Part shown: positions 1 through 64,000 of the stretch, in pieces
Numbering within the stretch: the stretch's first letter is position 1
Layout: each line of letters opens with the position of its first letter
Virus record (IMG/VR): IMGVR_UViG_3300023174_000047
Location: 96,001 to 160,000 of that record
Direction: 5' to 3' (one strand)
Length of the DNA stretch: 64,000 nt
DNA from: a virus
Lineage: Duplodnaviria; Caudoviricetes
Translations under genes and position numbers: made by a program
The notes under the pieces: generated by a model
What the model saw: the letters and a program-made list of their open reading frames with translations, nothing else
Database searches by the model: none
Told to the model about the DNA's origin: nothing

Positions 1-1
1 A

Positions 2-424
2 GCAATGCACGGCCCTTCAAAATTTGACATAGTTGGACTAGCTGGAACTCGAGAACCAAAAATTACACACCCTGCATTATGGCATCTCATGGCAAGCAGG
101 GAACATCACCGTGGATATGCTGGTCACATATTTGGTGACAAGAAAGTTATGACTGGATTTGGTGCAACACCAGATCGAGTTGCCATTGTAGATGGTCTGT
201 TTGTTGCAGTTAATGTATCGCGCGCCATTGAAACAGGGTGGAAGTGGAATGAAAACTTTGAATTTCATCATTATGATATCGCAAGTTGCATTGATGCCAA
301 TGCCAAAGGAATGAGAATTGGAGTATGGCCCATCAATGTTTTTCATGCATCACCTGGTCTCAAAAGCTTGGATGATGTGACATGGAGCAATAGTAATAAA
401 AAATTCCTTGAATTGTATTCGTAG
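2..424 (+). CDS. Glycosyltransferase family 2-like protein, C-terminal part (5' end probably outside the window)
   Basis: The frame is open from the window edge. FHHYDIASCIDAN...V.P..VFHASPG resembles the C-terminal motif of GT2-like enzymes. Confidence 0.55.
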   Translation, partial: AMHGPSKFDIVGLAGTREPKITHPALWHLMASREHHRGYAGHIFGDKKVMTGFGATPDRVAIVDGLFVAVNVSRAIETGWKWNENFEFHHYDIASCIDANAKGMRIGVWPINVFHASPGLKSLDDVTWSNSNKKFLELYS

Positions 425-447
425 GGTAGTATGTTATTTTAATAGAT

Positions 448-1770
448 ATGAATTTAGATCTTGACTGGATGGAAAAGGTAGTGACATACAAGTCACTTGT
501 TGACGAAGAGTATCTACTCACTATCATTGATCATGTAAAACCGGAATACTTTAATGATAAAAATTTACACATGGTATTTGACATCATCTGTAGCTTTTAT
601 AACAAACGCAGGTGTTTGCCAACAACCACAGAAATTAAAGCATATCTTGATTCAGATGAAAAAAGGCAGAGTTTTAAAACTGCACTTGGCGCAATTGCTT
701 CAATAGATAAATCTCTTAATAAAGATGAGCTGTATGATAATACAGAGCGATTTTTAAAAGAGAGAGGCATTTATCAGACCATGATGACTGTGGCTAAAGA
801 TGTAGGGAATGGCAACATTGATACCAGCAAAATTTTAGACCAGTTTGAAAAAACCTGCACTGTAACTCTTGTGCACGACATTGGTTTGGATTTATTGAAC
901 GATTTTCATCGCGTCGTTGATGACTTAAAAAGAACCGATCCAACTATCTCGACTGGATACAAATGGCTTGATGAAAAACTTAATGGTGGTTTTATGCAAG
1001 ATGGTAGAGCAATGTATGTCTTTGCAGGTGAAACCAACATCGGAAAAAGTATTATTCTTGGCAACTGTGCAGTTAATATAGCAAGACAAAGAAAAAATGT
1101 ACTCGTTATTTCGCTTGAAATGTCAGAGATGGTTTATGCCAAGAGGCTCACTGCACAAATTGCAAAAACATCGACCAGTAAATTAGCAGATGATATTGAA
1201 GTTATATCTGCCAAAATAGAAAATTTCAAAGATTCAACTGGTGGCAGAATTATCATCAAAGAATTTCCTCCAAGTTGTATGACTCCACGAGACATACAAG
1301 GCTACATCACAAAAATTAATAAAAAAGGTGTTAAAATTGATGCAATTATCATTGATTATATTAATTTGCTAACAACAACACGTGGCAAAGATTCCTATGA
1401 ACGCATCAAATACATCAGTGAAGAAACACGTGCACTAACTTACATTTTTAAATGTCCTTTAATCACGGTAACCCAACTGAATCGAACTGGATATTCTGTA
1501 AGTGAGCCTGGTTTAACATCTTTGAGTGAGAGTTATGCACTTGGTGCAACCGCAGATTTCATTGCAAGTGCATGGCAGGGTGAAGGGGATAATGAAGCTG
1601 GCATTTTAAGAACGTCTATTCTTAAGAGTAGATTTGGTAGAAATCTCGGCACCAATGCTTTTAAAATTGACTACTCCACGCTCACTATTTCAGAAGATGT
1701 ATCAATCAACAACATGACACAAGATTCAGAAGATGTAGCACGAGCATTGAACTTTTTGAATGAAAGTTGA
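448..1770 (+). CDS. 41: Replicative DNA helicase, T4 gp41/DnaB-like
   Basis: Walker A AGETNIGKS, SLEMSE, Walker B IIIDYINLL, QLNR, and LKSRFG. Confidence 0.92.
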   Translation: MNLDLDWMEKVVTYKSLVDEEYLLTIIDHVKPEYFNDKNLHMVFDIICSFYNKRRCLPTTTEIKAYLDSDEKRQSFKTALGAIASIDKSLNKDELYDNTERFLKERGIYQTMMTVAKDVGNGNIDTSKILDQFEKTCTVTLVHDIGLDLLNDFHRVVDDLKRTDPTISTGYKWLDEKLNGGFMQDGRAMYVFAGETNIGKSIILGNCAVNIARQRKNVLVISLEMSEMVYAKRLTAQIAKTSTSKLADDIEVISAKIENFKDSTGGRIIIKEFPPSCMTPRDIQGYITKINKKGVKIDAIIIDYINLLTTTRGKDSYERIKYISEETRALTYIFKCPLITVTQLNRTGYSVSEPGLTSLSESYALGATADFIASAWQGEGDNEAGILRTSILKSRFGRNLGTNAFKIDYSTLTISEDVSINNMTQDSEDVARALNFLNES

Positions 1771-1799
1771 TTAATTTGTACAGAGATTAAATAGATATA

Positions 1800-2702
1800 A
1801 TGTCAAGCAAAAAAATAGCTGTTTGGTCTGATGTGGATTTGGATGGCGCAATGTGTCAAATAATACACACATGGATGCACGGCGAAACAAACATTGAGAA
1901 ATACACCTGCAATGCCGCAAGACTGAGAGAAGAATTACTCAAATGGCTAAACACGCACAAGTTTTCTGATTACAAGCAAGTTGTCTTTGCTGATTTAGAT
2001 ACCAGCAGCATTGCTGATCTAATTGACCTTGACAATGTAGTTATTTATGATCATCATGAATCACATAAGACGCAGGCCGCTTCGTATATCAAGGCAAGAG
2101 TACATGTGTATGATTGCAAATCTGCCGCTGAAATTATTTTTAAAGAAAACAAAAATATTTTAATCAGCCAAAAAGCAATAACACCAGAGAGAACGAAGCT
2201 TTTATTATTAGTAAGTGACTACGACAGCTATACCCTGCAATTAAAAGAATCAAAAAATTTAAGCATCATATTCTGGAGCTATACAGGCAACAGAATAGAA
2301 CAATTTTGCAAAGAATTTATTAATGGTTTTAGCGGATTTACACAATTGCAGCAAAATGCTATTGTATTCTATTATAAAAAGCTTAAAGAAATTACAGATG
2401 ACCTGCATTTATTCACAGGCACAATCAGAGATAACAAAGTTATAAGTTGCTTCTGTAGTGCAGCACATAATGATGTAGCACATTATATCATTAATACATA
2501 CAAGGCAAACATTGCCATCTTAGTTAACCCAAAAACTAAAACAGTATCATTTAGAAAAAGCAAGGATTGCAAAGTTAATTTATCTGTTCTTGCAGATACG
2601 CTATGCGGCGAAGGGGCAGGCGGACACGATGCTGCTGCTGGTGGTAAAATTACAGAAAAATTTTTATTATTTACAAAGACCTTATCTCCCCATGAATCTT
2701 GA
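1800..2702 (+). CDS. DHH/DHHA1-family phosphoesterase
   Basis: Motifs SDVDLDG, DLD, YDHHESH and the DHHA1 motif GAGGHDAAAGG. Confidence 0.88.
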   Translation: MSSKKIAVWSDVDLDGAMCQIIHTWMHGETNIEKYTCNAARLREELLKWLNTHKFSDYKQVVFADLDTSSIADLIDLDNVVIYDHHESHKTQAASYIKARVHVYDCKSAAEIIFKENKNILISQKAITPERTKLLLLVSDYDSYTLQLKESKNLSIIFWSYTGNRIEQFCKEFINGFSGFTQLQQNAIVFYYKKLKEITDDLHLFTGTIRDNKVISCFCSAAHNDVAHYIINTYKANIAILVNPKTKTVSFRKSKDCKVNLSVLADTLCGEGAGGHDAAAGGKITEKFLLFTKTLSPHES

Positions 2703-2958
2703 AAGTGAGTTTGAACAGGAGTATAGCATGCTCTCTTTTTGTAGTTTTATTACCATCATGCATGGTAAAAAATTAAATATTCCCAATATTTTTTTACTGC
2801 TACTTAAAAATAAAAAATATAGAGATTTGTTTAAAAGTATGCTTGACTTAGAGTGTGACTATCAGATATTTAAGATGTTCGTTGATTACGATCCTATGCT
2901 GTATAAAAGCAAGTATATCTCCAAATATCTCAATAAAAATGCAAATGCACTTAAGTGA
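2692..2958 (+). CDS. Hypothetical protein
   Basis: Start moved to ATG 2692 (MNLESE), which overlaps the DHH stop; fills the gap in the operon. Confidence 0.65.
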   Translation: MNLESEFEQEYSMLSFCSFITIMHGKKLNIPNIFLLLLKNKKYRDLFKSMLDLECDYQIFKMFVDYDPMLYKSKYISKYLNKNANALK

Positions 2959-3595
2959 TTTCGATAAGCATATATATAATGAATATCTAAAAGCGCAGCG
3001 TAAAGGCAAGCCATATACACTGCGCAAAAACTTTGATAATATAGACGATGAAACACAAGTATGCTTAAAGCAGCTGTCTGAGTTTTTTGCATCTTTTCCA
3101 GACATACGCATTAATGACTTTTTTAATGCAGGGTTTAAAGATACGGACTTTCAATCAATAACATTTTTTAAGAGCATGCGAGCTATAAAAATGTACCATG
3201 CATACATTGGTAATAAGCTCAACAGGGCAGATGATGACTGGGTGATTGATTTTATCAAATCATCACTGTTATATGTTCATAAATTTTGCAAACAAAATAA
3301 TTTAGCAGTTGATCAATACCTTGATGCAGAGTCACCTGCAGGTGTCCCATGGTTTGCTATTCATTTAAAAAACTTCAATGTATGCATATATTTATTACTT
3401 GCATTTTCTGACTTTGATAATAAAATAATGAAGCATAGCGATGCCATGGTAATGATTTTAGGAGATGAATTTTTTAAGGACATTACCCGCCACAGAACTA
3501 TGTTTGTCACTTCCAATAAATGCAAACAACTTGCACGTAATGGTCTTGATATTCTCAAACAACAAATAAAATACCCAACCACACAGACAAACTAA
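2939..3595 (+). CDS. Hypothetical protein, possibly a gp59-like helicase loader
   Basis: About 218 aa, directly upstream of gp32 as gene 59 is in T4; the assignment is positional only. Confidence 0.4.
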   Translation: MQMHLSDFDKHIYNEYLKAQRKGKPYTLRKNFDNIDDETQVCLKQLSEFFASFPDIRINDFFNAGFKDTDFQSITFFKSMRAIKMYHAYIGNKLNRADDDWVIDFIKSSLLYVHKFCKQNNLAVDQYLDAESPAGVPWFAIHLKNFNVCIYLLLAFSDFDNKIMKHSDAMVMILGDEFFKDITRHRTMFVTSNKCKQLARNGLDILKQQIKYPTTQTN

Positions 3596-3602
3596 AATAA
3601 CT

Positions 3603-4469
3603 ATGAAATACAATACATCCATGTTCGATAGCATTAGAGATGCTATTAATAAGCAACAAAAACAAAATACCGGCACAAGAGATATTATTTCTTTTGAAAA
3701 GGGCAATACGTACGTAATTCGTTTGCTTCCTTTTATTCAAGATCCTGATAAGACTTGGTTCAAATATTCCACCTTTGGATGGAATAGCTTTGCTACAGGA
3801 GCATACACAAGCATTATTTCACCCACTAGCTGGAATGAACGTGATCCAGTAGCAGAGGAACGCATACGCGTTTACCGTAATGGTACTGAAACAGAAAAGG
3901 AAAAGATCAAGAACATTCGCAGAAGTGATCGCTGGATCATGAATGTATATGTGGTATCAGATCCGACAAATCCTGAGAACAATGGCAAGGTCAAGATTAT
4001 TCGTTTTGGCAAGCAGCTCTACAACATTATCAACAATGCAATTAGCGGTGAAGATGCAGACGAGTTTGGTGCAAAAGTATTTGATCTTTCTTCCGCAGGT
4101 GTCAATCTCAAAGTCAAGGTTGAAGATCAAGGTGGTTATGCAAATTATACTGCAAGCCGCTTCACAAGCCCCATTGATTTGAAGCTATCCGAGAATCAGA
4201 TTGAAGAGATCTATAACTCAACTAAAGAGCTTGACAAGGTATTCAATGTCCGGTCATATGATGATATCAAGAAAATTCTCGAAGAACATTACTACTGCTC
4301 ACCTGCTACACCTGCTGCACCATTAGCAAGAGCAGCAGTTGCATCTGAACAAAGCGCACATGCAAAGCAGTTCGGTGAATCCACTGATGCAGTGGGAGTC
4401 GAGTCCATTGATGATGATGAAGATGATGATGAAAAAATGCGCAAACTGATTGAAGAACTCTCTGCATAA
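3603..4469 (+). CDS. 32: Single-stranded DNA-binding protein, T4 gp32-like
   Basis: GNTYVIRLLP, NVYVVSDPTNPENNGKVKIIRFGKQLY, and an acidic C-terminal tail. Confidence 0.9.
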   Translation: MKYNTSMFDSIRDAINKQQKQNTGTRDIISFEKGNTYVIRLLPFIQDPDKTWFKYSTFGWNSFATGAYTSIISPTSWNERDPVAEERIRVYRNGTETEKEKIKNIRRSDRWIMNVYVVSDPTNPENNGKVKIIRFGKQLYNIINNAISGEDADEFGAKVFDLSSAGVNLKVKVEDQGGYANYTASRFTSPIDLKLSENQIEEIYNSTKELDKVFNVRSYDDIKKILEEHYYCSPATPAAPLARAAVASEQSAHAKQFGESTDAVGVESIDDDEDDDEKMRKLIEELSA

Positions 4470-4472
4470 ATT

Positions 4473-5060
4473 ATGAATGAAAAAAACGCCATCCTAAACT
4501 TCATAGGCCAAATGTATGGTCAGATGAAAGAAATTGACACTAACATTGCTTCAGTAGGTAGTAGTGCAAAGTTTGGCGGTCGTAGCGCAGAGCTCGAAAA
4601 AACATTCAAACAGTTAGCAACATCTCCGTTGGAGGCCGCTTATGTGCCTCCAACGGAGATGTCTCCCGTTGAGACAATGCCCATGCAGATGCAACCACAA
4701 ATGCAGCCTGCTGTACAACAGCTACCGCTCTATCAGCCACCACAAACTGATCAGCTTGAATTTACGTTTAAAGATGATGCAAATAGCATACTCAAAGACA
4801 TTTATAATGTTTTGTTTGATATTCGCAAACTGCTAACTGAGCACACAAAAGCAATTAAAACTATAGAGACAGCACCTGCAGTCAAGAAGCCAAAAAAAAT
4901 AACATTTGCAGACTGTAGTTTGTGTGGCGGTAAACCTAAAGGTGAGCAAACACAAGATACATTGTATCAATACACATGTCAAACATGTGGAAATGTTTCC
5001 AAAGGTGTCAATGAAACACAGGCAAAAGTAGCCTGGAATACTGAAAATGTGCAGGTATAG
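4473..5060 (+). CDS. Protein with a Gln/Pro-rich linker and a C-terminal Lar-like zinc ribbon
   Basis: CSLCGG...CQTCG...AKVAWN pattern at the C-terminus. Confidence 0.5.
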   Translation: MNEKNAILNFIGQMYGQMKEIDTNIASVGSSAKFGGRSAELEKTFKQLATSPLEAAYVPPTEMSPVETMPMQMQPQMQPAVQQLPLYQPPQTDQLEFTFKDDANSILKDIYNVLFDIRKLLTEHTKAIKTIETAPAVKKPKKITFADCSLCGGKPKGEQTQDTLYQYTCQTCGNVSKGVNETQAKVAWNTENVQV

Positions 5061-5066
5061 TTATAC

Positions 5067-5783
5067 ATGAATTCAATTTATTTGGATAAAAAAGAATTTG
5101 GTGCATACATAAAAAGCTTAGTTAAAATCAACGATGCTGCTATTTTTGCCATCAATCAAAATACACTGACATGTCTCACAGGTTCACCAGATAATGTCAC
5201 CATTGCATATGGTACATTTGAAATTGAATCAAAATATGATGGCTTCCTGAATATTCCGAGCTTGATGAAGCTTAGCAAGGCTGTAGATCAAATTAGTGAA
5301 GATACACCAGGGTTTGCAATAAATGCAAACAATCTTGAATATAAATCACCTGCATTACGATTTAAATATCACTTGCTTGATAATGGTATTATTAATCAAC
5401 CAGCCATCAACATTAAAAAAATTAGTGAATTTAATTTTAACATTATATTCAAGCCTACTGCTGCAAAATTGATTGACTTGACTAAGTTTAGCGCATTTAG
5501 TACAGACAGTAACAAAGTATATCTATCATGTGATGGTGATACAGTATTTGCAGATCTAACAGATCGATCAAGATCAAATGTTGATAGCATTCAATTTGAG
5601 TTTGCAAAATGCTCTGTGCCCTTTGATGCCGTACCACTTAATCTTGATTTCTTTAGAAGCATCAATTTTAATAGTGAAAGCACAATCAATATTAACATCA
5701 ATACATCTCTCGGTGTAATCGCTATTGATATTATAAACAAGAGACATAAATTAAAGTATATCACATCTTCCTTTACTTCATGA
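5067..5783 (+). CDS. 45: Sliding clamp, T4 gp45-like
   Basis: 238 aa beta-rich protein with two-domain length; LNIPSLMKL, FKYHLLD and KYITS resemble gp45; replication context. Confidence 0.72.
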   Translation: MNSIYLDKKEFGAYIKSLVKINDAAIFAINQNTLTCLTGSPDNVTIAYGTFEIESKYDGFLNIPSLMKLSKAVDQISEDTPGFAINANNLEYKSPALRFKYHLLDNGIINQPAINIKKISEFNFNIIFKPTAAKLIDLTKFSAFSTDSNKVYLSCDGDTVFADLTDRSRSNVDSIQFEFAKCSVPFDAVPLNLDFFRSINFNSESTINININTSLGVIAIDIINKRHKLKYITSSFTS

Positions 5784-6124
5784 AGAAACAACACAATAAA
5801 ATAAACACTCTTGGATATTTTGTCAAGCGACTCAAGGATAATAAATTTATAACCTATCGCATCTTCAATGAATATGCAGCAACTGACACACGCCGCTGGA
5901 CCATTCTCGTAGAGCCAGGTATCCATAGTGTATACATCACATGCTATCAAAACAAAGAATTTGCTAATGATATTATGTATGAATTTAATGATGGTGGTGT
6001 TTTATTTCCGAAAAATTATAGCATCAAAACTGATTCCATTGAAATAATTATTACACATCTTATTAGCAGGGGTGTGGTGCCCAGTGCAAAAACTTCTGTG
6101 TATGAAAAAACGACAAAACAGTAA
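5780..6124 (+). CDS. Hypothetical protein
   Basis: ATGA overlap with the clamp stop; ordinary codon usage. Confidence 0.7.
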   Translation: MKKQHNKINTLGYFVKRLKDNKFITYRIFNEYAATDTRRWTILVEPGIHSVYITCYQNKEFANDIMYEFNDGGVLFPKNYSIKTDSIEIIITHLISRGVVPSAKTSVYEKTTKQ

Positions 6125-6473
6125 ATCTGCAGGCCTTTCCGGTGCCGCTGTTTCTGCGAGCACCAAAACAAAAAATACTGCTAAAGAAAAACTAACACCT
6201 GATGAGCGACAGGTGTTGAATACTTTAATTCATGAAGCTCTCATGCAGCAAGCAGCTCATGGCAAAGAAAAAATGTACAAGGAAGAATGTGCCCAGGCAG
6301 TCATTGCTACTTTGAGTGAATTTCTTGCCAGCTATATGCTCATTGGTTATGATTTTGAAGGAACACCCATTAGAATTATATTTGCAAAAACAGGCATGGA
6401 AGCTGATGCACTTGCGCATGCAGTACAAAATTACATTATGATGTCACATTTTAACAATGACAACGATCTTTAA
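6102..6473 (+). CDS. Hypothetical protein
   Basis: Start moved to ATG 6102 (MKKRQ); lies within the operon. Confidence 0.65.
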   Translation: MKKRQNSKSAGLSGAAVSASTKTKNTAKEKLTPDERQVLNTLIHEALMQQAAHGKEKMYKEECAQAVIATLSEFLASYMLIGYDFEGTPIRIIFAKTGMEADALAHAVQNYIMMSHFNNDNDL

Positions 6474-6735
6474 CAATCTGTTTAAGCATAAACATCATAG
6501 AAAAATTTTTGCTGTAACCAAGGGGACGTACTTGGGTGAAATGCTGGTGTTTATAAAAGAGGAGAGAGATAGCCTTTGCTTTCTCTCTCTTCCTACGTGC
6601 ACCAACAGGAAAATTTTAAAAGAAAAATTTGATTTCGGTATAGAAAATGGTATTCTTGACTTTGTTCAAACATCTCCTGCAGATGTATATAAAGTAACCA
6701 TCAAACAATACGAAAAAAATGAATTTAATCATTGA
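6457..6735 (+). CDS. Hypothetical protein
   Basis: Overlaps both neighbours within the operon. Confidence 0.65.
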   Translation: MTTIFNNLFKHKHHRKIFAVTKGTYLGEMLVFIKEERDSLCFLSLPTCTNRKILKEKFDFGIENGILDFVQTSPADVYKVTIKQYEKNEFNH

Positions 6736-7591
6736 CGCAAGCAACATCATTCATCGATCATTTTGGATAGCAAATAAAACAGGTGGAGATGAGCAAGAGG
6801 TTGGTAGTCTGCAGGCATATATTTTTTTACGCACACTCAAGAGTTATTTTGACAAGTTCAAGCCAGACAATGTATATTGTGTTTGGGATAAAAAACTGGA
6901 ACCAGAGACACTATGCTTCCGCAAAGTTGTTGCTGCTGAAACATATAAAACCAACCGAGACGCAGAGAGAACAGAAAAGGTGTATCAACATTATAGTGTC
7001 ATTGAAGAGTATATTGATGCTCTGGGGTGCTACAATGTTTTCCCCTTTGCAATGGAGGGCGACGATGTTATTGCATATCTTACCCGTCGACTTGAAGCTC
7101 CCATGATTATCGTTAGTGCAGACAAAGACCTGCTGCAGCTAGTCAACAACAAAGTGTCTTTTTATGATGTAAATAAGAAATGCATCATAAACATGGATAA
7201 CTTTAAGAACTATACAGAAGTTTTGCCTGAGGACTTTGTTCAATACAAATGCTTAATTGGTGACCCTGCAGACAACATTGCACGCATTGCCGCACCTGCA
7301 AAAGCTAAGAAAATTCTGCTAAAAACTGTTGTTCTTAATGAGGAGCAGAAATTGCAGCTTGAGCAGAATTTTATTTTAACCGATCTCCACAATTCTTATG
7401 ATCGGCAGCAAGGTGAATTAGATAAAATGAATGCGCAGTTTGACAACCTAAAAACCGCAGGCACATTCAAAAAGTTTTTGGAGCTATGCAAAAAGCATCA
7501 AATGAACAACATCATTGATAAGCAGCAAGAATGGCTGCAGACATTTTACACACACAAAAGCCTACATAACATTGTAAATATGTTCAAGTAA
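6719..7591 (+). CDS. rnh: 5'-3' exonuclease / T4 RNase H-like flap nuclease
   Basis: IIDASN, EGDDVIA, SADKDLLQL and GDPADNI motifs. Confidence 0.9.
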   Translation: MNLIIDASNIIHRSFWIANKTGGDEQEVGSLQAYIFLRTLKSYFDKFKPDNVYCVWDKKLEPETLCFRKVVAAETYKTNRDAERTEKVYQHYSVIEEYIDALGCYNVFPFAMEGDDVIAYLTRRLEAPMIIVSADKDLLQLVNNKVSFYDVNKKCIINMDNFKNYTEVLPEDFVQYKCLIGDPADNIARIAAPAKAKKILLKTVVLNEEQKLQLEQNFILTDLHNSYDRQQGELDKMNAQFDNLKTAGTFKKFLELCKKHQMNNIIDKQQEWLQTFYTHKSLHNIVNMFK

Positions 7592-7608
7592 GCATAAATA
7601 CAATACAT

Positions 7609-7794
7609 ATGAACTATATACGCCCCATCATGATGGTATCACCAACTGGATCAATGGTAGCTCCGAGAATTGTGGAGCACCGCACTGGTGATAAAATCCA
7701 TGTTGAAGCACATTGGTATGATCCCAACAATGGTGTATTCTTTCACAGAGGCACCGTTGAGATTAAAGATGTTGATTCAGTTGATAAGAAGTAA
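7609..7794 (+). CDS. Small hypothetical protein
   Basis: 61 aa ORF filling the gap; TAAATA at 7595-7600 upstream. Confidence 0.6.
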   Translation: MNYIRPIMMVSPTGSMVAPRIVEHRTGDKIHVEAHWYDPNNGVFFHRGTVEIKDVDSVDKK

Positions 7795-7809
7795 CAGACA
7801 ATCTATATT
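7781..7809 (+). promoter_or_regulatory. Sigma70-like promoter for primase
   Basis: TTGATA(7781)-17 nt-TATATT(7804), then 5 nt to the ATG. Confidence 0.55.
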
Positions 7810-7814
7810 CAGGA

Positions 7815-8861
7815 ATGCAGTTACCTGAAGCATATGTTATAAGTAAATTTTACCAATTTGCAGGTGCACCTAAATACAATAGGTTTACTAAGACATATCA
7901 AGCTTCCTGCCCTGTTTGCAGAGAAGGCAAAAGCTGGCTTAAAAAGCGCAGGCTATATTATATCCCAGATCGCAACAATGTGTTCTGCCACAACTGCGGA
8001 TGGAATAGCAGCGCTTATAAATGGATCAAAGAAGTAACTGGACTACCATACAATGAGATTATGCTTGATAGTCTCAATTATGAAACATTTGACTGCAATA
8101 CCGCAGTTGCTGCCATAAGTGGATTCATTGAAACACCAACACTACCTGGAGATTGCATCAACTTGTTTGATGAAATGCAGATCAACTTTTACAGAAATAA
8201 TGATGTGGTGAGTAAAGCTGTTGAATACATCAAGCATCGCCGCTTGGATGTCGCTGTAAATAGACCAGACTCCTTGTATCTATGCATAGACAGAGATCAA
8301 ACAACGGGACATCATCATCGCATAGTAATTCCTTTTGTTGATATGATCAACAAAATTGTGTTTTATCAGTCACGCAGTTTTCTGCAAGATGTAAATGATG
8401 AATTGCCTAAATATCTATCTAAAACTGGTGGTGATAGAGCATTGTTTAACATCAATAAATTACAACCAAATTGTACAAATGCATTTGTATTTGAAGGCCC
8501 ACTAAACGCATTCTTTTGCAAAAACTCCATTGCAGTTGGCGGCATTCAGGAAAAGAGTATGATGCTCTTCTCCAACAAGCAGCAAGAACAGATTGATATG
8601 TATTGTAAGTTTTTTGACATCATCTGGGTTTTAGATTCGCAATGGATTGATAGGGCAAGTTTTTTCAAAACCCAGAAGCTTATTCAGATGAAGCAAAAGG
8701 TATTTATCTGGCCAAAAACCATTGGCACAAAATACAAAGACTTCAATGATGTGTGCATTGCACTCAACTTAAATGAAATAGCCCCTCAATTTATTCAAAA
8801 GAATACATTTGAAGGGCTACAGGCACAATTGATGATATCACAGATACCTCAACCAGTGTAA
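7815..8861 (+). CDS. 61: DNA primase, T4 gp61-like
   Basis: Zinc finger CPVC...CHNC, IVIPF, YQSR, TOPRIM-like FEGP, and KDFND. Confidence 0.9.
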   Translation: MQLPEAYVISKFYQFAGAPKYNRFTKTYQASCPVCREGKSWLKKRRLYYIPDRNNVFCHNCGWNSSAYKWIKEVTGLPYNEIMLDSLNYETFDCNTAVAAISGFIETPTLPGDCINLFDEMQINFYRNNDVVSKAVEYIKHRRLDVAVNRPDSLYLCIDRDQTTGHHHRIVIPFVDMINKIVFYQSRSFLQDVNDELPKYLSKTGGDRALFNINKLQPNCTNAFVFEGPLNAFFCKNSIAVGGIQEKSMMLFSNKQQEQIDMYCKFFDIIWVLDSQWIDRASFFKTQKLIQMKQKVFIWPKTIGTKYKDFNDVCIALNLNEIAPQFIQKNTFEGLQAQLMISQIPQPV

Positions 8862-9314
8862 CTACACAAAACGGTATTTAGGCGAATTGCTGGTAGCAAG
8901 ATATCCTTTGAACGTTTCTGCAAGAGCAGAAATTTCTTTAGCAACGCGAGCAATCTTCTTTGCTTCTGATGTGCGCATCTTATCAAAGATGGTGTCAGGC
9001 ACTGCTTGTTTGAGCTGCATCTGAATGGAGTTACCCTCTGTACCATTGAGATAATCTACCATTCCATCCAACTGCACAATCCAGCCTTGCAAATTTTTGA
9101 TCATTTTCGCCTCTTTTTGCGCAGCATGCTGCAACATTTGGCGATCTTCTGGACTAATATCTGCTCCTGTATCAGCTGTTTGTGCATCTTCATCACCAGC
9201 TGCAAAGTTAGTTTCTGTTTGTGTAGCATTATTTGCTGCCTGTGCCGGTGTTGGCATTCCTTCATCTTGCTCAAGGATCGTTGAAAAAACGTTGCTAAAA
9301 ATTTTATTTGACAT
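8862..9314 (-). CDS. Hypothetical late protein, possible internal head protein
   Basis: Start placed at 9314 by the TAAATA-5nt rule; N-terminus MSNKIFSNVFSTILE. Confidence 0.65.
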   Translation of the reverse strand: MSNKIFSNVFSTILEQDEGMPTPAQAANNATQTETNFAAGDEDAQTADTGADISPEDRQMLQHAAQKEAKMIKNLQGWIVQLDGMVDYLNGTEGNSIQMQLKQAVPDTIFDKMRTSEAKKIARVAKEISALAETFKGYLATSNSPKYRFV

Positions 9315-9348
9315 GCACATATTTATTGCTTTACATTAAATATTCACG

Positions 9349-9753
9349 ATGGATAATAACTTTATGAGCAATCAGCAGCGCAGTTTTGGACCAGGCGCTG
9401 CAAATACGACTGGGCAAGGCAAAGGTCGGTCTGGTAGTAGTGGAGAAGGCCAGATGGAGCCTTTGATGAAAGTTGCTCCAATTAATAGCCCAACTGCGCA
9501 AAACAAGCCAGTTGCAGAGCCATTGATACCTCACGAACTAAATCAAATGGTTCAGAAGATTGGTGCACTTGTATACTCGTTGGGAGGCATTGCCGAAGAT
9601 CTCAGACGTGCATTAGATAACCCTGCTCTCAAGGAACATCAAAAGCTCATAATTATTTCTGTAATTAGAGTTTTGAGACCATTAACCAAAAAAATCTTTA
9701 ATGCAGGGCTCAGACTTGGTGAAGCATTCTTGCCTTTTGAGAAAAGGAAATAA
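9349..9753 (+). CDS. Hypothetical late protein
   Basis: TAAATA at 9337-9342, 6 nt before the ATG. Confidence 0.65.
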   Translation: MDNNFMSNQQRSFGPGAANTTGQGKGRSGSSGEGQMEPLMKVAPINSPTAQNKPVAEPLIPHELNQMVQKIGALVYSLGGIAEDLRRALDNPALKEHQKLIIISVIRVLRPLTKKIFNAGLRLGEAFLPFEKRK

Positions 9754-9761
9754 ATTAATGC

Positions 9762-10190
9762 ATGGAAAAGCACCCGTGGATACCCATCATTATTGCATTA
9801 GCTATTAGCACAGTTGGAGGTATTCTAATAGCCCCTGTTTTAAATTTCTGGTCAGGGGCTGGGTTAACATTATTGTTGCAAATCATCATAGGTAGTTGCA
9901 TGAACAATTACTTGCAAAACAAAACTGCACTTGTGATGGAAGAGCAATTGACACGACGAATTGCAGATGCAGCCAAGCAGACACTAAAGCTCAAATGTCC
10001 GTGCACCAACATGTCAGAACAAATTATACCCATTCGTTTGGATCAGCCCAATTTTTATAAATGCATCAACTGCGAAAAAAACATTAGTGTCAATCTGCAA
10101 GCCTCCACTGCCCTAATGACAGACGTTATTAACATTGATGCCACACACGAGCAGATGGTTCAAGCCATGTCTGCTGCAAGAGAGGAATAA
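9762..10190 (+). CDS. Membrane protein with two predicted TM helices and a CxC/CxxC motif
   Basis: Hydrophobic stretches at about aa 6-27 and 29-47, then KCPC...KCINC. Confidence 0.6.
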   Translation: MEKHPWIPIIIALAISTVGGILIAPVLNFWSGAGLTLLLQIIIGSCMNNYLQNKTALVMEEQLTRRIADAAKQTLKLKCPCTNMSEQIIPIRLDQPNFYKCINCEKNISVNLQASTALMTDVINIDATHEQMVQAMSAAREE

Positions 10191-10192
10191 CT

Positions 10193-10594
10193 ATGAATAC
10201 AGATCGTAGATTCATCGAATCTTTACCAGACGTCCCTGCATCTGCAATACAAGCTGTTGAATTGAATGTAGCGAATTATGAAGATGCTATACGGCTTATA
10301 GATAGCATTATAAAGGAAATTGCAAAGAGTGACGATTATGCAAAAATTATGTCAATTTATACAACTGCACAAATGTATGGCAAAAATTGCACCGTTGATA
10401 GTTTGATGCATGCCCTCACTAATGCATACAAAGCGTTTGCTAAGCAAGAAAGTGTACTTGCAATTGACTTGTTGAGCAAAAACATTTTAAATTCAAATGC
10501 ATGCATTGAATCGCATAGCAAACTCAAAAAAGAAATATTTACTACAGTTATTCTTGGTTATGCTGCATCAATTCTTGCACAACAAAACAGTTGA
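10193..10594 (+). CDS. Hypothetical protein
   Basis: 133 aa ORF within the operon. Confidence 0.65.
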   Translation: MNTDRRFIESLPDVPASAIQAVELNVANYEDAIRLIDSIIKEIAKSDDYAKIMSIYTTAQMYGKNCTVDSLMHALTNAYKAFAKQESVLAIDLLSKNILNSNACIESHSKLKKEIFTTVILGYAASILAQQNS

Positions 10595-10619
10595 TTTCAA
10601 ATAAAAATACATATACAGT
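10591..10619 (+). promoter_or_regulatory. Sigma70-like promoter
   Basis: TTGATT(10591)-17 nt-TACAGT(10614), then 5 nt to ATG 10625. Confidence 0.45.
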
Positions 10620-10624
10620 GTGGT

Positions 10625-10891
10625 ATGAATACCATAAACAGTAGCACAACACCCACATCAAAAATGTCGATCGATGAAATCGTTCGATGGAACTGTCTGA
10701 TTGAAGCCATTAAAGTTGCGGATGGTCAAATGAGAAATCTCGGCATTGATCCAGAAAAATATGATTGGGTAAAGCCAGTTGCTATTGAAAAATATATTGG
10801 TGAACGTTTTCACTCCATGAAACATGACATCGTATACGAGATCAAAAACGGTGCACAAGATGATGTCATAGATAATGATTTTTTTAAATGA
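10625..10891 (+). CDS. Hypothetical protein
   Basis: 88 aa; ATGA-coupled to the downstream glycosyltransferase. Confidence 0.65.
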   Translation: MNTINSSTTPTSKMSIDEIVRWNCLIEAIKVADGQMRNLGIDPEKYDWVKPVAIEKYIGERFHSMKHDIVYEIKNGAQDDVIDNDFFK

Positions 10892-11865
10892 TACATGTAA
10901 TAAGTTCAACCAACAACACAGGAATTAGTATGTCTGCGCAGGGGTATTTGCGACCCCTGCGCATTGCTAATATTGATCACGAATTTGTATCATATGCAAC
11001 CTTCCTTAAAAATTACAGTGATTTTAAAACTAAAAAATGCTTGATTATACCTGTACCATCAGCATGGAGATTTACACCTGCTATGAATATGCCATTCATC
11101 AATACATTTGTCTGCGAATCAAATGTCATACCAATTGGTGATGCAAGCAAATTAATATGCATGCAAGAGATTTGGGCGCCTAGTCACTTTTGCCAGCAGG
11201 TGCTTAAAAATAATAATTTTGATAGCAAATGGGTACCATATAGCATGGAAATGCCTTTGAGAGAATGTACGAAGAATCAAAAAATATTTACATTTCTTTG
11301 TTCATTTGATGGCAAATTTACTATTCACCGCAAAGGCATTACACATGCAATCAATGCATTCAAGAAAGTATTTGCTGATATCAAAGATGTTGCAATGGTT
11401 ATCAAAACTTTTGATTTAACTGAAAGAAGTCAACGAATTTTAACAGAGTGCATTGATGGTGATGTGCGTATCACCATCAAAAATGGTTTTGTTGAGACTG
11501 TTGATGAAATTTATGATGATGTAGATTGTTATGTATCTCTTCATGCTGCAGAAGGATTTGGAAGACACATTGCAGAAGCAATGCTAAGAAAAATACCCAC
11601 CATCTGTACCAATTATGGCGGCAATACTGATTTTTGTAATGAAAACACTGCAATGCTAGTTGGTGGCGAATTTGTTAGCCATAAATATGATACACAATAC
11701 AATTGGAACGGTTTGTGGTTACATCCTAATTTAATTGAAGCTCAATTGCATATGAGAAAATTATATGAAAGTGGATACACAAAGGATCTTGACAGTGCAA
11801 AGCAGCAAGTTGAGATAATGTACAGTGACGACGCAGTAGCAAAAATTTTGAAAGGTATATTATGA
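10888..11865 (+). CDS. Glycosyltransferase family 4 (GT-B)
   Basis: DCYVSLHAAEGFGRHIAEAM (EX7E motif) followed by IPTICTNYGG. Confidence 0.88.
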   Translation: MIHVISSTNNTGISMSAQGYLRPLRIANIDHEFVSYATFLKNYSDFKTKKCLIIPVPSAWRFTPAMNMPFINTFVCESNVIPIGDASKLICMQEIWAPSHFCQQVLKNNNFDSKWVPYSMEMPLRECTKNQKIFTFLCSFDGKFTIHRKGITHAINAFKKVFADIKDVAMVIKTFDLTERSQRILTECIDGDVRITIKNGFVETVDEIYDDVDCYVSLHAAEGFGRHIAEAMLRKIPTICTNYGGNTDFCNENTAMLVGGEFVSHKYDTQYNWNGLWLHPNLIEAQLHMRKLYESGYTKDLDSAKQQVEIMYSDDAVAKILKGIL

Positions 11866-12881
11866 AAACAATAACAATGACAGCATGGAAGAGACCCGAT
11901 CTCACCAAACAGGTGCTTGAGTCACTAACTAAATGTTATAAAATTGAAAATTATAAACTCCTTGCATTCATCGAACCTGGCTATGATCAAGTTATAGATG
12001 TTTTTGATAAGTTTAATGCTTGTGAGAAGCAAATTGTTATAAACAATCATGTATTAGGCATTGCAGAGAATACTAAACAAGCATTGAGTACTGCATTTAA
12101 CCAAAGTGATTATAACATCCATATTGAGGATGATACTGTTTTGCTTCCAAATGCACTCAATTTTTTTGAGTGGTGTGATGATAATTTTAGAGATGATCAC
12201 CAAATAGGTACATGCAGTGCATATTCAGGAAATACATCAGAATCACTTCCCACGCATGCAATAATTCATAGATGGTTTGGATGCTGGGCGTGGAGCACAT
12301 GGAAGACAAGATGGGATTATAGTCTTAAAAATGAATGGGGCGGTGACATGCTCGGATTTGCAGCAAATGTCAATGGCTGGCAGTTTAAAAATAAAAAATT
12401 ACAAGTATATCCAATGCAGAGCCTCTGTCATAATATTGGTATAGGAAATATTCTATCGACAAATGGCAGAAACTTTAAGCCAGATAATATCAGGATAAAT
12501 AATATCATTGAAGAAAATAATGACTTTCAAGTTATTGATAGACAAATTGTAAGTGATGTTAGCTTTTCTGATAATAGTGCATCACCTAGTGAAGCAGTAA
12601 TATGTGTTGATTTTTGTAACAGAATACCTAATACTGCTACAAAGCTTTATGGTTGCAAGGATGGTATTATAGAGGAGCATCTTTTAATTACAGATGATGC
12701 AAATGCCACACAAGCAGTATTCAATTACGATGCATTTCCTAATGATATTCATAATACTATAATAATTATAGGTGCGCAGAAAGAAAAAACAGAATTTTTA
12801 GAAAAGAGCGGATACAAAAAAAGGGACAGAGTATATTTTAAATGTGGTGTAGAGCGGTGGATTAAAATGGTTGCATTATAA
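11862..12881 (+). CDS. GT-A fold glycosyltransferase with an extra C-terminal domain
   Basis: TAWKRPDLTKQVLESL, IHIEDD and WAWSTWKTRW. Confidence 0.75.
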   Translation: MKTITMTAWKRPDLTKQVLESLTKCYKIENYKLLAFIEPGYDQVIDVFDKFNACEKQIVINNHVLGIAENTKQALSTAFNQSDYNIHIEDDTVLLPNALNFFEWCDDNFRDDHQIGTCSAYSGNTSESLPTHAIIHRWFGCWAWSTWKTRWDYSLKNEWGGDMLGFAANVNGWQFKNKKLQVYPMQSLCHNIGIGNILSTNGRNFKPDNIRINNIIEENNDFQVIDRQIVSDVSFSDNSASPSEAVICVDFCNRIPNTATKLYGCKDGIIEEHLLITDDANATQAVFNYDAFPNDIHNTIIIIGAQKEKTEFLEKSGYKKRDRVYFKCGVERWIKMVAL

Positions 12882-13907
12882 ACTAATACCAATCTTATCA
12901 AAGGAATTTACAATTCCGTTCCAAACATGATCTTGATATGTGTTATCAGGTAACAATTCCCAATAAGTGCAGTATGCTGCATACGATTGTTCTGCTCGGA
13001 AAATTGATTCGTCAACATTATCTGCAGCATATTTGATAATATCACAAAGGTTTGAAAGATCTTTCTTTAAGAAATAAAAACTATCATTAAACACATCTTG
13101 AAATAACCATTCATCGGTATTGCTCGAGAGTTCATATGAGATAATGGTGTTTTTACAAGCAAGTGAGTTAAGGTGTCTATATCCCCAAGCAGTGTTACCT
13201 GGTAAGCATAAAGATGTCTGATATGTTTGAAGTTGTACCAAATAATCATTATGACTTATTTGTTTGTTTTGAATACCAACTGCAGTATTAAAATACTCAA
13301 CATTATTTCCTAGTCTTGGGCCGAGAATTTTATTATCTTCGGAATGCAACCACCCTTCAAAATACTCAGGTATAAGATTTGCTTGCTCAATTAATTTAAG
13401 TGATTCAATGCGCCAATTTTTTCCATTAAAAAAGTTATCACCAGTCAATCTACCCACAAAAAAACTTTTATTTTTTTGAATACTATTTCGCTTAAAAGGT
13501 ATATAATCAATAGTGTATCGTGGTATTAATATAACCTTATCTTCAATTAAATTTTTATTTGTATCTTTATTTGCAATTTGCTTATTTAAAGCAATTACCC
13601 CCTCAATTCGTTCAGTCAGAGATTTAGGTAATCTTGACGCATACAACGGACATCCATCGTTTAGGCACATGAGCAAAACTTTACCCTTGTATTTTTCTGC
13701 AACAACTGATATTTCATTAAATCTTTTAATGTTATCATCAACGTAATTAGCGGTGCCGTATAGATAGTCAATGATCCATATATCTGCATCAGGTGAAACA
13801 CTCGCATCATTATGATTTACAATTTCAAAATTGTATTTTTGTAAAGTATTTTTTAAATGTGTACAACGTGATTCGAGCTTATGATCTGAAGTAAAAGCAA
13901 TCTTCAT
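12876..13907 (-). CDS. Putative GT-B glycosyltransferase (exostosin/GT47- or GT90-like C-terminus)
   Basis: FFVGR...R and YLVQLQTYQTSLCLPGN..GYRHLNSL; late promoter at 13913-13918. Confidence 0.55.
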   Translation of the reverse strand: MKIAFTSDHKLESRCTHLKNTLQKYNFEIVNHNDASVSPDADIWIIDYLYGTANYVDDNIKRFNEISVVAEKYKGKVLLMCLNDGCPLYASRLPKSLTERIEGVIALNKQIANKDTNKNLIEDKVILIPRYTIDYIPFKRNSIQKNKSFFVGRLTGDNFFNGKNWRIESLKLIEQANLIPEYFEGWLHSEDNKILGPRLGNNVEYFNTAVGIQNKQISHNDYLVQLQTYQTSLCLPGNTAWGYRHLNSLACKNTIISYELSSNTDEWLFQDVFNDSFYFLKKDLSNLCDIIKYAADNVDESIFRAEQSYAAYCTYWELLPDNTYQDHVWNGIVNSFDKIGISL

Positions 13908-13947
13908 TCACATATTTATTATTTTTGCACCGAATTGCATTATAAGC

Positions 13948-14718
13948 TCATTGCTCTTTATTTCGCAAAGCTAATTCATACTCCCTAGGACGCTTTAATA
14001 AAATATCATCATGTTCTGGCATTGGACATACGCCTACTGCCCATCGTGTTTGATCTTCTTTAAGCTTCACTGTACATTGAACACGTTTGCATCTCTTGAT
14101 ATTTGCATATAATCCGTTATATTTGTAGTATTCTAAGAGAGCTTTCTCTGGATTTAAATTATTTAATTGTAAACTAATAGGTGAACAAATATATTCAACA
14201 ATACCTAGGACATCTTTGCACATATGTGATGGAAAAATATGATGCCTATCATATACACCACCATGATCTTCTCCCTCGACAATATAAAAAGCATCATTAG
14301 TCAAAACTGGATGTTTAAAAAGATAATAATGATCCGATCTAGTCAGAATTATTCTATCATATTGTAATAATATATCACTATAATTTTTTAAGAGATAATG
14401 CCTGAAAGCAAAAATAATTGCTCCTGATCCGCTGTATTTATCAATACCGCCAGATACACCTGTATTACTATTTTTATCGTAGAATTCTCTCCAATTGCCC
14501 GTGCAGTTATCATTATAATAATCAGCCCAGTTTTCATATTCAGGTAATTCCCAAACATATTTTGCTGCTTTAAAAAGGCTATTATCTCCTGATTTTGTCT
14601 CACCAAAAAGCAGCGCTAAATCTGCATTATAGGGGTACATTAAATTTTCAAACATTGTATGCCATGTTTTTTCGCCACCACGTGCATTACCTAATAAAAT
14701 TACCAATGTTTTTTCCAT
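13948..14718 (-). CDS. Putative glycosyltransferase-like protein
   Basis: VILLGNAR N-terminus and YDRIILTRSDH (YD..I..R.D pattern); late promoter at 14724-14729. Confidence 0.5.
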   Translation of the reverse strand: MEKTLVILLGNARGGEKTWHTMFENLMYPYNADLALLFGETKSGDNSLFKAAKYVWELPEYENWADYYNDNCTGNWREFYDKNSNTGVSGGIDKYSGSGAIIFAFRHYLLKNYSDILLQYDRIILTRSDHYYLFKHPVLTNDAFYIVEGEDHGGVYDRHHIFPSHMCKDVLGIVEYICSPISLQLNNLNPEKALLEYYKYNGLYANIKRCKRVQCTVKLKEDQTRWAVGVCPMPEHDDILLKRPREYELALRNKEQ

Positions 14719-14726
14719 ATGGCTAT

Positions 14727-16514
14727 TTATTCACCATAGCACTTAACTTCAAATTGCCAATTTGAACCATCAAATGGCGACTCAACTACAATCTTAATAT
14801 CAGATGGTGTTTCCCTTGCTTTAGATATGGTAAGTACACCGGTGAGTGCAGGCATAGCAGTAAGTGCAGGCATAGCAGTGATCTCTGGTGTATTAGTAGT
14901 AAGCTTTGGTGCAGCAATGGGTGAATATCCTAGTGCGGTGAGTGCAGCATTATATGTTTGATCGCCTATGAAACACGTGCCAGTTATTGAGGGACCCCAA
15001 CTTACTGTGAACCGTGCAGGTGCATTTGTATTGCTGTATGTAATGTTATACGGTCCTGTTTGTGTTCCGCCGTTGAACGTATAATTATGTACACCTTTAA
15101 CACCTGCACTACGAACTGGTGCATCACAGTACGCCTCAAAAGATGCTATGCAGCTTGGGAAATAATCATATTTTACAACTGTTGACTCAGCAATATAATC
15201 AGCATACAGATTATTGGCATCTTGATAGATGCCACCAATAATCATCCATGCCTTGTCACAATAAGCATTGATTGCAGCATCAGCACTAAATGCACCAACT
15301 GTATTATTATTAAAATCTGCTGTATCGGTTACAAAATAGATGTACTTGTTGTAGCTAGTTTTATAATCTCTTAAAATATTTGCTGCTTGAAATAGTGCAT
15401 CAATGCCATTTTCTGGCATATCACTGCCACCATCACAGTAAAACGGTCCCGCATTGCTAGATGCCTGCTGCAGAAAGTCTATTGCCTCTTGAATGGTATT
15501 ATCAAATGTAATTGTCTGTGGGCACACTTTGTCACCAAAAGAAATAATGGATACCTTTTTAACGGCACCTGTATATGCATATTCTTTAAGCACTTGTAGC
15601 CCAAGCTGTGCACTATATGTTCCTATGGAATCTGTTTGATCCAAAACCAGAACCAATACAAACGGATCCAAGCAAAGATCCTTGCATGCATATACTGCAT
15701 CTGGAACAGGTGGCTGAATAGGCACATATGGTCCAATGAGACTTGTAGTTGCAGGAGCACGCAGCCTAATTGATTCAGGTGTTTCAAATGAAAGATTTTG
15801 AACAACAGGAAATCTGTATATTGTTGGTGGCGGAGGAGCTGATATTACTGGCAAATCATCAGCTCCCTCAACATGAAAATTCTTTATACCAAATTTAGCA
15901 CCTGTAGCAATGCCACACAGAGGAGCTGCATATGATACACCTGCCTTGTAAAAAGAAGAAGTTGATGCATTGATTGAAACAGGACAGTCAAGTATCACGG
16001 TGTATGAATCATCAATGAATCGCGCGATCTCAATGGCAGATCCTGCATCATGCAGTCTAAATCTCAGTGTATTAAACACAAGCCCGGAACTTGTAAATGC
16101 AAATGCAGAGTCTAGAGATGATAGTGCAATGGATGTTAGATATGTAAAATTGGATCCTGTTCTAATGGTAATGGCAGGGCCATAATTAGATGCTATCCCT
16201 GTGGTTTTGCCATTGCCAGATAATGCAAATTGACCATGTGTATCAAACCCAATGCCCAAAACCGCACCACTTAGCCCTGAAAGAGAAGCAAAGCCGGTAT
16301 AGTCTTGACTTGGTGCATATCCCAGTGAAGAACCAATGCCTCCACCTGTGAGCATGGGTACACGTGCATCATATAAGAATGTACAAAACCCACCCTGCAC
16401 ATTGGCACCGCATAGCGCATACTGCAGAGACCATACAATGTCCTGGTAAGCATTTAGTGCTTTATTGTGCACTATACTTGCTGCAAATGCAGAGGTTGAT
16501 ATTAATGTTGGCAT
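14727..16514 (-). CDS. L-type lectin plus vWA-domain virion adhesin
   Basis: Lectin-like QGGFCTFLYD, SSLGY and LGIGFDT; Pro-rich linker; vWA-like LVLVLDQTDS and GGSDMPENGIDAL. Confidence 0.65.
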   Translation of the reverse strand: MPTLISTSAFAASIVHNKALNAYQDIVWSLQYALCGANVQGGFCTFLYDARVPMLTGGGIGSSLGYAPSQDYTGFASLSGLSGAVLGIGFDTHGQFALSGNGKTTGIASNYGPAITIRTGSNFTYLTSIALSSLDSAFAFTSSGLVFNTLRFRLHDAGSAIEIARFIDDSYTVILDCPVSINASTSSFYKAGVSYAAPLCGIATGAKFGIKNFHVEGADDLPVISAPPPPTIYRFPVVQNLSFETPESIRLRAPATTSLIGPYVPIQPPVPDAVYACKDLCLDPFVLVLVLDQTDSIGTYSAQLGLQVLKEYAYTGAVKKVSIISFGDKVCPQTITFDNTIQEAIDFLQQASSNAGPFYCDGGSDMPENGIDALFQAANILRDYKTSYNKYIYFVTDTADFNNNTVGAFSADAAINAYCDKAWMIIGGIYQDANNLYADYIAESTVVKYDYFPSCIASFEAYCDAPVRSAGVKGVHNYTFNGGTQTGPYNITYSNTNAPARFTVSWGPSITGTCFIGDQTYNAALTALGYSPIAAPKLTTNTPEITAMPALTAMPALTGVLTISKARETPSDIKIVVESPFDGSNWQFEVKCYGE

Positions 16515-16517
16515 CTA

Positions 16518-19139
16518 TTAGAGTGGTATTTCAATAGGAATGAGAATGGGGTTCATAGCTATGGGCAATCCACATTGCCCAAAATTATTTCTCCCCCATG
16601 CATAAAATACTTTTCTGACAGGATCATCCGTAATGGCATACACTGTTCTACGATATTCAGCAGGAACAGCAGGTGGTCCTGCAGTACCAGGATAATAATA
16701 CCCTATAACAATAAAATCATCAAATTTATCACGTTGAATTTTTGCTACTCTTTTCTTTGTAGTCGTACCTGCTGTAGTCGTACCATCACCAGCAATACCA
16801 TCACTGTTTACCCCACCAACAGTATACATTTCACCCGCGGTCGTCAGCATAAACAATGTATCGGTATGATATTGAATTTTTTTAATACCTGTATATGGTG
16901 CTTGTGGTCTAATAGGATTATTGCTATCAGTAGTAGTACCAGTACCAAGCTGGTATGAGCCATTTTCACCCCAACCAACCAATGAATTATCTTGAAGCAA
17001 GGCCATAACGCTAATAATATCTGAAGCATCTGCATTTAATGTGAGATAAGAAACACCAGAAAGCTGTGATGATACTACACCACCCGTTACAGGCTTAAAA
17101 GTAGTTTGATTTACAGCAATACTACCCCTGCCTAAAGCACCACTTTGGTAACTCCCTGCACTCCATACATATCCCTCATCACCAGTAATAATATATGAAT
17201 TTGAGTTAGTAGTATAGCCACCTACAAAAATATCTCTTACCGATAGTGAACCAATATTCGCAGAAACTTTATAAAAAATAGTACGAGATGTGCTATTAGT
17301 CAGACCAAGATTGCCATTCTGATTATTCCCACACGCATGTAGCTTATCATTTTCATCAATGACAAGTGCAAACTGATTTAGCCCATTATTGCTTGTTGCA
17401 ACCTTTTTAACCTGCACATTACTTAAACTAGAATAGTCACTGCCTTGTGTGTAAGCAGTTCCATTTATTTTAATTGGTGTTGTTTGATTTATAATGTTTC
17501 CTTTGCCCAATACACCACTACTATTAAGCCCCCAGCCATATAAGTTGCCTGGTTCTGTAATAGCAAACATACCCGTTTCAGGTGTACTATCTGCTCCATT
17601 AGTATATGAGCCTGCAATTTGAGTCACTTTCTCATAGTTAAAATATGATGGATTAATTTGAGTAAATGTATTATGTACTCCTGTGATGCCTGGGGTACCT
17701 GTACCGAGAAGTCCGACTGTACTCTTACCTGCCGTAAAAATATTACCCTCACTTGTAAGAATTGCAGTAAAATTACCAAGTGAATAAGCACTTATAGCGA
17801 ATTCATTTGCACTTAGTCCAATTGCAACCGGAAAAAACATCGGCACACTTGTATTACTGTTGCCATAACCAATTGCTGATCCATATGTTGCTACATCAGA
17901 GTTGCCTGCAGCACGTAGATTGCCCGCCGCATCAAGTAAAAATCCATGTACATAGCAAACCATGGTAGTACCTGTATTGAATGTAGGTATAATTATACGC
18001 CCTGCATATTTCGGATCTCGGAGAAGCAAAGCACTTAGAGTAGAAATTTGCGTTTGAACTTGTGTGCTGCTAATGTAATCTTTTACACCCAATTGATATG
18101 AGATGCCAGAGTTGGGAAATACAAGTGTTGTTGTGGAAGATGCATTTGTTGCATCATATGCTGTAAGAGATACATTATCTATGGCAACATTTGATATGCC
18201 AAAAATCTGGTCTTCAAGATATTTGATGATGTAAACGAAGTTGCCTGCAGTAAGCAAAGGAACTTTAAAGTTGGGAGCTACTCCACCATAGTATTGGCCA
18301 ATGGCAGCACACAAAGCAGCATAAGTTGTACCATTTTTTGTAGATCCATCACACAAGAAATATCCATGTGGAACTGTTGAGCTAATTGCATTAAAATTGC
18401 CACCAGAGCCAAAAGGAACGATGCTACCAACTGGTACTTGATTGCTACTCAACACTATGTATTGCGTCTGATATGTACTGGGCGATGCAAGCGTCAAATT
18501 GCCTAATCCATCAGTCGTTAAGACAGAACCAAAAGCACCATCATAAGACGGTAGGTTAAAAACAGATGAACCACCTTGTGTGCCAAATTGAATTGATTTT
18601 GGAAGCTGCAAATATGCATTGTTGCGAGCAGCAATGGAATCTAATTGCTGATCAGCAGCAGTCTGCAATGCTCTTGTGCCATTAAATTCAAGACCCTGCC
18701 CTGCAAGTTCAGGATCAAGTTGCAAAGCACTCACAGTTTTGACTGACATTGTGCCTGTAGATGCATTGAGCTGCAATGTTTCATTATCCACTCGATTTGC
18801 AAGCGGGCCTGAATATAATGTCCAATTGCTCTGAACATTGGGTGGTGCAGCTGTAAGACGATATATGCCACCTGCTATCGCATCATATGCAACATCTCCT
18901 ACAACTGCCTCTGATGCCCATGTATACGGATGATATGTACCAAAGTATAACATCAAAGATGTCGGATTAGCGCCAGTTGTGACACCATCTCCAACAAACA
19001 ATCTACGTGTATCAACAGTATACCCTAGCTCACCTTCTGAGAGTGTAATGTTTTGACGCTCAACATTTGACCCACGACGGATCAACAATTTTAAAAGAGT
19101 ATTTTCTGTAATTTCAATTTTACCAGCACTATTGCTCAT
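16518..19139 (-). CDS. Tail fibre: Mtd-N-like head, tail-collar domain and RCC1-like repeats
   Basis: IRRG...LSEGELGYTVDTRRLFVGDG; VPVGSIVPF...GYFLCDGS; repeated WG.N..GQLG.G motifs. Confidence 0.8.
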   Translation of the reverse strand: MSNSAGKIEITENTLLKLLIRRGSNVERQNITLSEGELGYTVDTRRLFVGDGVTTGANPTSLMLYFGTYHPYTWASEAVVGDVAYDAIAGGIYRLTAAPPNVQSNWTLYSGPLANRVDNETLQLNASTGTMSVKTVSALQLDPELAGQGLEFNGTRALQTAADQQLDSIAARNNAYLQLPKSIQFGTQGGSSVFNLPSYDGAFGSVLTTDGLGNLTLASPSTYQTQYIVLSSNQVPVGSIVPFGSGGNFNAISSTVPHGYFLCDGSTKNGTTYAALCAAIGQYYGGVAPNFKVPLLTAGNFVYIIKYLEDQIFGISNVAIDNVSLTAYDATNASSTTTLVFPNSGISYQLGVKDYISSTQVQTQISTLSALLLRDPKYAGRIIIPTFNTGTTMVCYVHGFLLDAAGNLRAAGNSDVATYGSAIGYGNSNTSVPMFFPVAIGLSANEFAISAYSLGNFTAILTSEGNIFTAGKSTVGLLGTGTPGITGVHNTFTQINPSYFNYEKVTQIAGSYTNGADSTPETGMFAITEPGNLYGWGLNSSGVLGKGNIINQTTPIKINGTAYTQGSDYSSLSNVQVKKVATSNNGLNQFALVIDENDKLHACGNNQNGNLGLTNSTSRTIFYKVSANIGSLSVRDIFVGGYTTNSNSYIITGDEGYVWSAGSYQSGALGRGSIAVNQTTFKPVTGGVVSSQLSGVSYLTLNADASDIISVMALLQDNSLVGWGENGSYQLGTGTTTDSNNPIRPQAPYTGIKKIQYHTDTLFMLTTAGEMYTVGGVNSDGIAGDGTTTAGTTTKKRVAKIQRDKFDDFIVIGYYYPGTAGPPAVPAEYRRTVYAITDDPVRKVFYAWGRNNFGQCGLPIAMNPILIPIEIPL

Positions 19140-19147
19140 GCTTATAT

Positions 19148-20236
19148 TTAGCTAAGAGCCTGCAATTCGCTAGGTATATCAAACACAGGAATTGCTTTTT
19201 TACCAAATGGTGTCCCCATGTCGACTACGATGAAGCCAGCAGAAGATAATGTATATGTTGCTGATCCTGTGCCAGTTGATGCAACATACTGTGTTGTGCC
19301 TCGTTTTGTGCCTGTTGGAAATTGATTGTAAAAGCCTCCAAAAGCATTGCCATAAGAACTCAATGGCAGGCGCGCAGCATTATAGAGAGAAGACAAAGCA
19401 ATGGTATTGCTCTTAATTTGAATAGAAGCATTATCAACTTTTGCACTCAGTCCTTGAGCTGTAGCAGCAAGCCCACCAGATGCATAAACAAGCAATGAGC
19501 TTGACGTGTTTACTGCGATTTGATTTGATGCATTTATAACAACAGTTGCATTATCAACTTTTGCACTTAAACCTTGAGCTGTAGCAGCAATCCCACCAGA
19601 TGCATAAACAAGTAATGGGGTTAAAGGATTTACAGCAATTTGATTGAATGCATTTAAAATGATGGTTGCATTATCAACATTAGCGCTGAGTGTCTTTGCA
19701 GCGGTTACACCTAAACCGTTGCCTGCAAGTGTGGAAACATTAATGTTGGTGTTATTAATGGTACCAACTCTAATTTTATTTGTTGCATTATTGATGGTAA
19801 TTGTAGAATTATCCACATTAGCACTCAAGCCTTGTGATGTCGCAGCAAGTCCACCAGATGCATAAACAAGCAATGAGCTTGCTGTATTGATGGTGAGTTT
19901 ATTAGATGCATTAAAAATGATGGTCGTATTATCAGCCTGTGGTCCAATGTATTTCCATGCAGATGTCTGTGTTGCTTTTGTACCTGTGAGTTGGTATAGT
20001 AAACTATTTTCCAACACGATATCACCTTGAACTGCAGCAAGAGCAGTCTTGTTAGCTACAATTGGTGTAAAGGCTTTAGATCCCACCGCAATTCCACCTA
20101 CTGTAGCACCATCACCCACAAAGACACGTTTTGAATCAATGGTATATCCTAATTCTCCCTGATCAAGAGTGATCAGTAGTCTTTGAGATTCAAGACCGCG
20201 GCGCAATTTGAGTTTAATAATTTTAATGTCAGGCAT
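19148..20236 (-). CDS. Tail fibre with an Mtd-N-like head and a repetitive shaft
   Basis: KLRRG...LDQGELGYTIDSKRVFVGDG; repeats of LLVYASGGLAAT.QGLSA.VDN. Confidence 0.75.
   Translation of the reverse strand: MPDIKIIKLKLRRGLESQRLLITLDQGELGYTIDSKRVFVGDGATVGGIAVGSKAFTPIVANKTALAAVQGDIVLENSLLYQLTGTKATQTSAWKYIGPQADNTTIIFNASNKLTINTASSLLVYASGGLAATSQGLSANVDNSTITINNATNKIRVGTINNTNINVSTLAGNGLGVTAAKTLSANVDNATIILNAFNQIAVNPLTPLLVYASGGIAATAQGLSAKVDNATVVINASNQIAVNTSSSLLVYASGGLAATAQGLSAKVDNASIQIKSNTIALSSLYNAARLPLSSYGNAFGGFYNQFPTGTKRGTTQYVASTGTGSATYTLSSAGFIVVDMGTPFGKKAIPVFDIPSELQALS
19430..19890 (-). repeat. Coding repeat, about 120 nt (40 aa) unit, three clear copies
   Basis: The core ccaccagatgcataaacaag recurs at about 19473, 19593 and 19852. 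Confidence 0.85.
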
Positions 20237-20239
20237 AAG

Positions 20240-21862
20240 TTAGGAGGGCTGTGGAATATAAAACTTTTTGATATACTTGAAAGCTAACATATAACTCCAA
20301 GAATAACCGCTATAACTTGCAAAAAGATTAGTTGTAACACTAGCAGATTTAATCTCTCTAAACCCATCTGGCCTTATAGATGGAGAATACAAGCCGTATT
20401 TGTTAATTATAGTTGTAAGATATGATGATGTTGTAGCCTTAGCAGCAAATTTATTTTTATAGCACTTTTCTAAGAAACGCCTATCAGGTCGTGGTGGAAT
20501 GTTTACATCTTTTGTTCTATAATCCATGATTGTTGTTACTACATCATTTATACCTATATAAAAGTTCTTATAATACAGTTTATTATCAAGATATAAAATT
20601 ATCGCGGTGCATCGGTCAAGGCGACCATAAATTACATCCCCTATGCCTGTTGTTCTTTTAAATGATGAATTATATATATTATCATCTACACCTACCACAC
20701 TAGTATTCATAGACATTTTATAAAAACCAGCGGATGATGCATCACTACCTCGTATGGAAATTTCAACAGCAATGAGTTTATTCTGTCTCATATAATTAGC
20801 ATCAATGAGATATGTATGGTCACCAGAGTCTATAGTGCAGCTTTGTGGCAAAGCATTAAGTATTTCGTAGTAATTTTCATATGAATAAGTAGTATAAAAT
20901 AACTGAGGTTGATCAACTTCATAGATGAGTGTATTTCCTATGACTAAGACATTCATGTTGGTGCAGTCACCATTTTGACTGAATACATTCACTCTGGTTG
21001 GCAATTGTTCTAAAACAATTGCCCAACCATTATTGCCTGTTGCAGGGGATGCAGGTTTATCAGCAGGGTTAACATGAGAACCCTTGGTGACTTGCACCAT
21101 ATAGCTGTTGTTATTAAACGTGTTATTAAACCATACAGTATAATTACCCGCTTTATTTCTCGTTACTTTATCGATGTTGTATGATGATCTTATGGTTGTA
21201 CTAATTGCAAGAGTGCCTGAATTTGCCAAAGGATTAACTCCATTAGGCAAAGGAAAGGAAAAAGTGCCTGGGTCAACAACTGTGACTGGGTACGCACCAT
21301 TTAATGCTGCATCAGTTGCTGTTAAGCTAATAATTTGACCGTTTGCAAGACCGTGACTCCCCTTACTACAACTAACCAATGTGCTACTTACATCTTGGAC
21401 AATGGTATATAAAACAGCAGTAATGGGTTTGCCGTCAAAATTTACCCAACATTGGCGTATGGGACTCTCATACACCTGCTCAACCAAACCCTTGCTGTTT
21501 AACACAATGGTATCAATTTGATCGTACGATCCTTGTGGATCAGGATCCAAATCAGGCAATGCATCCACTGTAATTTGTCCAAAGTCTACATTGCCGCTGC
21601 CATCTGTTACAAGCGGAAATCCTCGACCAGATGCAGCATCAACATTTGTAAATTCAAGTATGCCGCTTGATAGCCTGCCAGAAATAGACAGCCCTCCTGC
21701 AATTTCAGCACCATTGCCCAAAACACCCAATGCAAGGGCAGAAGCTTGACCGCTTCCATCATAGATGATTTGATTGCCTTGTATAGGTAATGCTGTACCT
21801 TCAGCATGCAATACACCCTGGTATGTTGATTCAACTGTTTGATCGAGGAGATTTTGTGGCAT
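20240..21862 (-). CDS. Tail fibre / virion structural protein
   Basis: Late promoter; located in the fibre cluster; RQCWVNFDG and GNYTVWF segments typical of fibre domains. Confidence 0.55.
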   Translation of the reverse strand: MPQNLLDQTVESTYQGVLHAEGTALPIQGNQIIYDGSGQASALALGVLGNGAEIAGGLSISGRLSSGILEFTNVDAASGRGFPLVTDGSGNVDFGQITVDALPDLDPDPQGSYDQIDTIVLNSKGLVEQVYESPIRQCWVNFDGKPITAVLYTIVQDVSSTLVSCSKGSHGLANGQIISLTATDAALNGAYPVTVVDPGTFSFPLPNGVNPLANSGTLAISTTIRSSYNIDKVTRNKAGNYTVWFNNTFNNNSYMVQVTKGSHVNPADKPASPATGNNGWAIVLEQLPTRVNVFSQNGDCTNMNVLVIGNTLIYEVDQPQLFYTTYSYENYYEILNALPQSCTIDSGDHTYLIDANYMRQNKLIAVEISIRGSDASSAGFYKMSMNTSVVGVDDNIYNSSFKRTTGIGDVIYGRLDRCTAIILYLDNKLYYKNFYIGINDVVTTIMDYRTKDVNIPPRPDRRFLEKCYKNKFAAKATTSSYLTTIINKYGLYSPSIRPDGFREIKSASVTTNLFASYSGYSWSYMLAFKYIKKFYIPQPS

Positions 21863-21884
21863 TGTTGTTATTTATATGGTGTTG

Positions 21885-23768
21885 TTAGTTTAACAAGATA
21901 GTCTGTGATCCAGATACGGAAGGTACAAAGTTGAGAACTCTAGTAGATGTAAGATTTAATACACTATTTTGAATGTTCCAAATTTGTTCAAAGATTCTAT
22001 TGAGTGTTCCTGCACTTGATGCAATTTCATTGTCATGCACATACAAGTTATTCACATTAGTTATGGCTAAACTATCAAATTCCTGTTGTGTGAACCCAGT
22101 TATACCGTTGTTTACTAAATTGCCAATGTAATCATAGCTTGCTGCATACCTGCCCATCAAATAGTTTTTAATATACAGAATATTTGTGAGTATTTTGTGC
22201 AATTCTTTGTTAAAAACGAAAGCTTGAATCATTTCTTTGTCATTAAATTTTAAATCTTTGACACTATAGTTTTGTCTGTCAATGGTTCCTAGCACTGTTG
22301 TGTATTGTGTGTTTTCTAGGTAGTGATTGATTCTATTGAACGTTTCAGTTTTATAGCCTGCAAATATAAAAATTTCATCAGCATCCATATCAGTTGGAAG
22401 CAAGCAGAAACTATTTACTATTACACCTCTTCTAACTCCAATGCCCCCATCATTCCAGCGCCATCTTGCGCGATTCCAACGTGAAAATTCATTGTTCCAA
22501 ATGTGTCGATTAACAAATCCACTTTTATAAAAAAGCCACTTACCAATGGTATTGAATGGTGTATTAACAAATTTTTTAAAAATGTTCGTATTTGTCGACA
22601 TATACATGATGTTGCTATCATTACATGAGAATTGTATACCCTTGAAAAACTCACCTGGTAACAATACATCGTTAATGATGTATTCTTGTTCAACAATTAA
22701 ATCCGCATTGCAAATTTGTAAAATATTCTGTCTACTGACTAATTTTTCAATTATTACATACATCTTGTTATATGTAGCATTATATTCCAAGGCCCGTACA
22801 TCTGATAAAACACCAGCTGTTGCAGCACGTGTTGCAACATATGATAAATTTGTATCATAAATTTTAATGCATCTGTTACCCTTGTCATAGACATACACTC
22901 TGTTGATTGCATCATTTGCATAGACAAGTCCTGGTGAATTAAATTTTGTTTTTGCAAGAGCATTGCCTTCGCCACCAATTGCTGCAACAAGATATCTTCT
23001 GTTTGTAACTGGTGTATCGTTTTTAAAGAATCCAGAGACATCATATTTGTATACATTGTTTTGCTTTGCATCACTAATATACATAAAATCACCAGCAATG
23101 CTAAAGCTACTCAATTGTAAGAATTGCAAGTCACTGTTTACATCTACAAATGTGTTGGTGCTTGTTACATCAAAAGTATTCAAGTGTATATCACTACTCA
23201 GTGCAACAAATGCAGTTGGCGATATGCCTAAAAAAGCATATCCTAAATCATCACTTATTTTGACAGCTTTAAACTGCATTGCGCTGCCAATCGTAGCTAA
23301 ATCAACACTCGATAGTGGTGCAAATGTTACTTGATCAGTAAGTTGTTGCGGAATCCATGCTGGTGCAGCACTCAAACACCCTGCAGAGCGGTCAAAGCCT
23401 TGTGGTATGTCATTATTTGCAATGAAGCACTTGGAATACACATACAATGTATTTGTATATAATTTGTGAAGTCTATCATTGAGTACTCTACCGTTGCAGG
23501 TTTCATTAGCTGCAATTAAAATATCCTTGTTGAAACTGTATGGAAGTGTTATATCATCAACGAGAAGCCGATCTCTAAAAAAAGTTGATTCAATTAAATC
23601 TGCTGCAAAAGTATGCTTATTATTTAATATACGTGTTTTATCCTCAAGTTGTCTGGATGCATATACAGTGCCATTATCTATATGATAATAGCCTGTGTAG
23701 TCAAAGCCTGTAAGAGTAAAGTCTTTGCCATCGGTGTAGCCAAACTTTATTGAAGAATAATCAATCAC
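21885..23768 (-). CDS. Virion protein with NHL/beta-propeller repeats (GTG start)
   Basis: MYISDAKQNNVYKYD and FNSPG...RVYVYDKGNRCIKIYD; TAAATA 5 nt upstream. Confidence 0.65.
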   Translation of the reverse strand: MIDYSSIKFGYTDGKDFTLTGFDYTGYYHIDNGTVYASRQLEDKTRILNNKHTFAADLIESTFFRDRLLVDDITLPYSFNKDILIAANETCNGRVLNDRLHKLYTNTLYVYSKCFIANNDIPQGFDRSAGCLSAAPAWIPQQLTDQVTFAPLSSVDLATIGSAMQFKAVKISDDLGYAFLGISPTAFVALSSDIHLNTFDVTSTNTFVDVNSDLQFLQLSSFSIAGDFMYISDAKQNNVYKYDVSGFFKNDTPVTNRRYLVAAIGGEGNALAKTKFNSPGLVYANDAINRVYVYDKGNRCIKIYDTNLSYVATRAATAGVLSDVRALEYNATYNKMYVIIEKLVSRQNILQICNADLIVEQEYIINDVLLPGEFFKGIQFSCNDSNIMYMSTNTNIFKKFVNTPFNTIGKWLFYKSGFVNRHIWNNEFSRWNRARWRWNDGGIGVRRGVIVNSFCLLPTDMDADEIFIFAGYKTETFNRINHYLENTQYTTVLGTIDRQNYSVKDLKFNDKEMIQAFVFNKELHKILTNILYIKNYLMGRYAASYDYIGNLVNNGITGFTQQEFDSLAITNVNNLYVHDNEIASSAGTLNRIFEQIWNIQNSVLNLTSTRVLNFVPSVSGSQTILLN

Positions 23769-23776
23769 ATCTTTAT

Positions 23777-26700
23777 TTACTCATAATCTGCAAATTCAAC
23801 ACCAAGGATGTTGACGGTTGCAGGAAGCGTTTGCGTAATTTCGCTCAATATATATTGTTGTAATGATGCTTTGAGACTTTCACTAATGATGCCTGAATTT
23901 TTGAGCACAATTTTTACATTGTTTGATTTCATACCGGGTGCACCAAAAGCAAACATACGCTTGATGGTATCAATGTTGCTGCGCAAGCCACAAGGCAAGT
24001 GAAATGTTAAATCGCTAACTGTAGAATCCTGCATAGATAAAAATCTTACATCATTATCTGATAATGCTTTTGCATACAACAATGGATACATCAATGTTGC
24101 ATTGCTTGCAAAGTAAGCATTTTGTTGTTTTAAAAACTGTGGCAATGTCTGACCATTAACAAACTGTGCCGCTCCAAATGCAATTGCATTAGATAAAAGA
24201 GGCTGCTGCACAGCGTATTTAGCAGCACCGAAATTAATTGAATCAGCTACTTTACCATTTATAAAGAGTGTAGCATTGCCTTGTATAGCATCTAATCTCA
24301 ATGCAAAGTGTTTAGTGCCAGGCTGTAATTTACTTAAATCAATGGAAGTTGTAACTGTTTTAATGTCGCGATTGTTGTATTTGTTTTCAAGTTTAAGTAC
24401 AAAATCAAGCTTTTTGCCACGGTTTTGATATTTCTGCTGCAAATAATATGCATTTGTTAAGTTATACAGTGTGTCTTTGTAATACTTTATAGCAGTTGCA
24501 CGTGTTTCAGTAATAATGCCATCTTTGTTGATCTTGGTAAGATAAATGTTGTCATTGAGATCGCGTGACGCTACAATAGTAGCATCAATGTTTTCTAAAC
24601 CAATGTATTCATAACAATTTGCAATTGCAAAGTTAGTAGCGCTCAATGCACTCAATGCAGGATTAGCAAGGATTCTATATTGCAAAACACGCTCACCATT
24701 GAATTTAACAATTTCAGTATCACCATTGAGTATATATATGTTATTTTCTCTATCTGTGCAAAAGTCTCTGATGTACTTGATGGTTGATCCTGCTGAGAGT
24801 GATCGGAATGCTACAAACTGGTTGTTATTTGCATAATTGTATGATATAATCTGATTATCATTGTATAGATAGAGCACAGTATTTTCACCATAAGCAACAG
24901 TCTTTGTGCCTGTGGTACTAACAATGCCCCTATCACCATAAGTTATGCTATTTGATCCTGATGTTGTTGTAAAAGTTGATAATGTCTCAGTGATAAAATT
25001 AAAATGAGACACAGTAGCCTTGTCGGAATGTAAAATATAAATGCTATCACCATTCTGAGCCACATCAATCCAATTGTTTGTAAGTTGTTGCGGAGCAGCA
25101 TCATCATTTGGAATAAGATTCCGAGCTTTCAGTTGAGCAGTTATAAGTTGTGCATAATATTGTGGAGTGTATGCTGGAGTAACACGATACACATAATCAA
25201 CAGCATCTATATCCGACAATCCATTGTCACCAGCATAATAATCTGTACCGTTTTGTATAGCATTTAAGAAGCCACGGAATCCTTTATATAAACCATTGTC
25301 TGTATTTACTTGAAATATAACAGAATTAACTTCATAGGGGGATGTTGTAAAATATTCACGTGCATTAATAATATCGTATTTCAATACACTATTTGCAAAT
25401 GATGTATTGAAGGGCAGCGTCTCAGCATCATAAGATGAAGATTCATCTTGAAACACGAGATTTATAACTCTTGTGATGCTGTTTGATGTTCTTGGTGCAG
25501 ATAACATCAAAAGTGTACACTCATACGAGTACGCATCCTTATCATAATATATATCAGTGTAGTCGCTGAAGAGTTTTACCTGGACGCGCTCGTTATATAT
25601 TGTTTCATCATTATCAAAAAAAGGTAACAGTGTAGCTTTAAGAATTGTATCGCGCATTTTCTGCAATGGTGCGAGTGTTTCACTCATGGATCCGGAATCA
25701 TCAAACCAAATGTTGAGTTGAGTTTTAGTATCGATGGCTGAAATGGCTGCAGCAGATGCACGCTTTACAAGTGTAAATTTGTCGTATAAAGTGCCATCTG
25801 CTTGCAGCTTATATATGGCATTATTTGTAATTATGCCAAAATCACTTGTTGCATCAAATTGAGCAGTTGCAATTGGCCGCTCTGGAATAAGAGTGTTGGT
25901 AATTGGCTCAAAATTACTGTTATAAATGTTAATGGCTGATGTACTCTGCATTAATATAAATGGTGTAACAACAGGATCTATAATGAAACCAAATCCTGTA
26001 CTAGTTAAATTGCCGAGTATCTGATATCCATTGAGACGATTCCAGTCATCACACTTGAGCCAAAATGAAATTGTAAAGCCATAGTTACTATTCACTGCAT
26101 CATAATCTCTAATTACATCATATGAATTGCCATCCAATGCATAAGACTTGCCTGCAATGTATGCATCAGAATATGGTTGATTGTTGCTTGACTTCCACTG
26201 TAGCCCATCAGCTACAAGTGTTTTTGCATGAGTATTGAGCTGCTGTTCAATGCGCTTGTTGCCAATTCTATAATAAAAATATTCAGTATTTGGTGTAAAT
26301 GTGACGTCACTTTTTTTATCAAAGAAATCATAGGCAAAAGATTGCTGCTGCAAATATGCATTTACAAAGTTCTCATATGTTCCATATGTTGCATTGACTG
26401 CCTTTGATGCATCCATTGGAGACATCTTGTTTGTATTGTAATATCTATCAACCCACTCTGCATTCTTCACGTTTGGGCCAGCTGACAACCATGTGCATAG
26501 GTATTGACCATCTGCTCCCTGTGCATCATTCTTTAGAGTGAGAATTTGATCTGATGTATATGGAGAGTCGCCTGCATATGCACCATCTGTACGCAGAGAA
26601 GCATCATTTACATTGAGCTGGGTGTAAGGAAATACAGATTGTGATGTTTTGAATGCAGTGTATGCATCCGACTTAGCAACAAAATCATTGCCTACCATTG

Positions 26701-27775
26701 CAAAGTTAATGCTTATATTCTCATCACCTTTTTCTTGACTGTTGCCAGCTAAGATGTTGGTATATTCTCTATTAATGGGGCCTGGATTGTTGTTGCGCAG
26801 GTTAGTATAACTTGCTTTATCAAGTGTCCCGAGCTGTGTAGCTTGATTTTTTAATACAAAGGGTCTTGCAGGTACCTGTGTTGGTGTGGCATCACAATAT
26901 TGTGATGCTACAATCATGTTACTCGGTAAATCTGTCAAGATAGTCTCATTATCGATGTATAGCTTGTTGATGTCTTCAGTTGCATAAGAAGCCCATGACG
27001 CATTTAATTTAGCATCTGTTTCTAAAAAGTTTGATCTTACAAGCAAATTGAAATTATTAAAGTGCATGTAATTGATTGCATTTGATGCACTTAAAATCTG
27101 CATTTTATTTGAATCAAAACCGGATACACCTAAGAATTTAGTACGGTTGCCTGATAAAGGCTTTCTTAAAAACAGAGATTCACCCGAATTATCAAAAATA
27201 TATTCAAATATTGTTTCATCAATGTAATTGAAGTTCAACTCATCGTATGGTTCATAGCCTGCTGCAAAAACTATATCCTCATTTGAATTAACTGCAAGGT
27301 AGAATTTTTCATGCTTGTATTTGTAACAAATGCGTGCATACTGCTCATTCAACATTTCAATGTTGAATATAGATTGTGCGGGGTAGGGCATTTTATCAAG
27401 AGGCAGCATGCGATGTGATGTTGCCACATTATAATCCTGTGTTAATGTTTCATCTTCATTATCAAAGTATAGATACTTGGTTGAAGCATTAGTCTCTGCT
27501 GTTACAGATACACCGATGCGTGAGTCTAATATAAATCCTGGACGCGTTTCTAGAGTACGCATATCAAATACATCATCTAGTGTGATGTCATTTGACAATA
27601 CCAGTGCACTGTAATTGTTCATTGAAACATCACGTGCACCGAGCATGCAGTTATGCAAAAAAATGTTTATACCTTGCTGATTGTTGCTGAAGCTACCTTT
27701 GAACTTGAAGTCAACATCAGATTCATAAGTGCAGCTTGCACTTGTCATGTGTGTTGAATAATTAAATACCTGCAT
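23777..27775 (-). CDS. Large virion protein with LamG-like segments and an inserted vWA-like domain
   Basis: GFTISFWLK and HFALRLD...ATLFING (LamG-like); NIWFDDSGSM (MIDAS). Confidence 0.6.
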   Translation of the reverse strand: MQVFNYSTHMTSASCTYESDVDFKFKGSFSNNQQGINIFLHNCMLGARDVSMNNYSALVLSNDITLDDVFDMRTLETRPGFILDSRIGVSVTAETNASTKYLYFDNEDETLTQDYNVATSHRMLPLDKMPYPAQSIFNIEMLNEQYARICYKYKHEKFYLAVNSNEDIVFAAGYEPYDELNFNYIDETIFEYIFDNSGESLFLRKPLSGNRTKFLGVSGFDSNKMQILSASNAINYMHFNNFNLLVRSNFLETDAKLNASWASYATEDINKLYIDNETILTDLPSNMIVASQYCDATPTQVPARPFVLKNQATQLGTLDKASYTNLRNNNPGPINREYTNILAGNSQEKGDENISINFAMVGNDFVAKSDAYTAFKTSQSVFPYTQLNVNDASLRTDGAYAGDSPYTSDQILTLKNDAQGADGQYLCTWLSAGPNVKNAEWVDRYYNTNKMSPMDASKAVNATYGTYENFVNAYLQQQSFAYDFFDKKSDVTFTPNTEYFYYRIGNKRIEQQLNTHAKTLVADGLQWKSSNNQPYSDAYIAGKSYALDGNSYDVIRDYDAVNSNYGFTISFWLKCDDWNRLNGYQILGNLTSTGFGFIIDPVVTPFILMQSTSAINIYNSNFEPITNTLIPERPIATAQFDATSDFGIITNNAIYKLQADGTLYDKFTLVKRASAAAISAIDTKTQLNIWFDDSGSMSETLAPLQKMRDTILKATLLPFFDNDETIYNERVQVKLFSDYTDIYYDKDAYSYECTLLMLSAPRTSNSITRVINLVFQDESSSYDAETLPFNTSFANSVLKYDIINAREYFTTSPYEVNSVIFQVNTDNGLYKGFRGFLNAIQNGTDYYAGDNGLSDIDAVDYVYRVTPAYTPQYYAQLITAQLKARNLIPNDDAAPQQLTNNWIDVAQNGDSIYILHSDKATVSHFNFITETLSTFTTTSGSNSITYGDRGIVSTTGTKTVAYGENTVLYLYNDNQIISYNYANNNQFVAFRSLSAGSTIKYIRDFCTDRENNIYILNGDTEIVKFNGERVLQYRILANPALSALSATNFAIANCYEYIGLENIDATIVASRDLNDNIYLTKINKDGIITETRATAIKYYKDTLYNLTNAYYLQQKYQNRGKKLDFVLKLENKYNNRDIKTVTTSIDLSKLQPGTKHFALRLDAIQGNATLFINGKVADSINFGAAKYAVQQPLLSNAIAFGAAQFVNGQTLPQFLKQQNAYFASNATLMYPLLYAKALSDNDVRFLSMQDSTVSDLTFHLPCGLRSNIDTIKRMFAFGAPGMKSNNVKIVLKNSGIISESLKASLQQYILSEITQTLPATVNILGVEFADYE

Positions 27776-27796
27776 ATGAGTATTTAACTCATTGCC

Positions 27797-28786
27797 TTAG
27801 TATTTGATGCAAGGAAGTAATGCAATGTTGCGTGGACGAGCTCCGCCTACCCATGCTTCTGTTGGAGTTGGGCCTTCCGTAAAAGGATTTAGTGTATTAG
27901 TGTATGTATTGCCTTTTAGTCGAACACGCCCGTTATAATTATCTATTAAAGCAGCTTGTGTTAACACATCAAGACTAAGAGCTGCAGATGAATTGGTTGG
28001 ATCGTCATCTAAGGTAGACGTATTCCATACAGCATCATTCCTCTCATCAAAACCAATCAACGATGCATTTTGCGTTGTTCCAAATACACGCCCCCCATCA
28101 ATATTCTTTACTACACCACCTGCTTGATCCCATCCACGAGCAAACAATCCTCTCATGTCAGGCAATTGCCTATAGCTACCATATGTACTTTGTAAAACAG
28201 CAATGAGTGCTGAAAAGTCTGCAGTAACACCTTGAATTGTTGCAGGATTACCACTTGGAATTATATCACCATTGCATACAAGATATCCATATGGTCTTGT
28301 GTCGCCAGCAAACCATATAACAGTACCTGCAGGCACCAGTGGTGGTAAAGAGCTGCCTGAAATAGACGAAAACAATGTATCAACATATTGTTTAGTTGCT
28401 GCATGAAGATTTGCACTGGGGTTACCAAAAAGAGTCAAGTAGCCTGTCATGGTGCTGCCTGAAAGGGCCACAAATGTTGATTTAACATTGGTAAAAACCT
28501 GTGCATCACCTGTATCCACATATTGTTTAGTTGCTGCATTGAGATTAATGATGGGATCCCCAGAAAGAGTCAAGTGGCCTGTCATAGTGCCCCCGGATTT
28601 ACTCACCTTTGTATTGTAAAGGTCAGGTAAAATTACTGCACTCAGTGATTTATAAAGATTTGAAAAAGTAATTTGCTTGGTATACCCATCTGCACCCATT
28701 TGATCTATTGCAAATACATCACCGTTATACAATATAGTTGCTGGAGGTAATTGAGATATATTAACTTGTTGTGCTTGCTGTGCCAT
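27797..28786 (-). CDS. Short tail fibre with a tail-collar domain
   Basis: Two copies of TMTG.LTL.G.P..NL.AATKQYVD; VPAGTVIWFAG, PDMRGLFARG and RPRNIALLPCIKY. Confidence 0.85.
   Translation of the reverse strand: MAQQAQQVNISQLPPATILYNGDVFAIDQMGADGYTKQITFSNLYKSLSAVILPDLYNTKVSKSGGTMTGHLTLSGDPIINLNAATKQYVDTGDAQVFTNVKSTFVALSGSTMTGYLTLFGNPSANLHAATKQYVDTLFSSISGSSLPPLVPAGTVIWFAGDTRPYGYLVCNGDIIPSGNPATIQGVTADFSALIAVLQSTYGSYRQLPDMRGLFARGWDQAGGVVKNIDGGRVFGTTQNASLIGFDERNDAVWNTSTLDDDPTNSSAALSLDVLTQAALIDNYNGRVRLKGNTYTNTLNPFTEGPTPTEAWVGGARPRNIALLPCIKY
28383..28600 (-). repeat. Two-copy coding repeat, 135 nt period
   Basis: acatattgtttagttgctgcat occurs at 28383 and 28518. Confidence 0.8.
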
Positions 28787-28801
28787 GTGTTTATTTATGT
28801 G

Positions 28802-29452
28802 TTAAGTAGAGAGTCGAGGCACAATAGCATATTGAAAAATTCTTGTTGTAATTGGTAGTCCATTGCGGGTTGCAAGTACTTTGCCAGAAATTGATGTAGT
28901 ATCATCATTAATTTGTTGCACCGGTAATTCATCTTTACTCAAATATAAATTAAATACATTACCATTTGCATCACTTGCAAGCGCAAAAATATCATGCGAA
29001 GATGTGGGCATGATTTGTGTTGTTAGTATATTCACTTGCCTGACAGAATTATAATATGAATCTTTAGCTAAATTAAACAGTATTTTATGTGTACCAACAT
29101 AACTTGATGTATAATGCATCACAAAAATTGCTGTGAGTGAAGTAGAAAAGGAAGAGGTCTGCTTCACATAAGTATGATTAATATTTTGAGAAACACTCAT
29201 AATTTTGCCAGATTGCGCAATCTCAATGGCACCTGCAGTTTCAATGGTGTTGTGTATATCTAAAGCATCTTCATAAGTCACACCATCGCCAAAATTACCA
29301 GTGACATGCATAATAGGATCCACCTCCTCTGCAATTTGAAACAAATTAAACACAACTGGCGTTGTCCCCTTGATGAAATACGGCCCATACACTGATGTAT
29401 AGTCAGATGTTGGCTTAGCAGCAGATAGATTAATGTTTAGCGTTGTATTCAT
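28802..29452 (-). CDS. Hypothetical virion protein
   Basis: Translationally coupled to the upstream structural gene; beta-rich. Confidence 0.6.
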   Translation of the reverse strand: MNTTLNINLSAAKPTSDYTSVYGPYFIKGTTPVVFNLFQIAEEVDPIMHVTGNFGDGVTYEDALDIHNTIETAGAIEIAQSGKIMSVSQNINHTYVKQTSSFSTSLTAIFVMHYTSSYVGTHKILFNLAKDSYYNSVRQVNILTTQIMPTSSHDIFALASDANGNVFNLYLSKDELPVQQINDDTTSISGKVLATRNGLPITTRIFQYAIVPRLST

Positions 29453-32427
29453 TAGTTGAAGAAAAGAGTTCCACCCGTATTACGAAAAGATGCATTTGCA
29501 GATGATAATGTTTTAATAGTAGAGAACGACGATAGTGCATATGCAAAGTTGTATGTTGTTGCGACATCATCTGGTGCAAACACACCTACAAGATTATGAT
29601 CAAAAGCAACTTCACCGCCCACCACATTAAACCATGCGGTAAAAATATATGACATGTTGTTTAAATCATAGCCTGTCCAAGATGCAGCAAACTTATCATT
29701 TTGTTGTGCATAGGAAATAACTGCATCTGCAACTCTAACAATGTTGATGCTGCTTAGTGGATTCATAAACAGAGTTGATAACACAGGCACATCAGAGTCT
29801 AAAGGATACATTTTTGTTAATTTATTTGCATCAACATCGTATTTATAAATGGTTGGGTAAATAGTCTTTTGATTGCTCGTGCTGAGAGAGTCCTGCAATG
29901 TAGTTGTCTTGAACGTCCATACATTGTTTTGATGTTCAATGAAGAAAGAATTAGATGCAGTTTCGTATGCACCTGTTGCTGCAACTGTGCTGTTGAATGT
30001 GCCTGGTTTTATAAATGCACCAGAATCATCAACTGCAATTTTGTCAAATACAACATAATCAGGTGTTTTAATGATGATACAATCATAAATTAAGTTAAAA
30101 TCTCGCACAGTAGCAGAATATAACTGACTCTTGACGGCAGCTGGATATTTTGAAAATGTTGCTGATAGTGCTGAAGACAATGCCTGTACTTCATTGGTTG
30201 TAATATTCTTGACAAAGATATTGCCCGCTAAGTGTTTAATTTCTTCAATGTTTTCATCACCAATTGCTGCACTCGGTGCAAGCACAGATGTGCAATTTGG
30301 ATTGACTTGCGCAATATAATTGCCTATGGATTGTGAATAATCATAATCTGGTACACTGTAACAATTATTATTAAAATAATTACTATCAAACACCTGATAT
30401 TTGTTGCTTGAAAGAGCAGGCGCTACAATTGTTGCCGTCAAAGCTGCAACCAATCTCCCAGGCAAAAGAACATTTGTTGCACTCAGGCCTGCATCACATA
30501 AAGTTGCATAATAAACCTTAGAAGAAGTATTCCAGGCATTTAAATCAGATGAAACATCTGGCAGCAGGGAATTGTCTGGTGCCGTAAAATATCCACCATC
30601 TCTTGTGATGCAATTGTATGTTGTTTGAATATTTTCACATGCAAAATAAGGTGTATATTCTCTAAAATAAAGAGTATATTTGCTACCCGTCAAAGCAAAC
30701 ATGCCTGCACTTGCAAAGGTATAACCAGTAGAAAATGTACCACCTGCAGGCGGTATTTCATCAATAGTTTTTGCTGTCAATCCAGTTCTAATGGATCCAA
30801 AATAATCGGATTCTACCACCTCATAATCAAAACCAAACCCCTCCGTTAAATCATTAAAAACATGTCCATCAATGGTAATGCATTTTGAGTTGATATTGTT
30901 GATGTTGTTTTGATTTTGATTGTATCTCCTGATGTCTTTGAGCAGGCCATATTCATTGCCATATACATCTTGTTTGTATTGTGTAAATATACCCTGATCA
31001 AAAATACGCTGCAATTTAGAATTAAAACTTGAAACATTGTGAGTTTCTGCGTTTATATACAAAGGTTCTGAGAAGTATGCAAAGTAATTTTGCAAGTATT
31101 CGTTGCTTTTGATGTACCCATATGCCATGCCTGCATCAAGCTTTTTAATGCTGCCGGAATAATCAATGGCATATTGCAGTGGGTATTCGAGATTGCTAAA
31201 ATAGAAATTGGTTACATTACCATAAATGCTTGGATCTGGAAAAATATATACATAATTGGGCTTGAGATTGATCTGATTAACAAAATAACTTTTGTTAGCC
31301 GCAGCAAACTGAATAACACCCATTTTGTCTGGACGGAAAAACAACCCCAACTGTTTTGCTGTTTGTAACTGATTTTCTGCAACAGATGCTGTTGTAACGA
31401 AGCGTTTATTTACCAAATTCGCACTTGGATTATCTGCTTTAAACAATTGACCTGAAACAAATTGACTCTGTGAATTAGTTGATAGATAATAATAATCTGC
31501 TCCAATATACTTCTGCATTAATCTGCGCTTGAGATCATAGTTTGATGAAAGAGCCTGCGTGTCTGCATTTAGTAAACTTGCAATTGGATCAATGGCACAG
31601 TTGAAGTCAAACAATGTCTTCTCAATGAAGCGCTTGGGGTTAATGAATATACCCATGCCAATCTCCTTGAGATAAAATGGCGTTGAAAATATTTCCTGCA
31701 TTACAGCACCATCAAATCCGAGAAATATATTAGCAGAAATTGCATTCACATTGCTCGTAAAATACTGTTTGCGCAATGCATTTGTAATTTCTAGATCTTC
31801 TGCACTTGCAGAAGGATCCAAATCAAAGTAATTGCTATGTGTATCAAAATAATCAATTACATCAATCTGAAGTGTTTGTGCAATTTGATTGACATCTATT
31901 GCATACGAGCTTTCATCTCGCGATGCATACAAATAATCAATGATGTTTTGAAAAATTGTTTTCTCAATTGAAAAGGTAGTACCTTTGCTCTTGACATGCT
32001 GCACTGTATTTTTAATTGCTTCACGCTTTTTAGCATAAAATAAACAAATTTCTTTGAGCTTGCGTGCATAAAACGGAATTGCAATGGCAAGATCCGAAGC
32101 ATCATCATAATTAAGATTGCTTAAAAAACGTTTTTCATCAGCAGTTGTAAAATTAAGAGCAATATCCTTTAATAAATCTACATAACGCTGCCTAATTACA
32201 TCTGTATTATTTGATGGTGCTTCATTAACAAGTGCATACCACTGCTGCAAATAATTATTATAACCCTCTGTAAATTGTTCTGGTGTTGCAATTTGCTTTG
32301 AATATTTTAAGTATTCAAAGAAAGAAAAGGGCTGAAAATTATCCTTTGTATCTACAGCATCAACAGCGGCGTTGGTTATTGAATAATCAACTGTTGCAGA
32401 ACCAAAGCTTGAAAAATTAGATGGCAT
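29452..32427 (-). CDS. Large baseplate/wedge-like virion protein
   Basis: Helical N-terminus ending in FYAKKREAIK..KSKGT; late promoter at 32434-32439. Confidence 0.5.
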   Translation of the reverse strand: MPSNFSSFGSATVDYSITNAAVDAVDTKDNFQPFSFFEYLKYSKQIATPEQFTEGYNNYLQQWYALVNEAPSNNTDVIRQRYVDLLKDIALNFTTADEKRFLSNLNYDDASDLAIAIPFYARKLKEICLFYAKKREAIKNTVQHVKSKGTTFSIEKTIFQNIIDYLYASRDESSYAIDVNQIAQTLQIDVIDYFDTHSNYFDLDPSASAEDLEITNALRKQYFTSNVNAISANIFLGFDGAVMQEIFSTPFYLKEIGMGIFINPKRFIEKTLFDFNCAIDPIASLLNADTQALSSNYDLKRRLMQKYIGADYYYLSTNSQSQFVSGQLFKADNPSANLVNKRFVTTASVAENQLQTAKQLGLFFRPDKMGVIQFAAANKSYFVNQINLKPNYVYIFPDPSIYGNVTNFYFSNLEYPLQYAIDYSGSIKKLDAGMAYGYIKSNEYLQNYFAYFSEPLYINAETHNVSSFNSKLQRIFDQGIFTQYKQDVYGNEYGLLKDIRRYNQNQNNINNINSKCITIDGHVFNDLTEGFGFDYEVVESDYFGSIRTGLTAKTIDEIPPAGGTFSTGYTFASAGMFALTGSKYTLYFREYTPYFACENIQTTYNCITRDGGYFTAPDNSLLPDVSSDLNAWNTSSKVYYATLCDAGLSATNVLLPGRLVAALTATIVAPALSSNKYQVFDSNYFNNNCYSVPDYDYSQSIGNYIAQVNPNCTSVLAPSAAIGDENIEEIKHLAGNIFVKNITTNEVQALSSALSATFSKYPAAVKSQLYSATVRDFNLIYDCIIIKTPDYVVFDKIAVDDSGAFIKPGTFNSTVAATGAYETASNSFFIEHQNNVWTFKTTTLQDSLSTSNQKTIYPTIYKYDVDANKLTKMYPLDSDVPVLSTLFMNPLSSINIVRVADAVISYAQQNDKFAASWTGYDLNNMSYIFTAWFNVVGGEVAFDHNLVGVFAPDDVATTYNFAYALSSFSTIKTLSSANASFRNTGGTLFFN

Positions 32428-32459
32428 TTATATTATTTACCATGGCTCATGTATATTGG

Positions 32460-32936
32460 TCATTTATTCCAACTTGATATGCATTTATCAAGCTGTTTTT
32501 CCAAAACATTTTCAACAATCTCCATCTCCTCTGGGGAGAGATTCTCAGTAATATTAATTTTATTTTTATTAGGCTTAGGCACATTATATACCTCAACATC
32601 TTTAAATTCAATGATGTTGTCTACAAAGTATGTGTTTGACATGTTAACATCATCACGTTCTTCTACTACTGTAAAGATGATTTCACCTTTAGCAGTACAA
32701 ACACCAGGTCTTGTGTTTAGTTTTACATCAACATTAGTAAATTTTTCACGATATTTTTTGCTGCGCAACAATTGATCCATATCTTCGTGCTGATAATAAT
32801 CCATATCATCATCGTCTGTTTCTTCTTCTGCCTGTTCTACTGAAGCAGAGTGATCAAACTGCTCCACATCCTCTTCATGTCTTTTTTTATGTTCATTAAT
32901 ACTAGCTGCACGTTTAACTAAAAGATCAAATTTCAT
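32460..32936 (-). CDS. Acidic hypothetical late protein
   Basis: TATAAATA 5 nt upstream; N-terminus MKFDLLVKRAASINE. Confidence 0.7.
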   Translation of the reverse strand: MKFDLLVKRAASINEHKKRHEEDVEQFDHSASVEQAEEETDDDDMDYYQHEDMDQLLRSKKYREKFTNVDVKLNTRPGVCTAKGEIIFTVVEERDDVNMSNTYFVDNIIEFKDVEVYNVPKPNKNKINITENLSPEEMEIVENVLEKQLDKCISSWNK

Positions 32937-32940
32937 AGTG

Positions 32941-33399
32941 CTATTTATAATTTACTTTTTGTATTTTAGTCAAAACTTTATATATCCTCATCATTGAGAC
33001 AACTTGTTTTTCAAATTTGCGACACATTCTCTCAGCACGGCATTTATAATAATCATCAGGAGCAATGGTGTTTTCAGACCATTTATATATGTTAAATTGC
33101 AGCCAATGCATCATTTCATGTAAAATTGTAGCAAACAACTCTTTTTGGGTAAAATTATTCTCATTCATTAAGCCACCACACAAAGTAATTGCATTATCAT
33201 AATTATAATACCCATAATGGGAGTTATTTCTTTTGTCTGTGCGAATGGTTATGCTGTGATGTTTTGTATATTTAATATCATCAATAAAATGCGTGTTATA
33301 AAATGATGTAAATGCATTGCTAAACGCTTTTGCATCAAAACTACATATGCTTAGTGCTTTTTTTGCTGCAGCTGATAGTTTAAAATGGAATATTCGCAT
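32941..33399 (-). CDS. HEXXH zinc metallopeptidase-like protein
   Basis: TILHEMMHWLQ with a downstream E in AERMC. Confidence 0.7.
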   Translation of the reverse strand: MRIFHFKLSAAAKKALSICSFDAKAFSNAFTSFYNTHFIDDIKYTKHHSITIRTDKRNNSHYGYYNYDNAITLCGGLMNENNFTQKELFATILHEMMHWLQFNIYKWSENTIAPDDYYKCRAERMCRKFEKQVVSMMRIYKVLTKIQKVNYK

Positions 33400-33442
33400 A
33401 GTCAGAGAATTTAGATATAAATATATTCAAATATTATTTACA

Positions 33443-33847
33443 ATGAGATTCCAAACATTTGAAACATTTTTCGAAACTACATCATCTGATCCAAGTACTC
33501 AAAAAATAGCTAATGATGTTGGCTATGGCAACTCATCACATGTGAGAAACAGTCGCATCACCGGATCAAGCGCTAATCAGCATATGGTTTCACAGAGCAA
33601 TATAAACACACAGAATGCAACAAAAAATAATAAAATTGACAAGGTATCAACTAATCCTGCTGCACAAGAAGTCTTGAATGACATGGATCTTCAAGAAATT
33701 CAAAATACACATGGCATTAATTTGAGTCAAATGCAGGACGATCAACCCAAACAAATAAATTCAAAAATTAATGCCGCAGTTGTAAAATCCAAAGATGCAG
33801 CCGGCAAACCAATGTTCAAATTAATCCATTACAAACCAATTTTATAA
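33443..33847 (+). CDS. Hypothetical late protein
   Basis: Start moved to ATG 33443 (MRFQTFETFFE); TATAAATA at 33416-33423. Confidence 0.65.
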   Translation: MRFQTFETFFETTSSDPSTQKIANDVGYGNSSHVRNSRITGSSANQHMVSQSNINTQNATKNNKIDKVSTNPAAQEVLNDMDLQEIQNTHGINLSQMQDDQPKQINSKINAAVVKSKDAAGKPMFKLIHYKPIL

Positions 33848-34647
33848 TGAGCTATTACTCAGGAGCATATCAAGCACCAACCTGCGGTGTTTTTTATTCA
33901 GGTGCTAACAATGGCAACCTTGATTGCCAGGTAAATGTAAACGATCTTAACAGCAATGCTTCAGAACGCGAAACCATTTCTAATTCTATTCGCGAAGCCA
34001 TCAATAGATTTGGATCAACAGTGGCATATTATGTCAATACATACAATGTAAACAATGCAAACAACATATATGGTGAAAATCCAACTAGTGCATTCTATGG
34101 CCCAACAAACATTGTAATGTATGTTCAGCTGTCAGAAAATTCAGTAACACTTCGTAGATTTGGCTTCGATAGCGGTGATACCATCACAGCATATGTTCAC
34201 ATCAGTTCCTATAGCGCTATATTCTCTCCGTTGAGTGTTTATCCGTCACTCAGCCAAGCCATTGAGCCAAAAGCAGGTGATGTATTCCAGATGATCCAAT
34301 ATGGTGCAACACGCCCTGGTGATCGCAATGGTAAATTCTTTGAAATTACAGAGCGCGTTGATCAAGAAATGGATGATACAAGTATGAATCCATTGGGCGG
34401 ACATTACATGTGGAAGTTGCGCGCTCGACGCCTTGACTTCAGCTTTGAACCAGGATTATCCGGTGAAAAAGGTGCAGCACAAGTATTTGATAATGCTCTC
34501 AATGGTATTCTTTCAGGTGGCAGTGGCACTCAGGCTCCATCTCCGAGCAAGAGTTATCCTGGTAGTGCTGATGCAGAAAGCATCAATATTTTTGACCAAA
34601 GAGTAAATAATACAAGTGTTTATGGAGAGTATGGTTATAACACTTGA
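33847..34647 (+). CDS. 14: Neck/head-closure protein, T4 gp14-like
   Basis: EAINRFGSTVAYY, FGFDSGD, PKAGD.FQ, FFEIT.RVD and LRARRLDFSFE. Confidence 0.75.
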   Translation: MSYYSGAYQAPTCGVFYSGANNGNLDCQVNVNDLNSNASERETISNSIREAINRFGSTVAYYVNTYNVNNANNIYGENPTSAFYGPTNIVMYVQLSENSVTLRRFGFDSGDTITAYVHISSYSAIFSPLSVYPSLSQAIEPKAGDVFQMIQYGATRPGDRNGKFFEITERVDQEMDDTSMNPLGGHYMWKLRARRLDFSFEPGLSGEKGAAQVFDNALNGILSGGSGTQAPSPSKSYPGSADAESINIFDQRVNNTSVYGEYGYNT

Positions 34648-34671
34648 TTTTTATGTTGCACCATCCATAAT
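34644..34671 (+). promoter_or_regulatory. Sigma70-like promoter for the nuclease cassette
   Basis: TTGATT(34644)-16 nt-CATAAT(34666), then 5 nt to ATG 34677. Confidence 0.45.
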
Positions 34672-34676
34672 ATATA

Positions 34677-35390
34677 ATGATTACGTTTGATGAAGCCAAT
34701 CACAAATACCACAATGAGACTGGCCAGGAATATATAAGTGTAACAACTTTTCTAAATACATACAAAAAGCCTTTTGATACTGAGTTGCATGCTTCGCGTG
34801 TGGCAGAAAAAAATAATACCACACCAGAATCAGTTAAAGCAGCTTGGAAAGCATTAACCGTTGAATCACAGGATAAAGGCAAGGCTTATCACAAAGCTAT
34901 GGAAGATTACATCAAATTTGGCGAGATTGATTCAAAATATGAAGATCTCATCAAAAGTCTCAACAAAGCAAGTGAAGGTTTCAAGGCAACTAAAAAGACA
35001 GCAGAAGGTTTATTGTGGAATGATGATGCCCAAATTGCAGGTACTGCAGACCTGGTGCTTGAAAATGACAATGAATTCTTAATTCTTGATTTTAAGACCA
35101 ACAAAAAATTTAAATTCACTAATGATTTTGGTGAAAAATTACTTGCACCTTTAGATTATCTAGACTATTGTGAGTTCAACATTTATTCGTTGCAGTTGTC
35201 CTTGTATGCTTATATGAAGCAACAAACAACAGGAAAACATTGCAAAGGCTTAAAAGTTTTATATCTTACCATAAATAACTACAACAATTCAAAATACTGG
35301 AAAGAAATTCCAATTATTTACAACAAACACACCATAGAAAAACTAGTACAAATACGCAAAGCGTTCTTACAGCATGCAAACACACGATAA
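34677..35390 (+). CDS. PD-(D/E)XK exonuclease (RecB/lambda-exonuclease-like)
   Basis: YISVTT, GKAYH, AGTADL, ILDFKT and YSLQLSLY. Confidence 0.85.
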   Translation: MITFDEANHKYHNETGQEYISVTTFLNTYKKPFDTELHASRVAEKNNTTPESVKAAWKALTVESQDKGKAYHKAMEDYIKFGEIDSKYEDLIKSLNKASEGFKATKKTAEGLLWNDDAQIAGTADLVLENDNEFLILDFKTNKKFKFTNDFGEKLLAPLDYLDYCEFNIYSLQLSLYAYMKQQTTGKHCKGLKVLYLTINNYNNSKYWKEIPIIYNKHTIEKLVQIRKAFLQHANTR

Positions 35391-35793
35391 TGCAAATAGT
35401 CGGTTCTCAAAAACTAAAGTTGAAGAGTTTTGGAGATTGGTTGATAGTATCAAATGGGAAGATGGCCGCAACGCCGAGTCTGTAAAAACAGATTTGATGA
35501 AATTGGTCTCTTCTACAACTGCAGAAACAAACAAGCGTATTGCAGTTTTCTATGCATTGCAATTGGTAGATGCCTTTAGACAGTGGCATGCAAGCACTCA
35601 GGCAACTGAGCGTTATGATGCTGTTGATCTTGAATTTGCAGCAAGCAATGCAGTGGGTGGAGGCAAATTCAACTACAATCAATTCATGGCAGAGCCCCGA
35701 TGCCTTGCTAGTGAATTAAGCAACACATCAATTGAAGATAATTTTCTCAAATGTCTTCCATCAGAAGATGATTATTATGCAGTAGTCTCTTAA
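35374..35793 (+). CDS. Small helical protein, DUF4240-like N-terminus
   Basis: EEFWRLVD motif; overlaps the nuclease gene by 17 nt. Confidence 0.5.
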   Translation: MQTHDNANSRFSKTKVEEFWRLVDSIKWEDGRNAESVKTDLMKLVSSTTAETNKRIAVFYALQLVDAFRQWHASTQATERYDAVDLEFAASNAVGGGKFNYNQFMAEPRCLASELSNTSIEDNFLKCLPSEDDYYAVVS

Positions 35794-35809
35794 CTATAAA
35801 AAAATAAAC

Positions 35810-35844
35810 AAAAAAAGAGCAGCAATAAAGCTGCTCTTTTTTTT
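35810..35844. terminator. Bidirectional intrinsic terminator
   Basis: AAAAAAAGAGCAGC-AATAAA-GCTGCTCTTTTTTT, lying between convergent genes. Confidence 0.9.
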
Positions 35845-35864
35845 AATCTTAATTGCTCTTCTTA

Positions 35865-36662
35865 TTAATCGAAGATTGATTTGCCGGTTGTAAGGTTGCC
35901 TACCTTGTTGTTTTTACCCATGAGAGCCTTGCCTTTGTCACCTAAAGGCTTTGGCTCGGGCTCAACTTTAGCGCCTTTTGCTGATGTATCTGCTTTGCCG
36001 CCTGATTTGCCTGTGACTGTGCTTCTGACTTTGAAACCGCCTTTGCTCATCATTTTGTGACCTCTGTTGCCAACTGGCTTAGGCTCTGGCTTGACTTCGA
36101 TGCTTTCAGGGAATGTATCCTCATCTTCATCTTCATCTTCAAATTCATCTACATCTGCACCGAGATCCTCAGCACCCATTTCTTCATCAGTCATTTCATC
36201 TTCTGCACCACCTTCAAGTTGGCTCATGAGTGCATCGTGCAGTCTTTGTGCAAGTTCACGTGGAAGTGAAATTGTGATTTCTGATTCATCGCCTGCATCG
36301 TCTGAAATATCAATATCAAGAGCATCAATGTCCTGTGTATCTTGGTCCAAATCAGAGGGATTATCCATTACTTCTTCGTATAGAGTGTCAAAAAGAGATT
36401 TCTTTGTCATATGAGTATTTAGGGTCTGTGGCTCTGCTTTTTCAACTCCTAATGAAAATCTTTGTGGGTCATACAAATTATTTTTCTTTGACTTTTTTGA
36501 ATCAAGAGGTGATACGTATCCCGAAGCATTTGCTGGTCCACCGTGATTTTCTACGTCCATGGTTTCAGCACCCATGGTTGGTTTCTTAATTTTAACTGTA
36601 GGAAGTGGTTTACCGCCATGACCTTTTTTGGTTTTGAATTTGACTCTAGTGTTGCGTTGCAT
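35865..36662 (-). CDS. Acidic late protein, possibly prohead core/scaffold
   Basis: Start at 36662 by the TAAATA-5nt rule; long D/E-rich middle; repeated basic KPEPKP.G..G C-terminus. Confidence 0.55.
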   Translation of the reverse strand: MQRNTRVKFKTKKGHGGKPLPTVKIKKPTMGAETMDVENHGGPANASGYVSPLDSKKSKKNNLYDPQRFSLGVEKAEPQTLNTHMTKKSLFDTLYEEVMDNPSDLDQDTQDIDALDIDISDDAGDESEITISLPRELAQRLHDALMSQLEGGAEDEMTDEEMGAEDLGADVDEFEDEDEDEDTFPESIEVKPEPKPVGNRGHKMMSKGGFKVRSTVTGKSGGKADTSAKGAKVEPEPKPLGDKGKALMGKNNKVGNLTTGKSIFD

Positions 36663-36667
36663 GTTTC

Positions 36668-36688
36668 TATTTAATAAGCGTATAAATA
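36668..36688. promoter_or_regulatory. Back-to-back divergent late promoters
   Basis: TATTTA at 36668-36673 (minus strand) and TATAAATA at 36681-36688 (plus strand). Confidence 0.75.
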
Positions 36689-36696
36689 AAAACAGC

Positions 36697-38199
36697 ATGG
36701 CAAACAAAAAAGGCGATTATTATCTCAACAATCCTGCTCTACCCACAAGTAAAGCAGAGTTTGAGTATACATCTGAGATGATTAAAAATATTAAGAAATG
36801 TGAACAAAATTTGCTTTTCTTTGCAGAGAATTATTTTTACATCATAGATCCAGATGAAGGTAGAACCGTAATTAAACTATACAAGTATCAAAAAGATGCA
36901 CTGAGAATGTTGCGAGACAATAGATACAATTTGCTACTTGCAAGTCGTCAAATTGGCAAAGCTCTTGATGTAAATACACCCATCCCCTCACCAGATGGAT
37001 GGAAGACCATGGGCGAACTCAAAGATGGTGATCAAATATATGCAGCAGATGGTAGCATTTGCAATGTAGTAAAAGCACATGATGTGATGCATGATCGCAA
37101 ATGTTACAAAGTTGTTTTTAATAATGGTGAGGAGATTATTGCTGATGCGGATCATTTGTGGTTTACGCAGAGTCGATTGGAGCGACGCGCAAAGCAACAA
37201 GGTACTACAAAAACAACACAACAGTTGTTGAATACTCTTAAGACACATGGTGATGAGCCGAATCATAGAATTCCAGCATGCATTGCTGGTGTTGTAGGCA
37301 AGCACCAGCAATTACCTATGGATCCATATGTATTGGGACTATGGCTTGGAGATGGATGCAGTGATAGCAGATGCATTACAGCTAACAACCTTACAAACAA
37401 TAAACATATTCCTGATGTTTATCTCATGGCTTCAAGAGAGCAAAGATTAGAGCTGCTTAGGGGTCTGATTGATAGTGTTGGATACATGACGAAGTCAGGT
37501 GTTTGTCAGTTTTATAATACAAATCATACACTTGTTGAGCAGACCAAACAACTTGTAGAAAGTTTAGGATATAAAGTAACATCCAAGACCCATGTACCAA
37601 CCTTAAATGGTGTTGAATGCGCTGTTTGTAGCAGCATTACTTTCACTCCCATTGAGCCTCATATAAACAGCTCAAAACATAGAGCACAATGGCACTACAT
37701 CAAAGATATTCAGGAAGTTGAATCAGTTGCTGTTCGATGCATTACTGTTGATAGCAAGGACAATCTCTATTTGTGTGGAAAGCAATACATACCTACACAC
37801 AACACCACCCTGCTAACCATCTATGCATTGTGGATTGCATGTTTCAATCAAGATCAAAACATTATGATTGTTGCTAACAAAGAGAGCACAGCCATTGAAA
37901 TCTTCCGAAGAGTGCGTCTTGCTTATGAACAAATGCCAAACTGGCTCAAGCCTGGTGTTGACGAATATGGCAAGACGAGCATGATGCTCAACAATGGATC
38001 AAGAATTGGTATCAGTACCACAACTGGTTCTGCTGCTCGTGGTACATCTCTAAACTGTGTTAATGGTAATAGCATTATTACGGTTAGAAATAAAACCACG
38101 CAAGAGGTTGAAAATATAACAATTGCTGAGTTGCATCAAAGATTAGAAAAAAATACCTGGAAAACTAATTTAGTGGAAGATTCACCCAGTTTGATATAA
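36697..38199 (+). CDS. 17: Terminase large subunit, N-terminal fragment (cis intein plus N-half of a split intein)
   Basis: FAENYFYIIDPDEG, LYKYQ, SRQIGK|intein|TT, VANKESTA, LPNWLKPG-like MPNWLKPG, and RGTSLN followed by an intein block A. Confidence 0.93.
   Translation: MANKKGDYYLNNPALPTSKAEFEYTSEMIKNIKKCEQNLLFFAENYFYIIDPDEGRTVIKLYKYQKDALRMLRDNRYNLLLASRQIGKALDVNTPIPSPDGWKTMGELKDGDQIYAADGSICNVVKAHDVMHDRKCYKVVFNNGEEIIADADHLWFTQSRLERRAKQQGTTKTTQQLLNTLKTHGDEPNHRIPACIAGVVGKHQQLPMDPYVLGLWLGDGCSDSRCITANNLTNNKHIPDVYLMASREQRLELLRGLIDSVGYMTKSGVCQFYNTNHTLVEQTKQLVESLGYKVTSKTHVPTLNGVECAVCSSITFTPIEPHINSSKHRAQWHYIKDIQEVESVAVRCITVDSKDNLYLCGKQYIPTHNTTLLTIYALWIACFNQDQNIMIVANKESTAIEIFRRVRLAYEQMPNWLKPGVDEYGKTSMMLNNGSRIGISTTTGSAARGTSLNCVNGNSIITVRNKTTQEVENITIAELHQRLEKNTWKTNLVEDSPSLI
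36961..37803 (+). mobile_element. Cis intein (281 aa), class-3 type, with a degenerate LAGLIDADG endonuclease
   Basis: Starts with Ala (ALDVNTPI); block B DADHLW; block F VRCITV; ends PTHN|T; endonuclease remnants LGLWLGDG and LRGLIDSVG. Confidence 0.88.
38056..38196 (+). mobile_element. Split intein N-fragment (47 aa)
   Basis: CVNGNSIITVR...ITIAELHQRL followed by a stop codon. Confidence 0.88.
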
Positions 38200-38207
38200 A
38201 TAAACTG

Positions 38208-39872
38208 GTGGTTATAGAAATAAAACAAACTGCAGATGCAGCTGCAAAATTAAGCAAAAAGAGTTTCGATGACCACCAGCTTAGTTTTATAGTAAAACAT
38301 ACACTATACAGTGATGACATAACTTTTGCACAAAATGTTTTTAATATCATCAACGGCAATGTTGTTTGGCTCTGCAAGAATTGCAGCAATGCATTAAAAT
38401 TTAGAGGATACAAAGATGGATATGGGTTGTTTTGTTCAACGAAGTGTGCAAATACAAGCAATGTTGATAAGATTAAACAGACACACATCAACAAATATGG
38501 CAAACCGTGGATAGGTTCAAAAATTTGCAGAGAGTATCAAGCTAAGTTAAACTTGCAGAAGTATGGTACGGAGATTTACCAACAAACTAATGAGTTTAAA
38601 CAAAAATTGCAAGACACATGGATCAACAAAGATAAAGAAGCATTGATGGCAAAGATGGTGCAAAAAAATTTAGAAAAGTATGGGACTGATCACTATTTTG
38701 AAACCGATGAATTCAAAAACAAATCACAACTCACATGTCTTAAAAAATATGGTGTCAGTAATGCAATGCAAAGTGCTGAAATTCAGAACAAAGCAAAAGC
38801 CAACAGTGCACTCAAATATATTGATGATATTCAAGAGCAGTGCAATGTAAAGTTGATTGATGAATATAATGGTTGTGCAAAGTATACAAAATATCAGTGG
38901 CAATGTTTAGTATGCAACAACAGCTTTTATGCAGATATATCCATCGGTCACCGCCCCCGGTGTTTCAATTGCAATCCCAGACAAGGAACAAACATTGAAG
39001 AGCGGTTGTTTGAATTTTTAAATGAATGTGGTATTTCATATATTATTCGCAGCAGACAGGTGATATCGCCCTATGAGGTGGATATTTTTATTCCACAAAG
39101 CAATGTTGCCATTGAAGTCAATGGATTAATTTGGCATAGTCTTAGATCTGGTGGCAAAGATAAATTGTATCATGTTAATAAATTTCAAATGTGTCTAGAC
39201 AAGGGCATAAAACTCATACAGCTATATGAGGATGATATACTTGATGAGGATAAATTTAACATCATCAAAAGTAGATTGTCTGTTGTTCTTAATATGCAAG
39301 GCATGCAGCGAATTTATGCTCGTAAATGTGAATTTAAAAAAATCAATGCAACAGATGCAAAAACATTTTGTAATGAAAACCATCTTGATGCTTACTGCAA
39401 TGCCCAATTTAATTATGGGTTATTCCACAACAATAAACTTGTTTCCGTTGCTTGCTTCTCAACAGTTAAATCGAGAATCATATTTCGCCAAAGCAATCAG
39501 CCTGCTGCACATGAATTAATTAGATTCTGCTGCATAAAAAATACTCAGGTCATAGGTGCATTGAGTAAATTTGTTAAAAATCATGCAAACCTACACCAAA
39601 CCAACATTATTTCATATTGCGATTTGAATTGGGGTAGAAGTACATCTTATATTCATGCAGGATTTGAATATATAAAGCAAACTAGCCCCGGCTTCTACTA
39701 CATTAAAAACAACAAAAGACATCATAGATTTACTTTTGCTAAGCACAAGCAAAAGCAATTATTTGAAAACTTTGACCACAATTTGACAGAATTTCAAAAC
39801 TGTTTTAACAATAATATTGATGTATTGTTTAATGTGGGTTGCGATAAATATATGTATAAATGGCTGACCTAA
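38208..39872 (+). CDS. Free-standing Vsr-like (Hef-like) endonuclease with a C-terminal Mom-like GNAT domain (GTG start)
   Basis: EERL...EVDIFIP...AIEVNGLIWHS...LIQLYEDD; KYG repeats; C-terminal IYARKC...ELIRFC...SYCD. Confidence 0.8.
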   Translation: MVIEIKQTADAAAKLSKKSFDDHQLSFIVKHTLYSDDITFAQNVFNIINGNVVWLCKNCSNALKFRGYKDGYGLFCSTKCANTSNVDKIKQTHINKYGKPWIGSKICREYQAKLNLQKYGTEIYQQTNEFKQKLQDTWINKDKEALMAKMVQKNLEKYGTDHYFETDEFKNKSQLTCLKKYGVSNAMQSAEIQNKAKANSALKYIDDIQEQCNVKLIDEYNGCAKYTKYQWQCLVCNNSFYADISIGHRPRCFNCNPRQGTNIEERLFEFLNECGISYIIRSRQVISPYEVDIFIPQSNVAIEVNGLIWHSLRSGGKDKLYHVNKFQMCLDKGIKLIQLYEDDILDEDKFNIIKSRLSVVLNMQGMQRIYARKCEFKKINATDAKTFCNENHLDAYCNAQFNYGLFHNNKLVSVACFSTVKSRIIFRQSNQPAAHELIRFCCIKNTQVIGALSKFVKNHANLHQTNIISYCDLNWGRSTSYIHAGFEYIKQTSPGFYYIKNNKRHHRFTFAKHKQKQLFENFDHNLTEFQNCFNNNIDVLFNVGCDKYMYKWLT

Positions 39873-40201
39873 ACAATCATATTTCTGTTTTTAATTCTGA
39901 GTATGAAATTTTAACACATGAAGGTTTTAAGGATTTCAAAGGCGTAATTAGGGGCGATAATCACAACAAAATTGAGTTGGAATTGTCAAATGGACGCAAT
40001 TTGATATGCACACCCAAACATAAAATATATAAGCACGATATGCAAATTGCATTTGCAGAAGATTTGCATGCAGGTGATGAATTGTATAATGGCATTGAAA
40101 TTAAGAAGAAAACCCAATTTACAGACAGCAACAGTGTGTATGAAATAATACACATACAAGATAATCATTCATATTTGGTAAATGATGTTTTGTGTCATCA
40201 A
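39860..40201 (+). mobile_element. Split intein C-fragment (114 aa) ending in His-Gln
   Basis: EILTHEGFKDF, block B CTPKH, block F VYEI, block G YLVNDVLCHQ|C. Confidence 0.88.
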
Positions 40202-41404
40202 TGTCTCATTCTAGATGAGCTTGCATTCATTGATCCACCTTCCATCATGGATGATTTTTGGCGATCAGTGTGGCCAACCATTTCTCGATCCAAACACTCC
40301 AAAGTCCTCATTGCCTCTACACCCAAAGGCACAGATAACCTGTTTTATCAGCTGTATGACGGGGCCATCAAAGGTGAGAATGGCTTTGCAAGCATGACCA
40401 TCAAATGGGATGCAGTTCCTGGTCATGATGAAAAGTGGAAACGTGAACAAATCAAACAAATCGGTAGCGTGGAATCATTTATGCAAGAATATGATTGCCA
40501 GTTTCTTCAAAGTGGTGAATCGTCCATTGACTTGAGCACATTTGATAAACTCAGGCAATATTGTACAACACCTCAGTTTTTTCTTGAAAGCGACAAATAT
40601 ATGATATGGAAATCACCACTACCAGATCGTCTGTATGCAGTTGGTGTTGATGTTGCTGAAGGAGTAGGTCAGAATTATTCTGTTATTCAAATTCTTGATA
40701 TCACCGATTTGACCAGCATTGAGCAAGTTGCTGTTTACAGAGATAATACCATTGCACCAGCACAATTTACAACAAAATTGCATGAAATAATGCAGCAATG
40801 GGGAAACCCCTTGGTTCTCATTGAAAGAAACAACTGCGGTGCTCAGGTTGTTGATAATCTGCGGAATATACATCAGTATGAAAATATTGTAAGCTATGGG
40901 GCTGAACTAGCTGGCCGCAAAAAAGATTTTTTAGGTGTTGTTGCTCACACCAACACCAAACAGCGCGGTGTTCGCAACATGAGATACTGGGTCAATACAC
41001 TCAACTGTGTGCGTTTCAATCATTTACAGACTATTCTTGAGCTCAAAGACTTTGTATGCAAGCCCAACGGAACATGGAGTGCGCGTGGCAGTGGAGTGGA
41101 CGATTGTGTCATGAGCCTCATTTGGGCACTGGTGTTGCTTGATAATGACCCACAGTATGGCATATGCGGCAATTATTTTGAAGTTGTTGATTTGGATGAA
41201 AATGGCAAACCTAGATCCATCAAGCCTTTGGATTACGGCTTAAAGTACTTCACATCAAACAATAAAAAATATGATTTGTTTGGCAATGCATTGGAAGCCA
41301 CTAAATACTCAGATGCAGCAAGCTTGCCCATTGTGTTTGGCAGTTCTACCAATCAAAGCAGCGAAGTAAGTGACCTTGAATTAGAGGGCTGGACAATATT
41401 ATGA
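39860..41404 (+). CDS. 17: Terminase large subunit, C-terminal fragment (split-intein C-half, Walker B and nuclease domain)
   Basis: After HQ|C: LILDELAFI, IASTPKG..N.FY, FMQEYDCQF, GVDVAEG, IERNN.G and DDCVMS. Confidence 0.93.
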   Translation: MADLNNHISVFNSEYEILTHEGFKDFKGVIRGDNHNKIELELSNGRNLICTPKHKIYKHDMQIAFAEDLHAGDELYNGIEIKKKTQFTDSNSVYEIIHIQDNHSYLVNDVLCHQCLILDELAFIDPPSIMDDFWRSVWPTISRSKHSKVLIASTPKGTDNLFYQLYDGAIKGENGFASMTIKWDAVPGHDEKWKREQIKQIGSVESFMQEYDCQFLQSGESSIDLSTFDKLRQYCTTPQFFLESDKYMIWKSPLPDRLYAVGVDVAEGVGQNYSVIQILDITDLTSIEQVAVYRDNTIAPAQFTTKLHEIMQQWGNPLVLIERNNCGAQVVDNLRNIHQYENIVSYGAELAGRKKDFLGVVAHTNTKQRGVRNMRYWVNTLNCVRFNHLQTILELKDFVCKPNGTWSARGSGVDDCVMSLIWALVLLDNDPQYGICGNYFEVVDLDENGKPRSIKPLDYGLKYFTSNNKKYDLFGNALEATKYSDAASLPIVFGSSTNQSSEVSDLELEGWTIL

Positions 41405-41979
41405 CTGACATCGTACAATCACCATTTAATAAAGCACGTGTTGATAAGTTTACTATGGTAATAAACTTACCACCTGCATTAAAAAGCATCAACAGCAAAT
41501 TCACACGCAGCAATAAAAATGTAAACATTGATGCTCTGCAATTTTCTGTGTTTGGCACAGTAATTCCTGACATTGTTGTGCCTGCAGTTGAGACAAGATT
41601 TGGAGGCAGCACTATTTATGTATCATCTCACAGCAGACCATCATTCCCGCCTGTAACCATCAACTTCACCATTGATAATGAATTTAATAATTATTGGTGC
41701 ATATATCAGTGGCTTAATTTAATGCGAGATGAGAGAGAAGGTGTATTTGGAGTTGTGAATAGCAGAGGACTTGCAGGTGCAGAAGCCGTTTTAGATGAGT
41801 ACACCACAACTTTTACGTTGTATGCTAAAAATGAATTCAACAACAACATCATTAAATTTGAATTTCTCAAAGCTTTTCCTACAAAATTGGGCAGCATTTC
41901 TTTAAACTATCAAGATAGCAAAGAAATCCCTTGCTCATTCGATTTTGTATTTTCCAACATTACTTCTACTCTGCTTTAA
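41401..41979 (+). CDS. 3: Tail completion / tube terminator, T4 gp3-like
   Basis: IPDIVVP and INFTIDNEFNNYWCIYQWL resemble the gp3 F.VDEE...W..MYEW segment. Confidence 0.65.
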   Translation: MTDIVQSPFNKARVDKFTMVINLPPALKSINSKFTRSNKNVNIDALQFSVFGTVIPDIVVPAVETRFGGSTIYVSSHSRPSFPPVTINFTIDNEFNNYWCIYQWLNLMRDEREGVFGVVNSRGLAGAEAVLDEYTTTFTLYAKNEFNNNIIKFEFLKAFPTKLGSISLNYQDSKEIPCSFDFVFSNITSTLL

Positions 41980-42009
41980 ATTTATGCTTGATTTTTCATA
42001 AATATCTAC

Positions 42010-44682
42010 ATGGCATCAAGAATTATCAATTCCCCCGGGGTACAAATTAATGAAATCGATGAAACAGCTATCCAAGCCAATATTACTGGCACAGATATTC
42101 TGATTACTGGTTTTGCAAGCAAAGGTCCGACAGATGAAATTATCAGCGTCTCTTCTATTACAGAATTTGAGCTAATTTTCGGTGCACCAACTAATGCTGC
42201 AGAGCGTTATTTTTACTATTCTGTAAAGCCCTTGTTTGGTACTGGAGCTAATTTGCTACTCAGCCGTCTTCCTTATGGTGGAGGCAATGGTGATGGTTTT
42301 GGCTCTCAATACAGCGCAATTGTTTATCCAGTTGTTGCAGTATCTGGTAATCCTGTCAACATTAATCTTGCTGATATTACAGCAACAGCTACAGCAGGTA
42401 CTCCACTCACTGTTGCTGGTGGCGTGTCAGCTGTATCAGTGGTATCATCAGGTCGATATTATGCAACTGCACCTGCGGTTACAGTATCAGCACCACAGAC
42501 ACCTGGTACAACAGCAGCATTTACAGCAAATATAACAACTGTTGGTACAGTATCATCACTTTCTATTACACAAGCTGGATCTGGATATACAGCTGCACCA
42601 ACAATAACAATTGCTGCACCAAGCTACAGCAACATCGGTGGTATTGTGTCTACACTTAATTCAACAAGTGTTGATTCATATGTTCTCGGCAAGCCAATTC
42701 ACTTTACGCTAACTAAATCACAATACTTGTCATGCATCAATGGTGAAGCATTCACATGGCAGTCTAATTCACTTGCATCTTCTTCTTTTGGTAGAACAGC
42801 GACTGGTTCAACATCTGGTACAGCAGCTAACATCAGCACATTTGCTGACTTTGGCAAGGCAGGCTTGATCATCTTCAACAAAGCACAAACAACCATCAAT
42901 GACAAGTATGAAGGTTATTACATTGGCGTAATTGACAATTCCAATGCAAATCCTGCAACTCAGTTTGATGGCATTGTAACAGCAACTACTTTTAATACTA
43001 CTGTTACAAATACAGGTAGTGCAGATATAGGCACACCAATTCCTGATGCTCGTCTCAACTTTACACTATCAGGCAGCAATTTAACAAATGGATCACTTTC
43101 TCAGATTATTGAGAATGCTGCATCATTCAACATTGGTACAAAACAATACAACGACTACCTCACAATAGGTGTATTCAAGCTTCGTCAGAGCATCTTCTCA
43201 ACTAATACAGTCAAGCTCGATTACTTGCTTGAAGAGAGGTTTGTTGCAAGCATGGATTATTACCGTCAGCGCACACCAGAGAACGGAGGACCAATTGCAT
43301 CAGCTTACATCGGCAATGAAGTGGAAGATGCATCCCGCAACATTACGGTTATGGTTAATGATAACATATCAAATCGCACTTCATCCACATGGCTTGATGC
43401 AAATGGTATACCAACCAAGAGTGTGAGAATGTTATCACATGAACTTGAAACACAAGTCACAGACAGCACTGTTTTTAATCAAGTATCAGGTACAGTTGGA
43501 ATCACTGCTGCTGCATTCAATGCTGCAAAAACAGCACTTTCAGGCAAGTATGCTGATGATTTAATTGGTCTTGGTGCATATGTAGATCCAACACCAACAA
43601 CCAAGACAATTGGCAGCTTGCCTGGTAAGCTTGATCGTATTTTTCAATTGCTTGAAAATGATGAACTGTATGACATTGATATTTCCATTGAGGCAGGTCT
43701 TGGCACAATTTATGCAACAACATGCGCAGCTCGTACGCCATATTATGATGATACATTGATGAATCCTACGCTGCAGCAAGCAATTGGCTACTTACAGACA
43801 ACCTTCAACTACTCAGCACCAGCAGATGATACTTTGGATTTGAGAGGCAACTACAATACTATATTTGCTAGATTTGCTGACTTTGCACGTGATAGAATGG
43901 ATCACATTTTCATTGCTGACCCAATTCGCCACATTCTTGTAACAGGCATCAACTCAAAGACATTGTATGATTCAAACAAGAGCTGGTCTCAGTATGTGTT
44001 TTCACCGCTGCGTCATCAGTTTGAGCTTGCAAACACAAGCTATGCAGCAGCATATGCTAACTGGGCACGTGTCCAAGATACGTTTGCACAAATAAATGTG
44101 TGGGTGCCATTTTCGGGATATGTTGCAGCAGATTATGCACGCTCGGATAGAGATTTTGCGTATTGGTCTGCACCAGCAGGATTCCGCCGCGGATTAGTAA
44201 GTGAAGTTGATGACATTGCAATCACACCTAATCAGAAACAGCGCGATGATTTGTACAAGTTCAATCTCAATCCAATTACACAGTTTGTGAGAGAAGGCAT
44301 TGTGATATACGGTCAAAAAACTATGCTCCGCACACCAAGTGCATTTGATCGAGTTAATGTGCGCCGCTTGTTTATTATACTTGAGAAGCAAACAAAAGCA
44401 ATTGCACGTTTTTATGTATTTGAACCAAATTCATTATACACACGCACTCGCTTGGTAGATGACTTGACGCCAAACTTTGAAGCTGCCAAGACTGCAACAA
44501 TCAATCAAGGTATTTATGATTACATAATTGTATGCGACGATAGGAATAATACACCTGCAGTCATTGATGCAAATGAATTGGTTGTCGACATTTACATCAA
44601 GCCAGTTCGTACCGCAGAGTTTATCTTGGTAAACTTCCATGCATCAAGAACTGGAGCAAACTTCCAGGAAATCTTACGATAA
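42010..44682 (+). CDS. 18: Contractile tail sheath protein, T4 gp18-like
   Basis: SPGVQINEID, GFASKGP, WSAPAGFRRG, GQKT, FDRVNVRRLF, FEPN and IYIKP.RTAEFI. Confidence 0.96.
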   Translation: MASRIINSPGVQINEIDETAIQANITGTDILITGFASKGPTDEIISVSSITEFELIFGAPTNAAERYFYYSVKPLFGTGANLLLSRLPYGGGNGDGFGSQYSAIVYPVVAVSGNPVNINLADITATATAGTPLTVAGGVSAVSVVSSGRYYATAPAVTVSAPQTPGTTAAFTANITTVGTVSSLSITQAGSGYTAAPTITIAAPSYSNIGGIVSTLNSTSVDSYVLGKPIHFTLTKSQYLSCINGEAFTWQSNSLASSSFGRTATGSTSGTAANISTFADFGKAGLIIFNKAQTTINDKYEGYYIGVIDNSNANPATQFDGIVTATTFNTTVTNTGSADIGTPIPDARLNFTLSGSNLTNGSLSQIIENAASFNIGTKQYNDYLTIGVFKLRQSIFSTNTVKLDYLLEERFVASMDYYRQRTPENGGPIASAYIGNEVEDASRNITVMVNDNISNRTSSTWLDANGIPTKSVRMLSHELETQVTDSTVFNQVSGTVGITAAAFNAAKTALSGKYADDLIGLGAYVDPTPTTKTIGSLPGKLDRIFQLLENDELYDIDISIEAGLGTIYATTCAARTPYYDDTLMNPTLQQAIGYLQTTFNYSAPADDTLDLRGNYNTIFARFADFARDRMDHIFIADPIRHILVTGINSKTLYDSNKSWSQYVFSPLRHQFELANTSYAAAYANWARVQDTFAQINVWVPFSGYVAADYARSDRDFAYWSAPAGFRRGLVSEVDDIAITPNQKQRDDLYKFNLNPITQFVREGIVIYGQKTMLRTPSAFDRVNVRRLFIILEKQTKAIARFYVFEPNSLYTRTRLVDDLTPNFEAAKTATINQGIYDYIIVCDDRNNTPAVIDANELVVDIYIKPVRTAEFILVNFHASRTGANFQEILR

Positions 44683-44696
44683 CAAGCAAATTGAAG

Positions 44697-44732
44697 GGAG
44701 CGGAGCTAACAAAGCTTCGCTCCTTTTTTTTT
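44697..44732 (+). terminator. Intrinsic terminator after the sheath gene
   Basis: GGAGCGGAGC-TAACAAA-GCTTCGCTCC followed by a T9 tract. Confidence 0.9.
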
Positions 44733-44776
44733 GTTAAATCTTTATGTTTATATAGTATTATGCAATAAATAGCAAT

Positions 44777-46534
44777 ATGTCTTTGATAGAAGAAATACAG
44801 AGCAATTTATACACAAAAACAAACAAAATTAATACTGCCATAATAAGGCAAGATTGGTTTAAAAAATCTAATTTGTATGCAGATATAATGAAAGAGACAT
44901 CCTTTCTTGACAATGACGTATGCTTTGCAGCGCGAATATTTTGCATAGTCAATAATATCAAGAGCATGCCAGCGTGCCCTGTAACCGGTAAAAGTGTTAA
45001 GTGGTTACCTACAAAACATAGATTTGCCATTGCTGCTGGCAGATCAAATGCATCTAAAATTAAAAAAATTGATAATGCAAAACTATCTCAAAGCCTCAAA
45101 GCATCAAAAGCATTAATCAAAAGTAACTTCTACAGCCTATACAAAACAAATAAATTTAATATTGTCAGTAGAGAAAAATGCACAGACTTTATAAAGAGCA
45201 GATTGGAACACACCGATCACGGAAGAAAGCATAATTTTGTAGATACATCTATACTTAAAAAATATCATGATGAGTGTTGCAGCATTATTCTACATACACA
45301 GCATCCATTATTAGATGATAATGATATAAACTGGAGTGAAAGGTTTTTTCTTTTGTATAATAATGATGTCCCGAAACTATGTAATTATGATCCCACACAA
45401 AAGGCAAAATTTTGCAATTTCTTAGCTGGGTACAATAACAATAGTTCTGCACAGGCAAGGAATAAAAACACATTAAAAATAATCAAGCAATCCATTGAGT
45501 ATCAAAACTTCTCTATTTTAAATGATATAAACTCACATCAACAAGAGTATCAATTGAGATGCAATGTCTGTAATAGTATTTTACAGCGAAGATTGACAAA
45601 TGCGCGCTGGAAAGATATATTTTGTGCCAAATGCAACAATGTTACCGTGGGATCGTCTCGTGCAGAAGCAGAGATATCTGCTTTTCTGCAAAATGACTGC
45701 AACATGCAGGTTGAGAGATTATATGACTTGCCACCTAGTGGAATAGAAATCGATATATTTCTACCACAGAAAAACGTTGGTATCGAGCATCACGGCTTAT
45801 TGTGGCATAGTTTTGGTTCTTGCTTCCCCGACAATGCAGATGTTGAAAGTGTAAACAAATTTAAGCATAGAAATAAGCGGGATATATGCATGAGCAACAA
45901 TGTACAGTTGTTGCAGATTTTTGAAAATGAATGGATTGATAAAAGAAACATTGTTGAGTCAATGATGCGTAGCAAGTTAGGAATATTGCAAAATAAAATC
46001 TATGCTCGCAATTGCACAATACAATGCATCACAGCAAAACAGAAAAGTATTTTTCTTAATAATAATCACATACAAGGCAATGACAATTCACAAATTGCAA
46101 TTGCTCTAATTCATGAAGGTGACATTGTTGCAGCAATGACTTTTGGTAACCGCAAAATAACTGCAAATAAAACTTTTGAACTCATAAGATTTTGCTGCAA
46201 AACAAACACAAGCGTTATTGGAGGTGCCTCTAAATTATTAAAATACTTTACAAAAAAACATAATGTATCATGCATTACAACATATGCTGATTTGAGATTT
46301 TGCTTTGATGGTTCGTTTTACAAAAACTTAGGCTTTAAGCACATCAGAACAACACCACCTGCATACTGGTACACAGATACAAAGACTGTGATGCACCGCT
46401 CCAACTTTCAAAAACATAAATTAGTAAAACAGGGTGATGATTTGAGTCTTACAGAATGGGAAATTATGAAAGAGCGTGGGTGGCGTAGAATATGGGATTG
46501 TGGTCACATGGTTTTTGAATATAAATATTCATAA
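44777..46534 (+). CDS. Second Vsr-like (Hef-like) endonuclease with a C-terminal Mom-like GNAT domain
   Basis: SRAEAEI...EIDIFLP...GIEHHGLLWHS...LLQIFENEW; IYARNC...ELIRFC...GGASKLL...TYAD...YKNLGF...PPAYWY. Confidence 0.8.
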   Translation: MSLIEEIQSNLYTKTNKINTAIIRQDWFKKSNLYADIMKETSFLDNDVCFAARIFCIVNNIKSMPACPVTGKSVKWLPTKHRFAIAAGRSNASKIKKIDNAKLSQSLKASKALIKSNFYSLYKTNKFNIVSREKCTDFIKSRLEHTDHGRKHNFVDTSILKKYHDECCSIILHTQHPLLDDNDINWSERFFLLYNNDVPKLCNYDPTQKAKFCNFLAGYNNNSSAQARNKNTLKIIKQSIEYQNFSILNDINSHQQEYQLRCNVCNSILQRRLTNARWKDIFCAKCNNVTVGSSRAEAEISAFLQNDCNMQVERLYDLPPSGIEIDIFLPQKNVGIEHHGLLWHSFGSCFPDNADVESVNKFKHRNKRDICMSNNVQLLQIFENEWIDKRNIVESMMRSKLGILQNKIYARNCTIQCITAKQKSIFLNNNHIQGNDNSQIAIALIHEGDIVAAMTFGNRKITANKTFELIRFCCKTNTSVIGGASKLLKYFTKKHNVSCITTYADLRFCFDGSFYKNLGFKHIRTTPPAYWYTDTKTVMHRSNFQKHKLVKQGDDLSLTEWEIMKERGWRRIWDCGHMVFEYKYS

Positions 46535-46971
46535 TGCAAAAAGAATATAGACAAGGCATATACAAACCCATCAACAATCAAAAATACATTGGTGATAAAT
46601 TACCTTTTTATCGTTCTGGATACGAGCTCAAATTTATGCGCTGGGCTGATGCAAATCCCAATGTAATCAAATGGGGAAGCGAGAGCATCATTATTCCATA
46701 CAAAAGCCCCATTGACGGAAAAATGCACCGATATTTTGTCGATAATGTTGTCATTATTAAAGAAGGTGAGCAAATTAAAAAATACCTCATTGAGATCAAG
46801 CCATACAAACAGACTCTACCTCCCTCGGAACACGGCAATAAAAAACAATCCACAATATTATATGAGCATGCAACATATGCCATTAACATGCAAAAATGGA
46901 AATGTGCTAAAGAATGGTGCAAGCAACACAATTGGGAATTTTTAATATTAACAGAAAAAGAGCTGCCATAA
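46534..46971 (+). CDS. 4: Head completion nuclease, T4 gp4-like (TnsA-like fold)
   Basis: YRSGYE, WGSE.IIIPY.SPIDGKMHRYFVD, IEIKP and ILTEKEL. Confidence 0.92.
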   Translation: MQKEYRQGIYKPINNQKYIGDKLPFYRSGYELKFMRWADANPNVIKWGSESIIIPYKSPIDGKMHRYFVDNVVIIKEGEQIKKYLIEIKPYKQTLPPSEHGNKKQSTILYEHATYAINMQKWKCAKEWCKQHNWEFLILTEKELP

Positions 46972-46979
46972 ATAATATT

Positions 46980-47888
46980 ATGCAGGATTTTAAGAATTTT
47001 TACAAACAAGAGGTTATAAATGAATCAATAAAGGATTTTATTCGCAACCCCAAAGCACTCATTGCAACCGCGTTATTTCTCGGCATTGTTGATCAAGCAT
47101 ATGTTATTCCAAGTATAAAAAGAATCAGCAAAGAGGTGCAGGAAAAATTAAATAAAATGCCACCCGAACGAGCTGCACAGATTCAGCAAAAAGCTATTAA
47201 GACTACCAATACACCATTAGTTGATAAGCTGCTCAAGCAAGCCATTGAAGCATCAACAATTAAAAGAGAAACACCGCAACATGCCATGCCTATAAAAGAT
47301 ACACAACAAATGTCACAACAAATATTACCCATGGATAAGCAAAAGAGTCAGCAGTTCTATAAAGATGCATTGAAATACATCAAACAAAATGAACTTGGTG
47401 GTACAAATATTAATTACCGCATGCCATATAAAGACCACAAAGGTTATGAAACCATTGGAGTAGGACACCTCGTAACAAGCAAAGAGAAAAAAAATAAAAT
47501 ATTTGATAACGGCATTTCCGAGCAGGAAGTTTTAGATTTATTTGAAAAAGATATTCAATCAAAACTAGCAACAGCGCGCCGATTGTTTAAAACATATGAT
47601 GAATATCCTGATTATTTAAAAATTAAACTTTTAGATGGTATTTTTAGAGGTGATGTATCTGGATCCCCAAAAACCATTGCGCTCATCAATGCAGGCAAGT
47701 GGACACAGGCAGCAGCTGAATTTCTAGACAGCAAAGAATATAAAGATGCAGTCGAAAATGGATATGGAACAGGTCCGCGCATGAAAAAAATTGCAGATGC
47801 AATGTTGAGCATGGCAGAAGAACAAAAATCACCTGATGTACCTGCAACAAATTCACCATTACTACCAGAAACAACCCCATTTTTCTAG
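46980..47888 (+). CDS. T4-type (GH24) lysozyme with a long N-terminal extension
   Basis: NE......YKDHKGYETIGVGHL and W.QAAAEFLDS; start at 46980 by promoter spacing. Confidence 0.88.
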   Translation: MQDFKNFYKQEVINESIKDFIRNPKALIATALFLGIVDQAYVIPSIKRISKEVQEKLNKMPPERAAQIQQKAIKTTNTPLVDKLLKQAIEASTIKRETPQHAMPIKDTQQMSQQILPMDKQKSQQFYKDALKYIKQNELGGTNINYRMPYKDHKGYETIGVGHLVTSKEKKNKIFDNGISEQEVLDLFEKDIQSKLATARRLFKTYDEYPDYLKIKLLDGIFRGDVSGSPKTIALINAGKWTQAAAEFLDSKEYKDAVENGYGTGPRMKKIADAMLSMAEEQKSPDVPATNSPLLPETTPFF

Positions 47889-47909
47889 TAAGCAACAATA
47901 AATACTAAC

Positions 47910-48461
47910 ATGGCACAGACTAACCAAACCATTGGAAACTTTTATGAACGCGCAGTATCACGTGAGTTCTCACGTGATTTCTTGTTCCGAGTCCTCAGCA
48001 TTAATTTTGCAGGTGGAGCAGTCTTCAACGAAGACGAGCTCATTTATGCAAAGACAGCAAAGCTCCCTGCTCGAAATATCACTAATACGCAAGCTAAATT
48101 CATGGGTCTCAACTTCAACATTGCAGGTACTGCTACATATCCAGGAAGCGAATCTTATATAATTACCTTTTACTGTGATGCTACTTCTTCACTTAGAAAC
48201 AAATTTTTGCAAGAATCACGTAGAGTGTTTGATGATGCAACCAGTACAGGTGATTACAACATTGCAGGCCGCGCCAGCGCAATCACATTGCTGCAGTTAG
48301 ATAAAGCACTCAACCCTGTCTCAACATTCCGTTTAGTTGGTGCAAGCGTAAGAAATGTTGGTGAAATTGGATATAGCATGGCAGATGGAACTGGCCAGCC
48401 TGTTACATTTGATGCAACGATTGCATATCACTTCTTTGAAGAGAATGCACCTGTGCAATAA
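47910..48461 (+). CDS. 19: Tail tube protein, T4 gp19-like
   Basis: FLFRV, KTAKLPARNI, FMG..FNIAG, ITFYCD and FDATIAYHFF. Confidence 0.8.
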   Translation: MAQTNQTIGNFYERAVSREFSRDFLFRVLSINFAGGAVFNEDELIYAKTAKLPARNITNTQAKFMGLNFNIAGTATYPGSESYIITFYCDATSSLRNKFLQESRRVFDDATSTGDYNIAGRASAITLLQLDKALNPVSTFRLVGASVRNVGEIGYSMADGTGQPVTFDATIAYHFFEENAPVQ

Positions 48462-48469
48462 ATAATTAG

Positions 48470-49177
48470 GTGCCACAATCACCTAGAGAAACGTATCTTA
48501 GTCTATTTGAAAAATGGGAATACAATCTTGCGCTAAATTCGCAGTGGATTCTTATTATTCATGATTTGCCTCGCATCAGAAACATTGTTAGTAAAGTATC
48601 AACACTAGAATCATGGGTTCCAAACACAGATTGGAACATAAACACAGCAACATATGAAGCACTCACCAAAGAACAGGTGCAGAGTACAGATGCAATGGGT
48701 TGCTTTTTTGTAGATAATGTTGTTATTCCTGGTGAAGGCTACAACCAAGAGGAAGCAACTATAAACAACAGTGGCGGTTTCATTAATGTTGGGGTATCAG
48801 GCAAGAGATCGACTTTTTCTGGCAAAAGAATAGCCACATCATTCAGAGAAACAAACATCGACTTTGTGGAGACTGTTTTGAGGCCATGGGTTATTGCATG
48901 CTCACACATTGGATATTTTGCTTTTCAATCTGCGCAAAACAATGTTAAAATTCCGAGAATGCAGCTTATACATTTTTCCCGCCTAAAACACACACCCATT
49001 GCACCATATAGTGATGAAACATTTAGGCCCATCAGAAAAATTTACAATTTTTACAATGTAGCACCTGTTGAGGTTGACGCAAAGACATATACATATGCTG
49101 AAGATCAAGGTACCCCACAGTCCAGACAAGTGGGGTGGATTTTTGATAGTTACAGCATACAATATTCTAAAAAATAA
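48470..49177 (+). CDS. Tube-initiator, gp54/gp19-like paralog (GTG start)
   Basis: DNVVIPGE, SFRETN and YNFYNVAPVEV; follows the tube gene. Confidence 0.6.
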   Translation: MPQSPRETYLSLFEKWEYNLALNSQWILIIHDLPRIRNIVSKVSTLESWVPNTDWNINTATYEALTKEQVQSTDAMGCFFVDNVVIPGEGYNQEEATINNSGGFINVGVSGKRSTFSGKRIATSFRETNIDFVETVLRPWVIACSHIGYFAFQSAQNNVKIPRMQLIHFSRLKHTPIAPYSDETFRPIRKIYNFYNVAPVEVDAKTYTYAEDQGTPQSRQVGWIFDSYSIQYSKK

Positions 49178-50049
49178 TGTTATCTACTTTTTATTCTGCA
49201 TTGCATTTGCCTGCATGCAAACAAATTGTTCATCTAAAACAGATGAACAGCAATGCATTTTTGCAATTGCAGAAATACATCATTGAAGATAGTGATGAAC
49301 TTATAAACGAATTTTTGATGAATCTCATCAAAGAATGCATGAGAGAGCAGGAGATTTTTGATTCTCTCAACTGCATCGATAAGCTTGCATGCTTAATGAA
49401 AATACGCAGCATAAGCTGCGGCGATACAGTTGTTTTCAGCAACCAACAGAACGTGCAAGGACAAATAAGCATGAATCATATCTTAAATTGCATGCATGAT
49501 ATCAATTTCAATGTAAGTGCATTGCATAACAACAACCAAGTGCAGGTAATGATATCCTTGCCGCATACACTTTTGCTGCCAAACATTTCATCAGTAATTC
49601 AAAGCTGTTTGAATGCAATTATTTTTAATGATTCAAAAATTGAAATGCAAAAAATGCCCAACGAACATGTCGTAGAAATACTCAACAATTTAGATTCACA
49701 CACAGCCAGTTATATTTATAAATTTATTAATAATTATGCTGATGATCTCACTTTAACTGTATTTACTGGTAATGCAACGTTGCAATTGGAAAGCATCATA
49801 TTATCCCCATTCAATAATTCTATGCTAGATTTTTGTAAATTTATTTTAAAAGATGATTTGCTAAATCTCTACAAAAACATACACACACTCTGTAGCAAAT
49901 CACATCTAACACCTGAATTTTTAATGAATATTCCACCCATTGAACAGCAACTCTACACTAAATTATTAATAGATGAGATTGAGCAGACTAATAAGCAGTT
50001 GACAGAGGAGCACGGAGGAATAAATATGCCAGCATATGGACAAGTATAA
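49177..50049 (+). CDS. Baseplate hub assembly protein, gp26-like with a gp51-like C-terminus
   Basis: LHLPACKQIV and DKLACLMKIRSISCGD; C-terminal LTPEFLMNIPPIEQQLY..LL. Confidence 0.6.
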   Translation: MLSTFYSALHLPACKQIVHLKQMNSNAFLQLQKYIIEDSDELINEFLMNLIKECMREQEIFDSLNCIDKLACLMKIRSISCGDTVVFSNQQNVQGQISMNHILNCMHDINFNVSALHNNNQVQVMISLPHTLLLPNISSVIQSCLNAIIFNDSKIEMQKMPNEHVVEILNNLDSHTASYIYKFINNYADDLTLTVFTGNATLQLESIILSPFNNSMLDFCKFILKDDLLNLYKNIHTLCSKSHLTPEFLMNIPPIEQQLYTKLLIDEIEQTNKQLTEEHGGINMPAYGQV

Positions 50050-50752
50050 CAGTGTTTTAAGTCACCTCAAAAAAATTAATGAAGAGACAGTCATCAGCTG
50101 TTTTATTCCATCTTTATTGAGAGAAGTAAATTTTAAACCCATGAATGTTGCGCAACAGCAGCAGCTCATTAAAAACATTTCGAATGAAGCAACTGATAAT
50201 CTTAAAATTGCCAACAGCATCAATGATATGCTGCAAACAAACTGCATGGAAGATATTGATTTGTGTGTGATAGATAGAGAGATTGTTTTATTACAGTACA
50301 GAATGCATGATGTATCCATTGATGAAAATGAGCGCACAAAAATTGCAGAAGCAATTGAAGCAATCAAGCAAACTAATGATTTAAACACTAAAAAAACAAT
50401 TGAAGCATACGGCATCACTGTCAATTGCAGCGCACCATCACTCAGACGCGATGCTGTTATCAATGCTGCAACCATCAAAGCCATTGAATCAAATAATAGT
50501 AAAAAGCAGCAAGATCTTATACCATTAATATATACACACCAGATAATCAAATACATAAACAACATACACATAGGTGAAGATGTACTTGTTTCTTTCGATG
50601 ATCCCACTGATCTCCCCAATTTGACTACAATTGTTAACAACATACCTGTTGATATAAACAATGGTGTTATTTCTTTTGCAAACAGCATGCAAACAATGTT
50701 TAAACACGTGCTCAAAGACAAAAACATCTCTTTGCAGACCCCAACCATGTGA
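50036..50752 (+). CDS. Baseplate hub assembly protein, gp26-like paralog
   Basis: IPSLLREVNFKPMNV.QQ and DREIVLLQYR. Confidence 0.6.
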   Translation: MDKYNSVLSHLKKINEETVISCFIPSLLREVNFKPMNVAQQQQLIKNISNEATDNLKIANSINDMLQTNCMEDIDLCVIDREIVLLQYRMHDVSIDENERTKIAEAIEAIKQTNDLNTKKTIEAYGITVNCSAPSLRRDAVINAATIKAIESNNSKKQQDLIPLIYTHQIIKYINNIHIGEDVLVSFDDPTDLPNLTTIVNNIPVDINNGVISFANSMQTMFKHVLKDKNISLQTPTM

Positions 50753-50772
50753 GTGTCTCATAAATAATCTGG

Positions 50773-52755
50773 ATGACCCCAGAGGAGATCCAGAATATCC
50801 TTGATACACTTAAAAAATCAATTGAGAGCTTTGCTGCTCAAATTGGTACCATTGCTACTGGCGTCGAAAAACCGAAAACAGTACAATCTGTTATCACAAC
50901 GCAAGATCAAGGTGATAGTAAAGAGCAAACTGCACGTCTAAACGATAGTATCGGGCTAGGTGATGTAAAATTCATTGATGCTCTATACAAAAAGTTTCAG
51001 CCCCTGCTTGAGAGTCTTGTTCCCAAAACCGCAGCACCTGCAAATCAATCAGAAGACTCAGCTAGTGATACTGCTAGCGGTGCAGGGTTTATTGATTATT
51101 TTAATAAACAGTTTCAACCGATACTTGAGAGGTTTTTTCCTAAGACAGCTTCACCTGTTAATGAAAAAGAAGACTTAGCAGATGTTTTAGCTGGTGATGA
51201 GACAGAAAAAGTTACAAAAGTTTCTGTTGTGGGTATTAGTAGTGATGTACTCAAAATGCTCAATGGTGTTACAGCTCCACCAACCCCCGAAAAGGGTGGT
51301 GGCTTTTTAAGTGGTATCATGGGGTTATTAGGCGGTGTTGGTGCAACTGCTGCTGGCGGCGGCATACTTGCAATGATTACTGGTCTACCTGCTGCAATAC
51401 CAGGCATCTTAACAGCGCTAGGTGCCATTGTTCTTGGTGCTGCTGCATTAAGTTTGGCTATTGGCATTGTTGTTAAAACAATAAGCTTATTAAAGGATGA
51501 TTTTATAGAAATATTTCCTATCATTGATAAATTCGCCGAATTATTTATTAAGGTTGCTAAAGAAATTATTCCTGTAGTGTATAAAGCATTGGCTGATTTT
51601 GTTGCTACAATATTACCACCGCTACTTGATGGTCTCACAAAGTTTGCTTCTGTTGTAATTCCTGCAATCATTGGTGCAATAGCTGAACTTATTGGCTCAC
51701 CTGGCTTTAAATTTATTACCGGTGCACTTGTTCCGGTGCTTTCTCAAATCATTGATGTTATTAGCAATTTGCTGTCTGAATTAATAGGCGGTATAAAATC
51801 CATTTTTACAGATACAAAAGACTTTTTGGTGAGTCTATTTGAAAATATTAAACAAATTGTTGTGCCGATTATAAATGGCATCAGGGATATCATCGTTGCC
51901 ATTGCAGAGCCTGTCAAGGAAGTGTTTATCTCTAGTTTTGAGAATATTAAAAAAGTGGTTCTTGCTGTCTTGCCCGTTGTTTCATCTGCCATTGACAGGA
52001 TTTTTGATACCTTTGATAATTTTGTTGGCAAGGCTAAAGAAATACTTGAAGGTTTGCCCACCATCTTAGATAAGATTCTAAACAGCATTAAAGATTTTGC
52101 AAACAATGTTATAATTGGCAGGATTGGCGCAGTTGCAGTAGAGTTAACAGCACTTGGTGCTGCACTTATAGGCTTAACTGGAGGTAGCTTAGTCGCAAGC
52201 ATTACAAATTTCTTTACCGGGGGAGGCCCATTTGAAAAAATCATTGAGTTTCAAAACAATTTAAATGAAAGCAAACTCAAATTACTCGAGAATTTAGCAC
52301 CATCACTGCAAAAACTTACAGACATTGATATAAGCCAACTCAAAGGCTTGTCTACAATCTTAAATGAATTGATGGATCAAAGCTTGCAAGTTGCATCAAC
52401 AGTAGAAAAGATTTTTGCCGGAAAAGGATTATTTAACAAGTCAGGTGGAATTCTTGAGTTAGTTGACAAACTCGAAAAATCAAAACAAGGCGCCGAAAAC
52501 ACCATCTCTAATGTTATTATCAAGACATCTGAAGCACAAAAGCAGATTGCTGAGCTACACCTCAAAGAAGCGATGATAACCAACAAAATTCTGTCCGAAA
52601 TTTACAAAAAGATGGATGCTTTTGCAGATATGCCGCAAAAAAGCAATGTTACTGCAAAGAAGCTTGCTGGCCTCGATATCGATGCAACCATGGCGCTGCA
52701 ATTTACATCCAACAACACCAGACAACAAATAGTGCAGTCTGGTAATAGCATATGA
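50773..52755 (+). CDS. Tape-measure / gp29-like hub protein
   Basis: Gly/Ala-rich hydrophobic segments and amphipathic helical repeats; position between the hub genes. Confidence 0.7.
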   Translation: MTPEEIQNILDTLKKSIESFAAQIGTIATGVEKPKTVQSVITTQDQGDSKEQTARLNDSIGLGDVKFIDALYKKFQPLLESLVPKTAAPANQSEDSASDTASGAGFIDYFNKQFQPILERFFPKTASPVNEKEDLADVLAGDETEKVTKVSVVGISSDVLKMLNGVTAPPTPEKGGGFLSGIMGLLGGVGATAAGGGILAMITGLPAAIPGILTALGAIVLGAAALSLAIGIVVKTISLLKDDFIEIFPIIDKFAELFIKVAKEIIPVVYKALADFVATILPPLLDGLTKFASVVIPAIIGAIAELIGSPGFKFITGALVPVLSQIIDVISNLLSELIGGIKSIFTDTKDFLVSLFENIKQIVVPIINGIRDIIVAIAEPVKEVFISSFENIKKVVLAVLPVVSSAIDRIFDTFDNFVGKAKEILEGLPTILDKILNSIKDFANNVIIGRIGAVAVELTALGAALIGLTGGSLVASITNFFTGGGPFEKIIEFQNNLNESKLKLLENLAPSLQKLTDIDISQLKGLSTILNELMDQSLQVASTVEKIFAGKGLFNKSGGILELVDKLEKSKQGAENTISNVIIKTSEAQKQIAELHLKEAMITNKILSEIYKKMDAFADMPQKSNVTAKKLAGLDIDATMALQFTSNNTRQQIVQSGNSI

Positions 52756-52789
52756 GCCGCGAGTTACATATGATGTTATAAATATATGC

Positions 52790-53890
52790 ATGGCTTTATT
52801 TAAAATCGAACCCGCAACAATGCCTGTTACTAAACTGCAATATTATGCAGCAGTACCAGACTCAGTAAATGCAGGCACGAAATCTGTTGCCTCACCTGTC
52901 AATGGACAGCCCGTCATTGCAAGAAAAGTGCCTAGAGCTTTATCTAAAATAGGAAGCATTGATGTATATAATACTTTTGACTGGACTGCTTCACCTATTA
53001 ACAATGCTGGCTTTGCTAATATAACAAAGCCTCCATTTGCTAAATTAACAGAATATAGACTGGATGATAGAGCCGTAATTAATTCAATCTTGTATTATGT
53101 TCAAGCAGCTGGTGATCAAATTGGAGCAATTGCTGGTGTAGTTGCGCCTAGTGTAGCGGGCACAATTAAAAATTTAGCAGATACAGTGCGTGACGGTGTT
53201 CTAGGAGCAACTGGTGTAGATGTTAACAAGGAAAAAATAGAAGAAGCATCGGCAAGCCCATGGATTACACCATATGAAGGGCTATACTTGATGAAACCAA
53301 CACAATTTACTTACTTCTTGCCATACTTCGAGAATGATGCATTTGCACCTGCAAGAAGCTCATATAGTGAAATGTCATATCCTGGTGTATCAATAATACG
53401 CGGAGCCAGGGATACAACTACAGAGATGAGCAGAATAGTTTCACCTGGGCAGTACATTGAATCACCCAAACTCTTTACATTGAGTGACGGAAACTCTCCA
53501 TCCTTAGAAATAAATTTTCCTTTACTTAACACCATTTCGTTTGAGAGTGCAGTTAGGAATTATCAATTTCTGTGGTTGTTAATGTTTCAGAACACACCGC
53601 AGCGTGTAACAAAGTCCGTTGTAGAGATGCCTCGCATGTATGATGTACAAATTCCCGGTGTAGCATTTTTAAAATATGCATACATTGAAAGCATGGTGGT
53701 AAACTTCATAGGTGTTCGTCGCCGTGTAATCATTCCCATGCCAGCATGCCCTAACAATCCTCCAGAGGTTGAAGTTATTATGCCTGATGCCTATAGTGTC
53801 AAATTGACTGTAAAATCTTTAGTCATGAATGCAAATAATATGATGTTAGAAAATTGGAGACTGTCGGACACAAAATTCAAAAGCCCATGA
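52790..53890 (+). CDS. Baseplate tube cap, gp48-like
   Basis: INFPLLNT, FQNTPQR, YDVQIPG and AYIESM.VNF; position. Confidence 0.55.
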   Translation: MALFKIEPATMPVTKLQYYAAVPDSVNAGTKSVASPVNGQPVIARKVPRALSKIGSIDVYNTFDWTASPINNAGFANITKPPFAKLTEYRLDDRAVINSILYYVQAAGDQIGAIAGVVAPSVAGTIKNLADTVRDGVLGATGVDVNKEKIEEASASPWITPYEGLYLMKPTQFTYFLPYFENDAFAPARSSYSEMSYPGVSIIRGARDTTTEMSRIVSPGQYIESPKLFTLSDGNSPSLEINFPLLNTISFESAVRNYQFLWLLMFQNTPQRVTKSVVEMPRMYDVQIPGVAFLKYAYIESMVVNFIGVRRRVIIPMPACPNNPPEVEVIMPDAYSVKLTVKSLVMNANNMMLENWRLSDTKFKSP

Positions 53891-54264
53891 GTAATTTTAT
53901 TACAGATAGACCCATTGATGCACTAACAGTTCCCGATATTCCAACTGTAGCTGGGGAGTATTATGAAAATATACTCAACATGTATCAGACTCAAGATGAT
54001 AGCAATTACTACTACTATAACATAAGTAACAAAGTAGTCATTAATATTGCTAATATTAATGCTGATTATATCGATTATTATTATTTGGATACACCGATGC
54101 CTCTTACAACACTGAGCTACAGAATTTTTGGAACACAACACTTGTGGTGGCTCATTGTTGCAATGAATAAACTCAACCCCATTGATATTCCACCTGCAGG
54201 CACAGTCATTGTTGTGCCAAAGACGCAGTACTTGGCAAATGTCTTACAAACCATCAAGCAATGA
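53887..54264 (+). CDS. 53: Baseplate wedge, gp53-like (LysM-like)
   Basis: LTTLSYRIFGTQHLWWLIVAMN...P..G; start moved to 53887. Confidence 0.78.
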   Translation: MSNFITDRPIDALTVPDIPTVAGEYYENILNMYQTQDDSNYYYYNISNKVVINIANINADYIDYYYLDTPMPLTTLSYRIFGTQHLWWLIVAMNKLNPIDIPPAGTVIVVPKTQYLANVLQTIKQ

Positions 54265-55703
54265 GCAATATTAACGTTGAACGGTTTAATGATACGCCAT
54301 ATAAATTCAATGTAGCAATTTATGATGCGGATGGTAATTATATGACTTTAAATGCAGGTGCATTTCAAAATCTGACCATTGAAGACAGTATTTTTATTCC
54401 ATTTTCCATTGGAACAATGAGTGTCGTTAATGTCAATGAAGTATTGCAATCTTCATCTACTCCTGATTTACCTGCACTCAATTTTGCAGGTAATAATCAT
54501 GATTTACTTGCCATTGACATTATGCCTACCATAACCAGCCAGGGCATTGATGCAGACGCATCAAATGAAAAATTGATGAAAATTTTTAATCTTAATTCTC
54601 TGTATTGCATTAATGAATTGCAAGACTCTGATGAAAAAGCTGGTCGAGTCAATAATGTAATGAATTTCCGTGATGCATACCAGCAAATAATGTTAGAAAA
54701 CTCCGCACAGATTAGTTCTGTTGATGTTTTGCAAAAACTAGGCAGACTCAAAGGAGATGTTGAAAATCTCAACAATTCCGAGCGTGCTGTTGAAATGGGT
54801 GAATTGTTGATGTATTTGCTGGAAAAAACTTTCCCTGATGCTGATGTTATTGATAAACCAAATTTTGACATAGGATATGGCAAGCTATTGTTTCACAGCC
54901 AAGGCAATTCCAATGCATTTCAGGATATGATGCACATCAACTCCTTACAGATGTCAGAGCAAAATCACGATGCATGCATCATTAATCTTGATAGATATAC
55001 CAAAAAATTTACTAACATAGCATTTAGCAAATACTTCGAACTACAACAAACGAACCCGCAGGAGTATGTGCTTGAAACTTTCATTGTGTCAGATGGTCAA
55101 AGCGGTGCAGGTCAGAACAAGCCACCAGCAAGTTCAGGTGGTTTTGATACAACAAGTAACATCATCGAATATAAACTATCACCCATCAATGGCAATGAGT
55201 TTACCCGCAAGATAACGAATGCTGTTTATAATGCAACTGCAGGTGCAGATAAAAATCATTATGTCGGAATGAAACAAAATAACATGAAGACAATTTTAGA
55301 AAAATACAAACAATTGTATGTTGAACCTTTCAACAGCATTGCGCCTAATGCTACACCAAGCATTGATTTTAATAAATTCATTGATCAAGGTGACAAAAAA
55401 CAATTGAGACCGCGTGTTGTCAATGCAACGTTGCCTTTCAAATACGAAGAGCAACCAAGAAATTCCATGTTCATTGACTTGCTTATATCAGGTGGTGATA
55501 ACATTGTGTTTAGATCATTAGGCTCAACTCACCGCCGCAGCGGTCGGTTCATTGACATTACTTCCTTGTCTCAAATTGCTGATAACAAGCTCGCAGATTC
55601 ATTGTTGGGTAGATGGTTTGTTGTAAAGGTCAAACACATCTTCTCAGGCAATAAATACTACAACATAATAGAGGCAGTAAAAACCTACAAACAATCAAAA
55701 TGA
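54261..55703 (+). CDS. Baseplate hub, gp27-like
   Basis: LTIEDSIF.PF..G at the N-terminus; G.T.RRSGRFIDI...GRWFV.KVKH.F at the C-terminus. Confidence 0.7.
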   Translation: MSNINVERFNDTPYKFNVAIYDADGNYMTLNAGAFQNLTIEDSIFIPFSIGTMSVVNVNEVLQSSSTPDLPALNFAGNNHDLLAIDIMPTITSQGIDADASNEKLMKIFNLNSLYCINELQDSDEKAGRVNNVMNFRDAYQQIMLENSAQISSVDVLQKLGRLKGDVENLNNSERAVEMGELLMYLLEKTFPDADVIDKPNFDIGYGKLLFHSQGNSNAFQDMMHINSLQMSEQNHDACIINLDRYTKKFTNIAFSKYFELQQTNPQEYVLETFIVSDGQSGAGQNKPPASSGGFDTTSNIIEYKLSPINGNEFTRKITNAVYNATAGADKNHYVGMKQNNMKTILEKYKQLYVEPFNSIAPNATPSIDFNKFIDQGDKKQLRPRVVNATLPFKYEEQPRNSMFIDLLISGGDNIVFRSLGSTHRRSGRFIDITSLSQIADNKLADSLLGRWFVVKVKHIFSGNKYYNIIEAVKTYKQSK

Positions 55704-57250
55704 TTCTCATCAAGACCAACGCACCGTATTTGATTGAAGCTACTGCGCTGCATAGCATTGATTTTGTGCAGAACAATACCAATCTATGTACATTTACCAA
55801 TGTGTTGAGCGCAGAATATGATCTTGCATTTGCATACAATGCAATTAATTCATCTCCTGATCCAGTTGATGCATTAAGAAAATACATGCAAAAAATAATG
55901 CTTGTTGGAAATCAACTGGATCCACAAACGCTCATTCTACAGATTAATAATGTCCTTGCATATCCATCTCAGATGAGAGATCCTCTCATAAGAGAAATTG
56001 ATGAAGCAATTGCAGCAGCTCAAAAATATAGAAAGCCGCCCGATGATACTGAATTTCCAAGCCTATTATCAAGAATCATCAATGACTGTTCTAGCCCATG
56101 CAATTACTTCAGCACACTTGGTGATGTTTTAGGACTTATGGGTGCATCCACACAGATGAACACCGACAACACAAATGTTGCATGGGATAAAGACTCTACA
56201 TTTATGCATGCTCCTCTAAACGTTGCTAATACAACGTTTAATAAAATCGCAAATACCACTCAACTAATTTTAGCTGGTGCTGCTACTGCTGTAAAAAGTA
56301 TATATAGCAATGGACTTGAGCCGCTATTCAATAACACCCGCCGCGAAACGGAGGAAGAACTTGTCACCCAAGGTAAAAGCATGAGTTTTGTTTCACATGG
56401 CTCGTATCTCGCAACTGATCCTTTTCCATATTTTCAAACACAAAACAATGCAAGTAATATTCTTGCTCGCGCAAAATCATCTCTTAGAGATTGTGCTAGG
56501 CTCAGTGAGTTTAAATACAGATATAATCCTGCAGATCCAGAGATGAATCTTTCTGTTGTATCTCCTGTTACCATATCTGTAAATACTGAAGGAACAACAG
56601 TACAGGTTGATGCATTTGGCAAGATTATTTTGCCCGACAAAAAGCCTAATAAGATGAGCATCAAAGAAGCACTTGACTACAAAGAAAGCAACTATGAAGT
56701 TGACGACGAAGAAAATTGGAATACAAACCCTACAACTGGCATGACAGAAAAAGAACCATCTAACCCCAATGCAGCACAAACTGCGCCTGCCGCAGCTGCG
56801 CAAAAAGAACCACGTGCAAATGTGCGAGGCAGCAGGGTAACAGATTACGGCCAGCTAACAGATCCTTATCTTGATGCCAACACTGCCAAAGGCATAGGAA
56901 TTGCAGGCATCGGTGAAGGCAACGGACCAGCAAGCCTGCAAGGAGGCAATTATTTACTCAAAGATTACTCCATGGCTGTATCACCAGATGTAGAGGCACA
57001 AATGAGATCTACTGGCATAAAGCCTGGCGATTGGGTAAGTGTCAGTACATCCAGCGGACAGACACTTACCAAGCGATGGGATGATGTAACGTCTAGCTCG
57101 CTTGCTGGGCGTGTAGATTTTTACAACCCGGTAGGCAAATCACCGCAGTTGGATGCAAATGTTGTTACCATTGTCAAAGCATCTGGACCACCACTTGGGT
57201 ATGTGCAGCCGCCGAGATATGTCTATGGTAAACCAGCAGGTTTTAAGTAA
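55700..57250 (+). CDS. Baseplate-associated protein with a C-terminal 3D/double-psi-barrel muralytic-like domain
   Basis: SMAVSPD...IKPGDWVSV...DD....GRVDFY. Confidence 0.55.
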   Translation: MILIKTNAPYLIEATALHSIDFVQNNTNLCTFTNVLSAEYDLAFAYNAINSSPDPVDALRKYMQKIMLVGNQLDPQTLILQINNVLAYPSQMRDPLIREIDEAIAAAQKYRKPPDDTEFPSLLSRIINDCSSPCNYFSTLGDVLGLMGASTQMNTDNTNVAWDKDSTFMHAPLNVANTTFNKIANTTQLILAGAATAVKSIYSNGLEPLFNNTRRETEEELVTQGKSMSFVSHGSYLATDPFPYFQTQNNASNILARAKSSLRDCARLSEFKYRYNPADPEMNLSVVSPVTISVNTEGTTVQVDAFGKIILPDKKPNKMSIKEALDYKESNYEVDDEENWNTNPTTGMTEKEPSNPNAAQTAPAAAAQKEPRANVRGSRVTDYGQLTDPYLDANTAKGIGIAGIGEGNGPASLQGGNYLLKDYSMAVSPDVEAQMRSTGIKPGDWVSVSTSSGQTLTKRWDDVTSSSLAGRVDFYNPVGKSPQLDANVVTIVKASGPPLGYVQPPRYVYGKPAGFK

Positions 57251-57722
57251 CTGCAGTTGTTTCTGCCTCAATGATGTTTGTAGAGTGCTGCTCTTTTGCT
57301 GCATCAGTAAGCATTTTCATTACCTCATTGCGAGTCAGCATTAGCCGTGTTATATTGTCACGCTCATTGTTTTGATTGCGTGATGCAACGTCCATCTCTT
57401 TAATTTTAATGGATGTTGCTGCTTTCTTATTAGTTGCCATCACCCTGTTTAGAGTCTCAATTGCTGAAGAAGCAGCAGTAATGAGACCTGCCATGGCTTC
57501 AGCTGATTCTTCAGAAGGTGATGCTGTTAATACAGTTTGGTAATCATCCAATACAGATAAACTTTTGTTGATGAGTTCGCTTGCCTTGTCAATGACAAAT
57601 TGTTCTAAATTCTCCGGTAAAACTTGTTCCACAGGCACAATCTGTGTCTCTTTTTTTGTATCAATGCCTTTGAGTTGACTCAAAATGTTGTCTACAGCAT
57701 GCTGTGTATCCACATCACTCAT
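57243..57722 (-). CDS. Putative terminase small subunit, T4 gp16-like
   Basis: EAMAGLITAASSAIETL and the C-terminal TRNEVMKML resemble gp16 helices; start moved to MSDVD. Confidence 0.5.
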   Translation of the reverse strand: MSDVDTQHAVDNILSQLKGIDTKKETQIVPVEQVLPENLEQFVIDKASELINKSLSVLDDYQTVLTASPSEESAEAMAGLITAASSAIETLNRVMATNKKAATSIKIKEMDVASRNQNNERDNITRLMLTRNEVMKMLTDAAKEQHSTNIIEAETTAVT

Positions 57723-57752
57723 TTTTTTATTATCTTTATTTATTTTTATATC

Positions 57753-57780
57753 TTGAAAACTCAAATGCATATATTATATT
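57753..57780 (+). promoter_or_regulatory. Sigma70-like promoter for dUTPase
   Basis: TTGAAA(57753)-16 nt-TATATT(57775), then 6 nt to the ATG. Confidence 0.45.
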
Positions 57781-57786
57781 GTATAG

Positions 57787-58236
57787 ATGAATAAAATCAA
57801 ACTACCAAATAGTGCACTGACATTTGTTAAAACTCATGAAAATGCAAAGCTACCACAGAAGAACAATCACAATGACACAGGATATGATGTTTTTTGTGTA
57901 GAAGACAAGGTAATTGCAGCTCGTGGATCTGCAGTTGTTGATGTGGGTCTGAAATTTGCAAACATTCCTGAAGGTGTTTGGATTAAAGTAGAGGGCCGCT
58001 CCGGAATTGGCTTTAAACATGGCATTACACCCCATCCAGGAATTATTGACAATGGCTATAGATCTGATGCGGGAATTAAATTGTACAATTTTACAGACAC
58101 TGACTATCACATTAAAGCCGGTGATCGCATTGCACAATTTGTTCTATATCCCCTAATTCATGCATCATCAGTTGAATTTGGTGAACCAACTGAATCAAGT
58201 CGTGGTGAAAACGGTTTTGGATCTTCTGGGAAGTAA
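57787..58236 (+). CDS. dut: Trimeric dUTPase
   Basis: Five motifs: DTGYD, GRSG, GIIDNGY, RIAQ and RGENGFGSSG. Confidence 0.96.
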   Translation: MNKIKLPNSALTFVKTHENAKLPQKNNHNDTGYDVFCVEDKVIAARGSAVVDVGLKFANIPEGVWIKVEGRSGIGFKHGITPHPGIIDNGYRSDAGIKLYNFTDTDYHIKAGDRIAQFVLYPLIHASSVEFGEPTESSRGENGFGSSGK

Positions 58237-58240
58237 TATT

Positions 58241-58333
58241 ATGTTGACACAACAACAAGCAAAAGGAATTGTTCGCATAGGCGATCGCACAGGAGATACA
58301 GGTACTACTACAACGACAACCAAGCCAGTATAG
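58241..58333 (+). CDS. 30-aa small ORF missed by the ORF track
   Basis: MLTQQQAKGIVRIGDRTGDTGTTTTTTKPV fills the gap between dut and the clamp loader. Confidence 0.4.
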   Translation: MLTQQQAKGIVRIGDRTGDTGTTTTTTKPV

Positions 58334-58359
58334 AAAACTAAAATACCTCAAACGCAAGC

Positions 58360-59289
58360 ATGAATTTACAAGGACTGTGGATCGAGAAATATCGCCCCAA
58401 ACGAATGAATGATTTATGCTTGAGTGATGAGCTCAAGGATCTCATCATCAATTATACCAACAAGCAGGAAATTCCTAATTTGCTGCTTGTTGGTAAGCCT
58501 GGCATTGGTAAAACAAGTCTTGCACGCATCATTGTGCAAGACTTGTTGGACTGCCAGTATCTATACATCAATGCTTCTGATGAAAATGGCATTGATACTG
58601 TGCGCGGCAAAATCATGAATTTTGCTCAGACCAAAAGCATTGATGGCAAGATCAAAGTGATTCTACTGGATGAAGTAGATGGTTTTACCGAGCAGGGCCA
58701 GAATGCATTGCGCAACACCATGGAGGAGTATGCAAAGTATACTCGATTTATTCTGACTGCAAATTATTTGCATCGCATCAAACCTGCATTGCAAAGTCGT
58801 TGTCAGAGCATTCACGTTGAAACAACCATTGCTGATGTAATTGCTCGCTGTGCACATATTCTCCGGCATGAGAACATCAAAATTGGCGAAGATGCCAAGT
58901 CACTCAAGCACATCATCAAGTCTCAATATCCTGACATTCGCAAAATTATTGGAAGCCTGCAACGCATGTGTGCCTCTGGTGAGTTGATTGTTGCTCAAGA
59001 CAATGCATCAAGCATTGGTATAGATTTAGTCAATAAAATCATTGCACAAACTGACTGTACAACCATCAGACAGTTCATCATTGATAATGAAGAAAAGTTT
59101 GCAAGTGACTATAGCAACCTACTGAAACTAATGCTCAATGAAATTTATGAACATCGACTTTTGCAAGAAAACAAAAAGCAGATGTTAATTTGCATCATTG
59201 CAGATCACATGTATAGATCAGTTAGTGCCATGGATGCAGAAATTAATGCATTTCATTGCTGCTTAAACATGATGAATGCTCTTACTTGA
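58360..59289 (+). CDS. 44: Clamp loader large subunit, T4 gp44/RFC-like AAA+
   Basis: EKYRP, GKPGIGKT, NASDENGID, LLDEVD and SRC. Confidence 0.93.
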   Translation: MNLQGLWIEKYRPKRMNDLCLSDELKDLIINYTNKQEIPNLLLVGKPGIGKTSLARIIVQDLLDCQYLYINASDENGIDTVRGKIMNFAQTKSIDGKIKVILLDEVDGFTEQGQNALRNTMEEYAKYTRFILTANYLHRIKPALQSRCQSIHVETTIADVIARCAHILRHENIKIGEDAKSLKHIIKSQYPDIRKIIGSLQRMCASGELIVAQDNASSIGIDLVNKIIAQTDCTTIRQFIIDNEEKFASDYSNLLKLMLNEIYEHRLLQENKKQMLICIIADHMYRSVSAMDAEINAFHCCLNMMNALT

Positions 59290-59845
59290 GGTACTTAACA
59301 TACCCTTTAGCAGAAGATGCTGGTATTTTCTCATTCTTATTTTTGAGTGAGTCATCAGAATCTTTTATTTTGCCACCCTGATCTGTCATGCGTGTCTGCT
59401 TGTATGTGTCAGTATTAGCATCCATTTCAACTGGCTCTGGTTTAATGGTAATCATGTTGTCTCTCTTTAATGCAGCTGGAAGCGGTGCATAATTTACACC
59501 ATAATCTAAGCGAGTAACAACTCCAGTTGGAACAGTAATGACATTGTAGTAACGACCACCACCATAATCCAATGCGATATCAAGAACTACGCTGCCGTTT
59601 GTATTAAATTCATTGCCGGGTGCTCTGGACGGGCTTTCATTCTTTACAGCAACAACACGAAGATTCATATTTTTGCCCATGTCAGCAACATCGTCAATGG
59701 CTTGTTGCATGGTTGGAGGCATTTCCTTGTAACATTTGGTAGATTTATAATTATCAGCAAATTTAACATAATCACCCATCAAATAGCCTGCAATTTGATA
59801 GCGTCTTTGATGGTTTTCTAATAGACTTAGATATCTGCTTTTCAT
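59282..59845 (-). CDS. Hypothetical late protein
   Basis: Start at 59845 (MKSRYLSLLE), 6 nt from TAAATA. Confidence 0.65.
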   Translation of the reverse strand: MKSRYLSLLENHQRRYQIAGYLMGDYVKFADNYKSTKCYKEMPPTMQQAIDDVADMGKNMNLRVVAVKNESPSRAPGNEFNTNGSVVLDIALDYGGGRYYNVITVPTGVVTRLDYGVNYAPLPAALKRDNMITIKPEPVEMDANTDTYKQTRMTDQGGKIKDSDDSLKNKNEKIPASSAKGYVKYLK

Positions 59846-59851
59846 TAACAT

Positions 59852-59876
59852 TATTTATGGTACTGGCTGTTAAATA
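59852..59876. promoter_or_regulatory. Back-to-back divergent late promoters
   Basis: TATTTA at 59852-59857 and TAAATA at 59871-59876. Confidence 0.7.
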
Positions 59877-59882
59877 ATAGCA

Positions 59883-60359
59883 ATGGCCAATGTTAATATT
59901 ACATTTCCTAAAGTGGAAAAAGTGAATGATAATTTCACCTTTTCTGATTTGCATCTCGATTTGCAAATAAAACAGCTTGTCACCAATGAAGCTGCAAAAA
60001 AAGTGCAGCAACAGGATATTGTTGCTGATTATGATTTAGGTGCAATTCGCAACAGCATCGTCAACATCTTTCTTACTTCGCCAGGCGACAAACTGCTCAA
60101 TCCGGTATTTGGCATTGATTTGAGAGATTACTTGTTTGAAGGTGTTACTGACACAATTGCATTTAGCATTTATAATGATATATACAATAACATTACTAGA
60201 TTTGAGCCTAGAATCACACTCAATAACCTTCAGGTGATTCCTGATTATAATAACCATCAGTATACGATAAATATGTCCATAGGCGTCCCTTTTCTGCGTG
60301 TAGATGAGTATATTCTTAACTTATACCTCAACAGCCAAGGATACGTTGTTTTTGCATAA
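59883..60359 (+). CDS. 25: Baseplate wedge, gp25-like
   Basis: AIRNSIVNIFLT.PGD.L.NP.FG and FEPRI. Confidence 0.92.
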   Translation: MANVNITFPKVEKVNDNFTFSDLHLDLQIKQLVTNEAAKKVQQQDIVADYDLGAIRNSIVNIFLTSPGDKLLNPVFGIDLRDYLFEGVTDTIAFSIYNDIYNNITRFEPRITLNNLQVIPDYNNHQYTINMSIGVPFLRVDEYILNLYLNSQGYVVFA

Positions 60360-60361
60360 TT

Positions 60362-62179
60362 ATGGCTGCTCAAAATTTCACAGAATTTAATTTACCTAAA
60401 AACGCTTATGCAGCATTTGATGCAGTAAGTTTAAAAAGCCTCATCATTAATAGGCTTAAAACTTCCAATGTGTTTACGGATCAGGCATATGAAGGCAGTA
60501 ATTTGTCGAGCATCATTGACATCATTGCATATGCTTATCACGTCTCTTTGTTTTATCTCAACAATCAAGCATCAGAAGCATATTTTAATCAAGCTACTTT
60601 GTATGAGAATATGAACAAGCTTGTTGCACTCATTGGTTATAATCCGCTTGGATCTCAAACTTCCATTGCACCCTTCAAGGCAACAGCACTCAACGGACTC
60701 GACATTGGATCTTATATGATTCCAAGATATTCTTTTGTTGCAATAAATGGCGCAATCTACTCCATAACACAAGACATTTTCTTTGACAAGACCATTGCTG
60801 GCATTGAAGCAATTGAATCCATTGGTGATCGAAATTTATTATATCAAGGGCAGATTAGAGAATATGCCACACAAACAGCCATTGGTGAAGATTTTGAAAT
60901 TGTAACTCTCACTGTCAATAGTCAAGTTACGACTAATGAACCATTTGTTGACAACAATAGCATTTTTGTGTTTATAAAAGATGCTAATACTAAAAAATGG
61001 AGTGAATGGAACGCAACAGCTTCCATCTATAGCGAGTCTCCATATGCTAAAGTATTTGAAAAAAGACTCAATGATCAAGGTTTATTTGAGCTTAAATTTG
61101 GTGATAACATCACAGGTAAAAAGCTAAATGCAGGTGATGAGATAGCGATATACTATTTATTGAGCACAGGATCTGCAGGTGTAATTTCTGCTGAAGCAAT
61201 TAGCGATGCAAGATTTGTGAGATATGTTACTCCCAAGTATAGAACCATCATAAGTGACATCTATGATTCTGATGCTCCTGTGGCTACACAGACACAACTC
61301 AATGCTGTAGCAATCACTAATACCAACAGATCAACTGACGTCAAACCACTTGAGAGCATTGCAGACATTAGAATAAATGCACCTAAAACATTTGCTTCAC
61401 AAAACAGAGTTGTAACAGAAGCTGATTTCAATGGCTACATTGAGCGCAATTTTACGAACATCATTAGAGATGTTCAATCCATCAACAACAGCACATACTT
61501 GAATGAATACATCAAGTATTTCTATGACATTGGATTGGCGCAGCCTAATGATGATTCAAATGTATTGCTGAATCAAGTTACATTTGCTGATGCATGTGAT
61601 TTCAACAATGTTTATGCATTTGTTGTACCAAGAAACTTCCTGGTAGGTGAAAGTATACCACAGACATTACCAATTGCATTCAAGCAGCTCATTGTTAACA
61701 GCTTGCAAACTGTCAAGATGCAAAACATTGAAGTTGTTCCATCTGATCCAGTTTATATTGCTGTTGATATTGGCGTTGCAGCAATAGGAGAGGCATTAAA
61801 TGAAACTGTGCGGAATGATTCTGTTTTAGTCATTAAAAAGAATTCAAATTCAAGAATTTCGAGCAATCAAATTAAAACAAGCGTATATAATGCAATTGTG
61901 CAGTATTTTTCTGTTGATTCCATGAGACTTGGTCAGCAACTCAATTTTTATGATTTAACAAGAAATATTCTTAACATTGAAGGTGTACAAAACATTACTA
62001 CAACAAGAACTACAGCCAATGCAAGTGCTTCTACACCAGGGTTGAGTTTTGTTTTATGGAACCCACAATATGCGAAAGAAGATGTTGTGATTACTACACA
62101 AAACATCAAGTTACCCCTGTTTAAGTATCCATTTTTGATAAACAAAACAAGCCTACTAAACAAGATTCGTGTTGAATGA
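60362..62179 (+). CDS. 6: Baseplate wedge, gp6-like
   Basis: FTDQAYEGSNLS.IIDI.AY, FGD...GK, ES...I...AP..F..QNR.VT..D. Confidence 0.92.
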   Translation: MAAQNFTEFNLPKNAYAAFDAVSLKSLIINRLKTSNVFTDQAYEGSNLSSIIDIIAYAYHVSLFYLNNQASEAYFNQATLYENMNKLVALIGYNPLGSQTSIAPFKATALNGLDIGSYMIPRYSFVAINGAIYSITQDIFFDKTIAGIEAIESIGDRNLLYQGQIREYATQTAIGEDFEIVTLTVNSQVTTNEPFVDNNSIFVFIKDANTKKWSEWNATASIYSESPYAKVFEKRLNDQGLFELKFGDNITGKKLNAGDEIAIYYLLSTGSAGVISAEAISDARFVRYVTPKYRTIISDIYDSDAPVATQTQLNAVAITNTNRSTDVKPLESIADIRINAPKTFASQNRVVTEADFNGYIERNFTNIIRDVQSINNSTYLNEYIKYFYDIGLAQPNDDSNVLLNQVTFADACDFNNVYAFVVPRNFLVGESIPQTLPIAFKQLIVNSLQTVKMQNIEVVPSDPVYIAVDIGVAAIGEALNETVRNDSVLVIKKNSNSRISSNQIKTSVYNAIVQYFSVDSMRLGQQLNFYDLTRNILNIEGVQNITTTRTTANASASTPGLSFVLWNPQYAKEDVVITTQNIKLPLFKYPFLINKTSLLNKIRVE

Positions 62180-64000
62180 GTGAAGTACTTTACAGATATG
62201 TGTATTTTGACACATTAAATTTTACAAATGCCTCTTCTACAACAGGATATGCATTGAGTATTTGTCCTTTTACATTTTCACCAAGAGTACAAAACAGTGT
62301 GACGGTATCCAACAAGAGAATTCTGTGGGATTTTGGTGATGGTACAACCTCAACTGCAGTCACTGCACAGCATGCATATAGTCTGCCGGGTACATATCTT
62401 GTTACCATGTATTTGTATGATGCAGAAGGTAATGCTTATTACAATGCATATGACTCAGCAGTTACTGTTTACAACTATATAAGCGATTCAATTGTTCTAT
62501 CAGCAGGTAATCTCAAATACATTGTTTCTGACATTGACAGCAATGCTTTTGATGTGTATAGATTCAATTCATGGCAGGGTGCAGACAAAGCCAATTCAAC
62601 TGTTTTATTGTATGTGAGTGGCAACAATGCTCCTTACATTGATGAGCAGCAATACAATCGAGACAAATACAGTCACCTTAAAAAGTATAGCCAATTCTAC
62701 CAGCTTCGTTTTAACAATAATCTTCAAATTTATGAACATGTTCCTACAAACAACATCATTACAACATCTGTTGATTTGTATGCTCGTTTGTCAGCAACAG
62801 CAATAGTACCATGCGCAAAGCATGATGCAGGAGCAATCTTTGTGGGTACATCTGGCTATGCATCATGTGCTTATCGTGACGATATGCCAACAGGTGCATA
62901 TCCGACATTAATTTTTGCTTCATTTGAGAACATTGATTTTAAGGATCCAAACAATGATGCTTTACCGGTTGATGTAAATGCAAAACAAACGCTGCAGACT
63001 AATGCGCAATCATTTTACTGCACACTCTCTACGCTTGCACCCAACAGCATTTTCATATCTAGCATTGGTCTGAGTGCTGTGCCTGTTAATGCAGTTCAAT
63101 TTACAAATGCACGCATACCCTTTGTTGTGCAAATATCCAATGCAGCAGAGGCACCATGCAAATATTGCACCAATTTGAAGCGCGTCAATGCAGTGAGCAG
63201 TCTTTCTGCAAATACAATTAAATTGTATGCATTTGATGCAACTACTAATGCATCTCTGTCAGTCGCCGTTGTGGATGATTTTGGCGAATTTACCAATTAC
63301 AACACAGGAATATACAAAGGATATTGTGCATTCTCTGCACCCTTAACTGGTGTAAAACTGGCTGCCGTTGCAAGCGTTTCATCAATTTTTGGCATTGCAA
63401 CATTATCAGCAACAACCAATGCACTTGAAATTATTGACAGTGATTTTGCCATAACTAAAATAAACGAAAATTTTGATCAATCTGCAAAATATAAAAGTTA
63501 TCGCTTCCAAGAAACTCTGCTAGATAAAAATGTATTTTTTGATTCATTTTTAGGCACCATAGTTGGTAATGCTGAAGCACCACCAAATGTTCTAGGCAAA
63601 AGAATACATGAAAAGCAGGCAAATTTTGTAGATAATACACAACTCATTGATGCATGCAACATTGAAGCCTTATACTCATTAAAGAGCATGTTAAATGCAA
63701 ATGTTTATCAATTTGAGCGGTTTAATTTTGGCACACCAGCTGAGATATCACGCATCATGGATATGCTCAGCATCAAACAGAGCAAGCTCTGGGGCGCAAA
63801 AAATGAGTATGCAGAAAACTTTGATAAAAAAGGTTTAGTGCACAGCAATGTATATGGCATTAATTTGGGCAATGCACTGAATTCTCAGACCACAATTTTA
63901 ACAGCAGGTTCTGGTGCCGGCTACATTGTTGCTTATGAAAAATTTAGCGGCAATTATAAGCTCATTAACACAGACTTGTTGAGTTCAATGTACATTAGGT
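62176..64000 (+). CDS. Baseplate wedge gp7-like protein with an N-terminal PKD domain (runs off the window)
   Basis: ATGA overlap with the gp6 stop; WDFGDG...H.Y..PGTY.VT; the frame reads open at the points checked up to the window end. Confidence 0.75.
   Translation, partial: MSEVLYRYVYFDTLNFTNASSTTGYALSICPFTFSPRVQNSVTVSNKRILWDFGDGTTSTAVTAQHAYSLPGTYLVTMYLYDAEGNAYYNAYDSAVTVYNYISDSIVLSAGNLKYIVSDIDSNAFDVYRFNSWQGADKANSTVLLYVSGNNAPYIDEQQYNRDKYSHLKKYSQFYQLRFNNNLQIYEHVPTNNIITTSVDLYARLSATAIVPCAKHDAGAIFVGTSGYASCAYRDDMPTGAYPTLIFASFENIDFKDPNNDALPVDVNAKQTLQTNAQSFYCTLSTLAPNSIFISSIGLSAVPVNAVQFTNARIPFVVQISNAAEAPCKYCTNLKRVNAVSSLSANTIKLYAFDATTNASLSVAVVDDFGEFTNYNTGIYKGYCAFSAPLTGVKLAAVASVSSIFGIATLSATTNALEIIDSDFAITKINENFDQSAKYKSYRFQETLLDKNVFFDSFLGTIVGNAEAPPNVLGKRIHEKQANFVDNTQLIDACNIEALYSLKSMLNANVYQFERFNFGTPAEISRIMDMLSIKQSKLWGAKNEYAENFDKKGLVHSNVYGINLGNALNSQTTILTAGSGAGYIVAYEKFSGNYKLINTDLLSSMYIR

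Follow-up and report, generated by a model that had tools for sequence, protein, structure and literature searches.

The window analysed here is a 64,000-nt stretch of the 203,774-bp genome of an uncultured freshwater T4-like phage, in which the hexamer TAAATA recurs immediately upstream of start codons (gaps are given as nucleotides between box and start codon, coordinates as positions in the window). At the left, plus-strand boxes at 1788–1793 (gap 6) and 7595–7600 (gap 8) precede ATG 1800 of a 300-aa DHH phosphoesterase-like protein and ATG 7609 of a 61-aa product. Two back-to-back divergent boxes, 9320–9325 on the minus strand and 9337–9342 on the plus strand, fit within the 34 nt between the starts at 9314 (minus) and 9349 (plus). 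Further boxes lie on the minus strand at 13913–13918 (gap 5, ATG 13907), 14724–14729 (gap 5, ATG 14718), 19145–19150 (gap 5, ATG 19139, an 873-aa fibre-like protein), 21869–21874 (gap 6, ATG 21862), 23774–23779 (gap 5, GTG 23768), 27781–27786 (gap 5, ATG 27775, 1332 aa), 28792–28797 (gap 5, ATG 28786, a weak gp12-like match), 32434–32439 (gap 6, ATG 32427, 991 aa; gap 6 also in the orthologues of relatives L005 and L006) and 32942–32947 (gap 5, ATG 32936); in those at 14724, 19145 and 23774 the TAA doubles as the stop of the gene before.

A second divergent pair (36668–36688) consists of a minus-strand box at 36668–36673 (gap 5, ATG 36662) and a plus-strand box at 36683–36688 (gap 8, ATG 36697), the latter serving the N-terminal half of the terminase, whose stop codon provides the TAA of the next plus-strand box, 38197–38202 (gap 5, GTG 38208, a homing endonuclease). 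The plus-strand series continues with 39845–39850 (gap 9, ATG 39860, terminase C-terminal half), 41999–42004 (gap 5, ATG 42010, tail sheath), 44766–44771 (gap 5, ATG 44777, a second homing endonuclease), 46522–46527 (gap 6, ATG 46534, gp4-like head completion protein), 46969–46974 (gap 5, ATG 46980, gp5-like lysozyme; TAA again the upstream stop), 47899–47904 (gap 5, ATG 47910, tail tube), 48459–48464 (gap 5, GTG 48470; TAA the upstream stop, and the GTG conserved in three relatives), 50761–50766 (gap 6, ATG 50773, a 660-aa tape-measure-like protein) and 52779–52784 (gap 5, ATG 52790). The last pair, 59852–59857 (minus) and 59871–59876 (plus), is back to back within the 37 nt between the starts at 59845 (minus) and 59883 (plus, gp25-like).

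For all 27 starts listed in the initial annotation, TAAATA is present at the gap given there, 5–9 nt upstream (27/27); a plus-strand box at 50021–50026 (gap 9, ATG 50036) was absent from that list. The phrase ‘nearly one promoter per gene’ was an overstatement, as 27–28 of the ∼59 genes in the window (rough gene calls) carry the motif, i.e. roughly every second gene of the window, rising to about two thirds in the late blocks. Genome-wide the box precedes 84 of about 250 genes (∼1/3 of start codons).

It is the placement of TAAATA, not its abundance, that is unusual: the window holds 84 copies in total, with 83 expected. TAAATA-N5-ATG was observed 16 times versus 2.39 ± 1.50 in 100 dinucleotide shuffles of the window (maximum 6), and TAAATA-N6-ATG nine times versus 2.29 ± 1.57; the motif-to-start histogram, compared with this shuffled background, thus bears out a strongly enriched position with peak gaps of 5–7. 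Genome-wide, the gaps to ATG are distributed as 5 (42 cases), 6 (23), 7 (16) and 8 (11), standing out from a background of ∼6, and among 14 permutations of the hexamer's bases none but the overlapping ATAAAT gave a comparable peak. A motif-independent scan, in which starts were taken as longest-ORF starts and hexamers were ranked by position, placed TAAATA at gaps 5 (29), 6 (17) and 7 (11) among the strongest signals, with only the overlapping ATAAAT at gap 6 (24) ranking between them.

The motif is also sharp. There are 62 exact copies at gaps 4–8, at most three of each one-mismatch variant, and only two of TAAAAA, even though TAAAAA is 1.75 times more abundant in the genome; the fuller form is usually ATAAATA or TTAAATA. 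Such exactness is typical of protein–DNA recognition, unlike an A-rich enhancer. Within genes TAAATA is depleted on the sense strand (87 versus 121.6 ± 8.9 expected) and on the antisense strand as well (61 versus 105.1 ± 8.9), the latter pointing to a signal at the DNA level, although a mild depletion within genes is also seen for some of the AT-rich control hexamers, which counts against the promoter reading.

Association with a gene class is equally clear. Among homologues of T4 late genes 12 of 15 have the box (gp4, 5, 12, 13, 15, 17 twice, 18, 19, 20, 21 and 25), whereas none of eight homologues of early or middle genes does (gp41, 43, 44, 46, 47, 55, 61 and UvsW; Fisher's exact test ∼3e-4, calculated by hand). 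The class is not, as had been suggested, purely structural, since it includes the DHH phosphoesterase at 1800 and the two homing endonucleases. A gp55-like sigma factor, for which the initial annotation proposed to look elsewhere in the genome, is indeed encoded outside the window (genome positions 81064–81546; phrog_234, E = 8e-25); no other sigma-like gene was found in the genome. In the T4 structure, pocket residues of gp55 hold the bases at −12, −9 and −8 (PMC7892883); the homologue keeps T4 L54, Y97 and T99, with H95 replaced by F and F86 by Y. No homologues of gp33 or of the gp45 clamp, both part of the T4 late machinery, were detected in the genome, so that only part of that apparatus is shown.

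Relatives keep the arrangement while the letters around it change. L005 has an identical gap in 11 of 12 orthologues. In the tail sheath gene, relatives at 52–79% identity share both box and gap 5 with differing spacer letters, and those at ∼42–46% identity have gaps of 6 or 9–10; in three loci (L018, L020 and L032) the box stands 28 nt upstream, and more distant relatives have GGAG in its place.

Together, these sequence comparisons make TAAATA best read as a T4-type late promoter box rather than a ribosome-binding site. The initial annotation named an AU-rich translation enhancer as the alternative, i.e. a ribosome-binding site of a Bacteroidota-like host with the promoters elsewhere. Its appeal lies in the genome-wide lack of Shine-Dalgarno sequences described below, in a spacing like that of ribosome-binding sites, and in the A-rich non-Shine-Dalgarno motifs known in Bacteroidota, such as the Flavobacterium motif reported with GeneMarkS-2, with a core TAAAAA ∼7 nt from the start (PMC6028130). 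The two signals are similar in letters, in distance to the start and in the absence of Shine-Dalgarno sequences, but the Bacteroidota motif is degenerate and stands before all genes, whereas TAAATA is invariant at six of six positions and restricted to a single class of genes, with a sigma factor to match. Bacteroidota promoters are of the TTTG / TAnnTTTG type; a scan for this pattern gave no clear excess, and the early promoters of the phage are of a different, TTGAnn / TAnnnT type. With the antisense depletion, the distance of 28 nt at which L018, L020 and L032 have the box before the same gene, and its position 26–28 nt upstream in leadered T4 and cyanophage relatives, a purely translational signal appears very improbable.

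If the box is a late promoter, its distance to the start codon becomes informative. In T4 the bases A−12, A−9 and A−8 fix TATAAATA at −13 to −6 (Shi et al. 2021, PMC7892883), a geometry in which +1 coincides, at gap 5, with the first base of the start codon (A or G). The gap-5 class has a pyrimidine at −1 in 30 of 36 genes (55% at non-motif starts) and a purine at −2 in 31 of 36, so that the start codon, with its initial A or G, mostly comes directly after a pyrimidine. Pyrimidine-then-purine is the preferred start dinucleotide of bacterial transcription. Divergent pairs with 27, 34 and 37 nt between start codons have one box per strand, which leaves no room for leaders. The late mRNAs thus probably start, for the most part, on the start codon itself. 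In the mechanism we propose, the host RNA polymerase core with the phage gp55-like sigma factor would read TAAATA as a −10-like element that has come to lie right next to the start codon; with five bases left before +1, as in T4, the modal gap of 5 would begin transcription on the A or G of ATG/GTG, and gaps of 6–9 would begin it 1–3 nt upstream. This would leave late mRNAs with no leader or almost none, ribosome and initiator tRNA binding the 5′-terminal start codon directly. Gaps of 7–10 nt, and the 9–11-nt spacers of the ∼43% identity relatives, predict leaders of 2–5 nt, not strictly leaderless messages. Genes without a box may start within a few bases of the upstream stop codon (coupling) or have an A-rich leader, as in the capsid gene. 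Thus, the earlier proposal of a gp55-type promoter with +1 at the start codon stands as regards the role of the box, the gp55 homologue and the T4 geometry, while we infer precisely where transcription starts and that ribosomes use the leaderless form.

Close spacing could in principle be a functionless by-product of compaction, with late promoters squeezed into minimal spacers: the genome is ∼93% coding (rough gene calls) and many boxes overlap stop codons. Compaction would predict a broad spread of gaps (0–20 nt) rather than a mode of exactly 5; it does not predict the −1 pyrimidine or a gap kept in 11 of 12 orthologues while spacer letters change, and intergenic regions of 45–700 nt occur elsewhere in the genome. 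We consider it highly unlikely.

No Shine-Dalgarno sequence had been seen at the motif genes, and this was confirmed: GGAGG, AGGAG, GAGG and AGGA occur in 0 of 84 and GGAG in three of 84. Across the whole genome such sequences are absent from the non-motif genes too. Moreover, a second class of promoters adjoins start codons in the same way. TTGA lies exactly 33–35 nt upstream of 29 non-motif starts, and in TTGAnn-N16-18-TAnnnT the distance to ATG peaks at gaps 5–7 (16, 14 and 20 cases versus ∼5 simulated), as in TTGATA-N17-TATAAT-N6-ATG of the DNA polymerase gene. Plus-strand examples in the window are TTGATA-N17-TATATT at 7781–7809, 5 nt before ATG 7815 (primase), and the promoters at 10591–10619, 5 nt before ATG 10625, and at 57753–57782, 4–6 nt before ATG 57787 (dUTPase); TTGAAT-N16-TATGTT at 408–435, 12 nt before ATG 448 of a gp41-like helicase, predicts a short leader. 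These putative host-type, sigma70-like early promoters share the layout of the late box, 5–7 nt from start codons, and a ribosome-binding reading of TAAATA cannot account for a −35 element at fixed distance from ATG.

As Shine-Dalgarno sequences are lacking throughout and the early promoters have the same spacing, leaderless expression appears to be a genome-wide property of the phage–host pair, and the earlier view that it is specific to the late, structural programme does not hold. The major capsid gene is an exception to the abutting box: it has a 73-nt leader, and since this is the most abundant virion protein, the host can evidently translate leadered mRNAs without Shine-Dalgarno pairing. 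With a layout that is not late-specific and a leadered capsid gene, the suggested late switch favouring phage translation is unlikely; more probably the layout mirrors how the host starts translation. The whole phage would thus be adapted to a host that accepts leaderless mRNAs and does not use Shine-Dalgarno pairing, as suggested by host-sigma early promoters sharing the geometry of the late box.

Much of the mRNA may be read-through, given that 22 of the 84 boxes use the upstream stop codon as their TAA and that genes are packed in long co-oriented runs; on such transcripts the box is internal RNA and could aid translation. It is conceivable, then, that TAAATA is a late promoter whose spacing is kept mainly as a non-Shine-Dalgarno initiation or termination–reinitiation signal, UAAAUA 5–7 nt before AUG, with leaderless transcripts existing but yielding little protein. 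The 37 further boxes in short tandem intergenic spacers fit this picture, as do the 5–9-nt window shared with ribosome-binding sites, the Flavobacterium motif and the capsid gene as a case of working leadered translation. Left unexplained are the same spacing in sigma70-type promoters with a −35 element fixed at 33–35 nt, the 20 boxes that face a divergent neighbour and have no upstream gene on their own strand, the missing near-variants such as TAAAAA, and the absence of the box from all eight early-gene homologues. We regard this dual use as unlikely, though less so than the two alternatives above. We put at roughly 70% the probability that late TAAATA promoters abut start codons and give leaderless late mRNAs, in a layout fitted to the whole phage and its host. 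The motif, its spacing, the gene-class association, the gp55 homologue and conservation in relatives are established here.

We found no paper in the literature describing a late box fused to start codons, and known systems each share part of the layout. In poxviruses the TAAATG initiator of late promoters overlaps the start codon, and late transcripts acquire a poly(A) leader by slippage. There too a TAAAT element of the late class is fused to the start codon, yet the polymerase is unrelated, as is the host domain, and the two layouts merely resemble each other. In Aeh1 and in ‘fractured genes’, late-promoter hairpins regulate homing-endonuclease genes (Dassa et al. 2009, PMC2677866). Here the late box likewise precedes both homing endonucleases of the window (38208 and 44777), one of which interrupts the terminase gene in the manner of fractured genes. 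In those published cases, however, the box is part of a hairpin by which a ribosome-binding site is masked on read-through RNA, whereas this phage has no such site and its box stands directly before the start codon.

In Actinobacteria and Deinococcus-Thermus, leaderless genes have a TAnnnT box 6–8 nt before the start (Zheng et al. 2011, PMC3160421; Lomsadze et al. 2018, PMC6028130), i.e. a −10 element whose spacing to ATG/GTG is short and constant, and no Shine-Dalgarno sequence, a pattern which the early-class promoters of this phage fit directly. The late class differs in relying on a sigma factor of the phage and on a box that is both invariant and phage-specific, and leadered genes of those bacteria still use Shine-Dalgarno pairing, whereas no gene of this phage does.

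In T4, late transcription uses TATAAATA at −13 to −6 with gp55, gp33 and the gp45 sliding clamp (Geiduschek & Kassavetis 2010, PMC2988020; PMC7892883). The present phage shares the core box and likewise lacks a −35 element; it encodes a gp55 homologue in which box-reading residues are conserved, and has boxes at virion and packaging genes and many promoters inside late blocks. Of the T4 octamer, the first two positions show weak conservation in it, with A at the T4 −12 position in 62%, and promoter density is higher, at 84 of about 250 genes versus ∼12/43 in the late region checked in T4. The T4 box lies 14–28 nt from late start codons and is followed by a Shine-Dalgarno sequence, in contrast to a gap of 5–7 nt and none here.

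Judged by capsid and sheath protein (33–38% identity), the cultured phages closest to this one are T4-like cyanophages and pelagiphage HTVC008M, which have NATAAATA late promoters (Clokie et al. 2010, PMC2984593) and the same relaxed box, N-ATAAATA. The freshwater cyanophage BUCT-ZZ01 has the box ∼26–27 nt from starts, with purine-rich ribosome-binding sites, and thus retains leaders, unlike this phage. In a 40.7-kb stretch of HTVC008M many genes carry a Shine-Dalgarno-like sequence, and ATAAATA-N5-ATG occurs at three genes and the N8 form at one, so that the layout of our phage exists there as a minority form.

The hexamer TAAATA occurs in the window at chance level (84 copies against 83 expected), and it is the placement of the copies that stands out. 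The initial annotation had described the late genes as leaderless, with TAAATA close before the start codon; the box was found at the reported gap in 27 of 27 listed starts, and the observation itself is confirmed. When distances were compared with those in shuffled sequence, TAAATA-N5-ATG was seen 16 times in the window (2.39 ± 1.5 expected) and TAAATA-N6-ATG nine times (2.29 ± 1.57 expected), and none of 100 shuffles attained either count. Genome-wide, distances of 5 (42 cases), 6 (23), 7 (16) and 8 nt (11) between TAAATA and the following ATG stand out over a background of ∼6, while permutations of the bases of the hexamer gave no comparable peak. Rough gene calls yielded 250 genes (93% coding), of which 84 have the box 3–10 nt before the start codon and 166 do not; by these calls the box stands at 27–28 of the ∼59 genes of the window. 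The gap, i.e. the number of nucleotides between box and start codon, is 5 in 36 genes of this late class, 7 in 17 genes and 6 in 17–20 genes, varying with the start chosen. With starts taken blindly from the longest ORFs, TAAATA at gaps 5 (29), 6 (17) and 7 (11) was among the top hexamer-by-position signals.

The 64-kb window covers bases 96,001–160,000 of one virus record, which is 203,774 bp long (37.4% GC, completeness rating 96%), and the runs containing the phage come from lake and freshwater metagenomes. Its proteins mark the phage as a distant relative within the T4 superfamily; among them are a tail sheath, a tail tube, baseplate proteins and a terminase that a homing endonuclease interrupts. 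An origin from poxviruses or other viruses of eukaryotes was considered and rejected, as the proteins are T4-like. A nucleotide search found no DNA-level match among cultured phages; by capsid protein, the cultured phages closest to it are cyanomyoviruses (∼33% identity). The genome encodes homologues of the late-type T4 proteins gp4, 5, 13, 15, 17, 18, 19, 20, 21, 23 and 25, and of gp41, 43, 44, 46, 47, 55, 61 and UvsW. The box precedes 12 of 15 T4 late-gene homologues and none of eight early/middle homologues.

The genes with the box are thus preceded by a −10 element of the type of the T4 late-promoter octamer TATAAATA, without a conserved −35 element. A gp55-like sigma factor, which had been suggested as the reader of the box, was found at genome positions 81,064–81,546, where the profile phrog_234 matches at 81109–81528 (E = 8.3e-25) and 34% identity to T4 gp55 extends across 109 aa. 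Among the T4 pocket residues that hold the −12, −9 and −8 bases in the cryo-EM structure (PMC7892883), L54, Y97 and T99 are kept in the homologue, H95 is replaced by F and F86 by Y. Apart from gp55, searches of the genome for sigma domains (regions 2 and 4) gave nothing. A phrog_254 search of the genome for the co-activator gp33, a small and fast-evolving protein, gave no match at E ≤ 10, and searches with phrog_223, PF09116 and PF02916 for gp45, the sliding clamp and mobile activator of T4, gave no match either; since a gp44-type clamp loader is encoded at 58360–59289 in the window (phrog_168, E = 1.8e-73), a diverged gp45-type clamp is likely to be present in the genome.

In the closest relative examined (L005), the gap is identical in 11 of 12 orthologues of window genes with the box, while the letters of the spacer vary; the GTG start at 48470 is retained as GTG with an identical gap in three relatives. 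At the tail sheath gene, relatives with 52–79% protein identity have the box 5 nt before the ATG; at ∼42–46% identity the distance is 6 or 9–10 nt, and in three loci it is 28 nt; in the most distant relatives a GGAG ribosome-binding site replaces the box. A box that functions at 28 nt, as in T4, points to a promoter.

A serious alternative is that the box is not a promoter at all, rather a non-Shine-Dalgarno ribosome-binding motif of the Bacteroidota type, or an AU-rich translation enhancer as the initial annotation put it. Such a motif has a precedent in Flavobacterium, where GeneMarkS-2 detected a TAAAAA-like non-Shine-Dalgarno motif ∼7 nt before genes (PMC6028130). Six results speak against it. 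A ribosome-binding motif would be expected to have a degenerate A-rich consensus, whereas the TAAATA core is invariant (the base before it is A in 62%): at gaps 4–8 the exact hexamer occurs 62 times and each one-mismatch variant at most three times, TAAAAA only twice although it is commoner than TAAATA in the genome. It would also be expected before all gene classes, and the box is missing from every early/middle homologue as well as from two-thirds of the called genes. The gp55 homologue and the sliding of the box in relatives have no place in that explanation. Inside genes TAAATA is rarer than expected on both strands, most strongly in antisense (61 against 105 expected), which fits a signal acting at the DNA level, even though some control hexamers are likewise mildly depleted there. 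Finally, 20 boxes face a divergent neighbour, and in three divergent pairs only 27, 34 and 37 nt separate the start codons, with one box per strand. The proposal of a gp55-type late promoter is thus borne out by the sharpness of the signal, its association with late genes, the encoded gp55 homologue and the sliding in relatives, and we infer that TAAATA is the late promoter of this phage. The TAA of the box doubles as the stop codon of the upstream gene in 22 of 84 cases, so that the promoter box could in addition help translation to reinitiate on read-through RNA; we consider such dual use improbable.

The start at ATG 52790 is flanked by a near-palindromic pair of boxes (52779–52802), in which a minus-strand TAAATA-N5-ATG opens a 78-aa ORF (52555–52791) antisense to the 3′ end of a tape-measure-like gene; this ORF with its own box may be due to chance.

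The position of the box suggests where late transcription would begin. In the T4 open complex the adenines at −12, −9 and −8 are flipped (PMC7892883), which means that the octamer covers −13 to −6 and ends five bases short of +1; the tested P23 promoter fits this spacing, with TATAAATA followed by CTCCT and then G. By the same spacing, +1 of gap-5 genes would coincide with the first base (A or G) of the start codon, and transcription would begin there. Of the 36 genes in the gap-5 class, 30 have a pyrimidine at −1 and 31 a purine at −2; at genes without the box −1 is a pyrimidine in 55%. Transcription usually prefers a pyrimidine at −1 and a purine at +1. For gap-6 genes a fixed start at the sixth base past the box was rejected, as the purine seen there by eye in 8 of 8 cases in the window was present in only 11 of 20 genome-wide. 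Of the earlier proposal, then, the promoter stands, and leaderless late mRNAs are probable from the T4 geometry and the gap. No RNA runs containing the phage were listed for the 10-kb late block or the tail-tube region, and from four 2025 runs of unspecified kind came short contigs only, DNA-like and from related strains, which showed no transcript starts or ends. In one group of relatives the geometry differs: the tail-tube orthologues of loci L010, L013, L016 and L020 (∼43% identity) have the box 10–11 nt from the ATG with a conserved spacer, ATTACAAGTT, which predicts a leader of 4–5 nt, not a strictly leaderless mRNA, and suggests that a short leader may be functional in this subclade.

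Genes without the box show a second class of promoter with the same geometry. TTGA lies exactly 33, 34 and 35 nt before the start in 16, 8 and 5 of them (29 starts), and an ATG follows TTGAnn-N16-18-TAnnnT at a gap of 5 in 16 cases, of 6 in 14 and of 7 in 20, against ∼5 in simulation. The DNA polymerase gene has TTGATA-N17-TATAAT-N6-ATG and the primase gene (ATG 7815) TTGATA-N17-TATATT-N5-ATG, the latter promoter lying at 7781–7809 on the plus strand; others on that strand are at 408–435, before the gp41-like helicase gene, at 10591–10619, before ATG 10625, and at 57753–57782, before the dUTPase gene. The class was clear only when positions were counted from start codons; whole-genome scans for the Bacteroidota-type TTTG...TAnnTTTG and for a strict sigma70 consensus had left it unclear. 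It coincides with the TAAATA box at only one of 84 genes. The elements look like promoters of the host primary sigma factor with +1 on the start codon, and the early genes thus look leaderless as well; a second phage sigma for this class was rejected, the gp55 gene being the sole sigma-like gene that the domain searches found. In both classes a −10 element stands at a fixed ∼5–8 nt from the start. This means that the leaderless layout is genome-wide and not, as had been thought, a property of the late or structural programme, and a translational advantage specific to late genes is unlikely. The earlier interpretation is, overall, partly supported.

Shine-Dalgarno sequences had been reported as missing from the box starts, and GGAGG, AGGAG, GAGG and AGGA were indeed each found at none of the 84 genes with the box; no Shine-Dalgarno sequence stands at the other starts of the genome either. 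The leaderless rule fails most clearly at the gene for the major capsid protein (genome 34,572), which has no box and follows a 73-nt A-rich leader (genome 34499–34571). This leader contains a small hairpin, AGGTA-N6-TACCT. Coupling is the probable mode of translation for some 70 genes that begin ≤15 nt past a preceding stop codon.

The large terminase subunit is encoded by two ORFs (window 36697–41404) separated by the homing-endonuclease gene at 38208–39872, and each of the three has its own late box. A paralogous endonuclease gene (44777–46534) follows the sheath gene. A paralogue family at the genome ends (195–203 kb and 0–1 kb) shares a conserved upstream cassette with the inverted repeat GTATATT-N6-AATATAC, whose 3′ arm contains TAAATA at gap 5 or 7 to the ATG.

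As to the host, a search of the genome for genes for ribosomal protein S21, WhiB and psbA found none, and look-alikes of the dUTPase in the ESM Atlas were viral only. A sheath-profile scan of 185,579 species genomes hit only MAG contigs, at 36–38% identity; the taxa concerned (Izimaplasma, Clostridia, Bifidobacterium) are unrelated, and the hits say nothing useful about the host. From its early promoters the host appears to read the classical −35/−10 type. Bacteroidota promoters differ from this type, which, on general knowledge, argues against a Bacteroidota host despite the missing Shine-Dalgarno sequences. Speculatively, an aquatic, uncultured T4-like clade may have given up its 5′ leaders at both host-sigma and gp55 promoters, a scenario to which we give little credence. 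It could be host-driven, in which case the host would initiate mainly on 5′-terminal start codons, never through Shine-Dalgarno pairing, and read −35/−10 promoters; or the phage could bias ribosomes toward leaderless mRNAs and so shut off host protein synthesis. We know of no abundant freshwater bacterium for which −35/−10 promoters together with 5′-terminal, never-Shine-Dalgarno initiation have been described.

With a gp55 box abutting the start codon in one gene out of three and host-type promoters placed likewise, this would be the first genome-wide leaderless programme in the T4 family. It would provide a rule, applicable to sequence alone, for start codons and timing classes in abundant lake phages, in which gene callers expecting Shine-Dalgarno sites will misplace starts. 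The combination of no Shine-Dalgarno pairing, −35/−10 promoters and leaderless-competent ribosomes is a host fingerprint to be matched with candidate genomes, and the series in relatives (gaps of 5, 9–10 and 28 nt, or a Shine-Dalgarno site) is material on the loss and gain of leaders with change of host.

Late transcription in T4 is textbook material, and descriptions of its promoters have, to our knowledge, always included leaders and ribosome-binding sites; a literature search found no account of T4-like phages with leaderless late mRNAs. In T4 the box lies 14–28 nt from the start and a Shine-Dalgarno sequence is present, whereas in our phage the distance is mostly 5–7 nt and there is none; the freshwater cyanophage BUCT-ZZ01 resembles T4 in its longer spacing and its Shine-Dalgarno sequences. 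In the 40.7-kb stretch examined of the cultured SAR11 (Pelagibacter) phage HTVC008M (L037) a Shine-Dalgarno-like sequence precedes many genes, but ATAAATA-N5-ATG occurs three times and the N8 form once (positions 1642, 11596, 27441 and 27712) without one. In Actinobacteria and Deinococcus-Thermus, leaderless genes with a −10 box ∼10 nt before the start are well known (PMC3160421, PMC6028130), and the layout described here thus joins two known things.

Follow-up and report, generated by a model that had tools for sequence, protein, structure and literature searches.

Evidence for a fractured large terminase gene in a freshwater T4-like phage: a Gln-terminated split intein, a gap endonuclease gene and a second intein in Walker A

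How a complete packaging ATPase could be produced from a gene in pieces is the question raised by the large terminase gene (terL, gp17-like) of an uncultured T4-like phage from freshwater, with a genome of 204 kb. The gene was analysed within a 64,000-nucleotide stretch of the phage record (the window), where the two terL portions, TerL-N and TerL-C, and an endonuclease ORF between them occupy three different frames, all of them open (Table 1). The locus is the sole terL in a record that is 96% complete, and therefore a working TerL product is needed. Very probably, terL has been invaded by two independent protein-splicing elements, and TerL is rebuilt by a combination of cis- and trans-splicing, with a selfish endonuclease gene residing in the gap.

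The structural details of this layout, which an earlier note had proposed from the sequence alone, were confirmed throughout. The ORF coordinates bear out the order of frames and the 13-nt overlap of the endonuclease ORF into TerL-C. The translations agree that TerL-N ends in an N-terminal intein half (IntN, CVNGN...SLI, 47 aa), and that TerL-C begins with 114 residues (IntC, MADLN...VLCHQ) before the terminase sequence resumes as CLILDELAF at Walker B. The count of 88+84+400 = 572 residues upon removal of both inteins is correct, and the second intein claimed for the same gene is present as a 281-aa element in the Walker A P-loop.

Table 1. Coordinates of the features of the terL locus within the window.
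Feature	Position	Strand	Remarks
TerL-N start-proximal signal TATAAATA	36681..36688	+	TAAATA at -14 from ATG
TerL-N ORF	36697..38199	+	500 aa counted from ATG
TerL extein 1, 88 aa	36697..36960	+	terminates in Walker A residues SRQIGK
Intein 1, 281 aa, contiguous, class 3 type	36961..37803	+	Thr-His-Asn end, Thr+1
TerL extein 2, 84 aa	37804..38055	+	TTLLT...RGTSLN
IntN, 47 aa + stop	38056..38199	+	block A only
TATAAATA over TerL-N stop	38195..38202	+	TAAATA at -11 from endonuclease GTG
Free-standing homing endonuclease gene (by profile and fold), 554 aa	38208..39872	+	GTG start; PHROG 3339 match, full length
Endonuclease zinc ribbon + DUF7487 helical repeats (KYG motif), residues ~50-210	38355..38837	+	
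Endonuclease EDxHD (Vsr-like) nuclease domain, residues ~262-360	38991..39287	+	
Endonuclease Mu Mom-like GNAT-fold domain, residues ~366-550	39303..39857	+	
TerL-C ORF	39860..41404	+	514 aa
IntC, 114 aa	39860..40201	+	block B TPKH, block F, block G with His-Gln end
TerL extein 3, 400 aa + stop	40202..41404	+	Cys+1, Walker B LILDE, rest of ATPase, RNase H-like nuclease domain

Joined end to end, the three exteins give a protein of 65.2 kDa whose collinearity with gp17 is far above chance. In phmmer comparisons with the T4 gp17 structures, TerL-N residues 3-89 and 370-454 match chain positions 81-167 and 167-251, respectively, and TerL-C residues 116-421 match positions 252-548, with no residue missing or duplicated between exteins and gp17. 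Alignment of the spliced product to intein-free gp17 homologues, which had been suggested as a check, proved gap-free against T4 gp17 and, at both junctions, against eight uninterrupted relatives. The junction of one uninterrupted terL (L005) is identical to the exteins except for a Val where the window has Cys at +1. This L005 copy is an intein-free allele.

The record is a metagenome assembly without an isolate, as would be expected were the arrangement an assembly artefact, or the dead gene of a defective phage, but either is highly improbable. An independent JGI contig (L023) carries the identical arrangement at 3% nucleotide divergence, most of it synonymous, and dN/dS between the two copies is 0-0.016 for the exteins and 0.07 for IntC. 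Contigs of several independent freshwater runs likewise cover the locus with no joints and no frame-breaking gaps, and one of these extends over the entire stretch, from which it differs by 123 substitutions, with zero gaps. The standing of the locus as sole terL, with all frames open, also argues against a dead gene.

Genes of this kind were described by Dassa, London, Stoddard, Schueler-Furman and Pietrokovski (2009; PMC2677866), whose 26 fractured loci include one gp17-like terminase from Lake Gatun. As in those loci, terL is broken into two ORFs on one strand, the first closing with one intein half and the second opening with the other; a free-standing gene for a Vsr-like endonuclease separates them, ORFs overlap, and a hairpin precedes the endonuclease (PMC2677866). 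With all of the defining features present, the fractured-gene reading of terL is supported. Unlike the loci of 2009, that of the window is complete and lies within a near-complete genome, its intein is split at an atypical site, its endonuclease is approximately twice as long and bears a Mom-like GNAT domain, and the same terL also carries a class 3 intein.

The split intein is inserted four residues ahead of the Walker B Asp-Glu, and its split point falls between blocks A and B, leaving block A in a short IntN and blocks B, F and G in a long IntC. The class 1 set of residues is present, comprising Cys454 at position 1, Thr51 and His54 of the block B Thr-x-x-His motif (TPKH, IntC residues 51-54), Gln114 in the place of the usual C-terminal Asn, and Cys115 at +1. 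The IntN/IntC lengths of 47/114 compare with 25/104 for AceL-TerL and 37/115 for GOS-TerL (PMC11766414). Judged by sequence, the split is of the atypical short-IntN type of the characterised AceL-TerL/GOS-TerL/Cat family; on the type, the earlier note had been silent. The window intein shares with these three a TerL host and the Cys at +1, and is unlike them in its low identity, its terminal Gln and an extra 13-aa tail on IntN. Cat (PDB 6DSL), a consensus of these atypical TerL inteins, presumably terminates in Asn, as read partly from the His-Ala-Cys end of the construct.

Twenty-two TerL-C homologues begin with a homologous IntC (44-54% identity), among which Cys50, Thr51, His54, Gln114 and Cys115 are invariant, as is Cys1 of IntN among the homologues. 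Homologues vary at the penultimate His of block G, a residue that the window copy retains. An intein search of all protein representatives returned 741 clusters at E <= 1e-10; of 172 members examined, approximately 95 are split and approximately 76 internal. The Gln-terminated clade is made up of 42 split and 8 internal clusters, and the same chemistry-only residues are invariant across all 50. From these conserved catalytic residues, we infer that TerL is joined by trans-splicing.

Inteins with a terminal Gln are known to splice, and in some cis inteins this Gln slows step 3 (PMC4031507). Among these are the Pab and Mma PolII and CIV RNR inteins, where the G:7 residue is Gln instead of Asn, and step 3 presumably proceeds by cyclisation of this Gln; they are contiguous and reside in unrelated host proteins, whereas the window Gln is fixed in a mostly split clade (PMC4031507). 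Natural split inteins with a terminal Gln surfaced in a literature search as incidental co-occurrences only, which is not proof that none has been described. The retention of Gln across a whole clade would be a modest new point.

Structure prediction and profile searches lead to the same family. The IntC family profile has CatC (PDB 6dsl_B) as its top PDB match (E 1e-11), and the window IntC as a single sequence finds the same chain at E 0.009. The modelled IntN/IntC complex scored 0.87, with a best control of 0.00; a score of this height was attained for 51 of 78 solved complexes, as against 2 of 108 mismatched pairs. The model runs had at least 75% of their contacts in common, with a partner pLDDT of 66-69, and placed IntN residues 454-487 inside the interface and the 13-aa tail outside of it. 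The two halves are predicted to rebuild a single HINT fold; the score may reflect memory of solved split inteins, and because the like complex 6dsl has already been solved, the model is evidence of likeness and not proof.

Predicted binding of the two halves would also be consistent with their acting solely as a non-covalent clamp, giving a two-chain terminase without peptide ligation. The variable penultimate His of block G and the slow cyclisation of which a terminal Gln is capable (PMC4031507) point the same way, and the endonuclease-split NrdA of phage Aeh1 is reported to function without splicing (PMC3045599). Such a clamp is nonetheless improbable, for IntN Cys1, the block B Thr and His, the terminal Gln and Cys+1 serve the chemistry only and are invariant in both the 22 homologues and the 50 Gln-type clusters. 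Moreover, a retained 160-residue HINT domain, so near to the Walker B acidic pair, would occupy the ATPase core, and the homologous AceL-TerL, GOS-TerL and Cat all trans-splice (PMC11766414).

The other element, intein 1, lies between Lys88 and Thr within the Walker A P-loop. It shows the features of class 3 inteins, with Ala1 and no N-terminal nucleophile, ADADHLW (Trp B:12), VRCITVD (Cys F:4), and an IPTHN end (Thr G:5) followed by Thr+1, and it aligns at both ends to the Msm DnaB intein structures (E 1e-23). The nested LAGLIDADG domain has decayed through a deletion of approximately 53 aa and an Asp to Val change in motif 2. Intein 1 is like the class 3 P-loop intein Msm DnaBi1 (PDB 6bs8, 6rix; Tori and Perler) in being inserted after the P-loop Lys, and is unlike it in having TerL rather than DnaB as host and in its decayed LAGLIDADG domain. 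That the P-loop intein is, from these motifs, of class 3 with a decayed endonuclease is a further modest addition.

Each of the three ORFs has its own TAAATA 11-15 nt ahead of the start codon, as the earlier note had stated, and this is not by chance, given that the hexamer stands at a start-proximal distance in 24 of 53 window ORFs vs approximately 1.6% expected. The usual spacing is -11/-12, which the endonuclease copy fits; those of TerL-N and TerL-C (-15) are further out than usual. Enrichment applies only to TAAATA at a fixed distance from the start, since the full TATAAATA occurs 9 times across the window vs 6.35 expected, and a scan for sigma-70 promoters performed no better than shuffles (21 found vs 20.1 expected). 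A putative 7-bp hairpin (CCAGTTT/AAACTGG) ahead of the endonuclease start holds the second TATAAATA in its loop and is conserved in L023.

Separate translation of the pieces would not arise if the endonuclease ORF were removed from the RNA as a group I intron, such that a contiguous intein-containing TerL is translated. This alternative was named in advance as one that would refute the fractured gene, and it has antecedents: a comparable arrangement of terL in a Campylobacter phage was interpreted in print as 'an intein and an intron' (PMC3322345), and Vsr-like endonucleases do occur inside group I introns (PMC2677866). Here it is scarcely credible. An Rfam scan of positions 36000-42000 gave no group I intron and no credible match at E <= 1, the RNA flanking the endonuclease ORF on either side has no folding advantage over shuffles (z -0.94 and +0.18), and the space outside the ORF amounts to 8 nt plus the overlap with TerL-C, into which an intron structure would have to fit. 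Additionally, TerL-C has its own Met-Ala-Asp start, invariant in all homologues, and relatives with a gap of 74 nt (L020), in which the endonuclease has been lost, keep the same two separate ORFs. Rfam otherwise gave two chance matches below threshold, one to a snoRNA and one to a tmRNA fragment.

In the favoured pathway of protein splicing, the three genes would be translated separately, each after its start-proximal TAAATA signal, and intein 1 would be removed from TerL-N in cis. Docking of IntN into IntC would complete the HINT fold, Cys1 and Cys+1 would carry out the acyl shift and trans-thioesterification, and the terminal Gln would cyclise. Ligation of the exteins would then yield the 572-aa TerL with the junction ...RGTSLN-CLILDELAF, for which the expected junction peptide is GTSLNCLILDELAFIDPPSIMDDFWR. 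Where relatives co-infect, the endonuclease would cleave their intein-less terL alleles near the junction, and the cassette would spread by gene conversion.

The Vsr-like label that the earlier note gave to the gap gene was right but incomplete, as the zinc ribbon and DUF7487 region at the N-terminus and the Mom-like GNAT domain at the C-terminus had been missed. A phmmer search against PDB sequences gave no match; it took comparisons of profiles and folds to find one. The whole length of the protein matches PHROG 3339 (E 1.5e-97), its profile matches I-Bth0305I (3r3p; E 6.3e-8), and Foldseek aligns it to the EDxHD fold with TM 0.77-0.78, rmsd 2.6-2.9 and 27% identity. By profile and fold, it is assigned to the EDxHD (Vsr-like, Hef-type) homing endonuclease family, having the same nuclease fold and Glu/Asp/His/Asp set as I-Bth0305I and the phage Hef-type enzymes (PMC3239194). 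I-Bth0305I differs in being intron-encoded, with NUMOD-type N-terminal modules and without a GNAT-like domain (PMC3239194). Among 42 homologues, E290 is kept in 38, and D292, E303 and H310 in every one; position 343 is acidic in all 42, within a conserved E341/D342/D343. The zinc ribbon and DUF7487 region is presumed to bind DNA, and we infer both the activity of the enzyme and its target.

The gap protein may no longer, or not solely, be a homing endonuclease, having been co-opted for competition between phages or through a Mom-like GNAT acting on DNA. Co-option, which is compatible with trans-splicing of TerL, is unlikely, if less than far-fetched. It would be in keeping with the strong purifying selection on the gene (dN/dS 0.086 vs the L023 copy), with a second free-standing paralogue at 44777-46534 (27% identity, E 1e-37), with more than 1000 homologues of the same architecture, of which the majority probably lie outside fractured genes, and with invariant polar residues in the GNAT-like domain (H392, E436, R439, Y470 and D472). 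Conversely, its position between intein halves, its intact EDxHD catalytic set and its replacement or loss in relatives are as expected of a selfish homing element. A more elaborate proposal is likewise doubtful, namely that the conserved GNAT is an enzyme active on DNA, in which case the widespread Hef/EDxHD class would couple the cutting of rival alleles with base modification or modification-dependent recognition, and that the Gln-terminated clade comprises the first natural split inteins to trans-splice via Gln cyclisation without a penultimate His.

No GenBank phage was matched by the locus in a megablast search. The terL of the cultured Campylobacter phages CP21 and vB_CcoM-IBB_35 is interrupted at the same codon position by a homologous split intein, whose gap likewise houses an endonuclease gene, and has another intein in its P-loop. 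These differ in a GIY-YIG-like gap ORF, an IntC that ends in Asn, and a third, contiguous intein after Walker B; the interruption has been described in print as an intron (PMC3322345). The kind of element is already known, both as fractured genes and as atypical TerL split inteins, and has been characterised biochemically; for phage biology, little that is conceptually new is added. The locus offers a complete, in-context example of an essential packaging ATPase that would need two protein-level repairs, in cis at Walker A and in trans beside Walker B. Protein engineers may find in the short-IntN clade with a terminal Gln a pool of relatives of the Cat and AceL-TerL labelling inteins.

Relatives also show that the gap endonuclease can turn over or be lost, a modest new point. 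As in L020, the split is kept in another relative (L021), where a 50-aa remnant of the endonuclease persists; with the split retained after endonuclease loss, the halves must therefore work unaided. The wider intein family holds every stage of a homing cycle, from the empty site, through the contiguous mini-intein and the split form with endonuclease, to the split form whose endonuclease has decayed or gone, and to what looks like re-fusion.

The 203,774-bp IMG/VR record that holds the window is 96% complete and carries a single terL, in which three ORFs, on one strand and in three different frames, fill positions 36697-41404. The layout proposed in the earlier note, with an endonuclease gene between the two terminase ORFs (TerL-N and TerL-C) and overlapping the second, was recovered (see table). 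Pfam signals comprise homing-endonuclease/LAGLIDADG and intein-splicing in TerL-N, DUF7487, Mom and a weak Vsr match in the gap ORF, and Terminase_6N, Terminase_6C and intein in TerL-C. Alignment to the solved T4 gp17 places TerL-N 3-89 and 370-454 on chain positions 81-167 and 167-251, and TerL-C 116-421 on 252-548; the extein pieces are therefore TerL-N 1-88, TerL-N 370-453 and TerL-C 115-514. They sum to 572 aa (65.2 kDa), with no residues duplicated or missing against T4 gp17, and the contiguous gp17-like product claimed on removal of both inteins thus stands. The three pieces directly adjoin in one ORF in most of the 15 related viral contigs fetched. Exteins 1 and 2 are separated in two (L011 and L017) by a homologue of intein 1, the contiguous intein of the Walker A P-loop, and a different insertion sits within extein 3 of another (L013). 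The proposed alignment to intein-free homologues was extended to the closest relative, the uninterrupted L005, which is likewise collinear, with identities of 74/89/66% over pieces 1/2/3. Its junction reads ...GSAARGTSLN-V-LILDELAFIDPPSIMDDFWRSV against ...GSAARGTSLN-C-LILDELAFIDPPSIMDDFWRSV in the window, and Cys is found naturally at the +1 position in two further uninterrupted relatives.

Coordinates of the terL locus and of associated features in the window
Feature	Position	Strand	Remarks
TerL-N	36697-38199	same as the other two ORFs	500 aa
Intein 1	36961-37803		in TerL-N
Gap endonuclease ORF	38208-39872	same as TerL-N and TerL-C	554 aa, GTG start
Mom-like GNAT-fold domain	39303-39857		Pfam PF25680, 7e-10
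TerL-C	39860-41404	same as the other two ORFs	514 aa; 13-nt overlap with the middle ORF
Endonuclease paralogue	44777-46534		free-standing, after the tail sheath gene
TAAATA, example	1788-1793		
TAAATA, example	38197-38202		
TAAATA, example	44766-44771		

The N-terminal half of the split intein at the Walker B junction (IntN) has the 47 aa previously assigned to it and begins CVNGNSIITVRNK, while the C-terminal half (IntC, 114 aa) ends Cys-His-Gln, followed by Cys+1. As the block B Thr-x-x-His (TPKH, residues 51-54) is located in IntC, the split point lies between blocks A and B, an atypical short-IntN arrangement. A homologous IntC opens 22 other metagenome TerL-C proteins (44-54% identity in the IntC part), and the best solved match of the family profile is 6dsl_B, the "Consensus engineered intein CatC" (E 1e-11). 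Cat is the consensus of the atypical AceL-TerL/GOS-TerL split inteins, which are active in trans-splicing (PMC11766414); atypical TerL split inteins have already been characterised and engineered. Across the 22 homologues the initial Met-Ala-Asp, Cys50, Thr51, His54, Gln114 and Cys115 are invariant, and the penultimate residue is variable (His, Arg, Lys, Asn, Glu or Met). Non-covalent assembly of TerL-N and TerL-C without ligation would also yield a two-chain terminase, but is unlikely given that residues needed for the chemistry alone are invariant. In a complex model of TerL-N 440-500 with TerL-C 1-135, the pair scored 0.87 (best control 0.00); 51 of 78 solved complexes attained this mark, as did 2 of 108 mismatched pairs. 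Runs shared at least 75% of contacts, with partner pLDDT of 66-69, and the interface comprises IntN 454-487, with IntC 112-115 and 48-55 included. Because a like complex has already been solved, the model indicates likeness to known split inteins and is not proof.

An HMM search across the full set of 1.84 billion representatives gave 741 clusters at E <= 1e-10. Among the 172 members scored, whose ranking is skewed to Gln types by a search profile built from these, split inteins ended in Asn (49) or Gln (42) and internal ones likewise (68 and 8, respectively); Cys+1 and then the Walker B Asp-Glu follow in almost all. Contiguous mini-inteins ending in Gln, such as that of the homologous protein P0168, occupy the same site. 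P0134, an 871-aa NCBI metagenome protein, holds IntN and IntC in one ORF that keeps the Met-Ala-Asp-Leu start of the split form at an internal position (…EPQEAAMADLYNH…), and resembles a once-split intein whose halves have secondarily fused again, or else a read-through gene call.

The second intein said to coexist in terL is indeed present. Both ends of intein 1 align to Mycobacterium smegmatis DnaB intein structures (E 1e-23), and it bears the class 3 signature (PMC4031507): Ala at position 1, a Trp behind the block B His, a Cys at F:4, and a Thr-His-Asn terminus with Thr as the next residue. Its splicing residues are intact. Its LAGLIDADG domain has lost ~53 residues internally relative to the L011, L017 and L020 homologues, and its second motif is GLIDSVG, not GLIDSDG, with Val replacing the second catalytic Asp; its own endonuclease is for these reasons probably dead. 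Thus, intein 1 looks like a decaying homing endonuclease within a still-splicing intein.

An assembly artefact or pseudogene could produce such a layout, but is excluded by independent copies of the locus. The JGI contig L023 has three ORFs of equal length and overlap, at 96.9% identity without indels, and dN/dS between the two is 0 to 0.016 for the exteins, 0.07 for IntC, 0.22 for IntN, 0.18 for intein 1 and 0.086 for the gap endonuclease. The locus is also covered, free of joints, by contigs from several further freshwater metagenome runs; a single one of these extends over 37900-40400 and differs by 123 substitutions, without gaps. Window and L023 differ at 0-3 bases per 100 over most of 36400-41700, and mostly at 5-13 per 100 in 38000-39300 (the last part of extein 2, IntN and the first two thirds of the endonuclease), where dS is 0.26-0.35 against 0.02-0.09 elsewhere, with sharp boundaries. 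Judged from this comparison, recombination produced the divergent patch, at whose centre lies the mobile cassette.

Relatives without this endonuclease retain the split. In L020, TerL-N (intein 1 and IntN) is followed by a 74-nt gap (2647-2720) and TerL-C; in L021 and L022 the gap holds a 50-aa ORF (L021 4846-4998), and in one further related locus a 281-aa ORF. An essential gene thus keeps the two halves by themselves, which is the strongest argument, albeit indirect, for trans-splicing. The L020 and L021 gap tails (…GWKKGRPSKK; …DNWLRGTGKRKN) are unlike the window's gap endonuclease, and suggest remnants of a different one and turnover of the gap occupant.

Each of the three ORFs has its own TAAATA, as noted earlier, at -14 (TerL-N), -11 (gap endonuclease) and -15 (TerL-C), which supports separate expression and the GTG start of the endonuclease. 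Removal of the endonuclease ORF as a group I intron, the refuting alternative named in the earlier note, was checked and is not supported: an Rfam scan of 36000-42000 gave no group I intron at E <= 1, and the flanks of the ORF fold no better than shuffled sequence. Window-wide, 24 of the 53 ORFs that reach 120 aa have TAAATA in the 30 nt before their start codon (background expectation ~1.6%), mostly at a spacing of 11-12 nt. So short and constant a distance suggests that the hexamer acts as a late-type promoter whose mRNAs are nearly leaderless, or as a signal for translation in place of Shine-Dalgarno. The hexamer is often built from the TAA stop of the preceding gene.

The gap ORF matches PHROG 3339, "homing endonuclease", over its full length (E 1.5e-97), and its architecture is common to >1000 homologues. 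The Vsr-like character attributed to it agrees with the family profile, which finds I-Bth0305I (3r3p, E 6.3e-8), and with an AlphaFold model (42-sequence alignment, mean pLDDT 89) whose middle domain resembles the same structure (Foldseek TM 0.77-0.78 on target, 27% identity). A Glu/Asp/Glu/His/acidic set is conserved (E290, D292, E303, H310, E341-D343); phage Hef-type endonucleases were assigned to this EDxHD family by Taylor et al. (PMC3239194), and the Campylobacter phage Los1 homologue carries a Hef-like annotation. By Foldseek, the C-terminal domain resembles phage Mu Mom (8bv8, E 8e-7) and GNAT acetyltransferases, and it contains polar residues that are invariant in 42 homologues. The second, free-standing paralogue has the same architecture (27% identity, E 1e-37).

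Fractured genes that combine split inteins with Vsr-like endonucleases, a gp17-like locus among them, were reported in 2009 (PMC2677866), and cultured Campylobacter phages have a homologous split intein at the identical terL codon; in the genome paper on one of them, IBB_35, the terL interruptions were read as "an intein and an intron" (PMC3322345). The window's terL is a real, complete example of an already known kind of element. Particular to it are the clade-wide terminal Gln of IntC, the presence of both a split intein and a class 3 intein in the P-loop, and a gap endonuclease that has a Mom-like domain. Campylobacter phage CP21 (L001 2118-6404) has three inteins in terL: a P-loop mini-intein, a split intein at the window's site, whose gap contains a GIY-YIG-like ORF of 421 aa and whose IntC ends in His-Asn, and a contiguous mini-intein directly after the Walker B Asp-Glu; its GenBank record annotates terminase on fragments only. 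In Vibrio phage vB_VmeM-32 (L002 1102-3216), a contiguous mini-intein homologous to IntN plus IntC lies six codons downstream of the window's site, after IYVDE and before Cys, and related inteins thus use neighbouring yet distinct sites around Walker B.

Follow-up and report, generated by a model that had tools for sequence, protein, structure and literature searches.

Two Hef-type homing endonuclease genes of a T4-like phage with a Mom-family GNAT domain

Hef of T-even phage U5 (Sandegren, Nord and Sjoberg, 2005, as cited in PMC2988022 and PMC3239194) is described as a homing endonuclease cleaving nrdB (PMC2988022). The same two articles place 'Hef-like homing endonucleases' in T4-like, ViI-like, Campylobacter and jumbo phages. 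The prototype of the EDxHD homing endonucleases is I-Bth0305I (PDB 3r3p; PMC3239194). Free-standing Vsr-like endonuclease genes flanked by split intein halves occur in fractured genes, among which a gp17-type terminase locus is already included (Dassa et al., 2009; PMC2677866).

Mom of phage Mu is a GNAT-fold protein that catalyzes Gly-tRNA(Gly)-dependent N6-carbamoylmethylation of adenine in dsDNA (PMC13219725). Karambelkar (2020) proposed a Y49/D139/Y149 triad and classed H48 as an acetyl-CoA-binding residue (PMC7261163); R111 is specific to Mom and not a general GNAT residue (PMC7261163). The iron/acetyl-CoA mechanism was replaced in 2026 by Gly-tRNA(Gly)-dependent transfer, for which R111, S124 and R151 are essential (PMC13219725). 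As the first-pass annotation of the present locus had suspected, fusion of a Mom-like domain to a nuclease had been noticed computationally before (Iyer et al., 2021; PMC7824862).

Genes, insertion sites and expression signals

The window is a 64,000-nt stretch (positions 96,001 to 160,000 of IMG/VR record IMGVR_UViG_3300023174_000047) from an uncultured T4-like phage with a genome of ~204 kb. ORF1 (38208-39872, + strand, 554 aa, GTG start) and ORF2 (44777-46534, + strand, 585 aa, ATG start) have exactly the boundaries given in the first-pass annotation. Both consist of a variable zinc-ribbon N-terminus, an EDxHD/Vsr-like nuclease and a tail of ~185 aa, and they are 32% identical across the nuclease-plus-tail core, which rules out a recent duplication. 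The features of the locus are as follows.

36697..38199, +: large terminase N-terminal fragment, with a contiguous LAGLIDADG intein (36961-37803), ending in a short split-intein N-half (38056-38196)
38195..38202, +: late-promoter-like motif TATAAATA, 5 nt upstream of the ORF1 GTG, sharing bases with the stop codon that ends the preceding terminase fragment
38208..38870, +: ORF1 N-terminal variable region, aa 1-221, with a CxxC...CxxxC zinc ribbon and four 'KYG' repeats (Pfam DUF7487, E 4e-21)
38871..39290, +: ORF1 Cys4 zinc ribbon and EDxHD (Vsr-like) nuclease core, aa 222-361, catalytic D292, E303, H310, E341
39291..39872, +: ORF1 Mom-family GNAT domain, aa 362-554, and stop codon; pocket H392, R439, S453, D472, Y481
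39860..41404, +: large terminase C-terminal fragment, starting with a long split-intein C-half (39860-40201) that ends His-Gln before the +1 Cys at the Walker B motif
42010..44682, +: tail sheath gene, followed by ORF2, as by ORF2-like genes in relatives L016 and L009
44697..44732, +: terminator-like hairpin read from the sequence (10-bp stem, 7-nt loop, T9), 3' of the sheath gene and upstream of ORF2
44764..44771, +: late-promoter-like motif AATAAATA, 7/8 of the consensus, 5 nt upstream of the ORF2 ATG
44777..45532, +: ORF2 N-terminal variable region, aa 1-252, unlike the ORF1 N-terminus
45533..45979, +: ORF2 Cys4 zinc ribbon and EDxHD nuclease core, aa 253-401, catalytic D326, E337, H344, E383
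45980..46534, +: ORF2 Mom-family GNAT domain, aa 402-585, and stop codon; pocket H431, R471, S485, D505, R507, Y515

The ORF1 N-terminal region is presumed to be a DNA-binding module; the corresponding region of ORF2 (aa 1-252) has no Pfam family match. The shared layout and Vsr-like nuclease core noticed in the first pass are borne out by motifs in both ORFs, and so is the remark that such proteins are usually labelled Hef-like: tblastn retrieved matches in 415 phage records, and the alignment to U5 hef spans 93% of ORF1 (E 1e-40). Both ORFs match PHROG 3339 'homing endonuclease' (E 1e-91 to 1e-97), and the nuclease family profile matches I-Bth0305I (3r3p, E 3.7e-9), with the nuclease D, E and H invariant in 84 sequences. 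ORF1 and ORF2 are thus ordinary members of the known Hef family, within the EDxHD (Vsr-like) family. Their identity to U5 Hef is 27-33%; megablast of ORF1 against the phage collection and phmmer of whole ORF1 against PDB sequences gave no match. Jumbo-phage genomes hold up to 10 copies of such genes. A third EDxHD nuclease gene, without the tail, is present in the same genome as ORF1 and ORF2.

A fractured terminase gene surrounds ORF1, which is flanked at the Walker B site by the two halves of a split intein. The split is asymmetric (N-half 47 aa, C-half 114 aa; the intein begins with Cys1 and ends with His-Gln, after which comes the +1 Cys), and Pfam Intein_splicing matches to the halves are weak. 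Residues 454-500 of the terminase N-fragment and 1-114 of the C-fragment have no counterpart in 15 relatives, and relative L002 has a single 564-aa terminase ORF. As the halves flank ORF1, the terminase could be rejoined by protein trans-splicing. The combination of split intein and endonuclease gene occurs in none of the 15 relatives, and the ORF1 site is without insertion in 13. ORF2 occupies the sheath/tube junction; the sheath and tube genes are adjacent in five relatives, and two others (L016 and L009) carry an ORF2-like gene directly 3' of the sheath gene. Comparison of these genomes shows a sporadic presence of insertions at both sites. Substitution patterns show ORF1 to be under purifying selection, with dN/dS of 0.06-0.09 in each of its three parts against a 95%-identical relative, which rules out decay to a pseudogene.

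The late promoter that the first pass had placed 5 nt before both start codons is present as a motif at each, the ORF2 copy being the imperfect one. The exact octamer TATAAATA shows no enrichment across the window (9 copies against 6.35 expected); the signal there resides only in the shorter ATAAATA at a fixed spacing from the start codon. Of 37 ATAAATA copies in the window, 20 stand 5-9 nt upstream of the start codon of long ORFs, the motif thus being a genuine signal in this phage. The ATAAATA-N5-start arrangement is common to the terminase, sheath and tube genes, and ORF1 and ORF2 are apparently expressed together with late virion genes.

The Mom-family tails

Sequence and structure comparisons confirm that the tails of ORF1 and ORF2 are true Mom-family GNAT domains, as the first-pass annotation had claimed. 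The ORF1 tail matches Pfam Mom (PF25680) over residues 375-525 at 39.3 bits (E 7e-10), above the gathering threshold of 27.1 bits; the ORF2 tail stays below it (20 bits, E 6e-4), but matches PHROG 1384 'Mom-like' (E 2.5e-9) and can be aligned with the ORF1 tail from end to end. In structure searches Mu Mom (8bv8) was the best match for both tails. For the ORF1 model (AF2, pLDDT 92.3), Foldseek gave E 1.1e-7, and VIA-align placed 8bv8_B first (Z 13.5), with 151 residues aligned versus ~130 for other GNATs; the ORF2 model (AF2, pLDDT 94.7) gave E 7.2e-8. Helices at tail positions 151-157 and 167-173 form a two-helix insert between the last strands, which matches the essential HTH-like insertion of Mom.

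Profile comparisons depend on what is compared. With hhalign, the tail family aligned to the Mom family (114-sequence alignment) over 177 columns (E 2.9e-7), whereas against the single Mu Mom sequence the match was weak (probability 25%) with the His misaligned. The tail profile searched against PDB sequences did not reach Mom, and hit only glyphosate N-acetyltransferase (2bsw, E 0.0034). The same tail is present in U5 Hef (tail HMM, E 9.7e-53; H398, R437, S451, Y475), where the Pfam Mom model finds no match to it at E <= 0.1; Pfam alone therefore under-reports the fusion.

The residues equivalent to Mom H58/D149/Y159 are H392/D472/Y481 in ORF1 and H431/D505/Y515 in ORF2, numbered exactly as in the first pass, and those equivalent to R111 and S124 are R439 and S453 in ORF1 and R471 and S485 in ORF2. 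The His, Arg and Tyr are kept in 270/270 homologues, among them 12 whose nuclease motif is broken or missing. Only six tail columns are invariant, and three of these are the equivalents of H58, R111 and Y159. The S124 equivalent is kept in 100/122 homologues, and the D149 equivalent is Asp in 117/122 and Asn in the rest; Asn stands at this position in ~12% of members, including U5 Hef. This conservation suggests that a working pocket is retained. The earlier interpretation of the three residues as a His/Asp/Tyr iron site does not hold: in print, the triad is Tyr/Asp/Tyr, with Leu (ORF1) or Ile (ORF2) in place of the first Tyr, and the iron mechanism proposed for Mom has since been superseded (PMC13219725).

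Other parts of the Mom site have changed in the tails. The Y59 position (L393 in ORF1, I432 in ORF2) is always Ile or Leu and never Tyr in 122 homologues, and the R151 position (N474 in ORF1, R507 in ORF2) is Arg in only 72/122, whereas Y59 and R151 are invariant in the 114 sequences of Mom proper. The Mom dimer residue W48 is not conserved. The beta4-alpha3 loop of the tails contains an invariant Gly (V-I-G-G-A-S-K, GNAT motif-A-like) that is absent from Mu Mom; this loop, together with the match to the acetyl-CoA enzyme 2bsw, indicates that the tail chemistry may differ from momylation.

Possible roles of the Mom-like domain

On balance, we consider it probable, by a modest degree, that ORF1 and ORF2 are free-standing Hef-type homing endonuclease genes whose products join a variable N-terminus and an intact EDxHD nuclease to a Mom-family GNAT domain with a working pocket, likely for acyl or aminoacyl transfer to adenine. 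The variable zinc-ribbon/repeat N-terminus would presumably place the enzyme on DNA, the EDxHD nuclease would cut the gene-less allele, and recombinational repair would then copy the gene in; the homing site would be the Walker B region within the large terminase gene for ORF1, and the junction 3' of the tail sheath gene for ORF2. The Mom-like domain would most likely transfer the acyl or aminoacyl group to adenine in the bound DNA, with aminoacyl-tRNA, as in Mu Mom, or acyl-CoA as candidate donors. Such a mark could keep the carrier allele from being cut again, or shield packaged DNA. The first-pass interpretation is upheld in part: the Mom-family tail is real and the self-protection or anti-restriction role proposed for it is putative, but the view that these are not plain homing endonucleases is not supported, given the classical homing positions, the presence/absence polymorphism and the full-length homology to the characterised U5 Hef.

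More specifically, and only tentatively, the domain may be an active adenine-N6 acyl/aminoacyl transferase tethered at the DNA site of the enzyme, marking the carrier allele or the repaired product and, given the Gly loop, perhaps using acyl-CoA, not Gly-tRNA. The absence of Y59 and W48 from the tails and the variable R151, Asn in ORF1, count against transfer. A modifier and a nuclease in one polypeptide cannot distinguish two co-infecting genomes, which also counts against a protective mark; in addition, insertion of ORF1 destroys its own target, so that ORF1 has no obvious need for self-protection.

The same substitutions would fit a catalytically silent DNA-recognition module, in which the basic helix insert and the flipped-adenine pocket extend target recognition in the manner of NUMOD/HTH modules. 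The Asn at the D149 position in some members and the conserved basic motif of the insert, where R507 is kept in 118/122, point in this direction, and I-Bth0305I-type enzymes do use accessory DNA-binding regions (PMC3239194). However, the invariant His, Arg and Tyr with the highly conserved catalytic Ser exceed what a binding surface usually preserves, the pocket is kept where the nuclease motif is degenerate or missing, and the third EDxHD nuclease of this genome works without a tail. We regard a silent module as rather unlikely.

Less probable still is a single-chain, restriction-modification-like weapon, in which the Mom domain would mark the phage's own DNA and the nuclease would destroy unmarked DNA of the host or of a superinfecting phage. 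This is the printed prediction for jumbo phages (Iyer et al., 2021; PMC7824862), and it would be in keeping with the high copy number in their genomes, the conservation of both active sites and a late-expression motif as for Mu mom. The genes nevertheless sit at homing endonuclease positions (a split intein at Walker B and a conserved gene junction), their presence is polymorphic, with the ORF2-like gene recurring at the same junction in relatives, and the prototype Hef is described as a nrdB-cleaving homing endonuclease (PMC2988022). [quoted passage not shown] Action on a non-DNA substrate (aminoacyl-tRNA or protein) via acyl-CoA, or gating of the nuclease by a domain that senses charged tRNA or acyl-CoA, is very improbable: the motif-A-like Gly loop, the tail-profile match to an acetyl-CoA-dependent enzyme and the acetylation of charged tRNA by some GNATs (PMC13219725) would allow it, but the nearest relative by sequence and fold is Mom and not the tRNA-acetylating toxins, the tails retain the DNA-binding insert and the Arg specific to Mom, and their fusion partner is a DNA enzyme.

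The interest of the preferred reading, a homing endonuclease with a putative transferase domain, lies in the role of a pocket whose His, Mom-specific Arg and Tyr are invariant across hundreds of diverse fusions. Such fusions abound in phage metagenomes. If transfer to adenine does occur, these proteins would represent a homing endonuclease with modification-based self-immunity and a new class of bifunctional homing enzyme, and a widespread, possibly common, unrecognised DNA modification would exist in T4-like and jumbo phages (>13,000 sequence clusters). As Mu Mom was shown in 2026 to transfer glycyl from charged tRNA, and as U5 Hef offers a tractable T-even model, direct testing is now possible.

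Relation to described systems

The locus brings nothing of a new kind: the literature already covers the Mom-nuclease fusion, fractured terminase genes and endonucleases of the Hef type, and Pfam already recognises the Mom domain. In our literature search no publication was found that links Hef to Mom.

U5 Hef resembles ORF1 and ORF2 in having a variable N-terminus, zinc ribbon, EDxHD nuclease and Mom-like tail in the same order, and in being a free-standing gene between conserved phage genes. It differs in its site (nrdA/nrdB, versus the terminase Walker B motif and the sheath/tube junction here) and in the Asn at the Mom D149 position, which is Asp in ORF1 and ORF2; ORF1 differs further in lying inside a split intein. 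I-Bth0305I has a homologous core with the same catalytic Asp, Glu and His, and its DNA-binding regions are likewise N-terminal to the nuclease, but it is intron-encoded and ends at the nuclease, without a Mom-like domain.

Mu Mom (PDB 8bv8; PMC13219725, PMC7261163) shares with the tails the GNAT fold, the two-helix insert and equivalents of H58, R111, S124, D149 and Y159, and shares with the ORFs a late expression signal. Unlike the nuclease-fused tails, it stands alone, and identity is 15-20%; the tails depart from it at Y59, W48 and R151, and have the Gly-rich motif-A-like loop where Mu Mom has R-N-S-E-S.

At the gene level, the ORF1 locus has the arrangement of the fractured genes, with a Vsr-like endonuclease gene standing free between split intein halves (Dassa et al., 2009; PMC2677866), and differs in its complete genome context, in the second, contiguous LAGLIDADG intein of the terminase and in the asymmetry of the split. 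The jumbo-phage Mom-REase-fold fusions (Iyer et al., 2021; PMC7824862, section 3.4.7) are the same fusion of a Mom-family GNAT domain and a nuclease, Vsr being of that fold; there, the nuclease was read as a restriction component, with no link to Hef/EDxHD homing endonucleases or to fractured genes.

Hef-type nucleases with a Mom-family tail

The source record is an IMG/VR virus genome of 203,774 bp (96% complete), and the window carries T4-like virion genes for the large terminase, tail sheath and tail tube. ORF1 (38208-39872, 554 aa) and ORF2 (44777-46534, 585 aa) are present as the first-pass annotation described them, and are the only full-length copies in the whole genome. They are divergent paralogues, sharing 32% identity across the C-terminal 330-340 residues, the N-terminal thirds being unrelated.

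A profile of the central region (84 homologues) matches the nuclease domain structure of the EDxHD prototype I-Bth0305I (3r3p, E 3.7e-9) and, weakly, Vsr (1cw0). Within the nuclease family the EDxHD residues Asp, Glu and His do not vary; the family alignment places them at D292/E303/H310 in ORF1 and D326/E337/H344 in ORF2, and by this alignment the nuclease motifs of both are intact. A Cys4 zinc ribbon lies N-terminal to the nuclease core. PHROG 3339 ("homing endonuclease") spans both ORFs end to end, and tblastn matched 415 phage records, mostly labelled "Hef-like homing endonuclease" or "hypothetical protein" and including phage U5 hef (93% of ORF1 covered). The Hef type has already been assigned to the EDxHD family (Taylor et al., 2011; PMC3239194). 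A third EDxHD nuclease gene of the same genome (L019:979-1788, i.e., G000:C1:21545-22354, outside the window) encodes 269 aa with several zinc ribbons and a nuclease core without a Mom-like tail; therefore, both architectures coexist within one phage.

The C-terminal tails of ORF1 and ORF2 are genuine Mom-family domains, with the pocket as their most conserved part. The Pfam "Mom protein family" PF25680 matches ORF1 residues 375-525 at 39.3 bits (E 7e-10; curated threshold, 27.1 bits) and ORF2 under that threshold, at 20 bits; ORF2 is matched by PHROG 1384, "Mom-like DNA modification protein" (E 2.5e-9). AlphaFold2 models of the tails (pLDDT 92.3 for ORF1, 94.7 for ORF2) find Mu Mom 8bv8 as the best solved structure (Foldseek E 1.1e-7 and 7.2e-8, respectively). 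A structure search independent of Foldseek also ranks 8bv8 first for the ORF1 tail (Z 13.5 and 20% identity over 151 aligned residues), ahead of ordinary GNATs, which align over about 130 residues. The additional residues aligned to 8bv8 form an inserted pair of helices ahead of the last strand, the place of an HTH-like insertion that sets Mom apart and that its activity requires (PMC13219725). Compared profile to profile, 122 tails and 114 Mom-proper sequences align over 177 columns at E 2.9e-7. A Mom-like domain is clearly present in U5 Hef itself, the Hef-family prototype, although the Pfam Mom model misses that tail. The tail family is very large, with 13,214 clusters at E <= 1e-3, and the nuclease is also present in 144 of 148 sampled representatives.

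Two homing loci and a start-proximal motif

ORF1 sits between two large-terminase fragments.

Features of the ORF1 locus
36697-38199: upstream terminase fragment, holding a contiguous LAGLIDADG intein (36961-37803)
C-terminal end of the upstream fragment: split-intein N-half, 47 residues from Cys454
39860-41404: downstream terminase fragment, opening with a 114-residue intein C-half

The C-half ends His-Gln and is followed by Cys and the Walker B motif. The terminase gene thus contains two inteins, the contiguous LAGLIDADG intein at the Walker A region and an asymmetric split intein (38056-40201) at Walker B. Split-intein segments are absent from 15 related contigs, none of which (0/15) has the split intein with an endonuclease gene; in 13 the terminase has no insertion at the ORF1 site (in L002 it is one 564-aa ORF), and two (L008 and L014) have only the first intein. 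The same split-intein and ORF1 arrangement is found in L020, a relative 95% identical. Dassa et al. (2009) described this layout as a "fractured gene", and their list already includes a gp17-type terminase locus (PMC2677866). In the related contig L010, a 314-aa ORF (L010:6338-7282) that matches no Pfam family interrupts the terminase at a different point, past roughly residue 239 of the C-fragment; this ORF may represent a further type of mobile insertion.

All three parts of ORF1 evolve under purifying selection (dN/dS against L020, 0.06-0.09). Synonymous divergence from L020:4001-5665 is uneven along the gene: dS reaches 0.39 for the N-terminal part and 0.35 for the nuclease, but only 0.07 for the Mom tail and 0.06 for either terminase flank. 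Such a mosaic suggests that recombination broke the gene close to where nuclease and Mom tail meet, exchanging the 5' two-thirds of ORF1.

ORF2 lies after the tail sheath gene. Sheath and tube genes adjoin in five relatives, and L016 and L009 have an ORF2-like gene (about 33% identity) immediately 3' of the sheath gene. A gene that comes and goes at one fixed junction bears the mark of a free-standing homing endonuclease. ORF1 and ORF2 are both EDxHD homing endonuclease genes of the Hef type, each at a classical homing site. Two further genes occupy the sheath-tube interval, one of TnsA-like endonuclease fold (46534-46971, Pfam E 1.6e-21) and one resembling lysozyme (46980-47888). The relatives examined have neither between sheath and tube; the whole 3.2-kb block (46534-47888 plus ORF2) looks accessory.

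A late promoter 5 nt before both starts had been proposed. The motif and spacing hold: TATAAATA lies 5 nt upstream of the ORF1 GTG and AATAAATA 5 nt upstream of the ORF2 ATG. Within the window the exact octamer is not enriched; ATAAATA occurs in 37 copies, 20 of them 5-9 nt (mostly exactly 5) before start codons of long ORFs, among them the two terminase fragments as well as sheath, tube and adjoining genes.

Examples of ATAAATA
+ strand: 36682, 38196, 39844, 41998, 44765, 46521, 46968, 47898, 48458, 52778
Minus strand: 9326, 13919, 14730, 21875, 28798, 32948

ORF1 and ORF2 therefore carry the signal found at the virion genes, which we infer acts as a late promoter. If ATAAATA is a late-promoter -10 element, it would leave late mRNAs with almost no leader; a role in translation initiation is another option. 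Immediately after the sheath gene and ahead of ORF2, positions 44697-44732 form a strong hairpin with a T9 tract that resembles a terminator, so ORF2 would need its own promoter.

The pocket and possible activity of the tail

Mom pocket residues (numbering after Silva et al., 2026) and their equivalents in the family alignment
Mom H58: ORF1 H392, ORF2 H431
Mom R111: ORF1 R439, ORF2 R471
Mom S124: ORF1 S453, ORF2 S485
Mom D149: ORF1 D472, ORF2 D505
Mom Y159: ORF1 Y481, ORF2 Y515

The residue numbers of the first-pass annotation (H392/D472/Y481 and H431/D505/Y515) map exactly to Mom H58/D149/Y159. Its reading of them as an intact His/Asp/Tyr iron triad does not stand. Karambelkar et al. (2020) assigned their proposed iron site to Tyr49/Asp139/Tyr149 in 231-residue numbering and classed His48 as acetyl-CoA binding (PMC7261163), and the iron mechanism has been superseded: Mom moves glycine from Gly-tRNA(Gly) to adenine N6 in dsDNA, followed by on-base rearrangement (PMC13219725). 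As the first Tyr is absent here and the mechanism has been replaced, the triad is the wrong criterion.

Only six columns are invariant in the 122 tails, three being the equivalents of Mom H58, R111 and Y159; the pocket Asp is kept in 117 and the Ser in 100. All 270 members (148 representatives of 50%-identity clusters included) retain His, Arg and Tyr, even the 12 with a degenerate or missing nuclease motif. Arg111 is Mom-specific and no general GNAT residue (PMC7261163). Of the seven active-site residues named in 2026, ORF1 keeps five and ORF2 six. On balance, these features favour a catalytically competent tail that would transfer an acyl or aminoacyl group to adenine in enzyme-bound DNA: the Hef-type enzyme would bind DNA, and the tail would modify an adenine of that DNA.

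Hef-type tails also differ from Mom proper. The Tyr59 position is always Ile or Leu, and the essential Arg151 is Arg in only 72 of 122 tails (Asn in ORF1), whereas Mom proper never varies at either position; the dimer residue Trp48 is not conserved in the tails and is short of invariant in Mom proper. A silent DNA-recognition or base-flipping module is conceivable but less likely than a modifying tail. In the beta4-alpha3 loop, the tails have an invariant Gly in a motif-A-like V-I-G-G-A-S-K, where Mu Mom has R-N-S-E-S, and the tail profile touches the acetyl-CoA enzyme 2bsw (E 0.0034), so the donor substrate of a modifying tail may differ from that of Mom. A non-DNA substrate or a sensing role, set against the Mom-specific Arg and insertion, is very improbable.

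Jumbo-phage proteins that join Mom to a restriction-fold nuclease have been published (Iyer et al., 2021; PMC7824862). The restriction-modification-like weapon proposed there seems improbable for ORF1 and ORF2, genes at homing sites; an adenine-modifying tail remains the preferred reading. A literature search found no paper tying Hef or fractured-gene endonucleases to Mom. The Hef family (2005), fractured genes (2009) and the EDxHD family (2011) are already published, and the finding on ORF1 and ORF2 is correct but ordinary, their kinds being already known.
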